Assembly: GCA_018065345.1 (NCBI GenBank)
Contig: JAGHTM010000123.1
Span: 1 to 25,505 of the forward strand
Direction of reading: 5' to 3'
Source: Candidatus Enterousia merdequi
Lineage (GTDB): Bacteria > Pseudomonadota > Alphaproteobacteria > Rs-D84
DNA length: 25,505 nucleotides
Shown: positions 1 to 25,505 of the stretch, in pieces
Layout: each line of letters opens with the position of its first letter
How positions within the stretch are numbered: the first letter of the stretch is position 1
Program-made: the position numbers and the translations under genes
Notes under the pieces: model-generated
What the model saw: only the letters and a program-made list of their open reading frames with translations
The model's database searches: none
Told to the model about the DNA's origin: nothing

Positions 1-278
1 AAGCTAGGACTATACTGGACAGAGCTAGCGTTATATAGGGATACGCACATAAGGGATTTGTAAATAAATAGACATATATACATTGGTGTAGGTGGGAAAG
101 GATATGGGGTATGGGATATATATGGGGCACTCCGGTAGGTATATGGGGGATGGGAGATGGAAGTACCGGTATATATTGTTACGGTTTAGATAGGAATACG
201 CTGCAGAATTTTTTCAATATTTTTACCCAGACTAAGTAAATCTAAGATATCCCTTACACGACCAATGTTCAACCCTCT

Positions 279-284
279 GAGCCA
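279..284 (+). mobile_element. att-like junction core GAGCCA (left end of module A)
   Basis: Same hexamer followed by a hairpin at the same spacing as at 5609, 11054 and 25331; overlaps the integrase remnant. Confidence 0.6.
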
Positions 285-292
285 CATTTTAC

Positions 293-329
293 AACCCTTC
301 GCAAAAAGCAGTTTGTCGAAGGGTTTTTT
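293..329 (+). terminator. Rho-independent terminator-like hairpin
   Basis: aacccttcg (293-301) pairs with cgaagggtt (317-325), inner caaa/tttg pairing, followed by a T run. Confidence 0.65.
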
Positions 330-454
330 CAAGTAAAAACAAGCACTTTTGTCTGTTAGTACACCAGCCATACGACTACATGGCAAATATAGTATTTCTG
401 CCTTGAAAAATCCGCTTTTATACCTATATAAACATCAATAATAAAGGTATAAAA

Positions 455-2092
455 ATGGGAAAGACAGAAATTGCACCACAAATAGATTGGAACAAAGACA
501 AATTAGGCATCAAAGATAATGTCATTGGCTTCGCTAATATTTTAAAACAAGAAAAATACACACAGGACGGAACTTCAAAAGTGTATTCTATTTCTGCAGA
601 ATTTGGTATTGGTAAGACGTTTTTTTGTGAACATTTACAGGATGTTTTAAAACAGGACGGCATACCTGTATCAATGTTAAACATCTGGAAAATGGATTTT
701 TATGAAAACCCTCTTGTTCCGTTGCTTATCAACTTACAACAGACCTACACAATGTATTCGAATACACCTGAAGCTTTCCCTAATCCGAAAAAACTGTTAA
801 ATATGTTTAAATCTTTAGTGGCAGGTATTTCTGTTGAAGCTCATGCGCCACTGTTTGGCAAAATTGTTATTGATGGCGAAAAAATCATAAACTGTCATGA
901 GAATCTGAAAAACACAGAAGCAAAAAACAGCATTTACACCGAATACAAACAATTCGAAACAGAATTAAACAATTTAAAATCTTTTCTGGGCGATTGGGCA
1001 AAAAGCATGAATAAGCCCATAGTCATTATAATCGATGAACTAGATCGATGCCGTCCGGATTATGCCGTTAAGACGTTGGAAATATTAAAGCATTTCTTTG
1101 ATATTAAAGGTTTTGTGTTTGTTCTTGCTATTGATGAAGAACAATTAAAAAACTCTGTAGAAACTTTATTTGGGACTAAAAACTTTGACGGTTATAAACG
1201 TAAATTTATCAATAACTCTTTCATTCTTCCTGCACCAAACAAAGTAAAATTTACTGATTTTTTATATGACAAATCTGGATTATCAAATGTTGTAAAACAA
1301 ATCGAATCCTGTGAAAAAGATTTGGTATTTAAGACGGTTCTAAAAGATATGGAATTACGATATGTTAGCAATGATCCGGCTCTCCAAAAGGAGCGAGATT
1401 ATAATAACAGTCAAACTTCTGAGCAAATTATTAAACATTATTTTGCAGCTTATAGTATATGGTTTAAATTCTCTTTACGTCAAATGGAACAAATTTTTGA
1501 TAGATTGGTTTTATTCTCAAAATATATTTTGAATTGCGATGAATTGTATTCGCCAGATTTAGCAGTATTTTTAATATGTTTACATGAATTCGATTTGGCA
1601 ATATATAACAAATTGCGTTCTTCTTCCAGCAAAGTTTATGGTCAACACGGTGGATTATTAAAGCATATTTATAGCACCAACAAAACAGAAGCCTCGCTTG
1701 CACGAGTTATTTATAAAGATGACTCAGACACAATGTTTGACACTCTAGATCGTAATCTAATTCCAAAAGTTCCTGAAATTCTTGGTTTTTCAGCGATCGG
1801 TTCCTTTAATCAACAACATACCGTTATCATTCACGATAACGTAGATCGTTTCTTTGTTGCTGAAGAGTCGCAACAACATCCACTGACTTGGATTGTTGAA
1901 ATACAGGATCATGAGACAGGGAAACGGTCAATGGCGCAAAATAATGGCAGAGTAGCTGTTATAACCAATTCTAAACGTGATGCCGCTTGGAAAGAACCAC
2001 CTGCCGATGTAGACACTGCAACACAATTTGATTTAGAGCAATTCCGCAAAGATTATTTTGATAAAACGGATTTCATTTTGAATTTTAAATAA
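455..2092 (+). CDS. KAP-family P-loop NTPase with long C-terminal extension
   Basis: Walker A variant SAEFGIGKT, then MLNIWKMDF and Walker B IVIIIDELDRCRPDYAVKTLEILKHFF, plus YKRKFIN; these motifs are typical of KAP NTPases. Confidence 0.85.
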   Translation: MGKTEIAPQIDWNKDKLGIKDNVIGFANILKQEKYTQDGTSKVYSISAEFGIGKTFFCEHLQDVLKQDGIPVSMLNIWKMDFYENPLVPLLINLQQTYTMYSNTPEAFPNPKKLLNMFKSLVAGISVEAHAPLFGKIVIDGEKIINCHENLKNTEAKNSIYTEYKQFETELNNLKSFLGDWAKSMNKPIVIIIDELDRCRPDYAVKTLEILKHFFDIKGFVFVLAIDEEQLKNSVETLFGTKNFDGYKRKFINNSFILPAPNKVKFTDFLYDKSGLSNVVKQIESCEKDLVFKTVLKDMELRYVSNDPALQKERDYNNSQTSEQIIKHYFAAYSIWFKFSLRQMEQIFDRLVLFSKYILNCDELYSPDLAVFLICLHEFDLAIYNKLRSSSSKVYGQHGGLLKHIYSTNKTEASLARVIYKDDSDTMFDTLDRNLIPKVPEILGFSAIGSFNQQHTVIIHDNVDRFFVAEESQQHPLTWIVEIQDHETGKRSMAQNNGRVAVITNSKRDAAWKEPPADVDTATQFDLEQFRKDYFDKTDFILNFK

Positions 2093-2120
2093 CGACATCG
2101 TATTTAAAATCGCTATTCTT

Positions 2121-2171
2121 TGATTTCAATTATGATTTCAATATTGATTTCATCATTGATTTCAGTAATGA
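2121..2171. repeat. Four tandem 12-bp units with invariant TGATTTCA core
   Basis: tgatttcaatta / tgatttcaatat / tgatttcatcat / tgatttcagtaa starting at 2121, 2133, 2145 and 2157. Confidence 0.85.
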
Positions 2172-2181
2172 GTCGAACGTA

Positions 2182-2295
2182 TTTTTTTAAGCAAAACCAA
2201 GCCTTTCGCTCATTTATTACCGAGTTTGATAATATGGTTTTCAAAAATTCGCGTTTTTTTGAGTTTATCGAACAATTCATGATTGTTGCCGCCTG
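2182..2295 (-). pseudogene. Second serine-recombinase-like C-terminal remnant (not in the ORF track)
   Basis: Minus-strand translation QAATIMNCSINSKKREFLKTILSNSVINERKAWFCLKK aligns by eye with VLTDKSACFYLKK (186-386) and DKKRVLIKMLTSNFFIDGCNVQISLKK (25244-25505). Confidence 0.5.
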
Positions 2296-2412
2296 TCCAG
2301 GTGCTGATGTTTTGTTTAGTAAGAATACTGTAAAAACACATGAAAAAAGTCTTTACCAAGAATACTTTCATAGTATATAATGAAGTTATCATAATTATCA
2401 TAGGAAGGGATT

Positions 2413-4398
2413 ATGCTGAATAAAGATAAACTTAATGCTTTGCTAACAGAATACAAATCTGACTTTTCTGCCCAATGGGAAAAAGAAAACTACAAAAGAA
2501 TTGCGATCAAGCACTTTCAAGACAATTGGGATATAGACGCCAAGAACTTTCACGAAATGTTGAAGAATAGTCTTAAAAAAGCTGGAAATTTACTGTTAAG
2601 TGCAAATTTCTTTCCAGGTGGCATGATTCAAAATTTTGCAGAAAGATATCCTGAACAAGTACGCAAAATGTTTCGGAATTTATTCGATGAAACAAAAGAT
2701 TTGGCAGAACGCATTGAAAACTTTAAACAAGCTGCTGATAAATTATTAGAAAAATATCAACAGAAAGAAAATGCCGCTAATCATTATCAAACAGAAAATT
2801 CCATCAGCACATATTTATGGTTACATAATCCCGATAAATATTATATTTATAAGTTCAGCGAATACAAAAGCGTTGTTAATGCATTGGATGCGGAATACAA
2901 GGTATTATGGGGAAAATCAATAGACAATTTAATTTCTTGCTTTGCGTTGTATGATGAAGTCTGCAAAATAATCGAGCAAGATAACGAACTTGCTGATTTG
3001 GTTCGTACACATACAGACAATCAACACTTTAAGGACAAAAACTTCAAGGTAACAACAGTTGATTTTTGTTTCTTTGTTTCACGTAAAAAAGACACAGGAG
3101 AAGTTATGGCAAAAACAAACAATGTCACAAGCCAAACGAACCACTGGTGGTTAACAGCCAATCCAAGCATCTGGAAATTCTCTGATATTATTATAGGTTC
3201 TGAACAATATTATACTTTGCTTAATTCTAACGGCAACCCAAGAAAGATTCCTCAGAATTTCCGAGATGCAAAAGCGGACGACTTGATTATAGGATACGAA
3301 GCTTCCCCTAAAAAAATGATTACCGCATTGTGTAAGGTAACTAAAAAAGATAAAGAAAAGCTGTATTTCACAAAAATTAAAGATTTTGTAAATCCTGTTG
3401 ATTATCAAACCCTAAAAGCAATACCAGAACTGGCGGATTTAGAATTCTTCAAAAACCCAAACGGTAGTCTGTTTAAAGTAACAGAAATGGAATACAATGC
3501 CATCATGGACTTAATTGATGATGGTAATGCCCAACCAAATCTGTTAAACAGCGTAACATCTTTTGATAAATATACGAAAAAAGAGTTTTTGAGAGATGTG
3601 TTTATGTCATCAGAAAAATATGACGAATTGGTTGATCTATTAAAAACCAAGAAGAATATTATTTTACAGGGCGCACCGGGTGTTGGTAAAACATATGCCG
3701 CTGAACGCCTTGCGTATTCCATAATGGGCAGCAAGGATAAATCGCGTGTCAAATTCATTCAGTTCCACCAAAACTATTCATATGAAGATTTTGTTATAGG
3801 ATATAAACCAACAAATACAGGATTTGAACTGAAACGAGGCGTATTTTATGAATTCTGCATGAAAGCGGCGAACGACCCATCACAAGATTATTTCTTTATA
3901 ATCGATGAAATCAATCGCGGAAACATGAGCAAAATCTTCGGTGAATTGCTTATGATGATAGAATCTGACTATAGAAACAAACCTGTACAATTGGCATACA
4001 CAAAGGATTCTTTTATTGTGCCAGAAAACCTACATATCATCGGCATGATGAATACTGCAGACCGTAGCTTAGCCATGATAGATTACGCTTTGCGTCGCAG
4101 ATTTAGTTTTGTAAATATGGAGCCAGGGTTTAACACTGCAGGATTTAAGAAATATCTTGAACGAAACCCTAAATTTAAGGCATTAACAGCAAAGATTGTT
4201 GAATTAAACGCAAAAATTACAGCAGACGCATCTTTAGGGAAAGGTTTTTGTATCGGGCACAGCTATTTGTGCAAACCTGATTCTGATATAAAATCGATCA
4301 TAAAATACGATTTGATACCATTGATTGAAGAATATTGGTTTGACAATGAAACAACTCAGAAACAACACATAACCTTTCTGGAAGAGCTTGTTAAATGA
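2413..4398 (+). CDS. mcrB: McrB-family GTPase subunit of a type IV restriction system (unknown N-terminal domain + EVE-like domain + AAA+ GTPase)
   Basis: GAPGVGKT Walker A, FIQFHQNYSYEDF, IIDEINRGN Walker B, McrB signature MNTADRS, ALRRRF. The central segment HWWLTANPSIW...AKADDLIIGYEASPKK looks EVE-like. Confidence 0.92.
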   Translation: MLNKDKLNALLTEYKSDFSAQWEKENYKRIAIKHFQDNWDIDAKNFHEMLKNSLKKAGNLLLSANFFPGGMIQNFAERYPEQVRKMFRNLFDETKDLAERIENFKQAADKLLEKYQQKENAANHYQTENSISTYLWLHNPDKYYIYKFSEYKSVVNALDAEYKVLWGKSIDNLISCFALYDEVCKIIEQDNELADLVRTHTDNQHFKDKNFKVTTVDFCFFVSRKKDTGEVMAKTNNVTSQTNHWWLTANPSIWKFSDIIIGSEQYYTLLNSNGNPRKIPQNFRDAKADDLIIGYEASPKKMITALCKVTKKDKEKLYFTKIKDFVNPVDYQTLKAIPELADLEFFKNPNGSLFKVTEMEYNAIMDLIDDGNAQPNLLNSVTSFDKYTKKEFLRDVFMSSEKYDELVDLLKTKKNIILQGAPGVGKTYAAERLAYSIMGSKDKSRVKFIQFHQNYSYEDFVIGYKPTNTGFELKRGVFYEFCMKAANDPSQDYFFIIDEINRGNMSKIFGELLMMIESDYRNKPVQLAYTKDSFIVPENLHIIGMMNTADRSLAMIDYALRRRFSFVNMEPGFNTAGFKKYLERNPKFKALTAKIVELNAKITADASLGKGFCIGHSYLCKPDSDIKSIIKYDLIPLIEEYWFDNETTQKQHITFLEELVK

Positions 4399-5486
4399 TT
4401 ATCGACAAAGGTATCCGTATAAAAAATATTTACTATATGCTCAGCTATGCTTTTGAATTTATAAAGCATACTGGCTATTCAAATATGGATACCGAAGAAT
4501 TTGAGAACATTCACGATTTGTTTGCGGCTATATTAGCCCAAGGGATGGCTTATCAATTAAAAAAAGGGCTATACAAAGAATACGTACATAAAAGCGACAA
4601 TTTATCAACTGTACGTGGCAAAATAAACATTACAGAAACTATTCGCAACAAGATCCTGCAAAGACGCATTATAAATTGCGAGTTTGATGAATTGTCAGAA
4701 AATAATATTTACAATCAGATTATCAAATGTACAGCATCATTATTGCTTCGTCATGGTAATGTTGAAGCCAAGTATAAATCGCGTTTAAAGCAGAGTTTAT
4801 TGTTTTTTTCAAATGTTGATGATATTGATTTAAAAACCGTAAAATGGGGTGCAATAACCTTTCATAGAAACAATCAAAACTACAGAATATTAATAAATAT
4901 ATGCAATCTATTGGCACGAGGCCTATTACAAACAACCAACAATGGACACACTAAATTAGCTACTTTTATTGACGAACAAAGTATGTGCCGTTTGTACGAA
5001 AAATTTATATTAGAATATTACAAACAAGAACACAGCAATACAGTTAAATCAGAAGCGTTGCAAATTCCTTGGGTTTTAGATGATGATAATCAAAATCTGT
5101 TACCAATTATGCAAACAGACATTACACTAACTAGGAAAGGTAAAAATAGGCAAGACATACTGATTATCGATGCAAAATATTACCGAAATACGCTATCAAG
5201 CAACAATCACTCTGATAAATTAACACTGCATTCAGGCAATATGTATCAAATATTCACCTATGTAAAGAATAAAGATGCGGATTTGTTGCGTAAAAACATA
5301 CAGCACAGGGTTTCTGGAATGCTGCTGTACGCAAAAACAGAAGAACAAATCACACTTGATAATTCATATCAAATGAGTGGGAATAATATATGTGTAAAAA
5401 ACCTTGATCTAAACCAAGACTTTTCTGAAATACGAAAACAATTAGACCAAATCTTAACCGACTGTTTTGACACTTTAACATATTAA
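4395..5486 (+). CDS. mcrC: McrC-family restriction endonuclease subunit
   Basis: Overlaps the mcrB stop codon (ATGA). IKNIYYMLSYAF N-terminus, PD-(D/E)xK-type TDITL...IIDAKYY, NMYQIFTY and GMLLYAK. Confidence 0.92.
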   Translation: MIIDKGIRIKNIYYMLSYAFEFIKHTGYSNMDTEEFENIHDLFAAILAQGMAYQLKKGLYKEYVHKSDNLSTVRGKINITETIRNKILQRRIINCEFDELSENNIYNQIIKCTASLLLRHGNVEAKYKSRLKQSLLFFSNVDDIDLKTVKWGAITFHRNNQNYRILINICNLLARGLLQTTNNGHTKLATFIDEQSMCRLYEKFILEYYKQEHSNTVKSEALQIPWVLDDDNQNLLPIMQTDITLTRKGKNRQDILIIDAKYYRNTLSSNNHSDKLTLHSGNMYQIFTYVKNKDADLLRKNIQHRVSGMLLYAKTEEQITLDNSYQMSGNNICVKNLDLNQDFSEIRKQLDQILTDCFDTLTY

Positions 5487-5531
5487 CGTCAAACACTTTG
5501 CTTTACACCCTATGGCGCATTCGTGTAATCT

Positions 5532-5614
5532 TTTAGAAAGATTTCGCAAACTCTACTCAGGCTAGTAAATTCTTCTGGATTTTCTACCCGATACGTGCGA
5601 GTTATCTCGAGCCA
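5532..5614. repeat. 83-bp direct repeat, copy 1 (right end of module A; encodes an integrase tail on the minus strand)
   Basis: 76/83 identical, without gaps, to 25254-25336. Ends in CGAGCCA. Minus strand reads WLEITRTYRVENPEEFTSLSRVCEIFLK. Confidence 0.92.
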
Positions 5615-5622
5615 CAGTTAAC

Positions 5623-5650
5623 ACCGTTCCTAAAAGGAGCGGTTTTTATT
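5623..5650 (+). terminator. Rho-independent terminator-like hairpin
   Basis: accgttcc-taaaa-ggagcggt followed by ttttatt. Confidence 0.7.
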
Positions 5651-5662
5651 TATCACATCATA

Positions 5663-5690
5663 TTGACTTTTTACTTCTTGAATATAAAAT
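5663..5690 (+). promoter_or_regulatory. Putative sigma70 promoter of the Hsp70-like gene
   Basis: TTGACT-N16-TAAAAT; AGGAG ribosome-binding site at 5704-5708 ahead of the ATG at 5715. Confidence 0.45.
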
Positions 5691-5714
5691 GTTATTTATA
5701 TCTAGGAGCAGCCT

Positions 5715-6989
5715 ATGTCCATATATGTTGCGGGCATTGATTTCGGAACTACTAATTCATCAGCAGCCATTTCCGATGGCAAAGTTGTGCAAATGATAGA
5801 TGTAGAAAAAGGTAAAGATACAATACCTACTGCTTTGTTTTTTCCTGATAAATCTAATCAAATACTCTATGGCCGAGAAGCCCAAACAAAATACACCAGC
5901 GAAGAAAATCCTGGCCGTTTTATGCGCAGTATGAAACGTATATTAGGAACGTCTTTAATGCAAGAAGGAACTGTTATCAATGGTAAATCTGTAAGCTTTG
6001 ATGATATCGTTGGTTATTTTATAAAACACATAAAACAAAAGATCGATAAAGCCGCCGGACAAAATGTAGAAAGCGTTGTTATGGGGCGACCTGTTCACTT
6101 TTGTGACGACGACCCAGAAGGTGACAAGCGCGCCGAACAAGAACTGAAAAAAATTGCCCTGGCTGCTGGATTTAAACATGTAGCATTTCAATACGAACCT
6201 ATTGCTGCAGCTTTTGCTCACGAACAAAATATAACATCTGATAAATTAGCTTTTGTGGTAGACATTGGTGGTGGAACTTCTGACTTTACTGTTATCAGAT
6301 TATCACCAAACAGAAAATTTAATTTTGATAGAACCTCTGATGTTTTAGCAAACACAGGCGTTCGCATAGGCGGTAATGATTTCGATAAAGATTTATCTAT
6401 AAAATCTTTTATGCCTTGCTTTGGTTTAGGAACAAAATATAAAACTTATAACAAAGATATTTATTTACCAACAGGACCTTTTATCAGCCTGTCAACTTGG
6501 AGTTCTGTTAATGAAGTTTATAATTACAAGACATTAAATATGGTAAAAGATTATGTTGTTTGGGGTTTAGAACCAGAAAAGACTCAACGCCTTTACGAAA
6601 TCATAGAAAATCGCTTGGGACATCAAAATCTGGATTATGTGGAAAATGCAAAAATTGCTTTATCAGAAATAGCAGAATACGATATTAAACTAGACTTTTT
6701 ATCAGATGCACCAACAATTCATATAAATCGTGAACTATTTGAAAAAGCTATTGAACAAAATGTTAAAAAAATCGAAAAATCAGTTCAAGAATGTTTGAAT
6801 AAGGCAAAAGTCAAAAACACTGATATAGAGTTGGTAATTTTAACTGGTGGTTCAACCGAAATTCCATATATTAACAACGCAATGCAATCATATTTTCCAA
6901 AAGCTAAAGTTTCTTCTGAAAATAAAATGGCTAGTGTAGGTTTAGGACTAGCATATGATGCCATGCGCCGTTTTTATAAAAAACCATAA
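5715..6989 (+). CDS. yegD: YegD-like Hsp70-family ATPase (no canonical peptide-binding domain)
   Basis: GIDFGTTNS, GRPVHF, FQYEPIAAA, VDIGGGTSDF, IGGNDFD and VILTGGST; 424 aa, shorter than DnaK. Confidence 0.85.
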   Translation: MSIYVAGIDFGTTNSSAAISDGKVVQMIDVEKGKDTIPTALFFPDKSNQILYGREAQTKYTSEENPGRFMRSMKRILGTSLMQEGTVINGKSVSFDDIVGYFIKHIKQKIDKAAGQNVESVVMGRPVHFCDDDPEGDKRAEQELKKIALAAGFKHVAFQYEPIAAAFAHEQNITSDKLAFVVDIGGGTSDFTVIRLSPNRKFNFDRTSDVLANTGVRIGGNDFDKDLSIKSFMPCFGLGTKYKTYNKDIYLPTGPFISLSTWSSVNEVYNYKTLNMVKDYVVWGLEPEKTQRLYEIIENRLGHQNLDYVENAKIALSEIAEYDIKLDFLSDAPTIHINRELFEKAIEQNVKKIEKSVQECLNKAKVKNTDIELVILTGGSTEIPYINNAMQSYFPKAKVSSENKMASVGLGLAYDAMRRFYKKP

Positions 6990-7012
6990 ATTGTAAGTTA
7001 TTATTTCAGACA

Positions 7013-7891
7013 TTATACATAGGAGTCTTCCATATGTCTGCATGCAATTAATTTCTTTAATCTTTTTATATTTTGTTCTCTAGAAACCCAACTTAATTCT
7101 GGATGTGCAAAACTCATTAAAAACATGCATATACAATAAAAGAATTGTCGTGATTTAAAACCATTATCCATCTTCTTTCCATATCCAATTTCCAAGAATT
7201 TTTGTGGTTCACCAAACATATATCTAAATTCATAAGCAGGGTCTGCATAATGAAAAGCACCAAAATCTATTACTCCTGTTATTTGATAATCTTTTGTTGA
7301 CACCATTATATTATTAAAATGCAAATCTGCATGACACGGCAACAAATCAATTGATTTTGCAGTTTGTTCAAAATTCAATAAACTATTATTAATAATTGAT
7401 ATTTCTTCTTTGGTTAACTGTTTTTGTAAACCAGGTGTAAACCATTTATAAAAATTATCTTTCTGATATTCAGCAGAACGTATTAATCTATTTTGTAACT
7501 TTGATACCTTAATAGAATTAATTTCTGCGTAAATCTTTCCGTATTCAATTAAAAAATTTTCACGTATTTTTTTAGGCAAATTTCTATATATTTCATACGA
7601 AAAAGGATTACCGTCAATTTTTTCTTCTATTATTATTTCACGACCATCTGATAACAATCCATGATTTATCATATTTGGTGTAATAAAATTTACTTTATTT
7701 TTAATATATTCCAAAACATCACTTTCAGAATTTTGATACTCATTTATACTGTTGCTTTTTGATACTTTTACTACATATTTATTATTGATATCCCAGGTTT
7801 TAGCAAATAAACCTTCACCCAAAAATTTAATATCCTTTATAGAAACATCAGAAATATTTTCTAATAAAAACAGATATATTTCATTTTCCAT
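7013..7891 (-). CDS. Aminoglycoside-phosphotransferase/choline-kinase-fold protein
   Basis: LGEGLFAK glycine loop, VVKV, Brenner motif CHADLHFNNIMV, GVIDFG and DPAYEF. Substrate cannot be inferred. Confidence 0.85.
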   Translation of the reverse strand: MENEIYLFLLENISDVSIKDIKFLGEGLFAKTWDINNKYVVKVSKSNSINEYQNSESDVLEYIKNKVNFITPNMINHGLLSDGREIIIEEKIDGNPFSYEIYRNLPKKIRENFLIEYGKIYAEINSIKVSKLQNRLIRSAEYQKDNFYKWFTPGLQKQLTKEEISIINNSLLNFEQTAKSIDLLPCHADLHFNNIMVSTKDYQITGVIDFGAFHYADPAYEFRYMFGEPQKFLEIGYGKKMDNGFKSRQFFYCICMFLMSFAHPELSWVSREQNIKRLKKLIACRHMEDSYV

Positions 7892-8016
7892 TTCTAACTT
7901 TATCTATATTTACAACAATTTGCAAATTACTTACAAACAATATAATCATTATACTAAAACAAACTCATTATCTGCTACAATCAATTAAGATAAAACATCT
8001 TTGCAATTCATGATGT

Positions 8017-8508
8017 TTATCTCATTTTTTGAATATCTAAAATTTCTGTTCTAAATGTTCCCAAAGGAATTTTTACCACACGTTTTTCACCAACCTTTGC
8101 ACCCATTAAAGGAGATACAATTGGTGCATTATAACTAAATAATGCTTTCTTATGATCTTGTCCTCCAACAGGTACAACACCTATTGTTCTTTCACGAATT
8201 TCGGTATTTACAATATTTTCCTCTCTTACTTTAACCCAACAATAAATACCCACAACAGTTGGTTTATTTGGAACAACGTCTGAAAAAACATAATAAATTT
8301 CAACTTCTCGCACAGCTTGAAACAATCTATCTTCTGCTAATTTTTCTTCTCTTGTTGCATTTTCATAAGCAAAATTATCATGCCATGCATTTGTATCACC
8401 TTCAAAAGCAACTTTTTTATCAAGTCTTATTCGATCCAAATCTGCTTGTAATTTGGCAATTCTTTCCGTACATAATTTTAAATATTCTTTAGTAACAAAA
8501 GTTTTCAT
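8017..8508 (-). CDS. GreA/GreB-family transcription factor with variant coiled-coil tip
   Basis: N-terminal coiled coil with GDTNAWHDNFAYE tip; C-terminal SYNAPIVSPLMGAKVGEKRVVKIPLG. Confidence 0.8.
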   Translation of the reverse strand: MKTFVTKEYLKLCTERIAKLQADLDRIRLDKKVAFEGDTNAWHDNFAYENATREEKLAEDRLFQAVREVEIYYVFSDVVPNKPTVVGIYCWVKVREENIVNTEIRERTIGVVPVGGQDHKKALFSYNAPIVSPLMGAKVGEKRVVKIPLGTFRTEILDIQKMR

Positions 8509-8519
8509 TTATACGTCCC

Positions 8520-9305
8520 TTATTCAAATAATAATTCTGGTGTTTCACGACTATTTATTCCAATTTCGCGATATAAGTCTTCTGTATTACAAGACACAAT
8601 TTTTTTATCACCCAAACCACATCCATCTATAATTTCTTGATACAAACCTGTATCATCAGATTCTATTTCTATATATGGTCTCAACCTTGGCCATTGATCT
8701 ATATCTATTTCTGCATTCTTATACCTGTATTGAGTTCTTATTTTTTCTTGAACATTTCTTTTTGCAAAACCTAATGCAACCAGAAGTCTATCTGCTTCAT
8801 CAACAGAATCTACTTTTATCTCATATTCTGCAACTTTTTGTATAGAATCTGTATTTTTATCAAAAACATGTTTAACCGTTAAAGTCACATTACCGTTTGT
8901 ATCACGCAAACGCACCCATTTATTTGGATTTATATGTAATGATTGTATTTTATTAATAATAGGTAATGTAGTAAACTCATCTATATTATCTATTACATCT
9001 ATAATATCTGGTAAATGTTGTACAGAATATTGTTCTATTACAGGTATAATATCTGCATCTGGCAATAAATCTTCAGCTTCCAATAATATTGTTTTTAATT
9101 TTTGTTTATATGCATAAACCGTCAACAAATTGACATTTGTTTTTAACATATCTATAGCTTCTGATAACCTGTGAGATATTGTAGGTAAATCATAAGTATA
9201 TATTTTCTGTTTTGTTTTAAATATGAATTCTGCACCAAAATCACGCAACTTTTGTTCAGCTTCTTGAACATCAACATCTAAAATTTTTATTTCTTTTTCA
9301 AACAT
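8520..9305 (-). CDS. CYTH-domain protein (class IV adenylyl cyclase/triphosphatase fold) with an internal insertion
   Basis: N-terminal EKEIK motif, QKIYTYD, WVRLRD, VTLTVK, EYEIKV, QEKIRTQY, IDIDQWP and YIEIES. Confidence 0.85.
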   Translation of the reverse strand: MFEKEIKILDVDVQEAEQKLRDFGAEFIFKTKQKIYTYDLPTISHRLSEAIDMLKTNVNLLTVYAYKQKLKTILLEAEDLLPDADIIPVIEQYSVQHLPDIIDVIDNIDEFTTLPIINKIQSLHINPNKWVRLRDTNGNVTLTVKHVFDKNTDSIQKVAEYEIKVDSVDEADRLLVALGFAKRNVQEKIRTQYRYKNAEIDIDQWPRLRPYIEIESDDTGLYQEIIDGCGLGDKKIVSCNTEDLYREIGINSRETPELLFE

Positions 9306-9350
9306 ATTACACCTGCCATGTTTACAGAATAAAACAATATAATTGAAAAT

Positions 9351-9551
9351 TCAACTTATATTACTTGTTAACCAGATATCCGCAATCATATAATTACCAG
9401 CAATATTTCTGAATTTTGAAAAATTAACATTATGAAATTTTGCTATTAATAATTCCTTAAATTCAGATTCATTCAGATAACGTTCACCAACATCATGTAA
9501 AAATTTCCCATCAAAACCATCGGTATCAATTACCAATAAATATGAAAACAC
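9351..9551 (-). pseudogene. Possible truncated gene fragment (66 aa)
   Basis: Protein-like composition and same strand as the CYTH gene, but GTG start straight after a stop and no recognised motif. Confidence 0.25.
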
Positions 9552-9669
9552 AAGTATTCAGCAATATATCAAGCTTTATATTACAGCAGTAATATTTGTA
9601 AATATTTGTTGATATATTGAATATTGTGACATAAAATCAATACGATAATGAATTTTTAAGGGTTTAAAA

Positions 9670-10521
9670 ATGGCACAACAAACATATAAAATGCGGTTGT
9701 TTAAAATTATTGGCACAGAAGATGTTTATATCGACAATTTATTACGATCCGACAACATACAAGATAGTGAAACTTTAGGTTGTGGGTTTGATAATTTTCT
9801 TTTTGTAAGAAAAACTGTTTCTGATGACCATATTGAATTATACGTCGCTCGTTCTGATAAAAACGATATTGCAATTGTGCAAAATAACAATATAACAGAA
9901 CAAAAACTTGAAGAAGGCCAAACTGCGATACATCAAGGAATGTTTTGCATAATATACCATAATTATGTTTTACTTGTCACAGAAAAAAATATGCAAATAT
10001 ATTGGCTGAAACAATATCTAAAAATAAAATTTAATGCCGAATATAAAATAGAACCTGTTGTTGTTGATAATCTAGCAACACATATTAAAGACGTTTCAGG
10101 GATACAGTTTGCTGGATTACAGGATATCCAATCCGATGATGAAGCAGTAAATAATATATTAAAAAAGACCAAAGAATCTGCTTCAGCTGATCTATTTCAA
10201 AAATACGAAATGGGAATCGTCATTAGTCTTGTTCCAAAACGTTTTCCAAAAAAATTGGATTTACAGCGAAATGTGATGGAAAAACAACAAGAAATTGATA
10301 ACACAGTAAAAATATTTGTAGAAAATTGCGAATCTGATAATTTTTTAATCCGGTTAAAAAACGGCAAATACGTTAATAGCAACAAGTTTTATGTATCCGG
10401 AATATTCACAATGCCTAATGTGTTGAATTTAGAATTCAGAACTGATAAAATATTTACCATACTTAGGGAGTGGAAAAACAAACTAATAGCTGACAGGACC
10501 ATAAAAAATGATGTTAAATAG
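9670..10521 (+). CDS. Hypothetical soluble protein (283 aa)
   Basis: Long ORF with AAGGG upstream of the ATG; overlaps the next gene; no family recognised with confidence. Confidence 0.8.
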   Translation: MAQQTYKMRLFKIIGTEDVYIDNLLRSDNIQDSETLGCGFDNFLFVRKTVSDDHIELYVARSDKNDIAIVQNNNITEQKLEEGQTAIHQGMFCIIYHNYVLLVTEKNMQIYWLKQYLKIKFNAEYKIEPVVVDNLATHIKDVSGIQFAGLQDIQSDDEAVNNILKKTKESASADLFQKYEMGIVISLVPKRFPKKLDLQRNVMEKQQEIDNTVKIFVENCESDNFLIRLKNGKYVNSNKFYVSGIFTMPNVLNLEFRTDKIFTILREWKNKLIADRTIKNDVK

Positions 10522-10900
10522 TATACTATCTTTTTTCACCTGGTTTGCAAAATGGGATTCCAGCAATTACATAAGCTACAGTCTAACTTATGTGTCGATA
10601 GTAGTCGGAATTTTAATGGTTATCCTTGACAATTTAAGCAAAGATAAATCTGAACATAACACACGTGATTATAAAATTGTAGCTATTGCATTTAAAAAAC
10701 GAAAATTATGCAGAATTAAAACATTATTCTTTTTGTTGTTATCTCTGATTTTCTTGGCTTTGATTGGTGAGCTATGTAAACAAATTCACGTATTGTATGG
10801 GATAATAAATTTTATTTATATTGTTTTATCAATTTTTACTATTTACAAAACCCTAGCATTGCCACTTGATATTATCCGGGAAGTAAAAAAACAAATTTAA
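10508..10900 (+). CDS. Hypothetical membrane protein (about 3 transmembrane segments)
   Basis: Hydrophobic stretches LTYVSIVVGILMVIL, TLFFLLLSLIFLALIG and VLYGIINFIYIVLSIFTIY; overlaps the upstream ORF by 14 nt. Confidence 0.75.
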   Translation: MMLNSILSFFTWFAKWDSSNYISYSLTYVSIVVGILMVILDNLSKDKSEHNTRDYKIVAIAFKKRKLCRIKTLFFLLLSLIFLALIGELCKQIHVLYGIINFIYIVLSIFTIYKTLALPLDIIREVKKQI

Positions 10901-10947
10901 TATATAAAAAAAGATTCACTTTTTACCAAAAATACAGTATTCTTAAA

Positions 10948-10971
10948 AGTGAGATACAAAGTGGGATACAA
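10948..10971. repeat. Tandem 12-mer AGTG(A/G)GATACAA, possible integrase arm-type sites
   Basis: agtgagatacaa followed directly by agtgggatacaa, about 70 nt upstream of the tRNA 3' fragment. Confidence 0.5.
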
Positions 10972-11043
10972 ATTATACCAAAAAATCTCGGTTTTTCGGG
11001 AAAAAGGTTAGATTTCCAAGCATTTCAGAAAAGTGGCTTGGAA

Positions 11044-11059
11044 CCAGTTGCCCGAGCCA
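11044..11059 (+). mobile_element. Displaced tRNA 3'-end fragment (att site), probably from tRNA-Asn
   Basis: CCAGT-TGCCCGA-G-CCA has the 5+7+1+3 layout of T-stem 3' strand, acceptor strand, discriminator G and CCA. CCAGT is complementary to ACTGG in the fragment at 18761. Confidence 0.7.
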
Positions 11060-11066
11060 AAAATTA

Positions 11067-11099
11067 GCCGTAAATTCTTGAATTTACGGCATTTATTTT
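11067..11099 (+). terminator. Rho-independent terminator-like hairpin
   Basis: gccgtaaatt-cttg-aatttacggc (perfect 10-bp stem) followed by atttatttt. Confidence 0.75.
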
Positions 11100-11150
11100 A
11101 TCCACGCCTATGGCAATTTGTTCCGGTATAGCATCCTCAAAAACATTATT

Positions 11151-11235
11151 TTTTACACAAAATTACACATTTTTACACCATTTTGAAAATAATTTTACAT
11201 ATTTCTACACCACAAGGCCGATTTTTTACACCACA
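11151..11235. repeat. Cluster of TACAC(CA) direct repeats
   Basis: TACAC at 11154, 11164, 11174, 11206 and 11227. The 19-mer ttacatatttctacaccac (11195-11213) recurs exactly at 18658-18676. Confidence 0.7.
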
Positions 11236-11694
11236 AAATACGATTTTCAAGTATTTTCAATATATTATAAAAGTCAGAACAACGGACGGCTCGTCCGTGT
11301 GTCGCTTTACGCATTTTTCAATCAGCAATAAACCGCCTGCACATAGCGGATTTCTAATGTTTTTACAATATCCGAATACTTTTTGAAGTCAACTATAAAA
11401 TGATGTTTCTTTGTAACAAACAACTGGACGTTTATAGAAAGATATTGATGAATGCAACACCCCTAAAATGATTGTTGATGAAGTACAAACATTTTTGGGA
11501 AATTGAACCAAGTAATAAAATTGATTTTATCATGCTCTACTTCGCTTCATGCCGATCATTACACGAGTTAGAGAACGCCATACGCAGAACTAACAACGGC
11601 AACCCAACTGCCGGCAGACATGGTTGCTCCGCCGCATCCAGCACAAGTTATTCCAAATGGTTGCATTGTGGAAACATCGTTTCTAAACAAAATA

Positions 11695-12372
11695 CTAACA
11701 AGGCCTGTGAACACAAACTCTGTTCATATACTCGACAAGAACATCCACATTCGTTGTCGGACAATCTAAAAAACATTTTTGTTTAAGGTGCAAATGATAC
11801 ATTCTTAACTTTTTAGCGTTTTTTATCGCACATTTTTCTGATTCTGGCGAATTCACAATTACATCATAATCAATCGCCTTGTTGGTCTTGGGGTCATATT
11901 CAGGAAAATACCGCCTTGTTTTTCTCTCTATTTCTCTTTTATTTAGAACAGCAGTTGTGTATTCAAAATGCAAAACAGCCCATAATTCAAATTGCGGATT
12001 AGAAAAAACACAATTGACTTTATTTGGCTCGACTTTGTCTAAAGACGAACATTTCGACAATACGGTACATAATTGTCGTTTTTCTGTTCTATTAGCCAAT
12101 TTATTATCGTTATCAAGCACAATAAATACAACTGCATTAGGGTATTTAGCTTTGCTAGTCGTGGCAATAGCATACAATTGCTCCACTCCTGTTTTACTCA
12201 TAGCATTAGGAATTATTCTTATGTTCCTAGGTTCTCTAAAATGTCTAGCAACATATGCCCCAAAATATTCCGGCTCTGTTTTTTTACCCTCACAAACAAT
12301 TACAATCTTTACTTGTTGTGCTAAACGATTTTCAACGATATGCCTTTTAGGCAAAAAACGTCTCCCTGACAT
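11695..12372 (-). CDS. rloB: RloB-family protein (AbiLii-like)
   Basis: IVIVCEGKKTEPEYF, VFIVLDND, SNPQFELWAVLHFE and C-terminal TNVDVLVE. Confidence 0.85.
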   Translation of the reverse strand: MSGRRFLPKRHIVENRLAQQVKIVIVCEGKKTEPEYFGAYVARHFREPRNIRIIPNAMSKTGVEQLYAIATTSKAKYPNAVVFIVLDNDNKLANRTEKRQLCTVLSKCSSLDKVEPNKVNCVFSNPQFELWAVLHFEYTTAVLNKREIERKTRRYFPEYDPKTNKAIDYDVIVNSPESEKCAIKNAKKLRMYHLHLKQKCFLDCPTTNVDVLVEYMNRVCVHRPC

Positions 12373-12374
12373 AT

Positions 12375-13637
12375 CTATAACTCCCCAACCAATTTGGCTA
12401 AGCTGTCAATACCACCTAGATATGGTATCCCACCAAATCGACCTTCTAGATACCCTGTCTTATAATCATAATTACTTCTTACATCAGTAAATGTTGATAA
12501 AGGATATATAACCGAATTGGCCTTTTGTGGATCTTTTTCTATAAACCAAATTTCATCTCTTGTTAGTGTATCGGGAGACATTAACGATACATCGTGTGTT
12601 GTCGCCACAAGTTGTGCCCCACATTTATTGATGCGTCTATCATGGAACATTTCTACTATTTTTTTTATTATCAAAGGATGCAAACCTTTATCTAATTCAT
12701 CGGCAATATATACCCCCCCCCCTTTCAGAAACATTGGCAATATTTGTGTTAGTATTCGCAAATAATTTTCTGTCCCATCACTTTCTTCTCCGCCATTCAA
12801 TTTTTTATTCAAGCCCTTATGCTCAAACAACGGGAAATAAAATATATCTTCTGAAATATTTAAATTGTCCAAATTAGCATCTGTTATTTTTTTCATCAAC
12901 TCCAAACGCGCCTTATCGGGCATTTTTTCAATGCTAAAACCGGTAATTCCAACATCTGCATGTTTTAAAAATGATGACACCAAATCTTTTAATTCCGGAT
13001 CATCAAAAAGCTGTTTTATTAAGCCCTTACTTTTTTCTTTTGCTAAAAAGTTATAAGCATCAGAATAAGGCTCTATATTTCGCAAATTTAATATTTCCAG
13101 AATAGTTACATCTTTTCTAGTATTTAATCTTTCTTTTACTTCGTCTTTTATGCTTTTGCTTATCGAGATATTCTTATGCCAACTCACGTTAACGCCATCT
13201 CTTACAAATAAACGTTTTAACGAATTATTACTATTGAAAGTGCAAAATTCTTCAAACAATATCTCACTCTTGGAATATTTAACACAATACTCATATATTA
13301 TATCGTCTATAACAAACTCGAATTCGAAAGCTATAGGAGCAGAATTTTTATCAAAAGTGACACCTGGCATTTTTGTATCAACACTTGTATTTATCCTTTT
13401 TAACAATCTGGATATCACATTTATAATCTCCATAAAATTGCTTTTTCCAGAAGCATTCGCACCATACAATAGTGTTACAGGTAAAATATTTTCACTTTTT
13501 TTAGACCTCACTTCAATAAAATCAAAACGCGAATCTGAAGAATACTTTGTTTCCGCTGTAAAAAATATTTCTTGTGGTTCTTCGTTAAAAGAATAAAAGT
13601 TTTCGACCTTTATTCGTCTCAAATTTTTCAAAGCCAT
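12375..13637 (-). CDS. AAA_21/ABC-type ATPase (RloA/AbiLi-like)
   Basis: YGANASGKSN Walker A, ESDGT signature, YIADELDKGLHP Walker B, ATTHD, RDEIWFIEK and YLEGRFGGIP; 2 nt from the rloB start. Confidence 0.88.
   Translation of the reverse strand: MALKNLRRIKVENFYSFNEEPQEIFFTAETKYSSDSRFDFIEVRSKKSENILPVTLLYGANASGKSNFMEIINVISRLLKRINTSVDTKMPGVTFDKNSAPIAFEFEFVIDDIIYEYCVKYSKSEILFEEFCTFNSNNSLKRLFVRDGVNVSWHKNISISKSIKDEVKERLNTRKDVTILEILNLRNIEPYSDAYNFLAKEKSKGLIKQLFDDPELKDLVSSFLKHADVGITGFSIEKMPDKARLELMKKITDANLDNLNISEDIFYFPLFEHKGLNKKLNGGEESDGTENYLRILTQILPMFLKGGGVYIADELDKGLHPLIIKKIVEMFHDRRINKCGAQLVATTHDVSLMSPDTLTRDEIWFIEKDPQKANSVIYPLSTFTDVRSNYDYKTGYLEGRFGGIPYLGGIDSLAKLVGEL
12713..12722. repeat. C10 homopolymer (G10 on the coding strand) inside the ATPase gene
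   Basis: ta-cccccccccc-ttt, encoding K-G-G-G-V just before Walker B. Confidence 0.85.
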
Positions 13638-13779
13638 AATACATCCTTATGGTATATACGAGACCAATTATTACATAATTTTATAAAAAAGTCAAGAATT
13701 TTGTAATTTTTTTTCAAAAAAATACGTTTTTGGTGTTCACACAAAAAAAACATTAGTGCTTACCCCATTTCTCAACCTC

Positions 13780-16368
13780 TCATAAATCACCCAGCGCACA
13801 CCTTATCTGTTCGGAAACATTCAATCCACCAGCATTTTTACTGGCCATAACAAACACACCTTTGCCGTCTGATTGTTTCTGCCATAATTGCCCTATATTT
13901 TCTTTTTCTTTGGTATCGTCAGTACTTAAAAGATGCCCACCTTTATATTCAACAACCAATATTCTACCATCGTTCATCAGCGCAACAAAATCTGGATAAA
14001 AATAATCTGAGCTTGTTGGCAACCGGAAAGAATTTGGATGGCGAGCAACGTTGCGCACCCAATATGCCACATTCGGCAAACTATCTATTGCCTTTGCACA
14101 TTCTATTTCTTCTTCTGTATCCATAACTGGTATTTTGGTACTACCTAAAAAGTGTTTTTGGAATTTATAATTGCCATGATATGTTGGTAATCCATCATAC
14201 ATATGATCTTTGAATTCTACACCAAAATCGAAATCCAATTTTACACGTTCCGGGTGACCAAACATATATTGATTAAAGTTATCTTTACGAGCTTTTTGAC
14301 GTGCCGCATCAATTTTTGCCTTAATCTTATTCAACAATGCATATTTTGCCATCATAAGTTCAGCCATCGGCAAGTATCTTTCATTTTGCAATGATTCCAC
14401 CAGTTTACGCAACCATTCCACCATAATTGGTTGAGGTATATCATCTTGATGTAATCTTGAATCTAACCAATGTATCAAATTTGCAGCGGTCCAGCTTTCT
14501 ACCTCGATGGAATCCATTGTCAATTGTTCGTTGGATGCTGTGAAGGCGAGTTTGTTCCCGTCAATATCTATAACGTATCCTGTTCCCTGTTGTTCTATAG
14601 AAAATTCTGCTGGAGTTAATACCGGTTTCGTATACTCTTCTATATTCCAATCAGATTGTTCAAAAATAATATCTGGCTCTGCCAACACAAAACTGTCTTG
14701 TTCTGCAAATTGGATACATACAGTAGGAACTTTGAACTCTTTATTTTGAGTGGCAAATGATTGTTCTTTTTCTTCATGTTGAAAATTGTAAAACTTTGTT
14801 CTTACTTCATTCGCCTTAGTCGCTGTCATATTTTGACACAACAGTTCAACATCTTCCTGTTTCGTTTCATCTGTGAAGACAATTGTTTTATTATTATTTT
14901 CTAGTTTTATTGTTTGTGGAACAAACAGCCCATCCAATGGTTTGTCTAAATCAATCTTGTTTTGCTCTGGACGCCCAAACAATCCTGGAATTTCCACCGG
15001 CTTTTGTTGTATTGCACTCTGCGCCTCATTACTATCAAAACCACGTTTTTGCAACGCTTGCACCAATTCTTCTGCTGCCTGACCTGCGAAACCATCTTTC
15101 ATAACATATGCATATGCTTTATTTAATGCAGAGATTTTACGATTCTTAGCATACGGCATTCTCATTACACGCCCCAATAACTGGATTACCGCTGTATTAC
15201 TGCGAACATTTGCCAAAGAACACAAAACATAAGCAAAAGAACAATCCCATCCCTCTTTCAGTGCCTCAACGGTGATGATGTATTTTACCTTGCAATCTTT
15301 TGAAAACACATCTATCCCATCAAGCTCTTTTTGCTCTCCTGTTACGATAGCTATTTCCTCTTTTGGAATGTTCATAACATCTGTTAAATAATTATTCAAC
15401 GACTCAACGTTATGTTCGCCATTTTTGTCTTGTGCTTGAAAAAGAATAATTGGTCTGACATAATCTTTTTCATTTGCTGCCGCATCTTCTAATTCTTTGC
15501 GCTTAGCTATTGCCTCTGTTATTGCCTGTTCCCAATCTTCGTGTTCACGTAATTCTATAGGCAGTTTGATCATTTCTTCTTCTTTCAACTCTGCCGCACG
15601 AACATTGTATAAAGTGTTATTGTTTGTTTGCGGTGTTGCTGTCATTTCCACAATTGCCGCAGGATTCAAACGACCAAAAGTATCTTGGGTTAAGGCCGAT
15701 ATCTCATTATGTGCCTCATCAACGATCATTATCGGATGCAAATGATTTATTAAATTTGCAAAAGAAAACTTGAGTTGCCCCTTATCATCCAGCTCCATTG
15801 ATTGGGTAGCGTTTATCTTTGTGAAATGTGGTTCTAAATTTTCGTTGTGTGCATATACGTTATACTTTTCTGTTTTACTTTGTCTGAACGCTTGTATTGT
15901 GGTCACAACAATACATGCGCCGTTCTCAACATCAGCTGGTCTGATATTAAATTTTTCCTCTAAATCAAAAACCCTTATCTTGCCATTAAATTGCTCATCT
16001 AAAACTTTTCTATATGGATGACGAGGATTCTTTAATGCCTCTGACGTTTGTCTGCGGATAGAATCACTCGGCACTATCCATAATACAAAAGGATTTTCAG
16101 TTTCACACCAAGTGTCAGCGACAATCTTGATTGCGTGTGCGCCCACAATGGTTTTTCCACCACCTGTTGGTATTTTTATACACACTCTTGGTGTGTTTTT
16201 TATATTATCCCATACAACATAGTCAGACTTTAATGCACCTAAACGTGTAGCTATTTCAAAATCAGATGTTATGTTTGTAAAAGCTGCCTTTGGGCCAGCG
16301 ATACGACACTGTTCAAAAAATTTCTGTAACACATTAAGTGTTTGTATTTGATAGTTCTTTAGTTGCAT
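13780..16368 (-). CDS. res: Type III restriction endonuclease/helicase subunit Res
   Basis: QLKNYQ, IPTGGGKT, IVDEAH, MTATP, LKEGWD, QLLGRVMR and C-terminal FYPDF...VVEYKG; TAATG overlap with mod. Confidence 0.9.
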   Translation of the reverse strand: MQLKNYQIQTLNVLQKFFEQCRIAGPKAAFTNITSDFEIATRLGALKSDYVVWDNIKNTPRVCIKIPTGGGKTIVGAHAIKIVADTWCETENPFVLWIVPSDSIRRQTSEALKNPRHPYRKVLDEQFNGKIRVFDLEEKFNIRPADVENGACIVVTTIQAFRQSKTEKYNVYAHNENLEPHFTKINATQSMELDDKGQLKFSFANLINHLHPIMIVDEAHNEISALTQDTFGRLNPAAIVEMTATPQTNNNTLYNVRAAELKEEEMIKLPIELREHEDWEQAITEAIAKRKELEDAAANEKDYVRPIILFQAQDKNGEHNVESLNNYLTDVMNIPKEEIAIVTGEQKELDGIDVFSKDCKVKYIITVEALKEGWDCSFAYVLCSLANVRSNTAVIQLLGRVMRMPYAKNRKISALNKAYAYVMKDGFAGQAAEELVQALQKRGFDSNEAQSAIQQKPVEIPGLFGRPEQNKIDLDKPLDGLFVPQTIKLENNNKTIVFTDETKQEDVELLCQNMTATKANEVRTKFYNFQHEEKEQSFATQNKEFKVPTVCIQFAEQDSFVLAEPDIIFEQSDWNIEEYTKPVLTPAEFSIEQQGTGYVIDIDGNKLAFTASNEQLTMDSIEVESWTAANLIHWLDSRLHQDDIPQPIMVEWLRKLVESLQNERYLPMAELMMAKYALLNKIKAKIDAARQKARKDNFNQYMFGHPERVKLDFDFGVEFKDHMYDGLPTYHGNYKFQKHFLGSTKIPVMDTEEEIECAKAIDSLPNVAYWVRNVARHPNSFRLPTSSDYFYPDFVALMNDGRILVVEYKGGHLLSTDDTKEKENIGQLWQKQSDGKGVFVMASKNAGGLNVSEQIRCALGDL

Positions 16369-17897
16369 TATTTTACCTTTATGTCATAAGGTGTTTGTTT
16401 GAATTCTATGTTATTTTCACGCATACGTGTTGTTCCAAGACGTGATGCTTCGCCATAAACAATCAACTTGTCATACTCGACATTACCTAAGTCCGCTTTT
16501 ATAACATCTAACGTTTTACTGGTTAAAACATTTCCACCATCAACACGTTTATCACGCAAAATTCCGTTATATAGTAGCGCATAAGCTGTGCCTTTATAGA
16601 CACCTAATACTGTTGATTTTTGTTTTGGTTTATCAAACGGTGTCTTAGTTTCATAAAACCAAAGGTGAGCCGATAACTGTTCATACGTAATATTTGTTGT
16701 TACGTGTCCATCTTCATCAAATATTGCATCACCCAATTCGTAGAAACGAAAACCACCGCCACCTTGCCAATTTACAGCCTTAGAAATACCACCTTGTTCG
16801 CCATCAATAACCGCTTTTAATCTCGGTACACAATGGGTGGTTGCCTGATTTCCAAGTTCTATACCAATATATCTACGAACCATCTTATGTGCCACTGCTG
16901 CTGTTGTTCCGGATCCAAGAAATGAATCAAGAACAAGATCTCCGGGGTTTGATGCTAACGTAATAACTTTCTGTATAAGTCTTTCTGGTTTTGGTGTAGA
17001 GAACACATCATTTTGAAACAATGTTTTTATTTCTTTTTTTCCTTCTTGGTTGTCACCAACATCATCTCTTAACCATAAAGTCAACGGAACAATACCGTCT
17101 TTAACCTCTGATAAAAAACGCTTAATTCTAGGGACATTAGAGCCGTCTGGTCCAAAATATATACGATTATCTGCAACCATTTCATTAAATTTTTCCTTAC
17201 TAACACGCCAACAATATTCAGCTGGGGGTAAAATCTTTCTACCGCTTGGGGTTGTTATTTCATATACTCTGGATTTTGTTCTCGGTCCAGCTTGGATTGG
17301 TCCTGATGCCCAAGGACCTCTTGGATCATTATCTGGATTAGAAAATCTAGAATCCGCCTCCAATGTTCTTGGAAGTTGATTCATTTGAAACAATTCGTTA
17401 TTTTTACAATAAACCAATATATAATCAGTTGATCTAGAAAATGTTTTTTTCAGATTTATAGGCGCATAAGAACGTTGCCAAACCACCTCATCAACAAAGT
17501 TTTTTCTTCCAAACACTTCGTCACACAATATCTTTAAATAAGCATGTTCATCAGCATCTATAGAAATCCATATTGATCCACATTCACTCAACAAATCACG
17601 CAACAATTCCAAGCGTGGATACATCATTGATAACCATGTTGTGTGTTCTAGATTATCGTCATAGTGCTCAAATGCTGAACCTGTATTATAAGGCGGATCT
17701 ATATATATACACTTTATTTGACCTGCATAAAATGGCAATAAGGCTTTCAAGGCCTCTAAATTATCACCATGTATAATCATGTTGTCTGTGTCTTTATCAC
17801 CATAACTATACTTTGGATCTTCTTTTAACAACCGGTATTCTGCTTTTCCGGCTTTCTTTATATCTTCATCTCTGGTTAACCATTTCAATATCGGCAT
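16368..17897 (-). CDS. mod: Type III methyltransferase subunit Mod (probable m6A)
   Basis: IIHGDNLEALK, IYIDPPYNTG, TPKPERL and LDSFLGSGTTAAVAHKM. Start moved to the ATG at 17897 (MPILKW), which has AAGGA upstream. Confidence 0.92.
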   Translation of the reverse strand: MPILKWLTRDEDIKKAGKAEYRLLKEDPKYSYGDKDTDNMIIHGDNLEALKALLPFYAGQIKCIYIDPPYNTGSAFEHYDDNLEHTTWLSMMYPRLELLRDLLSECGSIWISIDADEHAYLKILCDEVFGRKNFVDEVVWQRSYAPINLKKTFSRSTDYILVYCKNNELFQMNQLPRTLEADSRFSNPDNDPRGPWASGPIQAGPRTKSRVYEITTPSGRKILPPAEYCWRVSKEKFNEMVADNRIYFGPDGSNVPRIKRFLSEVKDGIVPLTLWLRDDVGDNQEGKKEIKTLFQNDVFSTPKPERLIQKVITLASNPGDLVLDSFLGSGTTAAVAHKMVRRYIGIELGNQATTHCVPRLKAVIDGEQGGISKAVNWQGGGGFRFYELGDAIFDEDGHVTTNITYEQLSAHLWFYETKTPFDKPKQKSTVLGVYKGTAYALLYNGILRDKRVDGGNVLTSKTLDVIKADLGNVEYDKLIVYGEASRLGTTRMRENNIEFKQTPYDIKVK

Positions 17898-17962
17898 TTT
17901 TTTCTTTTCCTTTATGAAAAAGGTAGCCCAAAACAAAGGGTAAAGTCAAGAAGAACAATGAA

Positions 17963-17986
17963 AACACACACATTTCCGTGCGTGTT
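17963..17986 (-). terminator. Possible terminator after the 144-aa gene
   Basis: Minus strand aacacgcac-ggaaat-gtgtgtgtt followed by tt. Confidence 0.4.
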
Positions 17987-17995
17987 ACTAAAAAA

Positions 17996-18430
17996 CTATT
18001 GTAACTTGTCTTTTATTCCTAACTCTTTACGCATGTTTGTTGCTAATTTTACTATTTTATCTGCTATTTCATTTGATTTTTCCTCTATTTTTCTCTGGTC
18101 TTTCATTTTATCATAGCAATTCCATATCTCCGTATCCAATTTATAGTATTCATCATAAATTTTTTTGGAGGAATATATTAACATTTTTCCCTGCAATTCA
18201 TTAAACATCGTTTTGCACTTTTGCGGCCACTCGTGACTACGACGATATTTTTCATGTTCCATCAACACTTGACATACGGCGATATACAACTCTTCACGTT
18301 TTTGTTTTATATAAACTCCTCGACTACGTTTACTTTGCAGCCATTCCCAGAAACCAGTAAAACCACCTGTCAACAATGTACCGAGAATGATGCCAAATAA
18401 TTGAGATGAAAAAAAATCGGACCATGTCAT
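17996..18430 (-). CDS. Hypothetical protein with a single N-terminal membrane anchor and helical soluble part
   Basis: LFGIILGTLLTGGFTGFW followed by basic residues; GAGG upstream of the ATG. Confidence 0.75.
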   Translation of the reverse strand: MTWSDFFSSQLFGIILGTLLTGGFTGFWEWLQSKRSRGVYIKQKREELYIAVCQVLMEHEKYRRSHEWPQKCKTMFNELQGKMLIYSSKKIYDEYYKLDTEIWNCYDKMKDQRKIEEKSNEIADKIVKLATNMRKELGIKDKLQ

Positions 18431-18649
18431 TATTTACCTCTTTTGATATATTTATTTTGCTATCAAAATACTAGTATAAAACAGACGTTTTATCAACAGC
18501 TTTTAGTTTACAAAATCGCATCGAAATCGCCACGATTTCGTTTCTTATTTAAATATTCATTAGATTTCTCATATAAATTCTTATTTCAGAATTGATTTTT
18601 GTGTTAAAAAAACATTGATAAAAGGGTATTTAAATATGTTTTAGACCAA

Positions 18650-18750
18650 TTACAAAATTACATATTTCTACACCACTTTGTGTGACACCACACCAACTAC
18701 ACACAAAAAAGCGCTGATTTCTGCGGTGCACATAATGTTTTTACTACACG
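18650..18750. repeat. Second TACAC/ACACCAC repeat cluster next to the tRNA fragment
   Basis: Exact 19-mer shared with 11195-11213, plus gacaccacacca, actacacac and actacacg. Confidence 0.6.
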
Positions 18751-18760
18751 GGACAATTCG

Positions 18761-18786
18761 CTGTTAATCCGTATGTCACTGGTTCG
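18761..18786 (+). mobile_element. Internal tRNA-Asn(GTT) fragment (anticodon loop to T-loop), att remnant
   Basis: CTGTTAA-TCCGT-ATGTC-ACTGG-TTCG matches the layout and, from memory, the sequence of bacterial tRNA-Asn. The 5' anticodon-stem strand and the 3' end are missing, so it is not a functional tRNA. Confidence 0.8.
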
Positions 18787-18893
18787 GTGCAGAAAAACTA
18801 ACCACACATAATGAAGCCTTGTTCAGCGATGCCGGAAGAATACCTGTTCTTATAAACACACCATATATTGAAGAATAAAAAAATGGAGATTTT

Positions 18894-19406
18894 TTAAATC
18901 CCCAATTTTTTCAGTTTTTTATTCCAATCTTTTTGTTTTTCTTCAAATTTCATAGAAAGAGCCGCACTACTTGATTTTAATATTTTATCTTCGTCAACTT
19001 CTGGCCAATTTGCATATTTAGGATTTTTCTTTGCTTTTATGTAGTAATTATACGCTTTCTTACCATTAAAAAGTATATTCTTGCCATTTAATTTAAAAAG
19101 GTCGTTATAAACCTCGTTCTTTATATGTTTATCAGCGCTCGTATTTTTACCATTATCGTCTCTGTCGCAATATTTTATTACATCCCACAAACCGATACCT
19201 TTGTCTTTTAATGCTTCAAAATCGCCAAATTTTATTCCTAAAAGTTCCCAAAATTTGTTTGTGGGGTTTGAATAATATTTATTGCACTTTAATGATTCTT
19301 CGCCTGGAAATGTTCCCAATATTACAACTTTTGCAGCATCAATATTAAACGGTTTTATTTTATGACGAGACAAAATTGTTTTTTTCAACAAGGTTTTTAT
19401 ATTCAT
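18894..19406 (-). CDS. Uracil-DNA-glycosylase superfamily protein (MUG/hypoxanthine-DNA glycosylase-like)
   Basis: VILGTFPGEESL, YYSNPTNKFW, IGLWDVI, ILFNGKKA and LKSSSAA. Confidence 0.82.
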   Translation of the reverse strand: MNIKTLLKKTILSRHKIKPFNIDAAKVVILGTFPGEESLKCNKYYSNPTNKFWELLGIKFGDFEALKDKGIGLWDVIKYCDRDDNGKNTSADKHIKNEVYNDLFKLNGKNILFNGKKAYNYYIKAKKNPKYANWPEVDEDKILKSSSAALSMKFEEKQKDWNKKLKKLGI

Positions 19407-19409
19407 ATT

Positions 19410-19520
19410 TTATGCCTTTATAACTTTCTGTATCACTTCTAGCATTTGCCGGTCACAAAAATCAATAAAATTCTTACTGACTTCATCACCGTTATGTATT
19501 CCAAGATTATCATAACACAT
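19410..19520 (-). CDS. Small ORF or gene remnant (36 aa, not in the ORF track)
   Basis: MCYDNLGIHNGDEVSKNFIDFCDRQMLEVIQKVIKA; stops 3 nt before the glycosylase ATG. Confidence 0.3.
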   Translation of the reverse strand: MCYDNLGIHNGDEVSKNFIDFCDRQMLEVIQKVIKA

Positions 19521-19560
19521 TTCTGAAACAAAAAACAACCGAATCTTATAGTTGACTTTA

Positions 19561-19911
19561 TTAAGATACAAAAATAACCTTTTCCATAAAATCCATTATA
19601 TCTATTTTTTGCTTCCAATAATCCATTAGCAAATCAAAATTTAGAATTATAAATTGTTTTATCTGTTGTATATCTGTGTCAGATATAATGATTTTACTGT
19701 TACACCCAAGTATTTTTGGAGTTTTAGATATAGATATAAAAATCATATTTTCAGATCTTATATCAGAATAATTGTTTTGAAAAGCAAGTTTTGGTTCGTT
19801 ATTCTTAGTTTTCCGTTCAATACCTATATCGTCAACCCACAGAAAGACCGCTAAGCCCGTAACATGTTTTGGAATTACAGTCATCCACATATCTTGCTCA
19901 TCTTGTGTCAT
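19561..19911 (-). CDS. Small hypothetical protein (116 aa)
   Basis: Probable start MTQDEQ at 19911, overlapping the end of the upstream gene. TGLAVFLWVD...PKL and NFDLLMDYW loosely recall DUF4160-like proteins (weak). Confidence 0.65.
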   Translation of the reverse strand: MTQDEQDMWMTVIPKHVTGLAVFLWVDDIGIERKTKNNEPKLAFQNNYSDIRSENMIFISISKTPKILGCNSKIIISDTDIQQIKQFIILNFDLLMDYWKQKIDIMDFMEKVIFVS

Positions 19912-20605
19912 ATTTCTTTTTCTTGTTTCCCAATTCAAAAACAAACCTGTCTATTTGTTTCATCGGCGGATAACCATGATTATATTTTTTTAAACTTGAT
20001 TGATATTGCTTATAAAATTTCCACCATTTAATAATTTCTTCTGCAGAAACGGTTTTTGAAAATTTTATTGTTTCACCATCAATGCAGGGTTTTAATTTAT
20101 TATTTAATTCGTCAACTCCCTGTTTGAAAAATCTGTCGTATGCAGGTGTTATACCAATAGTACCTAATATAATTTTCGTTACTAATGTATTAGTTAATGT
20201 TGAATCTGTCTTCAAATTTTTATTTTTAATGTACTCTGAATAATACTTTATATAAGCTTTGTTTAACTTTTTTATTAGGTCGTTAAAATATTTTTCAAAC
20301 CCTTCTTCGTTGTCAAGTCTTGGTTTCCACAATTTTGAACAGCATAAGGTTTTTATGGCATTTTTATGAATAGTATAATCATAATTTAACAAAAAAGAGG
20401 AACCTCTATACATACCCCAACTGGCTAAATAAAACCCCAAATGTAATTCGGCTAATTCCATTTTTTCTTTAGACCCTTCTATTTGGTCATGATTTTGTTG
20501 AAAAAAATCATAACAATGCTTCCAAGACAAATATCTTGTATTTGTCTTGTCTCTTTTTTTGCTATTTTTAATGGTTTTTTGTATCGCTTTTTGTATTTCT
20601 GTCAT
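19898..20605 (-). CDS. Conserved-looking hypothetical protein, possible HhH/OGG-like DNA glycosylase fold
   Basis: RYLSWKHCY, HLGFYLASWGMYRGSSFLL, LVTKIILGTIGITPAYD and YPPMKQID. The fold assignment is inference from the TK...PxYD spacing. Confidence 0.7.
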   Translation of the reverse strand: MTEIQKAIQKTIKNSKKRDKTNTRYLSWKHCYDFFQQNHDQIEGSKEKMELAELHLGFYLASWGMYRGSSFLLNYDYTIHKNAIKTLCCSKLWKPRLDNEEGFEKYFNDLIKKLNKAYIKYYSEYIKNKNLKTDSTLTNTLVTKIILGTIGITPAYDRFFKQGVDELNNKLKPCIDGETIKFSKTVSAEEIIKWWKFYKQYQSSLKKYNHGYPPMKQIDRFVFELGNKKKKYDTR

Positions 20606-20662
20606 ATTTTTCTTCTTTTATTCTGTTTCATATGTTATACCACTAACGTATTTTTTGATATC

Positions 20663-21709
20663 TTATCCACGCAGTTTGTCGGTTATGGTTACTAATTCTT
20701 CATCTGAAATATACGCAGTATGCATACGCACAGGCATACACCCCGCATCACTAAATAACATATCACCAAAAGGCAACAACTGTTCTGCACCTTTTTCATC
20801 TAAGATTGCGTTTGAATCTTTACCGGTCTGTGTTTGGAAAGATACACGCGTTGGACAGTTAGCTTTAATAATGTTAGTAATAACATCAGAAGAACATCTT
20901 TGGGTTGCTATTACAAGATGTATTCCTGTGGCCCGAGCCTTTTGGAGCAAATATTGAATATTAGATTCAACATCTTTTTTTGCAATAACCATAAGATCTG
21001 CTAATTCATCTATTGCAACAATAATATATGGCATATCGTTTTTATGTGTCTTTTCTTTATATTCTTTGATTGTTTTTACCTTATGTTGCTTTAAGATTTG
21101 ATACCTTTCTTCCATAGTCTGTACCATAGATTTTAAAATATTAATAGCTTCATAAGTATCATTTATAATTGGCATATATAAATGTTTTTCTTTTTCCCAT
21201 TTGTTTATTCCAGCAAATTCTACGCTTTTTGGATCTATTATTATAAATTGGCATTCTGACGGTTTTAATTTTTCAGACAATGATTTTAGCATAGATTTCA
21301 GCAAATTCGTTTTGCCAGACCCTGTTCTTCCACCTATCAATAAATGTGGAAATTTTTGCAAATCGCTAATCATTATATTACCCAAAGTATCTGTTCCAAG
21401 AACAACAGGTAATGTTGCCTTGGATGTTTGAAATTCTTTACTTTGCAGTAATTTATTAAGGGATATCGTTTGACCAACTTCTTTCGGAACCTCAAAAACA
21501 ACAGTTTGATTGTTATAATCAGGACGAACACGACCACTAACCAGTTGTGCCAATTTAGTCGCCTTATTCATATTGAAATTATCATCTGGTTTATAGATGA
21601 AGTTATTTACCTTTGGTCCCTCTTGAATATCTAATAAACTCCCCTTAAAAGCATTACCAATATTGTTATAAAAATTTACCACTAATTCTTGATCTTTTGT
21701 TAATGTCAT
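20663..21709 (-). CDS. Stand-alone FtsK/SpoIIIE-family ATPase motor domain
   Basis: PHLLIGGRTGSGKT, IIDPK, IVAIDELADLM, KARATGIHLVIATQR and GAEQLLPFGDMLF; no transmembrane N-terminus, no gamma domain. Confidence 0.88.
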   Translation of the reverse strand: MTLTKDQELVVNFYNNIGNAFKGSLLDIQEGPKVNNFIYKPDDNFNMNKATKLAQLVSGRVRPDYNNQTVVFEVPKEVGQTISLNKLLQSKEFQTSKATLPVVLGTDTLGNIMISDLQKFPHLLIGGRTGSGKTNLLKSMLKSLSEKLKPSECQFIIIDPKSVEFAGINKWEKEKHLYMPIINDTYEAINILKSMVQTMEERYQILKQHKVKTIKEYKEKTHKNDMPYIIVAIDELADLMVIAKKDVESNIQYLLQKARATGIHLVIATQRCSSDVITNIIKANCPTRVSFQTQTGKDSNAILDEKGAEQLLPFGDMLFSDAGCMPVRMHTAYISDEELVTITDKLRG

Positions 21710-21795
21710 TAGTCCGCTCCTTTATTGCTTAAATTTTGATATTTTCATCATAAATAATCCATTTTTAATATACTGTCATGATACATCAAACAAGA

Positions 21796-23874
21796 TTAAA
21801 AGTGAAATCCTATTTTTACTTTATGTTCACGACAATTTTTAACCTGTTGTTCCTGACGCAATCTGGATAACAATTCGGCTTTATCGGTAATATCCAGTAA
21901 ATCGGCTTGATTTTTTACCACCACAAAATCCCCAGGCGCAAGATTTACCAAATCAACAATTTCGTCTTTTGATACATCTTGGTTGAAAAAATCTTTAAAA
22001 GCGGCTATCACTTGATCTGGTTTTAAGAAATCATATTTAACTTTGAAAGAAAATCTACGCAGAGCCGCTTTATCTATATTAGCCATCAAATTAGTTGTAC
22101 AAACAAACGGATATTCAGCAGCTTCCATTTGGGTTAACATTTCATTAACACTGCTTACTTCCCAAGAATGTCCGGCATGAGTACGATCCATCAAAAAAAC
22201 ATCTGCTTCATCAAAAACTAACATAGCTTTTTTTGCATGTGCTTCCTGAAAAGCTTTTGCAATATTTTGTTCGGTTTCACCAACCCATTTACTGTTTATA
22301 TCGCTTGCACGTTTTTTTATTATTTTCATGCCCAATAAATCAGCCAAATATTCACAGAAAGCGGTTTTTCCTGTACCTGGTGCACCATAAAGACACACTG
22401 AAAAATTTTTCAAATTTTTATTTTTGATTTGATTTGCTAATTTTTCTAAGTCAATATCTGTATTCAACAATTTTGTATTAAACTTTACACCATTCGACTT
22501 TTTATTTCTTGATGGTTTACCTGTTATAGCCTGACTTAAATGTTCCAAAGTATAATCGACAAAATTAATATTGTTCACAATTTTTGCGTTTTTTACAGCG
22601 GTTTCTATCATAGATATTGGCACCTGATATTTATTTATCAACCTCTTGATATCTTCATCAGAACTTTTGAGTTCATACTTTTCAAATATACGTTTCCATG
22701 CATTAATTTTTGCATGTTCGTCTGGGTTAGAAACTTCTAACGCAATTGAAAATCTACGAACATACGCTTTATCCATATCTTCCAAATTATTTGTTATCCA
22801 TATCACTGGACGTTTATTGTTTTCCAATATACGATTTATATATAATTTACTGGGGCTATGTCTGCTAAACGGGTCAAAAGAAAACACATCTTCTGCTTCG
22901 TCAAACAAAACGACTGATTTTTCTTCATTTTTTAATACGGTTTGCACCTGCGCAAGATTTGAAAATCTATCATCTTTTTCTTGTTGTTTTTCAGATGTGG
23001 TATACAAATTTAACCCCACACAATCACAAATAGTTTTCGCCATTTCGGTTTTTCCTGTTCCTGGCGAACCATACAAAAGGATGTTTATTCCTTTACTATT
23101 TGAATTAATCCCATTGGTTAAAATTTCGGATACTTTATCAAAATCATCTGCTATATAATCAAAATTTTCACGGTTTAGAGTTGTTGATAAAGGACTACCA
23201 ACCAAAACATCACGCACTTCTTTACAACTTTTAAAGTTCATTGTTAATAAACCTAAAAATGTTTTATTAAATTCATTATCACCATAACGATTTTTTAATA
23301 TGCCAGATTCAAACAATGGTCCATTTTGAGCAAATGCTTCCCTGATTTCTTGTTCTGGCATTTTGCATACAGTAGCTATAAAATCCGAATTATTTTCATT
23401 AAAAAAATAATTAAGGTCTATATCGTCGTTATAACAACCTAACAAATTACGTAATATCAGGTTATTTTTCATACAAACTAAAAATTGCAATAATCGTCTG
23501 CAATTATCTGGTAAATCAAATGTTTCACATACCATTGTAAAATTTTTATCAAAATCAGGTTTTGTTATATCGACTTTATAATCATCCTTTCTGGCATCAA
23601 CCATTTTTGATACATGTTGGTATAAATTGTCGTCTGACAATAAACTGTTACGCCATAATTTACCATTCAATAAATATCTGACAAACTCTATTTTATCGTC
23701 ATCAGGGGCCAATTTATCACCATTATTTAATACATCTCGCAAACAAAATCCGAATAAATCAGAAGAGTATTTGGAAATTTTATGAATAAAAAAATCCGTA
23801 TCTTCTGGTTCATATTCGCTGTTTACTATATTTCTTAAATAACACAAAATAATTTGCCTATCTTTTATGTTCAT
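21796..23874 (-). CDS. Tandem (double-ring) AAA+ ATPase, SpoVK/Cdc48-like
   Basis: Two modules: YGSPGTGKT...LFDEAE...ITNN...RRF and YGAPGTGKT...SKWVGETEQN...VFDEAD...AALRRF; ends KIGFHF. Confidence 0.9.
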   Translation of the reverse strand: MNIKDRQIILCYLRNIVNSEYEPEDTDFFIHKISKYSSDLFGFCLRDVLNNGDKLAPDDDKIEFVRYLLNGKLWRNSLLSDDNLYQHVSKMVDARKDDYKVDITKPDFDKNFTMVCETFDLPDNCRRLLQFLVCMKNNLILRNLLGCYNDDIDLNYFFNENNSDFIATVCKMPEQEIREAFAQNGPLFESGILKNRYGDNEFNKTFLGLLTMNFKSCKEVRDVLVGSPLSTTLNRENFDYIADDFDKVSEILTNGINSNSKGINILLYGSPGTGKTEMAKTICDCVGLNLYTTSEKQQEKDDRFSNLAQVQTVLKNEEKSVVLFDEAEDVFSFDPFSRHSPSKLYINRILENNKRPVIWITNNLEDMDKAYVRRFSIALEVSNPDEHAKINAWKRIFEKYELKSSDEDIKRLINKYQVPISMIETAVKNAKIVNNINFVDYTLEHLSQAITGKPSRNKKSNGVKFNTKLLNTDIDLEKLANQIKNKNLKNFSVCLYGAPGTGKTAFCEYLADLLGMKIIKKRASDINSKWVGETEQNIAKAFQEAHAKKAMLVFDEADVFLMDRTHAGHSWEVSSVNEMLTQMEAAEYPFVCTTNLMANIDKAALRRFSFKVKYDFLKPDQVIAAFKDFFNQDVSKDEIVDLVNLAPGDFVVVKNQADLLDITDKAELLSRLRQEQQVKNCREHKVKIGFHF

Positions 23875-23919
23875 GGGTAGCCTCTTTTGCTTGGTTCAAA
23901 TTTAATATAACCAACCCTT

Positions 23920-23936
23920 TGGACAAAAACGGTCCA
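23920..23936. promoter_or_regulatory. Candidate WYL-regulator operator
   Basis: TGGAC-N7-GTCCA inverted repeat in the 123-bp divergent intergenic region between the AAA and WYL genes. Confidence 0.45.
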
Positions 23937-23997
23937 TTTTTCTTTACTTATAAACAAATATTTGATATCATACTGGCATATAAACCAGAGAGGCAAA

Positions 23998-25050
23998 ATG
24001 TCTGAATTACGCAACAATTATAAAAAAACAGATATAAAATTAAATCTTATTAACGAATTACGTGCCAATTATATGACCCGCGAAGATATCCGGAATTTTT
24101 TATCGTCTGAATATAAGCGTTTGGGTAAAACACCTGCTGATTGTAAAAATATTGCAGAATATAAAGTAAGTGAAAGAACTGTTAAACGCACAATAGATTC
24201 TATCAAAGATTCATATGGCGACCAACTGGAAGAAGAAGCCGGCGCATATAAATTAGATTTACACGATTTTCCAGATACAATCAACGACACTGAAATTCGA
24301 GCTTTGGAGTTTGCTATCCAAAAAACAGCAAATAATTTAAACGAGCACAAATTACTGGAAAACCTGAAAGCCAAACTAACCACCAGATTATACCGTAAAA
24401 TTGAACACACAGAACCACGGAAAGCGGCTAGCAAGATAAACGACATAGATCAAATGATAAACGCTGATTTTGCTTTTGTTGGTCCGCACCCAGACATAAA
24501 ATTTGATTCAAACATTAAATCCCTGATAGATTCTGCAATCAGCAAACAACATGAAATACGCTTTAAGTATCACGATCGCGAACATAATGTATGTCCTTTG
24601 GGAATTATGTATGGCCCAAATAATGTTTATCTTGTTGCTTATATTTGTAAAAATGGCAAGGTCTGCACCGACCCTAGACATTATATTGTATCTAATATTA
24701 CAGATGTGATTGATACAGGTAATCGGTTTAACAAAGATAATACTTTTTCATTAAAAACATATGCCAAAGATATGTTTGGAATTTATAACGATGGTGCTGT
24801 ATATGATGTGGAATGGTTAATCAAAAATCCAGAAATTATAAAATTAGTAAAAAAATATCAATTCCATCCAACACAAAAATTCATAAATAATCCAAACGGT
24901 ACATTGACAATAAAAATGCGTACTGGCGGTTTGCGCGCAATCAGTACATATTTGACCCAATGGTGTGGCGATATCATACCAGTTAGACCAAAAGAATTAT
25001 TGGGTGAATACAAAAATCTATTAAAAAAATGTCTGGATTCTATTAAATAA
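23998..25050 (+). CDS. WYL-domain transcriptional regulator (HTH-WYL-WCX, BrxR/CapW-like)
   Basis: HTH segment YKVSERTVKRTIDSI, WYL segment EIRFKY...VCPLGI...VYLVAY...RHYIVSNI, C-terminal FHPTQK...LTIK. Start moved to the ATG at 23998, which has GAGG upstream. Confidence 0.88.
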   Translation: MSELRNNYKKTDIKLNLINELRANYMTREDIRNFLSSEYKRLGKTPADCKNIAEYKVSERTVKRTIDSIKDSYGDQLEEEAGAYKLDLHDFPDTINDTEIRALEFAIQKTANNLNEHKLLENLKAKLTTRLYRKIEHTEPRKAASKINDIDQMINADFAFVGPHPDIKFDSNIKSLIDSAISKQHEIRFKYHDREHNVCPLGIMYGPNNVYLVAYICKNGKVCTDPRHYIVSNITDVIDTGNRFNKDNTFSLKTYAKDMFGIYNDGAVYDVEWLIKNPEIIKLVKKYQFHPTQKFINNPNGTLTIKMRTGGLRAISTYLTQWCGDIIPVRPKELLGEYKNLLKKCLDSIK

Positions 25051-25243
25051 AAAACAAAAATATGGATTACAACTTAGCAGTAATTACACACAATGAATTC
25101 TGTACAAAATACAACAGGTTAAAAAATCTGCTATAAAAAATACTCTTGAAAAAACAACATTACTATCTCAGTTTTTTAGTTTTATTTTACTTTTTCCCTA
25201 ACATATTACCGAAACCCGTTCTATTTTTGTTATGTTGATGCTT

Positions 25244-25505
25244 TTACATATTCTTTAGAAAGATTTCGCATACTCTACCCAAACTAGTAAATTCTTCTGG
25301 ATTTTCTGCCCGATATGAGCGAGTTATCTCGAGCCAAGTTGGACATCCCTTGAAATTCACTATAGTTTCAAGGGATTTTTTTAGAGAAATCTGCACATTA
25401 CAGCCATCTATAAAAAAGTTAGAGGTCAGCATTTTTATTAGTACCCTTTTTTTATCAAAACCTCTAACTTTTAGCCTGTAATGGCTGTTTTCTGCCACTT
25501 TTATT
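25244..25505 (-). CDS. C-terminus of a large serine recombinase-like integrase (runs off the window edge)
   Basis: Frame open to the window end. KKRVLIKMLTSNFFIDGCNVQISLKKSLE...GCPTWL matches the C-terminal pattern of tRNA-targeting serine recombinases. The catalytic domain is not visible. Confidence 0.6.
   Translation of the reverse strand, partial: IKVAENSHYRLKVRGFDKKRVLIKMLTSNFFIDGCNVQISLKKSLETIVNFKGCPTWLEITRSYRAENPEEFTSLGRVCEIFLKNM
25254..25336. repeat. 83-bp direct repeat, copy 2 (element right end, att-like junction)
   Basis: 76/83 identical to 5532-5614; ends in CGAGCCA. Confidence 0.92.
25345..25382 (+). terminator. Rho-independent terminator-like hairpin
   Basis: atcccttgaaa-ttcactatag-tttcaagggat (11-bp stem) followed by a T run; encoded antisense inside the integrase end. 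Confidence 0.75.

Follow-up and report, generated by a model that had tools for sequence, protein, structure and literature searches.

Introduction

Defence islands of the E. coli type lie at integration hot spots. Tandem accretion of islands and CIMEs (cis-mobilizable elements) at the 3' ends of tRNA genes is known from the ICESt1/ICESt3 family and from IME/ICE tandems at tRNA-Lys (PMC5704250), and Islander catalogues tandem islands, with only 4 arrays of three or more (PMC4383910). Integrase genes that span attP are cited in PMC4383910 and PMC8371274 for myxophage Mx8 (IntP/IntX) and for SSV-type archaeal elements, both of which use tyrosine recombinases and tRNA targets. As of 2015, no serine integrase was known to use a tRNA gene as its target (PMC4383910).

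Here we analysed a contig of Candidatus Enterousia merdequi (GCA_018065345.1 JAGHTM010000123.1:1-25505; the whole stretch of 25,505 nucleotides is called the window). It is best read as at least six phage-defence packets stacked at one tRNA-Asn end in a small-genome gut alphaproteobacterium. As in CIME tandems, there are successive site-specific insertions, lost integrases with att scars kept, tRNA fragments at the borders, and anticodon-loop, T-loop and 3'-end crossover sublocations. Unlike CIME tandems, the locus has at least six units in one stack, two unrelated recombinase families at one tRNA end and a cargo of almost only defence genes, with conjugation or mobilisation genes not seen.

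Results

Junction sites and features of the window

The hexamer GAGCCA occurs seven times in the window versus 4.7 expected, and seven or more copies were found in 19 of 100 shuffles, so that the hexamer alone is not enriched. Three copies lie within genes. The other four, on the plus strand at 279, 5609, 11054 and 25331 (sites A, B, C and E), are intergenic, and each is followed after 8, 8, 7 and 8 nt, respectively, by a hairpin and T run, as a sequence-only reading of this DNA had described. The hairpin stems (293-325, 5623-5643, 11067-11090 and 25345-25376) have free energies of -12.5 to -16.9 kcal/mol and z-scores of -2.9 to -5.1 against shuffles, and a terminator scan also picked two of the four. 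For the cores at 279, 5609 and 25331, the homologous sites in relatives are tRNA-end junctions.

Two 3' pieces of tRNA-Asn lie in the same orientation, both on the plus strand. Positions 11044-11059 correspond to the last 16 nt of the tRNA (nt 61-76) with one mismatch, and 18761-18786, already taken for a tRNA-Asn fragment, matches nt 32-57 of the genus tRNA-Asn(GTT) at 25 of 26 positions. In addition, a direct repeat of 83 nt (5532-5614 and 25254-25336) is 92% identical.

None of the window's ORFs gave a Pfam match to Phage_integrase, Resolvase or Recombinase, in agreement with the earlier statement that no intact integrase is present. ARAGORN detected neither a tRNA in the window nor a tRNA-Asn among the 151 contigs of this genome's assembly (85% complete); because the tRNA is absent from both contig and assembly, the anchoring of the array to tRNA-Asn rests on relatives. 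Judged by the Islander definition of a tRNA-linked array, the window has same-orientation 3' tRNA fragments at island ends, has no intact tRNA/tmRNA at either of its own ends, and holds only C-terminal stumps of large serine recombinases (LSRs) where each island should have its own integrase. Its units are flanked by att sites and lack a recombinase, as CIMEs do. The features are as follows.

1-284, minus strand: right (P) arm of a neighbouring, off-contig serine-recombinase element (blocks in relatives)
189-284, minus strand: alternative recombinase tail of 32 codons, beginning Trp-Leu, stop codon at 186-188 (ORF and tail homology)
279-284, plus strand: core A, GAGCCA, antisense to Trp-Leu codons, with the tail at its left and stump A at its right (relatives' breakpoints)
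285-365, minus strand: LSR 3' stump A, 27 codons; its plus strand is the hairpin and T run (tblastn, DNA identity, fold)
455-2092, plus strand: KAP-family P-loop NTPase, PADLOC candidate system PDC-S20 (Pfam PF07693, E 1e-32; PADLOC, E 8e-68)
2160-2307, minus strand: second serine-recombinase 3' stump, about 46 codons, without core or tail (tblastn E 1e-14, 67% identity)
2413-5486, plus strand: McrBC-type restriction pair, EVE-AAA_5 McrB and McrC (Pfam)
5532-5614, minus strand: orphan recombinase tail (E-type) with an in-frame stop before it; attR-side arm of an LSR element (83-nt repeat)
5609-5651, plus strand: core B (GAGCCA) and non-coding terminator 5623-5643 (fold, terminator scan)
5715-10900, both strands: module B cargo, separately distributed cassettes (Pfam, blocks in relatives)
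5715-6989, plus strand: Hsp70/actin-like ATPase (Pfam)
7013-9305, minus strand: APH-like kinase, GreA-like protein and CYTH protein (Pfam)
9670-10900, plus strand: two unknown ORFs of module B
10943-11059, plus strand: arm and decayed tRNA-Asn 3' end, with a diverged T-arm upstream of 11044-11059, ending in core C
11060-11697, plus strand: left end of a P4-like tyrosine-integrase island family (blocks in relatives, repeats)
11695-18430, minus strand: module C cargo, AbiL pair (RloB and AAA_21), type III R-M (Res, Mod) and a conserved 144-aa ORF (Pfam)
18493-18786, plus strand: right arm of the module C island, a TACAC repeat followed by tRNA-Asn nt 32-57 (18761-18786), 3' side clipped
18787-25057: module E cargo, composite (Pfam, PADLOC)
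18894-19406: UDG-family gene of module E
20663-21709: FtsK/HerA-like ATPase of module E
21796-23874: tandem-AAA ATPase of module E
23962-25050: divergent WYL regulator of module E
25244-25336, minus strand: recombinase tail (E-type), in frame with stump E; attR-side arm of the module E element
25331-25336: core E (relatives' breakpoints)
25337-25505, minus strand: serine-recombinase 3' stump E, 56 codons, running off the contig; its plus strand is the hairpin and T run (tblastn E 3e-5)

Module E also has two unknown ORFs.

Breakpoints in relatives coincide with the junctions

The comparison with relatives, which covered about 256 Candidatus Enterousia-like gut MAGs of this genus, had been named beforehand as the check, and their breakpoints fall on the predicted junctions: homology blocks begin or stop exactly at 279, 5532/5616-5651, 11044/11059, 18785-6 and 25330-8. 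At three of these points, which coincide exactly with sites A, C and E, a complete tRNA-Asn(GTT) is present on the plus strand in relatives. At core A, seven HSPs begin exactly at 279; tRNA-Asn lies to the left of this position in three relatives (G164, G155 and G014), and in a contig from public run X3 the 3' end of tRNA-Asn adjoins position 279. HSPs stop at 5616-5619 or 5651 around core B, and the unit 5532-5651 recurs in three genomes (G274, G144 and G141). At core C, G062 has a 97% identical block that stops precisely at 11059 and continues there into another partner, an LSR-type stump; block 11044-11134 comes after a full tRNA-Asn in G121 and others. Four relatives (G258, G226, G104 and G205) have blocks that stop at 18777-18786, and new blocks begin at 18785/6 in G202 (99%), G216 and G190. 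HSPs of four relatives end at 25336-25338. Breakpoints are present at all five junctions of the earlier division into modules A, B, C and E. Of these modules, A, B and E are each built from smaller units, and at least one more junction, at about 2160, had been missed.

The tRNA-Asn end is occupied in many ways across the genus. The gene was present in all 120 genus genomes searched, and dozens of genomes have same-strand 3' partial copies 2.6-24 kb away. Across 30 loci, the sequence right after CCA falls into many unrelated classes (about a dozen, by eye), each with its own terminator. Crossovers in the anticodon region are recognisable by direct repeats of tRNA nt 23/26/30/31/32-76 and the others by the CCA-end core, so the different crossover sublocations that had been proposed are real. 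Occupancy ranges from tRNA-Asn with stump E alone (G122, G158), through tRNA-Asn with an intact LSR of the stump A type (G164, G155), to arrays of tRNA, island, partial tRNA, LSR or stump, and E-type cargo (G241, G014, G190, G202). Sister arrays in G190, G202 and G159 have the same unit order as the window.

LSR genes overlap the tRNA end

GAGCCA read antisense is a pair of Trp-Leu codons near the end of LSR genes. Order-wide, a convergent tRNA overlaps the LSR gene 3' end at 29 of 30 LSR loci; in 29/29, CCA of the tRNA corresponds to an in-frame TGG, and the ORF continues for 30-120 nt inside the tRNA gene (Gln, Asn, Tyr/Gly, Pro, Glu or Met). A strong hairpin and T run is encoded by the KKPFD region at about 20 of 28 LSR loci; the KKPFD-coding stretch of the LSR is the tRNA terminator on the opposite strand. 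This revises what had been read as copies of a tRNA end with its terminator. The layout holds, but its generic nature does not, the CCA-end sites being serine-recombinase att cores; at sites A and E the hairpin and T run are there, and they are really the recombinase's own C-terminal coding sequence.

Full-domain LSRs are found in relatives, for example in G013 (L006:14263-15633), as proteins of about 500-550 aa with Resolvase, Recombinase and zinc-ribbon domains. The window holds three 3' stumps (27, about 46 and 56 codons) and two orphan tails, and none of these domains. Stump A matches the C-terminus of the G013 recombinase (tblastn E 2e-10), and its DNA shares 95% identity with the 3' end of an intact LSR gene linked to tRNA-Asn in G164. 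The second stump, preceded by four 12-nt tandem repeats at 2123-2172 and found as blocks 2172-2300 in G159 and G013, is a separate stump because it overlaps stump A in recombinase residues 74-91. Stump E is 97-98% identical to the sequence directly after the full tRNA-Asn in G158 and G122, where there is no recombinase body, and probably flanked tRNA-Asn as resident sequence before growth of the stack. The peptide of tail 189-284 shares 67-78% identity with the tail on the attR side of the element in G226, and window segments 42-348 and 194-364 occur as one block in five relatives (G159, G063, G183, G226 and G197). Three of the seven differences between the 83-nt repeat copies are synonymous in the minus frame. 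The LSR units have the stump at the left and the tail at the right, as in G226 and G164.

At 279-284 and 25331-25336 the Trp-Leu junction is kept, joined to alternative tails. Such tail-core-stump sites may be hybrid junctions of neighbouring elements; an unrecombined attP has the same form. In relatives, inverted repeats of the recombinase 3' end (131 nt, 1547-1555 nt apart) bracket the LSR gene, with 100% complementarity in G273 (tRNA-Gln) and 95% in G226 (tRNA-Asn); the window has no such bracketing repeats. The single LSR of this assembly, on contig C143, has the full set of domains and is linked to tRNA-Gln and specific for it.

As in Mx8 and SSV, integration into the tRNA alters or splits the integrase coding sequence and moves its C-terminal part to the other element end. 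Here, in contrast, a large serine recombinase crosses over at the CCA end and exchanges no more than the last ~13-30 codons, and its coding sequence doubles as tRNA terminator. With the phage and ICE LSRs (phiC31, Bxb1, A118, TP901-1, SPbeta SprA and TndX) the relatives' enzymes share domain makeup and very short att identity; the targets of those LSRs are protein-coding or intergenic and their attP lies outside the gene, whereas the window holds C-terminal stumps only.

Module C derives from a tyrosine-integrase island

Module C is derived from a P4-like island of the tyrosine-integrase type and lacks the integrase. Its flanks are the arms and tRNA repeats found in a family whose tyrosine integrases, of 402 aa with Arm_DNA-bind_3, were found in four relatives (G127, G019, G116 and G179) within islands that have the module C-type direct repeat. 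The left end has a terminator (11067-11090) and TACAC arm repeats (11148-11264), and the TACAC repeat of the right arm includes a 19-mer identical to 11195-11213. Block 11405-11677 is present in more than 50 relatives, and 11415-16934 is 96-97% identical in G208. PADLOC assigned the cargo to AbiLi/AbiLii and REase_III/MTase_III. Three relatives (G067, G004 and G152) have integrase-less restriction-modification islands with the same repeats as the tyrosine-integrase islands.

The family shares with P4-like islands the Arm_DNA-bind_3 integrases, arm repeats, a 45-nt tRNA 3' direct repeat and defence cargo. The window copy differs in lacking an integrase, in the clipping of both tRNA repeats and in a broken small conserved ORF: this 69-aa ORF (about 11488-11697) is frameshifted near 11607 and, by alignment, intact in six relatives. 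No cognate tyrosine integrase was found in this assembly.

Cargo is also exchanged at other borders

Many cassette borders (2300-2342, 5434, 5651, 5714, 6975-88, 7013, 9506, 21733 and 25057) are unrelated to GAGCCA. The KAP NTPase is a gene-sized block in many relatives. The McrBC block is 75% identical in three relatives (2342-5434) and about 98% identical in bovine metagenome contigs (2300-5584). Blocks 5714-6988 and 7013-9506 are separately present in more than 25 relatives, in other contexts, and module E occurs in relatives as separate blocks 18785-19444 and 21733-25057; its cargo is located behind an LSR stump in G190, G159 and G202. Because many homology breakpoints lie at gene borders without an att scar, site-specific insertion does not explain all the mosaicism.

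Discussion

The window is, with good probability, the distal 25 kb of a composite island that grew by repeated insertion at the tRNA-Asn(GTT) 3' end and then decayed. Two recombinase systems, LSRs and P4-like tyrosine integrases, would have supplied the stack and both would later have been lost. The LSR attP would lie within the last ~30 codons of its own gene, and crossover would take place within the 11 bp of the shared core CGAGCCA(AGTT), the tRNA acceptor end plus CCA. After insertion, the LSR gene would read antisense into the tRNA, with CCA becoming the Trp codon TGG; the other strand of the Lys-Lys-Pro-Phe-Asp coding stretch would give the hairpin and U run that terminate the tRNA, and the native tail would be displaced to the far end of the element (attR). 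For the tyrosine integrases, with their TACAC arm repeats, the crossover would lie in the anticodon region and give a second copy of tRNA nt 31/32-76.

Each newcomer would land beside the tRNA and shift older units rightward. From the newest at the left, we infer the arm of the off-contig LSR element, then stump A with the KAP NTPase, followed by the second stump with McrBC and its tail, the module B cassettes closed by the decayed tRNA end, island C of the tyrosine type (AbiL, type III R-M), unit E of the LSR type with its tail and, as the oldest, the resident stump E. Later, recombinase genes would have been lost and some scars clipped by deletions (the core is absent at about 2160 and the tRNA piece is truncated at 18786), and cargo cassettes would also have been swapped by recombination unrelated to att sites.

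The gene-border breakpoints without att-like sequence, together with the many unrelated contexts of the Hsp70-like gene and the AAA and WYL pair, would suit an ordinary mosaic defence island built by homologous or illegitimate recombination, on which the tRNA pieces, tails and stumps are incidental scars. We consider this unlikely, since all five predicted junctions are matched exactly by several independent block ends, relatives have a full tRNA-Asn or a partial copy at the junctions, and seven att-type scars in one orientation within 25 kb are not incidental. It is harder still to credit that islands of different strains were joined at shared att repeats during assembly. This MAG has 151 contigs and both contig ends lie in repeated recombinase-related sequence, but long internal repeats are limited to the 83-nt pair, which at 92% identity is no exact overlap, no more than 6-16 nt are shared at the remaining junctions, and the order C to E and stump, E-cargo, tail is repeated in the independent assemblies G190, G202 and G159; we rate a chimera as extremely improbable.

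The stack had also been called integron-like, and this part of the earlier proposal is not supported. Like integrons and CALINs (clusters of attC sites lacking the integron integrase), it is ordered, with the newest unit at the insertion point. Integrons are defined by IntI, attI and Pc with single-ORF, promoterless, one-orientation cassettes carrying attC; the window has no tyrosine recombinase and no IntI, attI or attC, its hairpins are terminators or LSR coding sequence that differ in sequence, and its units have 1-7 genes on both strands with their own promoters. A still-active platform, whose integrase-less units keep full att sites and are moved by recombinases in trans, would be in keeping with the anatomy of a complete attP at 279 and 25331, with the cognate LSRs and tyrosine integrases in the genus and with the tRNA end, similar 8-nt spacer and terminator that each unit rebuilds. 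Besides the lack of integron parts and the multi-gene units in both orientations, the truncated scars (those at 18786 and about 2160, a T-arm decayed at 11032-11043 and a frameshift in the small ORF of island C) speak against it, as do the tRNA-Gln specificity of the assembly's one LSR, the missing cognate tyrosine integrase and the lack of circle junctions in the contigs of public runs (assembler contigs only). We regard present activity as distinctly improbable, and the stack is presumably immobile today. The proposal of a tandem stack of site-specifically inserted, integrase-less, mostly defence units tied to a tRNA-Asn 3' end is supported by the relatives, and the most fitting description of the locus is tandem accretion and decay of the CIME kind, as opposed to an integron.

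As a speculative and rather doubtful extension, the tRNA-Asn end may be a self-renewing landing pad for the two recombinase families, in which a stump serves as the right half of the next attB and junctions are still attP-like, so that packets could be moved by an LSR in trans. If true, each element would bring its own terminator, which for LSR elements would be the KKPFD-coding stump, and the landing pad would function as a serine-recombinase analogue of the integron.

GAGCCA sites read as recombinase codons on the minus strand

We asked what the GAGCCA hexamers of the window represent. Intergenic copies lie on the + strand at 279, 5609, 11054 and 25331 (cores A, B, C and E), with a stable hairpin and T run 8, 8, 7 and 8 nt further on, respectively. 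The sequence-only reading had described these as four repeats of a tRNA end plus terminator, and folding confirmed the layout (-12.5 to -16.9 kcal/mol, z-scores -2.9 to -5.1). Its view that the window holds no intact integrase was borne out, in that none of the ORFs there encodes an integrase domain, as was the fragment at 18761, a piece of tRNA-Asn(GTT) in which 18761-18786 matches nt 32-57. The last 16 nt of tRNA-Asn are matched by 11044-11059 with one change. Enrichment of GAGCCA was dropped as evidence because the hexamer alone is not enriched (7 observed in the window versus 4.7 expected); support comes from context and from relatives.

On the minus strand each GAGCCA becomes TGG CTC, or Trp-Leu, and at cores A and E the sequence to its right, including the 'terminator', codes for the conserved C-terminus of a large serine recombinase (LSR). 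In the relative G013, the corresponding frame is part of a protein that has Resolvase, Recombinase and zinc-ribbon domains. GAGCCA also closes both copies of an 83-nt direct repeat (5532-5614 and 25254-25336, 92% identical), in which three of the seven differences are silent in the minus-strand reading frame. This repeat is a displaced native LSR tail, the tail being the last ~30 codons beyond the core.

Serine recombinase genes run into tRNA ends

The LSR from the same genome as the window (contig C143, antisense into tRNA-Gln) was used as a query against 328 genomes of the order, and relatives were found in 123. Close relatives of the recombinase gene come from Candidatus Enterousia sp. or Alphaproteobacteria bacterium, in rumen, horse, chicken and human gut samples. 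Of the 30 best loci, 29 have a convergent tRNA (Gln, Asn, Tyr/Gly, Pro, Glu or Met) overlapping the 3' end of the LSR gene. The encoded CCA is an in-frame TGG in 29/29 loci, and the ORF runs on for 30-120 nt into the tRNA before its stop (29/29). A few codons ahead of the CCA-derived Trp lies a conserved motif, Ser-Leu-Lys-Lys-Pro-Phe-Asp, whose codons form the hairpin 3' arm and T run on the tRNA strand; a strong terminator is made from LSR coding sequence at ~20 of 28 loci.

The in-frame TGG, the overrun into the tRNA and the terminators built from KKPFD codons argue for elements that insert at the extreme end of a tRNA gene through an attP inside their own recombinase gene. Insertion exchanges the last ~30 codons of the enzyme for tRNA-antisense codons, and the LSR coding sequence provides the tRNA with its new terminator. 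When the exact crossover dinucleotide was sought, the site was narrowed only to an 11-bp core common to the attP-like and attB-like sites. According to a 2015 survey, no serine integrase was known to use a tRNA gene as its target, and Mx8 and SSV, which have integrases extending across attP, are named there as tyrosine integrases (PMC4383910). Our literature searches on serine integrases at tRNA genes or tRNA ends found no description.

In the genomes G273 and G226, inverted repeats of 131 nt flank the LSR gene. These repeats are the gene's own 3' end (loci L016:1554-1684 / 3240-3370 and L152:18029-18159 / 19707-19837; 100% and 95% complementary). Among the six closest tRNA-Gln LSR loci, five lie no more than ~500 nt from the end of their contig; in the sixth, C143, the contig break falls inside the 5' end of the gene; such breaks would fit an invertible or repeated segment. 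In G000, contig C130 (reverse complement 1215-1676) carries a tRNA-Gln(CTG)-like gene, uncalled by ARAGORN, and then three tandem ~203-nt units that each open with the tRNA's last 15 nt and a terminator, resembling a miniature accretion array.

LSR remnants in the window

The window holds three LSR stumps, or 3' remnants of the gene, together with tails of two kinds.

LSR stumps and tails in the window
285-365, minus strand: stump A, 27 codons
~2160-2307, minus strand: stump 2, ~46 codons, without a core
25337-25505, minus strand: stump E, 56 codons, running off the contig
Tails: two E-type tails and one differing tail at 189-284

Insertion of the KAP gene into a single recombinase gene was rejected because stumps A and 2 overlap at recombinase residues 74-91 and must be two stumps. 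An apparent joint of 348 to 2224 in the public run X1, with 17 replaced letters, was merely a homologous intact LSR gene. An intact helper recombinase just past 25505 is doubtful, as the closest sequences, in G122, G158 and G011, are stumps without a catalytic domain.

Sites A and E read tail-core-stump, which is also the layout of an unrecombined attP. We infer that they are hybrid junctions, with the attR arm of a newer unit beside the attL stump of an older one; the right end of the G226 element bears the same tail, which fits this hybrid-junction reading.

Several smaller features accompany these sites. Four copies of a 12-nt tandem repeat at 2123-2172, between the KAP gene and stump 2, occupy the spot where a core and tail would be expected. 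In the arm left of core A, a G-rich run of TATGGGG-like repeats (85-165) is 77% conserved in G159:C15. In G226 and G202, the arm with the alternative tail also carries a short tRNA-Asn piece (nt 31-49), ~75 nt past the tail end and ~170 nt from the core (L152, from G226:C4, oriented 2135-2153 and 11081-11097; L159, from G202:C9, 7834-7851), which would be an older tRNA scar carried within an LSR attachment arm.

tRNA-Asn is a hot spot that also receives tyrosine-integrase islands

The window is contig C67 in full; its source assembly is a MAG of 737 kb in 151 contigs, 85% complete, in a genus with genomes of 0.6-1.3 Mb. ARAGORN found no tRNA in the window and no tRNA-Asn in the assembly, and none of the other contigs overlaps the window ends; contig C146 weakly matches the tRNA-Asn flank of G122, and no tRNA was found on it. 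tRNA-Asn is present in 120/120 genus genomes searched. Same-strand partial copies (from nt 23, 26, 30, 31 or 32 to 76) lie 2.6-24 kb downstream in dozens of genus genomes. Right after the CCA, 30 loci show many unrelated sequence classes (about a dozen, judged by eye), each with its own hairpin and T run behind a similar 7-10-nt spacer.

Some islands are small, lie between the full tRNA and a repeat of 45-47 nt, and have restriction-modification, PIN or HEPN genes but no integrase (G067, G004, G152); larger ones with the same repeat encode a P4-like tyrosine integrase of 402 aa that has an arm-binding domain (G127, G019, G116, G179). Module C of the window is a member of this family. In many relatives the tRNA is followed by the left end of the module (11044-11134 and 11405-11677). 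TACAC repeats that include an identical 19-mer occur at both ends of module C, whose two tRNA repeats are clipped.

The conserved block 11415-11674 was considered as a non-coding RNA; it has no Rfam match, and alignment reveals a 69-aa ORF. This conserved ORF of 69-73 aa (11488-11697) marks the left end of tyrosine-type tRNA-Asn islands in more than 50 genus genomes. The window copy is frameshifted by a 1-nt deletion near 11607, and intact copies lie at L165:13510-13719(-), L166:626-835(+) and L163:9227-9436(-). The product matches no Pfam family and could be a regulator or excision factor. Many genus genomes share a 144-aa ORF (17996-18430 in the window) at 50-78% conservation, again with no family match; in G190 and the window, unlike in G152, it adjoins the right arm of a tyrosine-type island on the inner side, and it may be element backbone rather than cargo.

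Synteny supports growth of the stack at the tRNA

Both halves of the window were searched by BLAST against 256 genus genomes, and block ends were compared with the predicted junctions. This was the synteny check that the sequence-only reading had proposed, and block ends did fall at its junctions.

Block ends in relatives at the predicted junctions
279: seven HSPs begin here; the left neighbour is tRNA-Asn in G164, G155 and G014
5532 and 5616-5619 or 5651: block starts at 5532, ends at 5616-5619 or 5651
11044 and 11059: at least six HSPs begin at 11044; one 97% block stops at 11059
18777-18786 and 18785/6: ends at 18777-18786; new starts at 18785/6, one 99% identical in G202
25330 and 25336-8: block starts at 25330, ends at 25336-8

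The 97% block ending at 11059 runs on into a different partner in G062. In one contig from public run X3, position 279 is joined straight to the tRNA-Asn 3' end. In G122 and G158, a sequence 97-98% identical to 25330-25505 comes immediately after the full tRNA-Asn and lacks a recombinase body beyond it; this resembles an unoccupied right end of the stack. G190 has the order tRNA-Asn, tyrosine-type island, partial tRNA, stump A and E-type cargo, and the arrays of G202 and G159 are similar. Taken together, the block ends, the X3 joint, the G122/G158 state and the order in G190, G202 and G159 support a stack built up at the tRNA, in which the older units lie farther right.

Cargo and limits of the accretion model

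The recognised defence genes are a KAP NTPase (PADLOC candidate system PDC-S20), McrBC, AbiL and type III restriction-modification; the remaining cassettes are defence candidates only. Many block ends fall at gene borders without an att scar (2300-2342, 5434, 5714, 6975-88, 7013, 9506, 21733 and 25057), and thus modules A, B and E are composites. Other routes also move cassettes such as an Hsp70-like gene, a kinase/GreA-like/CYTH trio and an AAA+WYL pair. Together with part of the neighbouring tail, the McrBC cassette (2300-5584) is ~98% identical in bovine metagenome contigs, at a depth far above that of its flanks, which indicates that the cassette circulates widely by itself. No circle junctions were seen, the public runs holding parts of the window only as assembler contigs.

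Tandem accretion at tRNA ends and the decay of units to integrase-less CIMEs are well documented (PMC5704250), and Islander lists tandem islands and three crossover sublocations (PMC4383910). Accretion at tRNA-Asn, as first proposed for the window, holds in outline; the mechanism differs, with LSR attP cores and KKPFD-codon terminators, as do the unit borders. The array is not an integron and the label 'integron-like' is unsupported, as is mobilisation of the units in trans.

The main interest of the stack is its serine-recombinase/tRNA design, which was unknown to the 2015 survey (PMC4383910) and is now seen in Alphaproteobacteria: an attachment site in the integrase's own gene, a tail swapped upon integration, and coding sequence that doubles as a tRNA terminator. 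The natural targets of such enzymes are short, well-defined and conserved, and the enzymes are therefore candidate tools for genome engineering. The scars are a readable record of insertion order, and the stack shows a very small gut genome (~0.9 Mb) concentrating a large, fast-changing defence arsenal at a single tRNA end.

Follow-up and report, generated by a model that had tools for sequence, protein, structure and literature searches.

Strict directionality makes large serine integrases valued tools of genome engineering; a separate directionality factor is normally required for it. To our knowledge, attP of the known enzymes lies outside the int ORF, and their targets are protein-coding genes or intergenic DNA. 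The attB sites of phage Mx8 are located in tRNA-Asp genes. In this phage (IntP/IntX) attP lies inside the int coding sequence, and integration produces a new int 3' end with an altered C-terminus (PMC6070905, citing Tojo 1996 and Magrini 1999). SSV1-type archaeal integrases are encoded by a gene that spans attP and is partitioned on tRNA-gene integration (PMC4383910). Tycheposons are integrase-bearing and cargo-only elements stacked in tandem at tRNA genes, with defence or adaptive cargo and, in a minority, a large serine recombinase (bioRxiv 10.1101/2020.12.28.424599). According to the Islander paper of 2014, no serine-family integrase was then known to use a tRNA gene as its target (PMC4383910).

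The window analysed here comprises 25,505 nt of Candidatus Enterousia merdequi DNA and is the entire contig C67 of a 737-kb, 85% complete assembly of 151 contigs. Its genes make up a defence island. KAP NTPase, EVE-McrB, McrC, an Hsp70-like ATPase and an APH-family kinase are accompanied by GreA-like and CYTH proteins, RloB with AAA_21, type III restriction Res and Mod, a UDG-family protein, an FtsK-like ATPase, a double-AAA ATPase and a WYL protein. No tRNA gene, tmRNA or Rfam family was found in the window.

The top hit of a direct-repeat search of the window is a pair of 83 nt (5532–5614 and 25254–25336) with 76 of 83 bases equal (92%); the runner-up measures 53 nt at 72%, and nothing else exceeds it. 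The minus strand of both copies encodes a peptide of 30–34 residues that starts with Trp-Leu (W-L). The pair, its seven differences and the three synonymous changes in the minus-strand frame had been listed in the initial annotation, and both the repeat search and the codon count agree with them. The mismatches fall into six codons, of which three are plainly synonymous (Val, Leu and Ser), two replace a residue (S/G and V/A) and one carries a double change (ACG to TCA, T/S). Over 28 codons, NG86 counts 5 synonymous and 3 non-synonymous differences (pS 0.273, pN 0.046). Most probably, the 83-mer combines the P' arm of an att site at the 3' end of tRNA-Asn with the last 30–34 residues of an integrase, with attP inside the integrase's own gene and a C-terminal tail that is swapped on insertion.

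At the right end of the window the tail is joined to an integrase. Here the type-1 tail (copy 2, 25247–25336, minus strand) has 30 codons and a stop codon at 25244–25246. It is in frame with the last 56 codons of a large serine integrase (25337–25504, minus strand), which is open to the contig end, and the arrangement is that of an attP-type junction with the core CGAGCCA at 25330–25336 (plus strand). An in-frame connection at 25336 and the assignment of the right-edge ORF to a serine recombinase had both been put forward from the letters; the former holds, and the latter is supported over the length that is available. The ORF is continuous across the core, and the 56 available codons are collinear with residues 430–482 of the 494-residue, tRNA-Asn-associated large serine recombinases L041 and L042 (47% identity, E 1e-13). 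The enzyme is seen only downstream of its coiled coil, as the contig ends there and the remainder is absent from the 151-contig assembly. A Pfam search with the right-edge ORF of 86 residues gave no match, and no recombinase Pfam match was found anywhere in the window. The KKSL...KG codons of this integrase coincide with a hairpin and T run on the plus strand (25345–25382).

Copy 1 is an orphan. It was described as preceded by an in-frame stop, and a TAA is indeed located at 5618–5620, two codons ahead of W. The tail itself (5513–5614, minus strand) comprises 34 codons from W-L. Its end had been placed at ...FLK; the actual end is four codons later, at the TAG in position 5510–5512, and the C-terminus reads ...KDYTNAP. 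With this orphan, a module reaches its far (P') end. The core CGAGCCA of copy 1 (5608–5614, plus strand) equals the last 7 nt of tRNA-Asn(gtt), and the crossover must fall inside it. It is followed on the plus strand (5615–5650) by an 8-nt spacer, a G+C-rich hairpin (5623–5643) and a T run. On the tRNA-sense strand the stretch resembles a terminator, and in the integrase frame it contains stops.

At the left end, a type-2 tail (189–284, minus strand; 32 codons after W-L, stop 186–188) adjoins a tRNA-Asn-type integrase stump (285–365, minus strand; 27 codons). The tail is homologous to that of the full-length integrase on contig G153:C17. All 27 residues of the stump are identical to the end of an integrase in genome G035, its DNA is 92–97% identical to the integrase 3' ends of six other species, and it holds a hairpin and T run at 293–329. 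An integrase body joined to a different tail had been proposed for 279–284. A differing tail of 32 residues and integrase homology are present, but the body is a stump of 27 codons. Likewise, the sequence ...GCKM-WLEITRTY predicted for a circle of module A (285–5614) is formally correct, but the module's integrase is that stump only. Past the stop of the type-2 tail, a purine-rich stretch (60–180) with repeated TATATGGGG-like units extends towards the left contig end.

A further junction of like layout is located at 11044–11090 (plus strand), where 16 nt of the tRNA-Asn 3' end, core included (to 11059), precede a terminator hairpin (11067–11090). On the minus strand of this junction (11000–11059) the frame from W is open for 31 codons and displays a tail-like ...F.E.LG....F.KN pattern. 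An internal fragment of tRNA-Asn, from the anticodon loop to the T arm, is present at 18761–18786. Between the genes of the KAP NTPase and McrB lies a decayed internal piece of an integrase 3' region (2170–2300, minus strand) that has neither core nor tail. Because this fragment separates the two genes, module A is itself composite. The fragment is 85% identical to G013:C3:14141-14255 and is preceded by four tandem 12-nt units (2123–2172). KAP NTPase and McrBC are found apart in other genomes. Altogether, the integrase content of the window consists of the last 56 codons of one enzyme and two decayed stumps, with no complete integrase within the contig. The window is notable in that joined, orphan and stump junctions lie side by side in one defence-island array.

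The window can accordingly be read as a stack of defence-carrying modules in one shared orientation. On the tRNA-sense (plus) strand, each module would run from a P arm, which is an integrase end or its remains, to the tail and core. Junction 284 would combine the type-2 tail of the left neighbour with the integrase stump. The module 285–5614, with KAP NTPase, the decayed integrase fragment (~2170–2300), McrBC and a type-1 tail, would be an element without an integrase. At junction 5614 the orphan tail would stand beside the stop-riddled hairpin, and from 5615 more modules would follow, including the junction at 11044–11059. Finally, at 25336 a type-1 tail would meet the 3' end of the next integrase.

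Inspection of related integrases places this arrangement in a family that uses tRNA 3' ends. A paralogous integrase with Resolvase, Recombinase and Zn-ribbon domains is encoded on contig C143 of the same genome, and its ORF stops within a convergent tRNA-Gln gene. The relatives have Resolvase (PF00239), Recombinase and Zn-ribbon-recombinase domains and a long coiled-coil region; with these resolvase/serine-recombinase domains, tyrosine recombinase chemistry was not found in the family. Integrases of this type are present in 53 of 151 genomes of the genus. In 27 of the 30 best genus loci, the ORF terminates within a convergently oriented tRNA gene (Gln, Asn, Pro, Glu, Met or His). The similarity between integrases ends at W, the sole invariant column of the junction, which is encoded by TGG, the complement of the encoded CCA. 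Beyond W, the residues are antisense tRNA, 2–25 in number depending on the tRNA. The junction rule is family-wide, being followed by at least 38 of the 80 loci collected from Alphaproteobacteria, Gammaproteobacteria, Melainabacteria, Elusimicrobia, Saccharibacteria and other candidate phyla. The int ORF contains the crossover site, with the boundary at W in the 27 genus loci and a frame that is continuous across the core at 25336 and 284 of the window. The family appears widespread, being found in about a third of the sampled genus genomes and in many phyla, several with small genomes. Its location at tRNA 3' ends contrasts with the statement of 2014 (PMC4383910).

Full-length integrases with non-tRNA tails after W are encoded at loci L113, L114, L123, L131, L132, L136, L138–L140, L148 and L173, from other Alphaproteobacteria and a Peribacteria MAG (for example WFKNPTQDLD..., WFDFDKSD... 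and W(T/S)T..IEHLDEFE...). Such ends may represent tandem junctions or additional types of native tail. An integron was also considered for the window and ruled out: there is no tyrosine recombinase (IntI) among the window ORFs, and each junction combines a mimic of a tRNA end with a tail that has no conserved fold.

Comparison of occupied and empty sites locates the tail at the opposite end of the element. On contig G133:C7 the integrase reads into tRNA-Glu(ctc). The strand of the integrase also carries, 11.4 kb further upstream, a homologous orphan tail that begins with six bases identical to the tRNA end. In the four genomes with an empty site (G065, G012, G063 and G070) the flank of this orphan directly adjoins tRNA-Glu(ctc), and the alignment ends exactly after the 6-nt core. 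The comparison thus fixes both ends of the element, with the tail just inside the far end. A crossover at W-L, as deduced in the initial annotation, agrees with this break between occupied and empty sites and with the 27 of 30 best loci in which integrase homology ends and tRNA begins at W. A 3' coding segment displaced to the opposite element end is also present on contigs G013:C3 and G153:C17. The orphan at 5513–5614 of the window, whose element is without an integrase, fits such a displaced far-end segment.

Arrays in related genomes display the exchange of tails. On the well-assembled contig G013:C3, four modules lie behind tRNA-Asn, and a tail and CGAGCCA close each of them. The sole integrase of this array bears the tail of its neighbour, and a type-1 tail like that of the window closes the integrase's own element at a distance of 12.7 kb. 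On G153:C17, a full-length integrase carries a type-2 tail of the kind at 189–284 of the window, and the end of its own element is a type-1 tail. That tandem insertion hands an integrase the tail of its neighbour had been anticipated, and it is seen directly on these two contigs. Every core in G013 has on its right an arm that nearly equals the native downstream arm of the tRNA, which could keep the tRNA-proximal junction a target. A different configuration is found at loci L018 (G102:C23, 45–308) and L019 (G121:C3, 46–342). There, an inverted duplicate of the last ~37 integrase codons plus a type-2 tail sits just upstream of a full-length tRNA-Gln integrase, and inversion between both sites would exchange the integrase tail.

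The type-1 tail occurs in 64 of 257 genus genomes at ~90 places. Nearly all copies are orphans, often two or three per contig in one orientation. Across 48 copies, one antisense frame is open in 38 and four other frames in one to nine each; the tail frame is open in 44. Positional entropy in the tail frame is 1.10 at third positions compared with 0.74 and 0.60 at the others, second positions being the most conserved, with a pN/pS of 0.48. The ratio is almost as low, at 0.54, for the one antisense frame whose third positions coincide with those of the tail frame, so pN/pS alone cannot separate both frames. Second-position conservation, continuity with integrase ORFs and the gapless alignment across subfamilies favour the tail frame; the tails of the Asn, Gln, Glu and Met subfamilies differ in DNA and align as proteins without gaps. 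Coding constraint on the tail across many copies, on which the earlier protein interpretation depended, is thereby directly observed.

Conservation of this kind could also arise if the repeat were only the DNA arm of an att site or the scar of an island end, maintained by integrase binding, with an open frame that is meaningless as protein. The first ~25 bp beside the core are the place where a serine integrase is expected to bind, but conservation extends over ~100 nt, far past a half-site. Most copies are orphans without an upstream ORF, and several are truncated or contain stops; full-length integrases with such tails nevertheless exist (G153:C17 and several cross-phylum loci). Furthermore, the variation is codon-periodic in the predominantly open frame, the replacements are conservative (E/D, V/I, L/F), and tails for different tRNAs align as proteins despite differing DNA. 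The low confidence at which the tail is modelled would suit a mere DNA arm. In the AlphaFold2 model of the G153 integrase with its tail, residues 10–31 of the tail form a helix with pLDDT of ~50–66, and there is no confident docking. In view of the codon-level pattern, an arm or scar without a protein function is improbable.

In all copies the tail begins with TGGCTCG, which is the last 7 nt of tRNA-Asn on the opposite strand. Following the tRNA-sense strand past this core, a spacer of 6–9 nt precedes a sequence-variable hairpin and a T run. For 18 of 23 integrase 3' ends, with folds judged by eye, the codons for KKPF and NG/KG form a hairpin 8 nt past CCA (z about -3 to -5.6). Since these complementary integrase codons lie 8 nt past CCA, the element seems to give a terminator to a tRNA that is severed from its own. 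Judged from sequence, the KKPF...(S)NG/KG hairpin looks like a dual-coding terminator that would be brought to the tRNA by the element. Hairpins are present in the window at 293–329, 5623–5643, 11067–11090 and 25345–25382 and at loci L021, L024, L025, L035, L041, L044 and others. At orphan junctions the hairpin often has a high G+C content and contains stops, and a decayed version of the integrase 3' region comes after it. At L083, L087, L091 and many orphan junctions, a conserved non-coding unit extends ~170 nt to the right of the core. It consists, in order, of terminator 1, an inverted repeat GTTCGATAA...TTATCGAAC (codons of the LSN motif), a second terminator and a partial tRNA-Asn-like TTCGAGTCC...GCCC. 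This unit looks like a retained, decayed integrase 3' end. The reverse possibility, that the supposed integrase body is a mere translated terminator hairpin, was ruled out; the hairpin is real but lies within genuine integrase coding sequence.

A gene-like end of this sort raises the question of whether the repeat is an independent small gene, either for a minus-strand peptide of ~34 residues or for a plus-strand small RNA that ends in CCA and a terminator. Many orphan copies have ATG or TTG right before W, but the codon at this position varies (ATG, TTG, CTG, TCT, TTC, ACT and ATC), and there is thus no conserved start. The plus strand of every copy ends in CCA followed by 6–9 nt, a hairpin and a T run, as at the end of a tRNA-type gene. 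Hairpin and CCA are, however, accounted for by mimicry of the tRNA end at the att site. The copies correspond to no Rfam family and are not called as tRNA or tmRNA, and RNAalifold finds no conserved structure of the tail on either strand (energies -0.06 and -1.27). A separate small gene is therefore very unlikely, and less likely than a protein-free att arm.

Besides the lack of a complete integrase and of a tRNA gene in the window, several search results count against the 83-mer as att arm and integrase tail. Among the ~90 type-1 tails in the genus representatives, none is joined to a demonstrably full-length integrase. A profile search of 1.84 billion representative proteins gave 29 matches and no full-length integrase with a type-1 tail; the strong matches have 30–252 residues and the few longer ones are weak internal multi-stretch matches. 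Because this protein library is clustered at 50% identity, it may conceal a full-length type-1-tailed integrase. Scans of IMG/VR with the tail profile, for a circular element with integrase and tail, and of metagenomes with the 86-residue ORF yielded no relative. A circular or excised joint 5614-25336 was not recovered from public runs, which hold at most 27% of the sampled words in short contigs of low depth. One 428-nt contig from a public run corresponds to the integrase 3' end over positions 25449 to 25331 and breaks off at the core. It reaches ~230 nt beyond the right end of the window and has 20 more letters to the left, which is weakly suggestive of another junction partner.

In the proposed mechanism, the integrase gene would be situated at one edge of the element, with a frame that crosses CGAGCCA (plus strand), whose minus-strand reading is W-L. 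If the element is circular or has a tandem neighbour, the enzyme would end in the conserved tail. After integration beside a tRNA gene it would end in 2–25 antisense-tRNA residues, and the tail would be orphaned at the far end. The stacking of arrays counts against this mechanism, since recombination of an attP-type with an attR-type site is not known from canonical serine integrases. While the element is integrated, orphan tails are untranslatable within an integrase. Selection that acts while they are joined, in a circle or tandem, thus best accounts for their constraint, and the tailed protein would be the form under selection. On these grounds, the tailed protein is plausibly the integration-competent form. 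The enzyme of the excised state would need its tail, and loss or exchange of the tail would alter the enzyme of the integrated state. If this is true, a reaction that rewrites the C-terminus of its own enzyme would constitute a built-in record of the integration state and possibly a self-contained switch. Additionally, the design would account for the module-by-module build-up of a 25-kb defence island with KAP NTPase, McrBC, type III R-M, RloB/AAA_21 and WYL-linked ATPases.

A wider interpretation is more doubtful. The arrays might be a serine-integrase analogue of the integron, in which modules without an integrase are moved in trans, the upstream module supplies the C-terminal 'exon' of the next integrase and the tail sets integration versus excision without a directionality factor. 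Each module would keep a full attP-type site (P-arm hairpin, core and tail exon). The right arm, resembling the native downstream arm of the tRNA, would regenerate the target and permit stacking, and the tail of the enzyme would report its genomic context. We regard the integron-like scheme as unlikely.

The literature search found no paper that describes a serine integrase spanning its attP or that characterises this family. With Bxb1, phiC31, A118/LI, TP901-1 and TnpX, the relatives share the Resolvase/Recombinase/Zn-ribbon domains and the coiled coil as well as a short att identity. The SSV1-type integrases, in contrast, are tyrosine recombinases of archaeal viruses. Their gene is split into two substantial parts and does not merely lose its last ~30 codons. 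Tycheposons differ in their marine cyanobacterial hosts, and a term search of the tycheposon paper gave no integrase tail that crosses an att site. The closest precedent is Mx8 IntP/IntX, with which the present family shares the layout of an att site inside int. The Mx8 enzyme is a phage tyrosine recombinase, whereas the family described here consists of large serine recombinases, with defence cargo, a crossover right at the CCA terminus of the tRNA and elements that stack in arrays.

Follow-up and report, generated by a model that had tools for sequence, protein, structure and literature searches.

Islands that are integrated in tRNA genes and carry displaced 3′ tDNA fragments were reportedly described by Williams in 2002 (NAR 30:866), and Pavlovic in 2004 and Bellanger in 2011 are said to have described CIMEs and accretion at the att sites of ICEs in Streptococcus thermophilus. 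For tRNA islands, the anticodon-loop and the T-stem/acceptor-junction classes of crossover as well as tandem arrays are established; in Islander, only 4 arrays of three or more members were present among 3919 islands, and an own integrase was required for each member (PMC4383910). The tycheposons of Prochlorococcus use tyrosine or large serine recombinases, integrate at tRNA genes and are pushed deeper by newcomers, with partial tRNAs alone separating adjacent elements and with fragmented integrases and extra partial tRNAs scattered among them (bioRxiv 10.1101/2020.12.28.424599). In Klebsiella pneumoniae, asn tDNA is present in several copies, each with an island bearing a P4-like integrase (PMC4891358).

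Here, a stretch of 25,505 nt from Candidatus Enterousia merdequi (contig JAGHTM010000123.1 of assembly GCA_018065345.1; hereafter the window) was analysed, in which two pieces of a tRNA-Asn gene lie at the ends of a 7.7-kb island (Table 1). The two pieces are probably the ordinary scars of two neighbouring islands in an array stacked at one tRNA-Asn, each of which was trimmed by a separate event.

The 26-mer CTGTTAATCCGTATGTCACTGGTTCG and the 16-mer CCAGTTGCCCGAGCCA, which the first-pass annotation had read from the letters, were confirmed on the plus strand at the positions listed in Table 1. Each occurs once in the 737-kb assembly; the base composition of the window leads to an expectation of 4e-12 and 4.5e-7 chance copies, respectively. 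The bare cores that had been noted elsewhere in the window are not significant alone, with 0.6 copies of CGAGCCA and 3.9 copies of GAGCCA expected by chance, and were counted as real because of their flanks only. A host gene containing the 26-mer, a gap of 3 nt and the 16-mer and starting with TCGGG(C/T)(A/G) had been predicted. This composite was found with zero mismatches in 8 of 40 relatives, the gap being AGT, and 6 of these 8 are full genes that were called tRNA-Asn(gtt) by ARAGORN and start with TCGGGCA (e.g. L004:1370-1445:+), as predicted. Judging by this match, both pieces derive from the host asparagine tRNA gene. A scan of species-representative genomes returned 81 exact 45-mers in 80 loci, comprising 58 full genes, 22 fragments without the 5′ half and one cut by the end of the locus. 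In relatives the first tRNA position of a scar lies between 26 and 32, with 32 the commonest, and the scar normally ends at CCA; a scar start at C61 was found in only 3 of 257 genus genomes, with the same arm every time.

In the window itself no tRNA was detected by ARAGORN and no match by Rfam at E<=0.1. The full-genome and ARAGORN searches that had been proposed as a check returned no tRNA-Asn in the whole MAG, and the composite was found in the tRNA-Asn of congeners instead. The 5′ half of the gene is likewise absent from the assembly. A FabI-like gene, which lies beside tRNA-Asn in the loci of 40 relatives, was searched for in the own genome as the upstream neighbour and was absent. Since both the tRNA 5′ half and the FabI-like neighbour are missing from the MAG, the native tRNA-Asn locus is unassembled.

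Table 1. Features of the window discussed in the text, in order of position.
Feature	Position	Strand	Remarks
GAGCCA core and serine-recombinase C-terminus remnant of ~49 codons	279-430 (core 279-284)	-	tblastn in relatives
83-nt repeat ending in CGAGCCA	5532-5614	+	minus strand: orphan C-terminal tail of a large serine recombinase, then att core
Arm of left-hand element family (P3 arm)	10943-11043	+	forms a 117-nt module with the 16-mer
tRNA-Asn positions 61-76 (16-mer)	11044-11059	+	T-stem 3′ strand, acceptor 3′ strand, G73, CCA
Left arm (F flank)	11060-11420	+	terminator hairpin ~11068-11090; arm-type repeats 11163-11181 and 11195-11213
Small gene p75	11475-11700	+	conserved in island family; frameshifted here, base missing near 11606
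AbiLii	11695-12372	-	Pfam RloB/AAA_21 for the AbiL pair; PADLOC AbiLii 2e-23
AbiLi	12375-13637	-	Pfam RloB/AAA_21 for the AbiL pair; PADLOC AbiLi 2e-74
Type III R-M Res	13780-16368	-	REase_III 3e-169
Type III R-M Mod	16368-17936	-	MTase_III 2e-189
144-aa gene u144	17996-18430	-	conserved, near right end of island family
Right arm (P4 arm)	18431-18760	+	arm repeat 18658-18676, identical to 11195-11213
tRNA-Asn positions 32-57 (26-mer)	18761-18786	+	front 26 nt of 45-nt anticodon-loop scar, 3′ side truncated
FtsK/SpoIIIE-like gene, last 30 codons and stop	18786-18878	+	fused in place of tRNA positions 58-76
Large serine recombinase, C-terminal end	25254-25505	-	gene runs off contig; tblastn to 493-aa L012:3-1484:+

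The segment between the two pieces (11060-18760) is a member of a widespread integrase-less island family with variable defence cargo. The canonical layout of this family, i.e. full tRNA or 45-nt scar, F flank, p75, cargo, u144, arm and 45-nt scar, was observed in islands of 5-11 kb in six genomes. The 45-nt scar (positions 32-76) is the signature of a tyrosine integrase crossover in the anticodon loop. The F flank of the window shares 84-89% identity with the sequence immediately downstream of tRNA-Asn genes or 45-nt scars in six relatives, and its P4 arm is 67-85% identical to the arms before 45-nt scars in five. An alignment of 19 copies of p75 revealed third-position variation; relatives keep an intact frame of 69-73 aa, and the gene adjoins tRNA-Asn or a scar in 54 loci. 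For u144, 68-81% amino acid identity was found at the matching position in five genomes. No match was obtained for the p75 family in Pfam or the ESM Atlas, nor for the u144 family in Pfam, NCBIfam, PADLOC or the ESM Atlas. Neither a tyrosine nor a serine recombinase was present inside the canonical family islands examined, tblastn of six tyrosine-integrase types and a serine recombinase against all fetched loci placed none inside p75-family islands, and 11060-18760 had no match to PF00589 or a resolvase. The arm repeats near neighbouring integrase genes differ from those of the 7.7-kb island. A fixed integron-like integrase upstream of the tRNA was considered and rejected as a general feature: of 57 evaluable full genes, 51 have none and only 6 are preceded by a divergent one at a distance of ~0.4-0.5 kb.

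The 3′ piece comes before the anticodon piece, as is normal for the left and the right end, respectively, of an integrated element. In canonical relatives the left end is a full tRNA-Asn gene; here, no intact tDNA is regenerated, and the left end keeps only positions 61-76. The displaced fragment is present in direct orientation, the 26-mer and the 16-mer sharing one strand, and the 26-mer is truncated at position 57. Identity to the tRNA begins at C32 in the 26-mer and at C61 in the 16-mer, both of which are recognised crossover sublocations, the recognised ones being the anticodon loop, the T loop and the T/acceptor junction. The island carries no integrase gene of its own, and its att flanks, conserved arms with a shared arm repeat and variable cargo are CIME-like.

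At the right junction, the translation of 18786-18878 matches the C-terminus of an intact gene of 249-255 aa in G185 (L046:6075-6824:-) and G173 (L050), for which Pfam returned FtsK_SpoIIIE at 7e-27. Contigs from three other metagenomes part from the window at 18785 and continue as the intact FtsK-like gene; G185 matches the window at 99% identity from this position on and carries the intact gene upstream of it. In G173 the order is arm, full 45-nt scar (L050:10872-10916), recombinase remnant and intact FtsK-like gene, and the equivalent of L050:10898-11849 is missing from the window. This comparison suggests that a deletion of ~0.95 kb, reaching into the FtsK-like gene, truncated the right copy at 57/58. 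In a BLAST search of the 257 genus genomes, with G000 itself set aside, no match crosses the junction of the 26-mer with the FtsK-like gene, and one extends a single base past it. The scars of p75-family islands are often truncated, with ends near 48, 49 and 51 in G241 (contig C18), G185 and G087.

At the left junction, the 117-nt module is 97% identical at G045:C22:35111-35227 and is also present in G241:C12. It occurs with three different right flanks, which argues that the left tRNA copy was cut at 60/61 by the integration of another element; its left flanks also differ between genomes. In G045 and G241 the module closes islands of 20.7 and 14.3 kb, the left ends of which encode, directly after a 45-nt scar, a 566-aa PF00589 tyrosine recombinase that is 96% identical between the two; in G045 a DUF5906 helicase and a Rep gene come next. 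The module is a conventional right-end scar with the crossover at the T-stem/acceptor junction, and the 16-mer belongs to two islands, as the right-end scar of the left-hand one and as what remains of the left junction of the 7.7-kb one. The shared 117-nt end alone would place the left-hand island of the window in the 566-aa integrase family. Compared with the window, G241 has the island with the 117-nt module and the p75-family island in reverse order, so that the insertions were independent. The identity boundaries of both pieces are sharp. Gradual decay was rejected as the cause of the truncations, since the flanks of both pieces are without residual tRNA similarity in local alignments against shuffles (p=0.84 for the right flank; p=0.9 for 10943-11043 against tRNA positions 1-60).

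The CGAGCCA cores at 5608 and 25330 had been linked to tRNA-Asn, and they are scars of the tRNA 3′ end and large serine recombinase sites. The 83-nt repeat at 5532-5614 is 92% identical to 25254-25336, and read in reverse it extends the reading frame of the recombinase at 25337-25504. The second copy of the repeat consists of the last 27 codons of the recombinase, its core (25330-25336) adjoining at 25337-25504 a C-terminus homologous to that of a three-domain recombinase gene. The 493-aa protein in L012 has Resolvase, Recombinase and Zn ribbon domains, and the 3′ end of its gene lies inside the antisense of tRNA-Asn; a homologue in the own genome (C143) ends inside tRNA-Gln. In G014 and G173, the sequence that comes after the 45-nt scars, and in which tblastn located a recombinase C-terminus, is 94-95% identical to the remnant at 279-430. 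At least three recombinase or crossover classes are used at tRNA-Asn.

In the proposed history, the islands would have been inserted serially into a single tRNA-Asn located off the left end of the contig, each newcomer displacing older islands rightward and leaving a tRNA-derived scar at its own right end. In a later event, an element of the second family would have integrated into the tRNA copy at the left of the 7.7-kb island by a T-stem/acceptor-junction crossover, after which only positions 61-76 would remain beside the island, preceded by the arm of the newcomer. The deletion at the other end would have taken scar positions 58-76, the serine-recombinase remnant and the first ~220 codons of the FtsK-like gene, fusing the 26-mer to the last 30 codons of that gene. 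We infer the order of insertion, because the assembly contains neither the intact tRNA-Asn nor the left end of the array, and the recombinases assigned to the individual events are likewise putative. The contig is not circular, as its ends do not overlap and it is not linked to any other contig. With two broken att sites and a frameshifted p75, the island has its AbiL and type III R-M cargo fixed in place. The two breakpoints are only 3 nt apart, and a model of independent events treats this closeness as presumable chance; a deletion endpoint anywhere in the 45-nt scar would fall this close ~15% of the time, which is a rough estimate not computed by a tool.

The first-pass annotation had taken the pieces for one T-arm that was split, with its halves in reversed order. 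This finds no support, as each piece is the remainder of a separate, originally longer copy. The pieces were nevertheless rightly seen as a pair insofar as they bracket one island and as joining them would recreate the attachment site of the island family. The perfect pairing of ACTGG with CCAGT exists and is trivial, because both pieces copy the same T-arm.

The pieces are complementary and miss only 3 nt, and in G185 (contig C9) the same right flank as in the window comes after a contiguous 45-nt scar. Both observations would fit a single break, by which the island was excised as a circle with an intact 45-nt site, the circle was then opened in the T-loop, and a secondary site took it up again. 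However, the left flank of the 16-mer is the portable 117-nt module of G045 and G241 and not the other half of the FtsK-like gene, relatives carry the rest of the FtsK-like gene and not the module upstream of the right junction, and no empty site joining both flanks was present among the flank matches in the 257 genus genomes; a single break is regarded as very improbable. Less improbable, though still distinctly unlikely, is the action of one enzyme in two events, in which a T-arm recombinase of the 566-aa type made the left junction and also recombined the right scar aberrantly with the FtsK-like gene, so that the closeness of the breakpoints would be mechanistic. Integrases use secondary sites, and the sequence at the breakpoint in the gene (CCCGGTGCAG in G185) resembles tRNA positions 55-64 (TCGAGTCCAG) when one gap is allowed. 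This similarity is gapped and falls under the non-significant result given above for the right flank (p=0.84), however, and the junction shares only 2 nt (CG). Moreover, the breakpoints differ (57/58 and 60/61), the own genome contains neither an integrase of the 566-aa type nor a remnant of one, and other scars of p75-family islands are truncated elsewhere.

Chimeric joining of one or both junctions during short-read metagenome assembly would be favoured by the fragmented state of the MAG (151 contigs) and the repeat-rich region. In the search for source reads no run contained more than 36% of the sampled words, and the four runs compared with the window represented relatives and lacked its junction; no run of the source sample was found. 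The left junction, however, recurs in two independent assemblies, and the right one lies in unique sequence and shares 2 nt, which is far too few for a de Bruijn mis-join, so that such an artefact is judged slightly less probable even than the single break. Circularly permuted tRNA genes carry their 3′ part ahead of the anticodon part, and the same arrangement in the window could point to a functional permuted or split tRNA-Asn, the halves of which are transcribed separately and then joined. The probability of this is practically negligible: not all segments needed for joining are present, with positions 1-31 and 58-60 absent from both the window and the whole assembly, the pieces are 7.7 kb apart, congeners have an ordinary contiguous tRNA-Asn and Rfam finds nothing.

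Returning to the array of trimmed scars, these scars may also be live recombination sites, with the integrase-less p75 islands being moved in trans via sites of 45, 16 and 7 nt by recombinases of the array or of incoming elements, and the locus serving as a platform for the exchange of defence-gene cassettes. We consider this extension unlikely. If it were true, the locus would be a broadly integron-like platform in a reduced genome, built on the 3′ end of a tRNA, and the island of the window would be a cassette that was locked once both of its sites had been trimmed.

Serial tDNA integration that leaves partial-tRNA scars is well established, and the structure is of an already known kind. The locus defines a widespread integrase-less island family, and it indicates that a gut alphaproteobacterium of ~0.9 Mb gathers, and then fixes, AbiL and type III R-M systems at one tRNA gene. 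It also illustrates that the reading of raw sequence without tools can correctly predict an unassembled tRNA gene, and that complementary fragments need not stem from one break. With Islander-type islands it shares the direct tRNA 3′ repeats at the ends, the two established crossover classes and the stacking at one tDNA; in contrast to these, most islands here are without an own integrase, both studied scars are truncated, and at least five tRNA-Asn-derived scars (the cores at 279, 5608 and 25330, the 16-mer and the 26-mer) are present in 25 kb. As with tycheposons, a small genome, integration at tRNA genes and stacking with partial tRNAs and fragmented integrases are found, a likeness of architecture; tycheposons belong to another phylum and habitat and serve nutrient uptake, whereas the elements described here reside in gut Alphaproteobacteria and carry anti-phage defence cargo. 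The likeness to CIMEs, which is taken from sequence alone, lies in att-flanked islands without recombination genes that stand in tandem with integrase-bearing relatives. Unlike in CIMEs, no conjugation genes were seen here, and the island, with damage to both of its att sites, is no longer a recombination substrate. Finally, tRNA-Asn genes are hotspots for several unrelated islands in Klebsiella as well as here, whereas in the present locus several islands are piled on one tRNA-Asn copy.

Both tRNA-Asn pieces, a 26-mer carrying tRNA positions 32-57 and a 16-mer carrying positions 61-76, lie on the plus strand where the first-pass annotation had placed them, and each occurs once in the whole MAG assembly (737 kb, 151 contigs, 85% complete), of which the window is the entire contig C67. 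From the base composition of the window, 4e-12 and 4.5e-7 exact copies, respectively, are expected by chance. For the bare CGAGCCA core this expectation is 0.6 copies, and the core is therefore meaningless without its flanks. No tRNA gene was detected by ARAGORN in the window and no tRNA-Asn in the whole MAG, from which the tRNA-Asn 5′ half and the FabI-like gene that neighbours intact tRNA-Asn are also absent.

Because the host tRNA-Asn is unassembled, its predicted sequence was checked within the same genus, Candidatus Enterousia (uncultured Alphaproteobacteria of gut and rumen, genomes of ~0.9 Mb). The composite of both pieces, proposed to lie in the host gene, was matched without mismatch in 8 of 40 relatives, with AGT in the 3-nt gap, and six of these eight are full tRNA-Asn(gtt) genes according to ARAGORN (e.g. 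L004:1370-1445:+) that start with TCGGGCA, in agreement with the predicted TCGGG(C/T)(A/G). Among the species representatives, the exact 45-nt tRNA-Asn 3′ part was present in 81 copies at 80 loci, namely 58 in full genes, 22 in fragments devoid of the 5′ half and a single copy cut by the locus end. In the fragments, tRNA identity begins at positions 26-32, most commonly at 32. Scars of tRNA-Asn integration are thus common in the genus, and the 26-mer starts at the usual scar position.

Features of the window, in order of position where coordinates apply
Feature	Position	Remark
GAGCCA core followed by recombinase remnant	279-430	further core
83-nt repeat ending in CGAGCCA	5532-5614 and 25254-25336	copies 92% identical
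117-nt module	10943-11059	ends with the 16-mer (11044-11059)
Flank with terminator hairpin and arm-type repeats	within 11060-18760	first item of island
p75, small conserved gene	11475-11700	frameshifted by 1-nt deletion
AbiLii and AbiLi	within 11060-18760	after p75
Type III Res and Mod	within 11060-18760	after AbiL pair
u144, conserved 144-aa gene	within 11060-18760	after Res/Mod
Right arm with one further arm-repeat copy	within 11060-18760	last item of island
26-mer	18761-18786	tRNA positions 32-57
Island cargo 1: KAP NTPase and McrBC		
Island cargo 2: module with Hsp70-like, APH-like, GreA-like and CYTH-domain genes		
Island cargo 3: AbiL and type III R-M		
Island cargo 4: module with UDG, FtsK, tandem-AAA and WYL genes		

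The layout of the 7.7-kb segment between the two pieces recurs with other cargo in six genomes of the genus (G241, G160, G173, G091, G087 and G235), in islands of 5-11 kb, bounded to the left by a full tRNA-Asn or a 45-nt scar (positions 32-76) and to the right by a complete 45-nt scar. No tyrosine or serine recombinase was found inside islands of this architecture. The shared layout and this absence identify the segment as one member of an integrase-less island family, whose canonical ends are longer than those present in the window. In most of the 54 fetched loci containing p75, this gene is located 0.3-0.7 kb downstream of tRNA-Asn or a scar. It encodes 69-73 aa without a detectable family (a further example is L052:3396-3617), and DNA resembling the p75 part of the window occurs in many of the 98 genus genomes, out of 257, that matched the query region.

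At the right junction, the plus strand from 18786 codes for the final 30 residues, with stop codon, of an FtsK/SpoIIIE-like protein, which is intact with 249-255 aa in G185 (L046:6075-6824:-) and G173. G173 retains the undamaged order of right arm, full 45-nt scar (L050:10872-10916), C-terminal remnant of a serine recombinase and intact FtsK-like gene. The alignment of the window to this locus stops at L050:10897 and restarts at L050:11850, so that ~952 nt are missing from the window. Upstream of the part shared with the window, G185 has the remainder of the FtsK-like gene. Three unrelated gut metagenomes contain contigs whose match to the window begins at 18785 and extends only to the right; on the other side, the loose ends of these contigs continue into an intact FtsK-like gene. 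Among the genus genomes other than the window's own, no BLAST match crossed the 26-mer/FtsK junction, the one in G165 reaching one base past it. The 26-mer thus represents the front of a normal 45-nt scar, shortened by a lineage-specific deletion. The shared part itself, a UDG-family gene segment (window 18785-19444, G185:C9:35508-36167), is 99% identical between the two different species, and since neighbouring homologous stretches are only 84-88% identical, this points to a recent exchange of the segment.

At the left junction, the 117-nt module is 97% identical in G045:C22 and present also in G241:C12, with a different post-tRNA flank in each of the three genomes and diverging sequence on its left side as well. 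A scar starting exactly at C61 occurs in these three alone of the 257 genus genomes. Islands of 20.7 and 14.3 kb in G045 and G241 terminate on the right with the module. At their left end, which immediately follows a 45-nt scar, lies the gene of a 566-aa protein containing a Phage_integrase domain, and in G045 a DUF5906 helicase and a Rep-like gene come next. This integrative element family with an unusually long tyrosine recombinase is found at L181:353-5371 (G045:C22) and L047:1564-3261 (G241:C12); the protein is 96% identical in the two species, which suggests its recent transfer between them. In the simplest reading, module and 16-mer would represent the right-end scar of this family, left by crossing over at the T-stem/acceptor junction, an established crossover sublocation of tRNA islands (PMC4383910). 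An element of the family would have entered the tRNA copy then heading the 7.7-kb island, leaving only positions 61-76 beside it. The window holds only the 117-nt end of the family, and no trace of an integrase of the 566-aa type was found in the MAG. As the order of the two island types is reversed in G241, their insertions were independent events. Just left of the module, at 9670-10900, two overlapping genes of 283 and 130 aa had no match in Pfam, NCBIfam or PADLOC. In the stretch 10996-11059, the arm before the 16-mer includes TCGGGAA, able to pair with the acceptor 3′ strand; with an imperfect T-arm-like hairpin (AGTGG/CCAGT) this results in a 64-nt fold, predicted at -20 kcal/mol, which could be a tRNA mimic or due to chance.

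The first-pass annotation had read the two pieces as one split T-arm with its halves reversed. This reading fails, since opening of one site would leave the outer flanks of the pieces joined in some genome, and no match to either flank in the 257 genus genomes showed them joined. On the left, the flank is an element arm that is portable; on the right, it is gene interior, and the upstream portion of that gene is known. No residual resemblance to the tRNA parts that are lacking was seen in either flank (p=0.9 and 0.84), and the junctions, at positions 60/61 and 57/58, are therefore sharp and stem from different events. The 3′ piece precedes the anticodon piece simply because they are the left and the right end of an integrated element. 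Joined to each other, the two ends do recreate the attachment site of the island family; in G185:C9, this right flank adjoins a 45-nt scar that is contiguous. The breakpoints lie 3 nt apart, as might be produced by a T-arm-directed integrase that caused the deletion too, an explanation we regard as improbable. At the right junction the partners have only CG in common, and other scars of the island family are cut at about positions 48, 49 and 51 (G241:C18, G185 and G087). A deletion endpoint anywhere in the 45-nt scar would, by what we take as a rough estimate of our own, land this close in ~15% of cases, and the proximity is best treated as chance.

The CGAGCCA cores at 5608 and 25330 had also been attributed to tRNA-Asn. 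Their link to this tRNA 3′ end is correct, but the recombinases they go with form a third class. On the minus strand, the 83-nt repeat encodes the C-terminal tail of a large serine recombinase, and at 25337-25504 its frame runs on into the recombinase body. G017 has a recombinase gene convergent with tRNA-Asn, whose 493-aa product contains Resolvase, Recombinase and Zn-ribbon domains and whose last nine codons are antisense of the tRNA 3′ end, and on contig C143 of the MAG a homologue ends inside tRNA-Gln. Large serine recombinase genes converging on tRNA 3′ ends, with the att core in the last codons (the Trp codon TGG is antisense of CCA), were observed in the window at 5532-5614, 25254-25505 and 194-430, as well as at C143:7792-9302 and L012:3-1484, the tRNA being tRNA-Asn in relatives and tRNA-Gln in this MAG. 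As the core lies inside the last codons, integration swaps the C-terminal tail and the original tail stays at the far end of the element.

Taken as a whole, the contig consists of piled-up defence islands, and the scars that part them, all derived from tRNA-Asn, are of three kinds (7, 16 and 45 nt). Comparison with relatives is the basis of the proposed order of events and of the proposed recombinase assignments. Between the KAP NTPase and McrB genes, slippage repeats have overwritten a scar: where relatives have the tRNA-Asn 3′ end and the beginning of a recombinase-remnant flank, the window has four tandem units of 12 nt (ATTTCAnnAnTG) at 2123-2172. The first 190 nt of the window are G-rich with loosely repeated GGGATATGGGG-like units, while the rest is AT-rich. 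Hotspots at tRNA-Asn are known in Klebsiella (PMC4891358). The stack agrees with serial integration at a tDNA, which is an established model (PMC4383910), and closely resembles the tycheposon islands of Prochlorococcus, in which incoming elements displace earlier ones inward, with partial tRNAs and fragments of integrases remaining (10.1101/2020.12.28.424599).

What the first reader, a model, noticed from the sequence alone, without database searches (positions are those of the whole stretch)
18894..25050. WYL regulator divergent from a tandem-AAA / FtsK / putative glycosylase gene run: candidate undescribed defence or damage-response module
Seen: the WYL gene is head-to-head with five or six co-oriented genes (692-aa double AAA+, FtsK motor, 235-aa HhH-like, 116-aa small protein, 36-aa ORF, UDG-family), bounded by the tRNA fragment and the 25336 junction. 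Established: WYL regulators such as BrxR and CapW control anti-phage operons and sense nucleic acids, and some DNA glycosylases (e.g. Brig1) are anti-phage effectors. I cannot match this combination to a named system. Inference: an inducible module in which the ATPases remodel or translocate and the glycosylases attack modified or damaged DNA. Gaps of 58-150 nt mean it may not be one transcript.
Basis: partly seen in the sequence, partly recalled or inferred. Interest (0 to 1): 0.8.

Follow-up and report, generated by a model that had tools for sequence, protein, structure and literature searches.

The report
WYL-switched AAA+ module, cargo swapped
The gene run is a patchwork: only the WYL sensor-regulator and the double AAA+ ATPase form a conserved, widespread and so far undescribed pair (probably switched on by DNA damage or phage attack), while its usual nuclease gene has been gutted here and replaced by an FtsK-type motor and two stray genes.

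Summary

The conserved unit is a DriD-like WYL regulator (23998-25050, +) placed head-to-head with a 692-aa tandem AAA+ ATPase (21796-23874, -). The two share a 123-bp promoter region. It holds a TGGAC-N7-GTCCA palindrome that is conserved in relatives and occurs only once in this genome.

This pair recurs across at least eight phyla, on plasmids and on phage-like contigs. WYL lies within 5 genes of the ATPase in 51 of 79 distant loci. The downstream partners change from locus to locus: DUF2779 Cas4-like nuclease, GmrSD, RecB/AddA-like and others.

In close relatives the operon is AAA+ -> DUF2779 -> UDG. Here DUF2779 codons 7-421 are replaced by a 2.2-kb cassette (FtsK-like motor, 235-aa protein, 116-aa protein). 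A 9-codon stub and the "36-aa ORF" remnant are left behind.

The UDG is an intact family-6 (hypoxanthine-type) glycosylase. The 235-aa protein is not demonstrably a glycosylase. The 235-aa and 116-aa genes accompany this module nowhere else.

No PADLOC or NCBIfam system matches. Earlier agents of this scan reported the same WYL/AAA+/DUF2779 module on other genomes, and my independent analysis agrees. Function (defence or damage response) is untested.

The parts
23998..25050 (+). DriD-like WYL-domain transcription regulator. The listed ORF starts at a TTG at 23962; the ATG at 23998 is the conserved start.
   Evidence: Pfam WYL 26 bits against a cut-off of 21.8. PADLOC WYL models 4.8e-17. The best solved relative is DriD 8tp8, E 4.8e-14, residues 143-334 aligned to 143-328. 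Orthologues of 91/58/41% identity track AAA+ identity of 88/65/53%.
23920..23936 (.). Palindrome TGGAC-N7-GTCCA in the 123-bp WYL/AAA+ intergenic region; the putative WYL operator.
   Evidence: Conserved in position while the flanks diverge (A6). GGAC-N7-GTCC with an AT-rich spacer is present in 20 of 37 non-identical divergent pairs, and one more distant pair carries CGAC-N7-GTCG. It is the only copy in the 737-kb assembly, with 0 for the control pattern. The architecture is the same as the DriD site CGAC-N7-GTCG (PMC10853764).
21796..23874 (-). Tandem AAA+ ATPase (692 aa). The N-terminal region of about 245 aa includes a winged-helix-like part, followed by D1 and D2, both of the classic AAA type.
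   Evidence: PF00004 twice, 9e-40. phrog_10401 over its full length, 3e-93. Walker A, Walker B and Arg residues are invariant in both domains. The N-domain model has pLDDT 87.9, and residues ~105-215 resemble winged-helix domains at Z 4-6, which is weak. The IteA equivalog scores 97.7 against a cut-off of 510, so it is not a member.
21722..21751 (-). 5' stub of the DUF2779 nuclease gene: 9 codons, then a stop.
   Evidence: Alignment A2 with three relatives. Homology runs through the AAA+ stop, the intergenic spacer and the first ~6 codons of DUF2779, and ends at ~21733.
20663..21709 (-). FtsK/SpoIIIE-like soluble motor (348 aa) with no gamma domain; the first gene of the inserted cassette.
   Evidence: PF01580 159 bits. 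Matches the C-terminal motor of SspH and mad8 in PADLOC. Walker A and B are intact, and the nearest relative (63% identity, 427 aa) carries an extra FtsK_gamma domain. It is an accessory paralogue: 37 of 38 high-quality genomes of the genus have a canonical ~750-aa FtsK.
19898..20605 (-). 235-aa all-alpha protein from a very large unannotated family; function unknown.
   Evidence: 3961 homologues, the best only 44% identical, with unrelated contexts. Model pLDDT 86.5. Foldseek against PDB finds nothing. VIA-align places HhH-GPD glycosylases on top at Z 6.1-4. hhalign against EndoIII gives probability 0.3%.
19561..19911 (-). 116-aa protein, DUF4160-like (a lead only); foreign cargo.
   Evidence: Atlas feature and structure matches are to phage-rich DUF4160-like clusters. 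No homologue in the other 327 genomes of the order. A ~94%-identical copy sits in a different context in a gut-metagenome contig (run X2, record 11).
19410..19532 (-). 3' remnant of the DUF2779 gene, containing the '36-aa ORF' (19410-19520).
   Evidence: Aligns from residue 422 of DUF2779 of relatives, 80% identity over 25 aa. It is collinear with the DUF2779-UDG fusion of L024 over 215 aa at 57% identity.
18894..19406 (-). Family-6 UDG (hypoxanthine-DNA-glycosylase type), intact; the last gene of the ancestral operon.
   Evidence: TIGR04274 89.5 bits against a cut-off of 80. 100% amino-acid identity to the UDG that follows DUF2779 in G202. 98.9% nucleotide identity over 18785-19444. Fused to DUF2779 in two relatives.
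18884..18904 (-). Terminator-like hairpin plus T-run directly after the UDG gene.
   Evidence: The only terminator-like site on the minus strand between the AAA+ start and the end of the run.
18786..18875 (+). Last 30 codons of a second, convergent FtsK-like gene (253 aa in relatives), cut off at the tRNA-like fragment.
   Evidence: tblastn: residues 224-253 of the G202 gene at 96.7% identity. The homology block with G202 ends at 18785.
18761..18786 (+). tRNA-like fragment marking the homology breakpoint (the module's left edge).
   Evidence: Homology to relatives stops here. Not called by ARAGORN or Rfam. It is the only copy in the assembly.

Best explanation
The stretch is a mosaic built on a conserved two-gene core.

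Shown:
- A DriD-like WYL regulator and a tandem AAA+ ATPase are divergently arranged around a shared promoter region that carries a conserved GGAC-N7-GTCC palindrome.
- In the nearest relatives the ATPase operon continues with a DUF2779 (Cas4/RecB-like) nuclease and a family-6 UDG, and ends at a terminator.
- In this genome DUF2779 codons ~7-421 have been replaced by a 2.2-kb cassette: a gamma-less FtsK-like motor, a 235-aa protein of unknown function and a 116-aa DUF4160-like protein.
- Both ends of the nuclease gene survive as stubs, and the UDG is intact.

Inferred:
- As with DriD, CapW and BrxR, the WYL protein binds the palindrome as a dimer and changes transcription when its WYL domain binds single-stranded DNA made during DNA damage or phage or plasmid replication.
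- The induced ATPase is a hexameric double-ring remodeller whose variable N-terminal region contains a winged-helix-like part. It acts on a DNA-bound target or on its partner enzyme.
- The exchangeable downstream partner supplies the DNA-processing activity.
- In this copy the nuclease arm is dead. The cassette genes are probably read through from the ATPase promoter but are not proven partners.
- I lean towards an anti-phage or anti-plasmid role for the core (about 55%) over a mobile DNA-damage-response role (about 30%).
For: Core pair:
- WYL and AAA+ identities fall in step (91/58/41% against 88/65/53%).
- WYL lies within 5 genes in 30 of 45 AAA+ loci of the order and directly adjacent in 23.
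- WYL lies within 5 genes in 51 of 79 loci from Alphaproteobacteria, Elusimicrobia, Melainabacteria, Planctomycetes, Chitinispirillales, Delta-, Beta- and Gammaproteobacteria.
- The pair is also on plasmids and on viral contigs.
- This genome has only one WYL gene.

Operator:
- The palindrome is conserved, unique in the genome and DriD-like in layout.

Cassette replacement:
- 90.5% nucleotide identity to G011 over 21735-25057 stops ~60 nt after the AAA+ stop.
- The stub and the remnant are defined.
- The UDG is 100% identical to that of G202, where DUF2779 (488 aa) precedes it.
- No PF11074 match remains in the genome (in an 85%-complete genome whose control genomes also gave no match).

Cargo is foreign:
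- The 235-aa and 116-aa genes are absent from all other AAA+ loci.
- The 116-aa gene is absent from the other 327 genomes of the order.
- The best hit of the 235-aa protein among 5.8 billion proteins is 44% identical, in unrelated contexts.

Single transcription unit is plausible:
- The only minus-strand terminator-like site follows the UDG.

Accessory, island-borne nature:
- AAA+ occurs in 41 of 256 genomes of the genus at 35-89% identity.
- Neighbours include KAP, OLD, McrBC, R-M, GmrSD and RecB-like genes.

No known system matches.
Against: - There are no expression or phenotype data, and no RNA run holds the locus.
- WYL is not seen within 5 genes in about a third of the loci. Some of these are cut by contig ends or affected by my crude ORF calling.
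- FtsK-like genes do recur near the pair inside this genus (9 of 45 loci, in several arrangements, 21-76% identity), so the motor might be a genuine alternative partner rather than junk.
- The pair also lies next to RecBCD or AddAB in several lineages and its regulator is closest to a DNA-damage activator. Both facts fit repair as well as defence.
- The window comes from a metagenome-assembled genome. The left junction (~21733) had no independent contig support in the four runs I laid.
- With one mismatch allowed, the palindrome pattern is expected 1.6 times by chance in the window. Its weight therefore comes from conserved position and genome-wide uniqueness, not from its occurrence alone.
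Confidence: 0.62

Rival explanations
1. One reading: all six or seven genes form one inducible defence or damage module. The ATPases remodel or translocate, and two glycosylases attack modified or damaged DNA.
For: The genes are co-oriented and tightly spaced, with no internal terminator-like site. One WYL-controlled promoter lies upstream. The UDG is real. The 235-aa model weakly resembles HhH-GPD glycosylases.
Against: The gene set is found nowhere else. The DUF2779 stubs show a recent replacement. The 235-aa family occurs as a lone gene in unrelated contexts and has no profile similarity to EndoIII.
Confidence: 0.08
2. A true effector swap: the FtsK-like motor, with or without its two small followers, is a working alternative arm of the WYL/AAA+ system. 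It would replace nuclease attack by DNA pumping or by clearing proteins off DNA.
For: FtsK-like paralogues lie within 5 genes of the ATPase in 9 of 45 loci of the order. They are often next to WYL itself (L011, L041, L060/61, L023) and range from 21 to 76% identity. The motor motifs are intact. The gene has its own ribosome-binding site right behind the ATPase. FtsK-type motors are parts of SspFGH and MADS defence systems (PADLOC hits).
Against: Outside this genus FtsK is not seen next to the pair: 2 of 79 distant loci, both from the same genus. These small genomes may have few island hotspots, so co-location is weak evidence. Several copies are truncated or frameshifted (253-255 aa; L024). 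The gamma domain is missing here.
Confidence: 0.22
3. The WYL/AAA+ core is a horizontally moving DNA-damage response or repair module, not an immune system. ssDNA would trigger a remodeller that helps end-processing enzymes (RecBCD/AddAB, DUF2779, UDG) to deal with lesions or DNA-protein adducts.
For: The nearest solved relative is DriD, an ssDNA-sensing activator of an SOS-independent damage response, and the operator layout is the same. The pair sits directly beside recCBD in three genomes of the genus and beside AddAB-like genes on two plasmids. Recurrent partners are repair-type enzymes: UDG, RecB-like, Pif1/RecD-like and MBL nuclease.
Against: The distribution is patchy, 16% of genomes in one genus at 35-89% identity. 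The pair is carried on plasmids and phage-like contigs. It sits in defence islands and pairs with GmrSD. All of this is typical of conflict systems. CapW and BrxR also sense ssDNA (PMC11662680, abstract).
Confidence: 0.3
4. The FtsK / 235-aa / 116-aa block is debris of a mobile element (a mobilisable island or satellite) that landed in the nuclease gene and has no link to the WYL/AAA+ pair.
For: The 116-aa protein resembles phage-rich DUF4160-like families. A 94%-identical copy lies in another context. In L023 the closest full-length FtsK sits with a DnaB_C-like helicase, an excisionase-like HTH_17 gene and an integrase. The UDG block is 98.9% identical to G202 while the core is 87% identical, which indicates active recombination.
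Against: No integrase, repeats or target duplication flank the 2.2-kb block. The replacement is precise and keeps gene orientation and an RBS, so expression from the operon is likely.
Confidence: 0.3

Closest known systems
DriD of Caulobacter crescentus (WYL activator of the SOS-independent DNA-damage response; PDB 8tp8)
   Same: It is the best solved relative of the WYL protein (E 4.8e-14, WYL+WCX region, same residue numbering and length). The palindromic site has 4-bp GC-rich half-sites, a 7-nt AT-rich spacer, and lies in the regulator's own promoter region.
   Different: The half-site is GGAC rather than CGAC. The site is unique in the genome, so the regulon is local rather than global. 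The target is a tandem AAA+ operon, not didA, recA or the other known DriD targets. ssDNA binding and activator or repressor mode are untested.
BrxR / CapW wHTH-WYL-WCX repressors of BREX, CBASS and other defence islands
   Same: A WYL regulator placed next to, and probably controlling, an island-borne operon. ssDNA is the known ligand of the class (PMC11662680, PMC9122601).
   Different: No BrxR or CapW structure matched at E <= 0.01, whereas DriD did. The controlled genes are not a named defence system.
IetAS (Gao_Iet): AAA+ ATPase IetA + protease IetS
   Same: The D2 domain of the ATPase matches IetA models (PADLOC 3.9e-34 over residues 478-636).
   Different: The match is at domain level only. 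NCBIfam IteA scores 97.7 bits against a cut-off of 510. The protein here has two AAA domains plus an N-terminal region. No IetS protease is present.
Cdc48/p97-, NSF-, Pex-type double-ring classic AAA+ unfoldases
   Same: Two classic-clade AAA modules, each with Walker A, Walker B and Arg fingers, plus a distinct N-terminal region.
   Different: Scores are far below the family cut-offs (CDC48 68 against 803). The N-terminal region is alpha-helical with a winged-helix-like part, not a double-psi barrel. Its genomic partners are DNA enzymes.
DUF2779 (PF11074) Cas4-like two-domain nucleases, e.g. MMSYN1_0389 of JCVI-syn3.0
   Same: This is the ancestral partner gene of the operon in close relatives. 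It has been predicted to be a Cas4-like nuclease plus a second exonuclease domain (PMC13621843).
   Different: Here only 9 + 41 codons survive. In two relatives the gene is fused to the UDG, an architecture I did not find discussed in the papers I searched.
FtsK-type motors of defence systems (C-terminal domain of SspH in SspFGH; mad8 of MADS)
   Same: The 348-aa protein matches these models (1.7e-47 and 3.2e-30).
   Different: It has no SspF/G or MADS partners and no N-terminal sensor domains. It is a bare motor without a gamma domain.

Membership tests
DriD-type WYL regulators | WYL + WCX C-terminal region of a ~330-350-aa protein | tested here: met
   Pfam WYL is above its cut-off. DriD 8tp8 aligns residues 143-334 to 143-328 at E 4.8e-14. 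WCX is annotated on orthologues.
DriD-type WYL regulators | [quoted passage not shown] | tested here: inconclusive
   No HTH family matched residues 1-140 in Pfam at E <= 0.01. A PADLOC WYL model covers residues 65-345. No structure was predicted.
DriD-type WYL regulators | Palindromic operator, 4-bp half-sites with a 7-nt AT-rich spacer, in the regulator's own promoter | tested here: met
   TGGAC-N7-GTCCA lies at 23920-23936, 61 nt before the ATG. It is conserved across orthologous intergenic regions and unique in the genome. The DriD consensus comes from PMC10853764.
DriD-type WYL regulators | Binds ssDNA and activates transcription | not testable with these tools
   Needs EMSA or reporter assays.
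BrxR/CapW defence-island repressors | Detectable sequence relationship to solved BrxR or CapW | tested here: not met
   Only DriD-type and unnamed WYL entries appeared at E <= 0.01.
IetAS (Gao_Iet) | IetA equivalog-level match and an adjacent IetS protease | tested here: not met
   NF042959 scores 97.7 bits against a cut-off of 510. No protease gene is in the run.
Any PADLOC system | All core proteins of a named system present | tested here: not met
   Only domain-level hits appear (IetA, SspH C-terminus, mad8, WYL). The 235-aa, 116-aa and UDG proteins have none. The partner genes of relatives also give none beyond Cas4 and DUF262 domains.
FtsK/SpoIIIE translocases | Motor domain with Walker A and Walker B | tested here: met
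   PF01580 159 bits. The motifs are visible in the alignment.
FtsK/SpoIIIE translocases | Gamma (KOPS-reading) domain and membrane anchor of chromosomal FtsK | tested here: not met
   No PF09397 match, while the nearest relatives have one. The protein ends where the 427-aa relative continues for another 78 aa. The canonical ~750-aa FtsK is a separate gene in the genus.
UDG family 6 (hypoxanthine-DNA glycosylase, TIGR04274) | Score above the curated equivalog cut-off | tested here: met
   89.5 bits against 80; PF03167 7.5e-11. Substrate specificity is not testable here.
HhH-GPD DNA glycosylases (for the 235-aa protein) | Sequence or profile match to PF00730-type proteins | tested here: not met
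   No Pfam, NCBIfam, PHROG or PADLOC hit. A profile search of PDB sequences finds nothing. hhalign against 25 EndoIII-like proteins gives probability 0.3%.
HhH-GPD DNA glycosylases (for the 235-aa protein) | Shared fold | tested here: inconclusive
   Foldseek against PDB finds nothing. VIA-align ranks Tm1821, EndoIII-3, MagIII, Mag1, MutY and OGG1 on top over the whole length, but at Z 6.1-4, below the tool's caution level for helical proteins.
DUF2779 (PF11074) nuclease | Intact gene with the DUF2779 domain | tested here: not met
   Only the stub (21722-21751) and the remnant (19410-19532) remain. There is no PF11074 match in the assembly, but the control genomes also gave none, so that search alone is weak.

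The most novel reading that the evidence does not exclude
The DriD-type WYL sensor plus the winged-helix/tandem-AAA+ ATPase is the core of a new, phylum-spanning family of inducible anti-phage or anti-plasmid systems. Its 'effector slot' is refilled by cassette exchange with DUF2779(-UDG), GmrSD, RecB-like, MBL, HI_0787_N or FtsK genes. This window catches such an exchange in the act, with both stubs of the old effector still in place.
Probability: 0.35. Interest if true: 0.75.

Novelty: new variant of a known kind. Interest (0 to 1): 0.55.

Why it matters
WYL regulators are known switches of BREX, CBASS and DNA-damage regulons. A conserved pairing with a Cdc48-like double AAA+ ATPase is in none of the libraries or papers I could search.

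The pair occurs in hundreds of genomes from gut and environmental bacteria, on plasmids and on phage-like contigs.

If it is an immune system, it would add a protein-remodelling ATPase with exchangeable DNA enzymes to the defence repertoire. If it is a repair module, it would be a mobile, DriD-controlled damage response.

This copy is useful as a natural experiment. The nuclease arm is dead, the UDG and ATPase are intact, and the exact breakpoints of a cassette swap are preserved.

Tried and rejected
- **tRNA and Rfam scans of the left boundary.** No tRNA model matched, and no full copy of the tRNA-like fragment is in the assembly.
- **The 235-aa protein as a glycosylase.** Family libraries, a PDB profile search, Foldseek (PDB and AFDB clusters) and hhalign against EndoIII were all negative. 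Only a weak VIA-align signal remains. I do not call it a glycosylase.
- **N-terminal region of the ATPase.** No Pfam hit and nothing from Foldseek. There is only weak winged-helix resemblance.
- **A wider regulon.** The palindrome occurs nowhere else in the genome, so there is no separate site before FtsK, the 235-aa gene or the UDG.
- **Transcript evidence.** No RNA run holds the locus. Contigs of four DNA runs cover it only in pieces. One 151-nt contig spans the right junction with only 26 nt on one side, and none covers the left junction.
- **The window's FtsK as the housekeeping gene.** It is the only PF01580 hit in this assembly. I rejected this reading because nearly all complete genomes of the genus have a ~750-aa FtsK.
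- **Literature.** Searches for WYL with AAA+ or Cdc48, and for DUF2779, found no description of the pair.
- **Not run.** I sent no complex-prediction job, because I make no binding claim.

Full report
**Setting.** The window is contig 67 of a 737-kb, 85%-complete, ~32% GC metagenome-assembled genome. Record titles of related loci point to the gut alphaproteobacterial genus Candidatus Enterousia. The window is a defence island. It carries:
- a KAP NTPase, EVE-McrB/McrC and an Hsp70-like gene;
- an APH-fold kinase, a Gre-like factor and a CYTH protein;
- AbiLi/AbiLii and a Type III R-M system.

The finding covers the last 6 kb.

**Observation.**
- The WYL gene has a Pfam WYL domain above its cut-off.
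- The 692-aa protein has two classic AAA modules.
- The 348-aa protein is an FtsK/SpoIIIE motor.
- The 170-aa protein passes the curated cut-off of TIGR04274, the family-6 UDG (DNA-deoxyinosine glycosylase).
- The 235-aa and 116-aa proteins match nothing in Pfam, NCBIfam, PHROGs or PADLOC.

**The conserved unit is WYL + AAA+.** In relatives of the same genus the ATPase is present at 89, 68, 51, 44 and 42% identity.
- A relative (G011) is 90.5% identical at the DNA level over 21735-25057, that is, only over AAA+ and WYL.
- In public contigs the divergent pair recurs, and the two proteins diverge in step.
- In the order, the ATPase occurs in 46 of 328 genomes, including 41 of 256 in the genus, at 35-89% identity. 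This is the patchy pattern of an accessory gene.
- Of 45 loci in the order, WYL is within five genes in 30 and directly adjacent in 23.
- In 79 loci from GTDB representative genomes of many phyla, WYL is within five genes in 51.
- The pair is also on plasmids of cultured Alpha- and Gammaproteobacteria.
- It is on some IMG/VR contigs and on one unverified phage record.
- The present genome has a single WYL gene, so chance adjacency is negligible.

**Regulation.** The best solved relative of the WYL protein is DriD of Caulobacter, aligned over the WYL and WCX regions with the same numbering.
- The 123-bp intergenic region holds TGGAC-N7-GTCCA at 23920-23936.
- The element stays fixed while its flanks diverge (A6).
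- An exact GGAC-N7-GTCC with an AT-rich spacer is found in 20 of 37 distinct divergent intergenic regions. This is an undercount, because my ORF starts were generous. One more distant pair has CGAC-N7-GTCG.
- The DriD consensus is CGAC-N7-GTCG with an AT-rich centre, also found in its own promoter (PMC10853764).
- The palindrome occurs once in the whole assembly, so the regulon is local.
- Its mere occurrence in the window would not be significant when one mismatch is allowed. Conservation and uniqueness carry the argument.
- The only terminator-like site on the minus strand of the run follows the UDG.

**The downstream genes are a mosaic.**
- In G011, G010, L023 and others the ATPase is followed by a ~490-aa DUF2779 protein with a Cas4-like N-terminal part.
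- In L024/L026 and L028 that protein is fused to a UDG.
- In G202 the two are separate genes 3 nt apart, and that UDG is 100% identical in protein to the window's. The DNA is 98.9% identical over 18785-19444.
- In the window, homology to DUF2779 covers only its first ~6 codons, followed by an early stop. This is the stub at 21751-21722.
- Homology resumes from residue 422 to the end, at 19532-19410.
- The remnant contains the '36-aa ORF' and is separated from the UDG start codon by a stop and one codon, as in G202.
- The 2.2 kb between the stubs holds the FtsK-like gene with its own ribosome-binding site, the 235-aa gene and the 116-aa gene.
- Just beyond the UDG terminator, 18786-18875 keeps the last 30 codons of a second, convergent FtsK-like gene that is complete in G202. 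It is cut at the tRNA-like fragment where homology ends.

**The cassette genes.**
- *FtsK-like protein.* Its motor motifs are intact, but it lacks the gamma domain present in its closest relatives. It is an accessory paralogue: 37 of 38 high-quality genomes of the genus carry a canonical ~750-aa FtsK, and its absence from this assembly is best put down to incompleteness.
- *FtsK linkage.* FtsK-like paralogues lie within five genes of the ATPase in 9 of 45 loci of the order, in varied positions and orientations, sometimes truncated or frameshifted. Among the 79 distant loci they appear in only 2, both from the same genus. I treat the link as real at the level of the island and unproven at the level of function.
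- *235-aa protein.* It belongs to a family of about 4000 unannotated proteins across bacteria and archaea. Its best hit is 44% identical and its contexts are unrelated. The model is confident (pLDDT 86.5). Foldseek finds only its own family, and profile methods find no link to HhH-GPD enzymes. An exhaustive VIA-align search puts HhH-GPD glycosylases on top, but at Z 6.1 or less, which the tool itself rates as possibly trivial for helical proteins.
- *116-aa protein.* It resembles phage-rich DUF4160-like clusters. It has no homologue in the other 327 genomes of the order. It occurs at ~94% identity in a different context in another gut metagenome.

**What the core may do.**
- Both AAA modules have complete catalytic motifs.
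- The N-terminal 245 residues are variable among homologues. They fold confidently into a helical domain whose residues ~105-215 resemble winged-helix domains such as DnaD-N, MarR, LexA and ORC2, but only weakly.
- Recurrent partners across phyla are DNA enzymes: DUF2779 in 12 of 79 loci, a UvrD+PD-(D/E)XK RecB/AddA-like protein in 7, Pif1/RecD-like helicases in 7, an MBL/RMMBL hydrolase in 8 and DnaB_C-like proteins in 4.
- Other recurrent partners are GmrSD, ADP-ribosylglycohydrolase and a PAD_porph deiminase in 12 loci.
- In three genomes of the genus the ATPase sits directly before recC-recB-recD.
- This fits an ssDNA-triggered remodeller working with DNA end-processing enzymes. It could act against invading DNA or in damage repair.
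- None of the partners is a member of a named PADLOC system.

**Comparison with what is known, and earlier scan results.**
- No PADLOC system or NCBIfam equivalog fits.
- Full-text searches found no description of the pair.
- After I had reached this reading, look-ups in the scan's own notes showed that earlier agents reported the same WYL / Cdc48-like AAA+ / exchangeable-nuclease module, with a DriD-type operator, on several other genomes.
- My analysis agrees with theirs. It adds a case in which the effector exchange left both gene stubs behind, and it adds the DUF2779-UDG linkage.

**Verdict.**
- The conserved system is WYL + tandem AAA+ with an exchangeable DNA-enzyme arm.
- In this genome that arm is broken and overwritten by cargo of uncertain relevance.
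- Function remains untested.

Noticed in passing
L016/L037 (G114) 4173-7857; window 5715-6989: In another genome of the genus the WYL gene is followed, in the same orientation, by a 440-aa unknown gene and an Hsp70-like gene. The window also has an Hsp70-like gene 17 kb away from the module. This may be a separate Hsp70-based island system or a further partner.
   Followed up: no
L011, L012, L016, L017, L042, L050-52 (about 131-aa gene); L011, L042, L053, L060-62, L083, L087, L113 (about 415-aa MBL/RMMBL gene): A 131-aa unknown protein and an MBL-fold/RMMBL hydrolase, often with a 311-aa unknown, recur beside the more divergent AAA+/WYL pairs. One example is MBL > 311 aa > WYL > FtsK > 131 aa > AAA+ in G001. 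This could be a larger variant of the module.
   Followed up: partly
12 of 79 distant loci, e.g. L128 6375-7238: A PAD_porph (agmatine / peptidyl-arginine deiminase-type) gene is as frequent a neighbour of the AAA+ ATPase as DUF2779, mostly in Elusimicrobia and Melainabacteria.
   Followed up: no
window 5506-5619 and 25250-25338; L009 11993-12256: An ~85-110-bp segment is repeated at two places in the window, at about 81-82% identity to the same relative sequence. It encodes the C-terminal tail of an ORF that is 229 aa long in G011. I found no integrase domain in that ORF, only a weak IMD hit.
   Followed up: partly
L009 11276-11923 and cluster c5 in many loci: An HNH_3 (homing-endonuclease-type) gene of ~180-230 aa flanks the WYL gene or the ATPase in many relatives but is missing from the window.
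   Followed up: no
window 18785-19444 compared with 21733-25047: The UDG block is 98.9% identical to G202, while the adjacent AAA+/WYL block is only 87% identical to the same genome. This indicates recent recombination inside the locus.
   Followed up: partly
whole assembly G000: No canonical FtsK was found in this 85%-complete assembly. The only PF01580 hit is the island paralogue. G011 also lacks one, although it is 92% complete.
   Followed up: partly
L103, L104 (Deltaproteobacteria MAGs): Two AAA+ paralogues stand in tandem behind one WYL gene.
   Followed up: no
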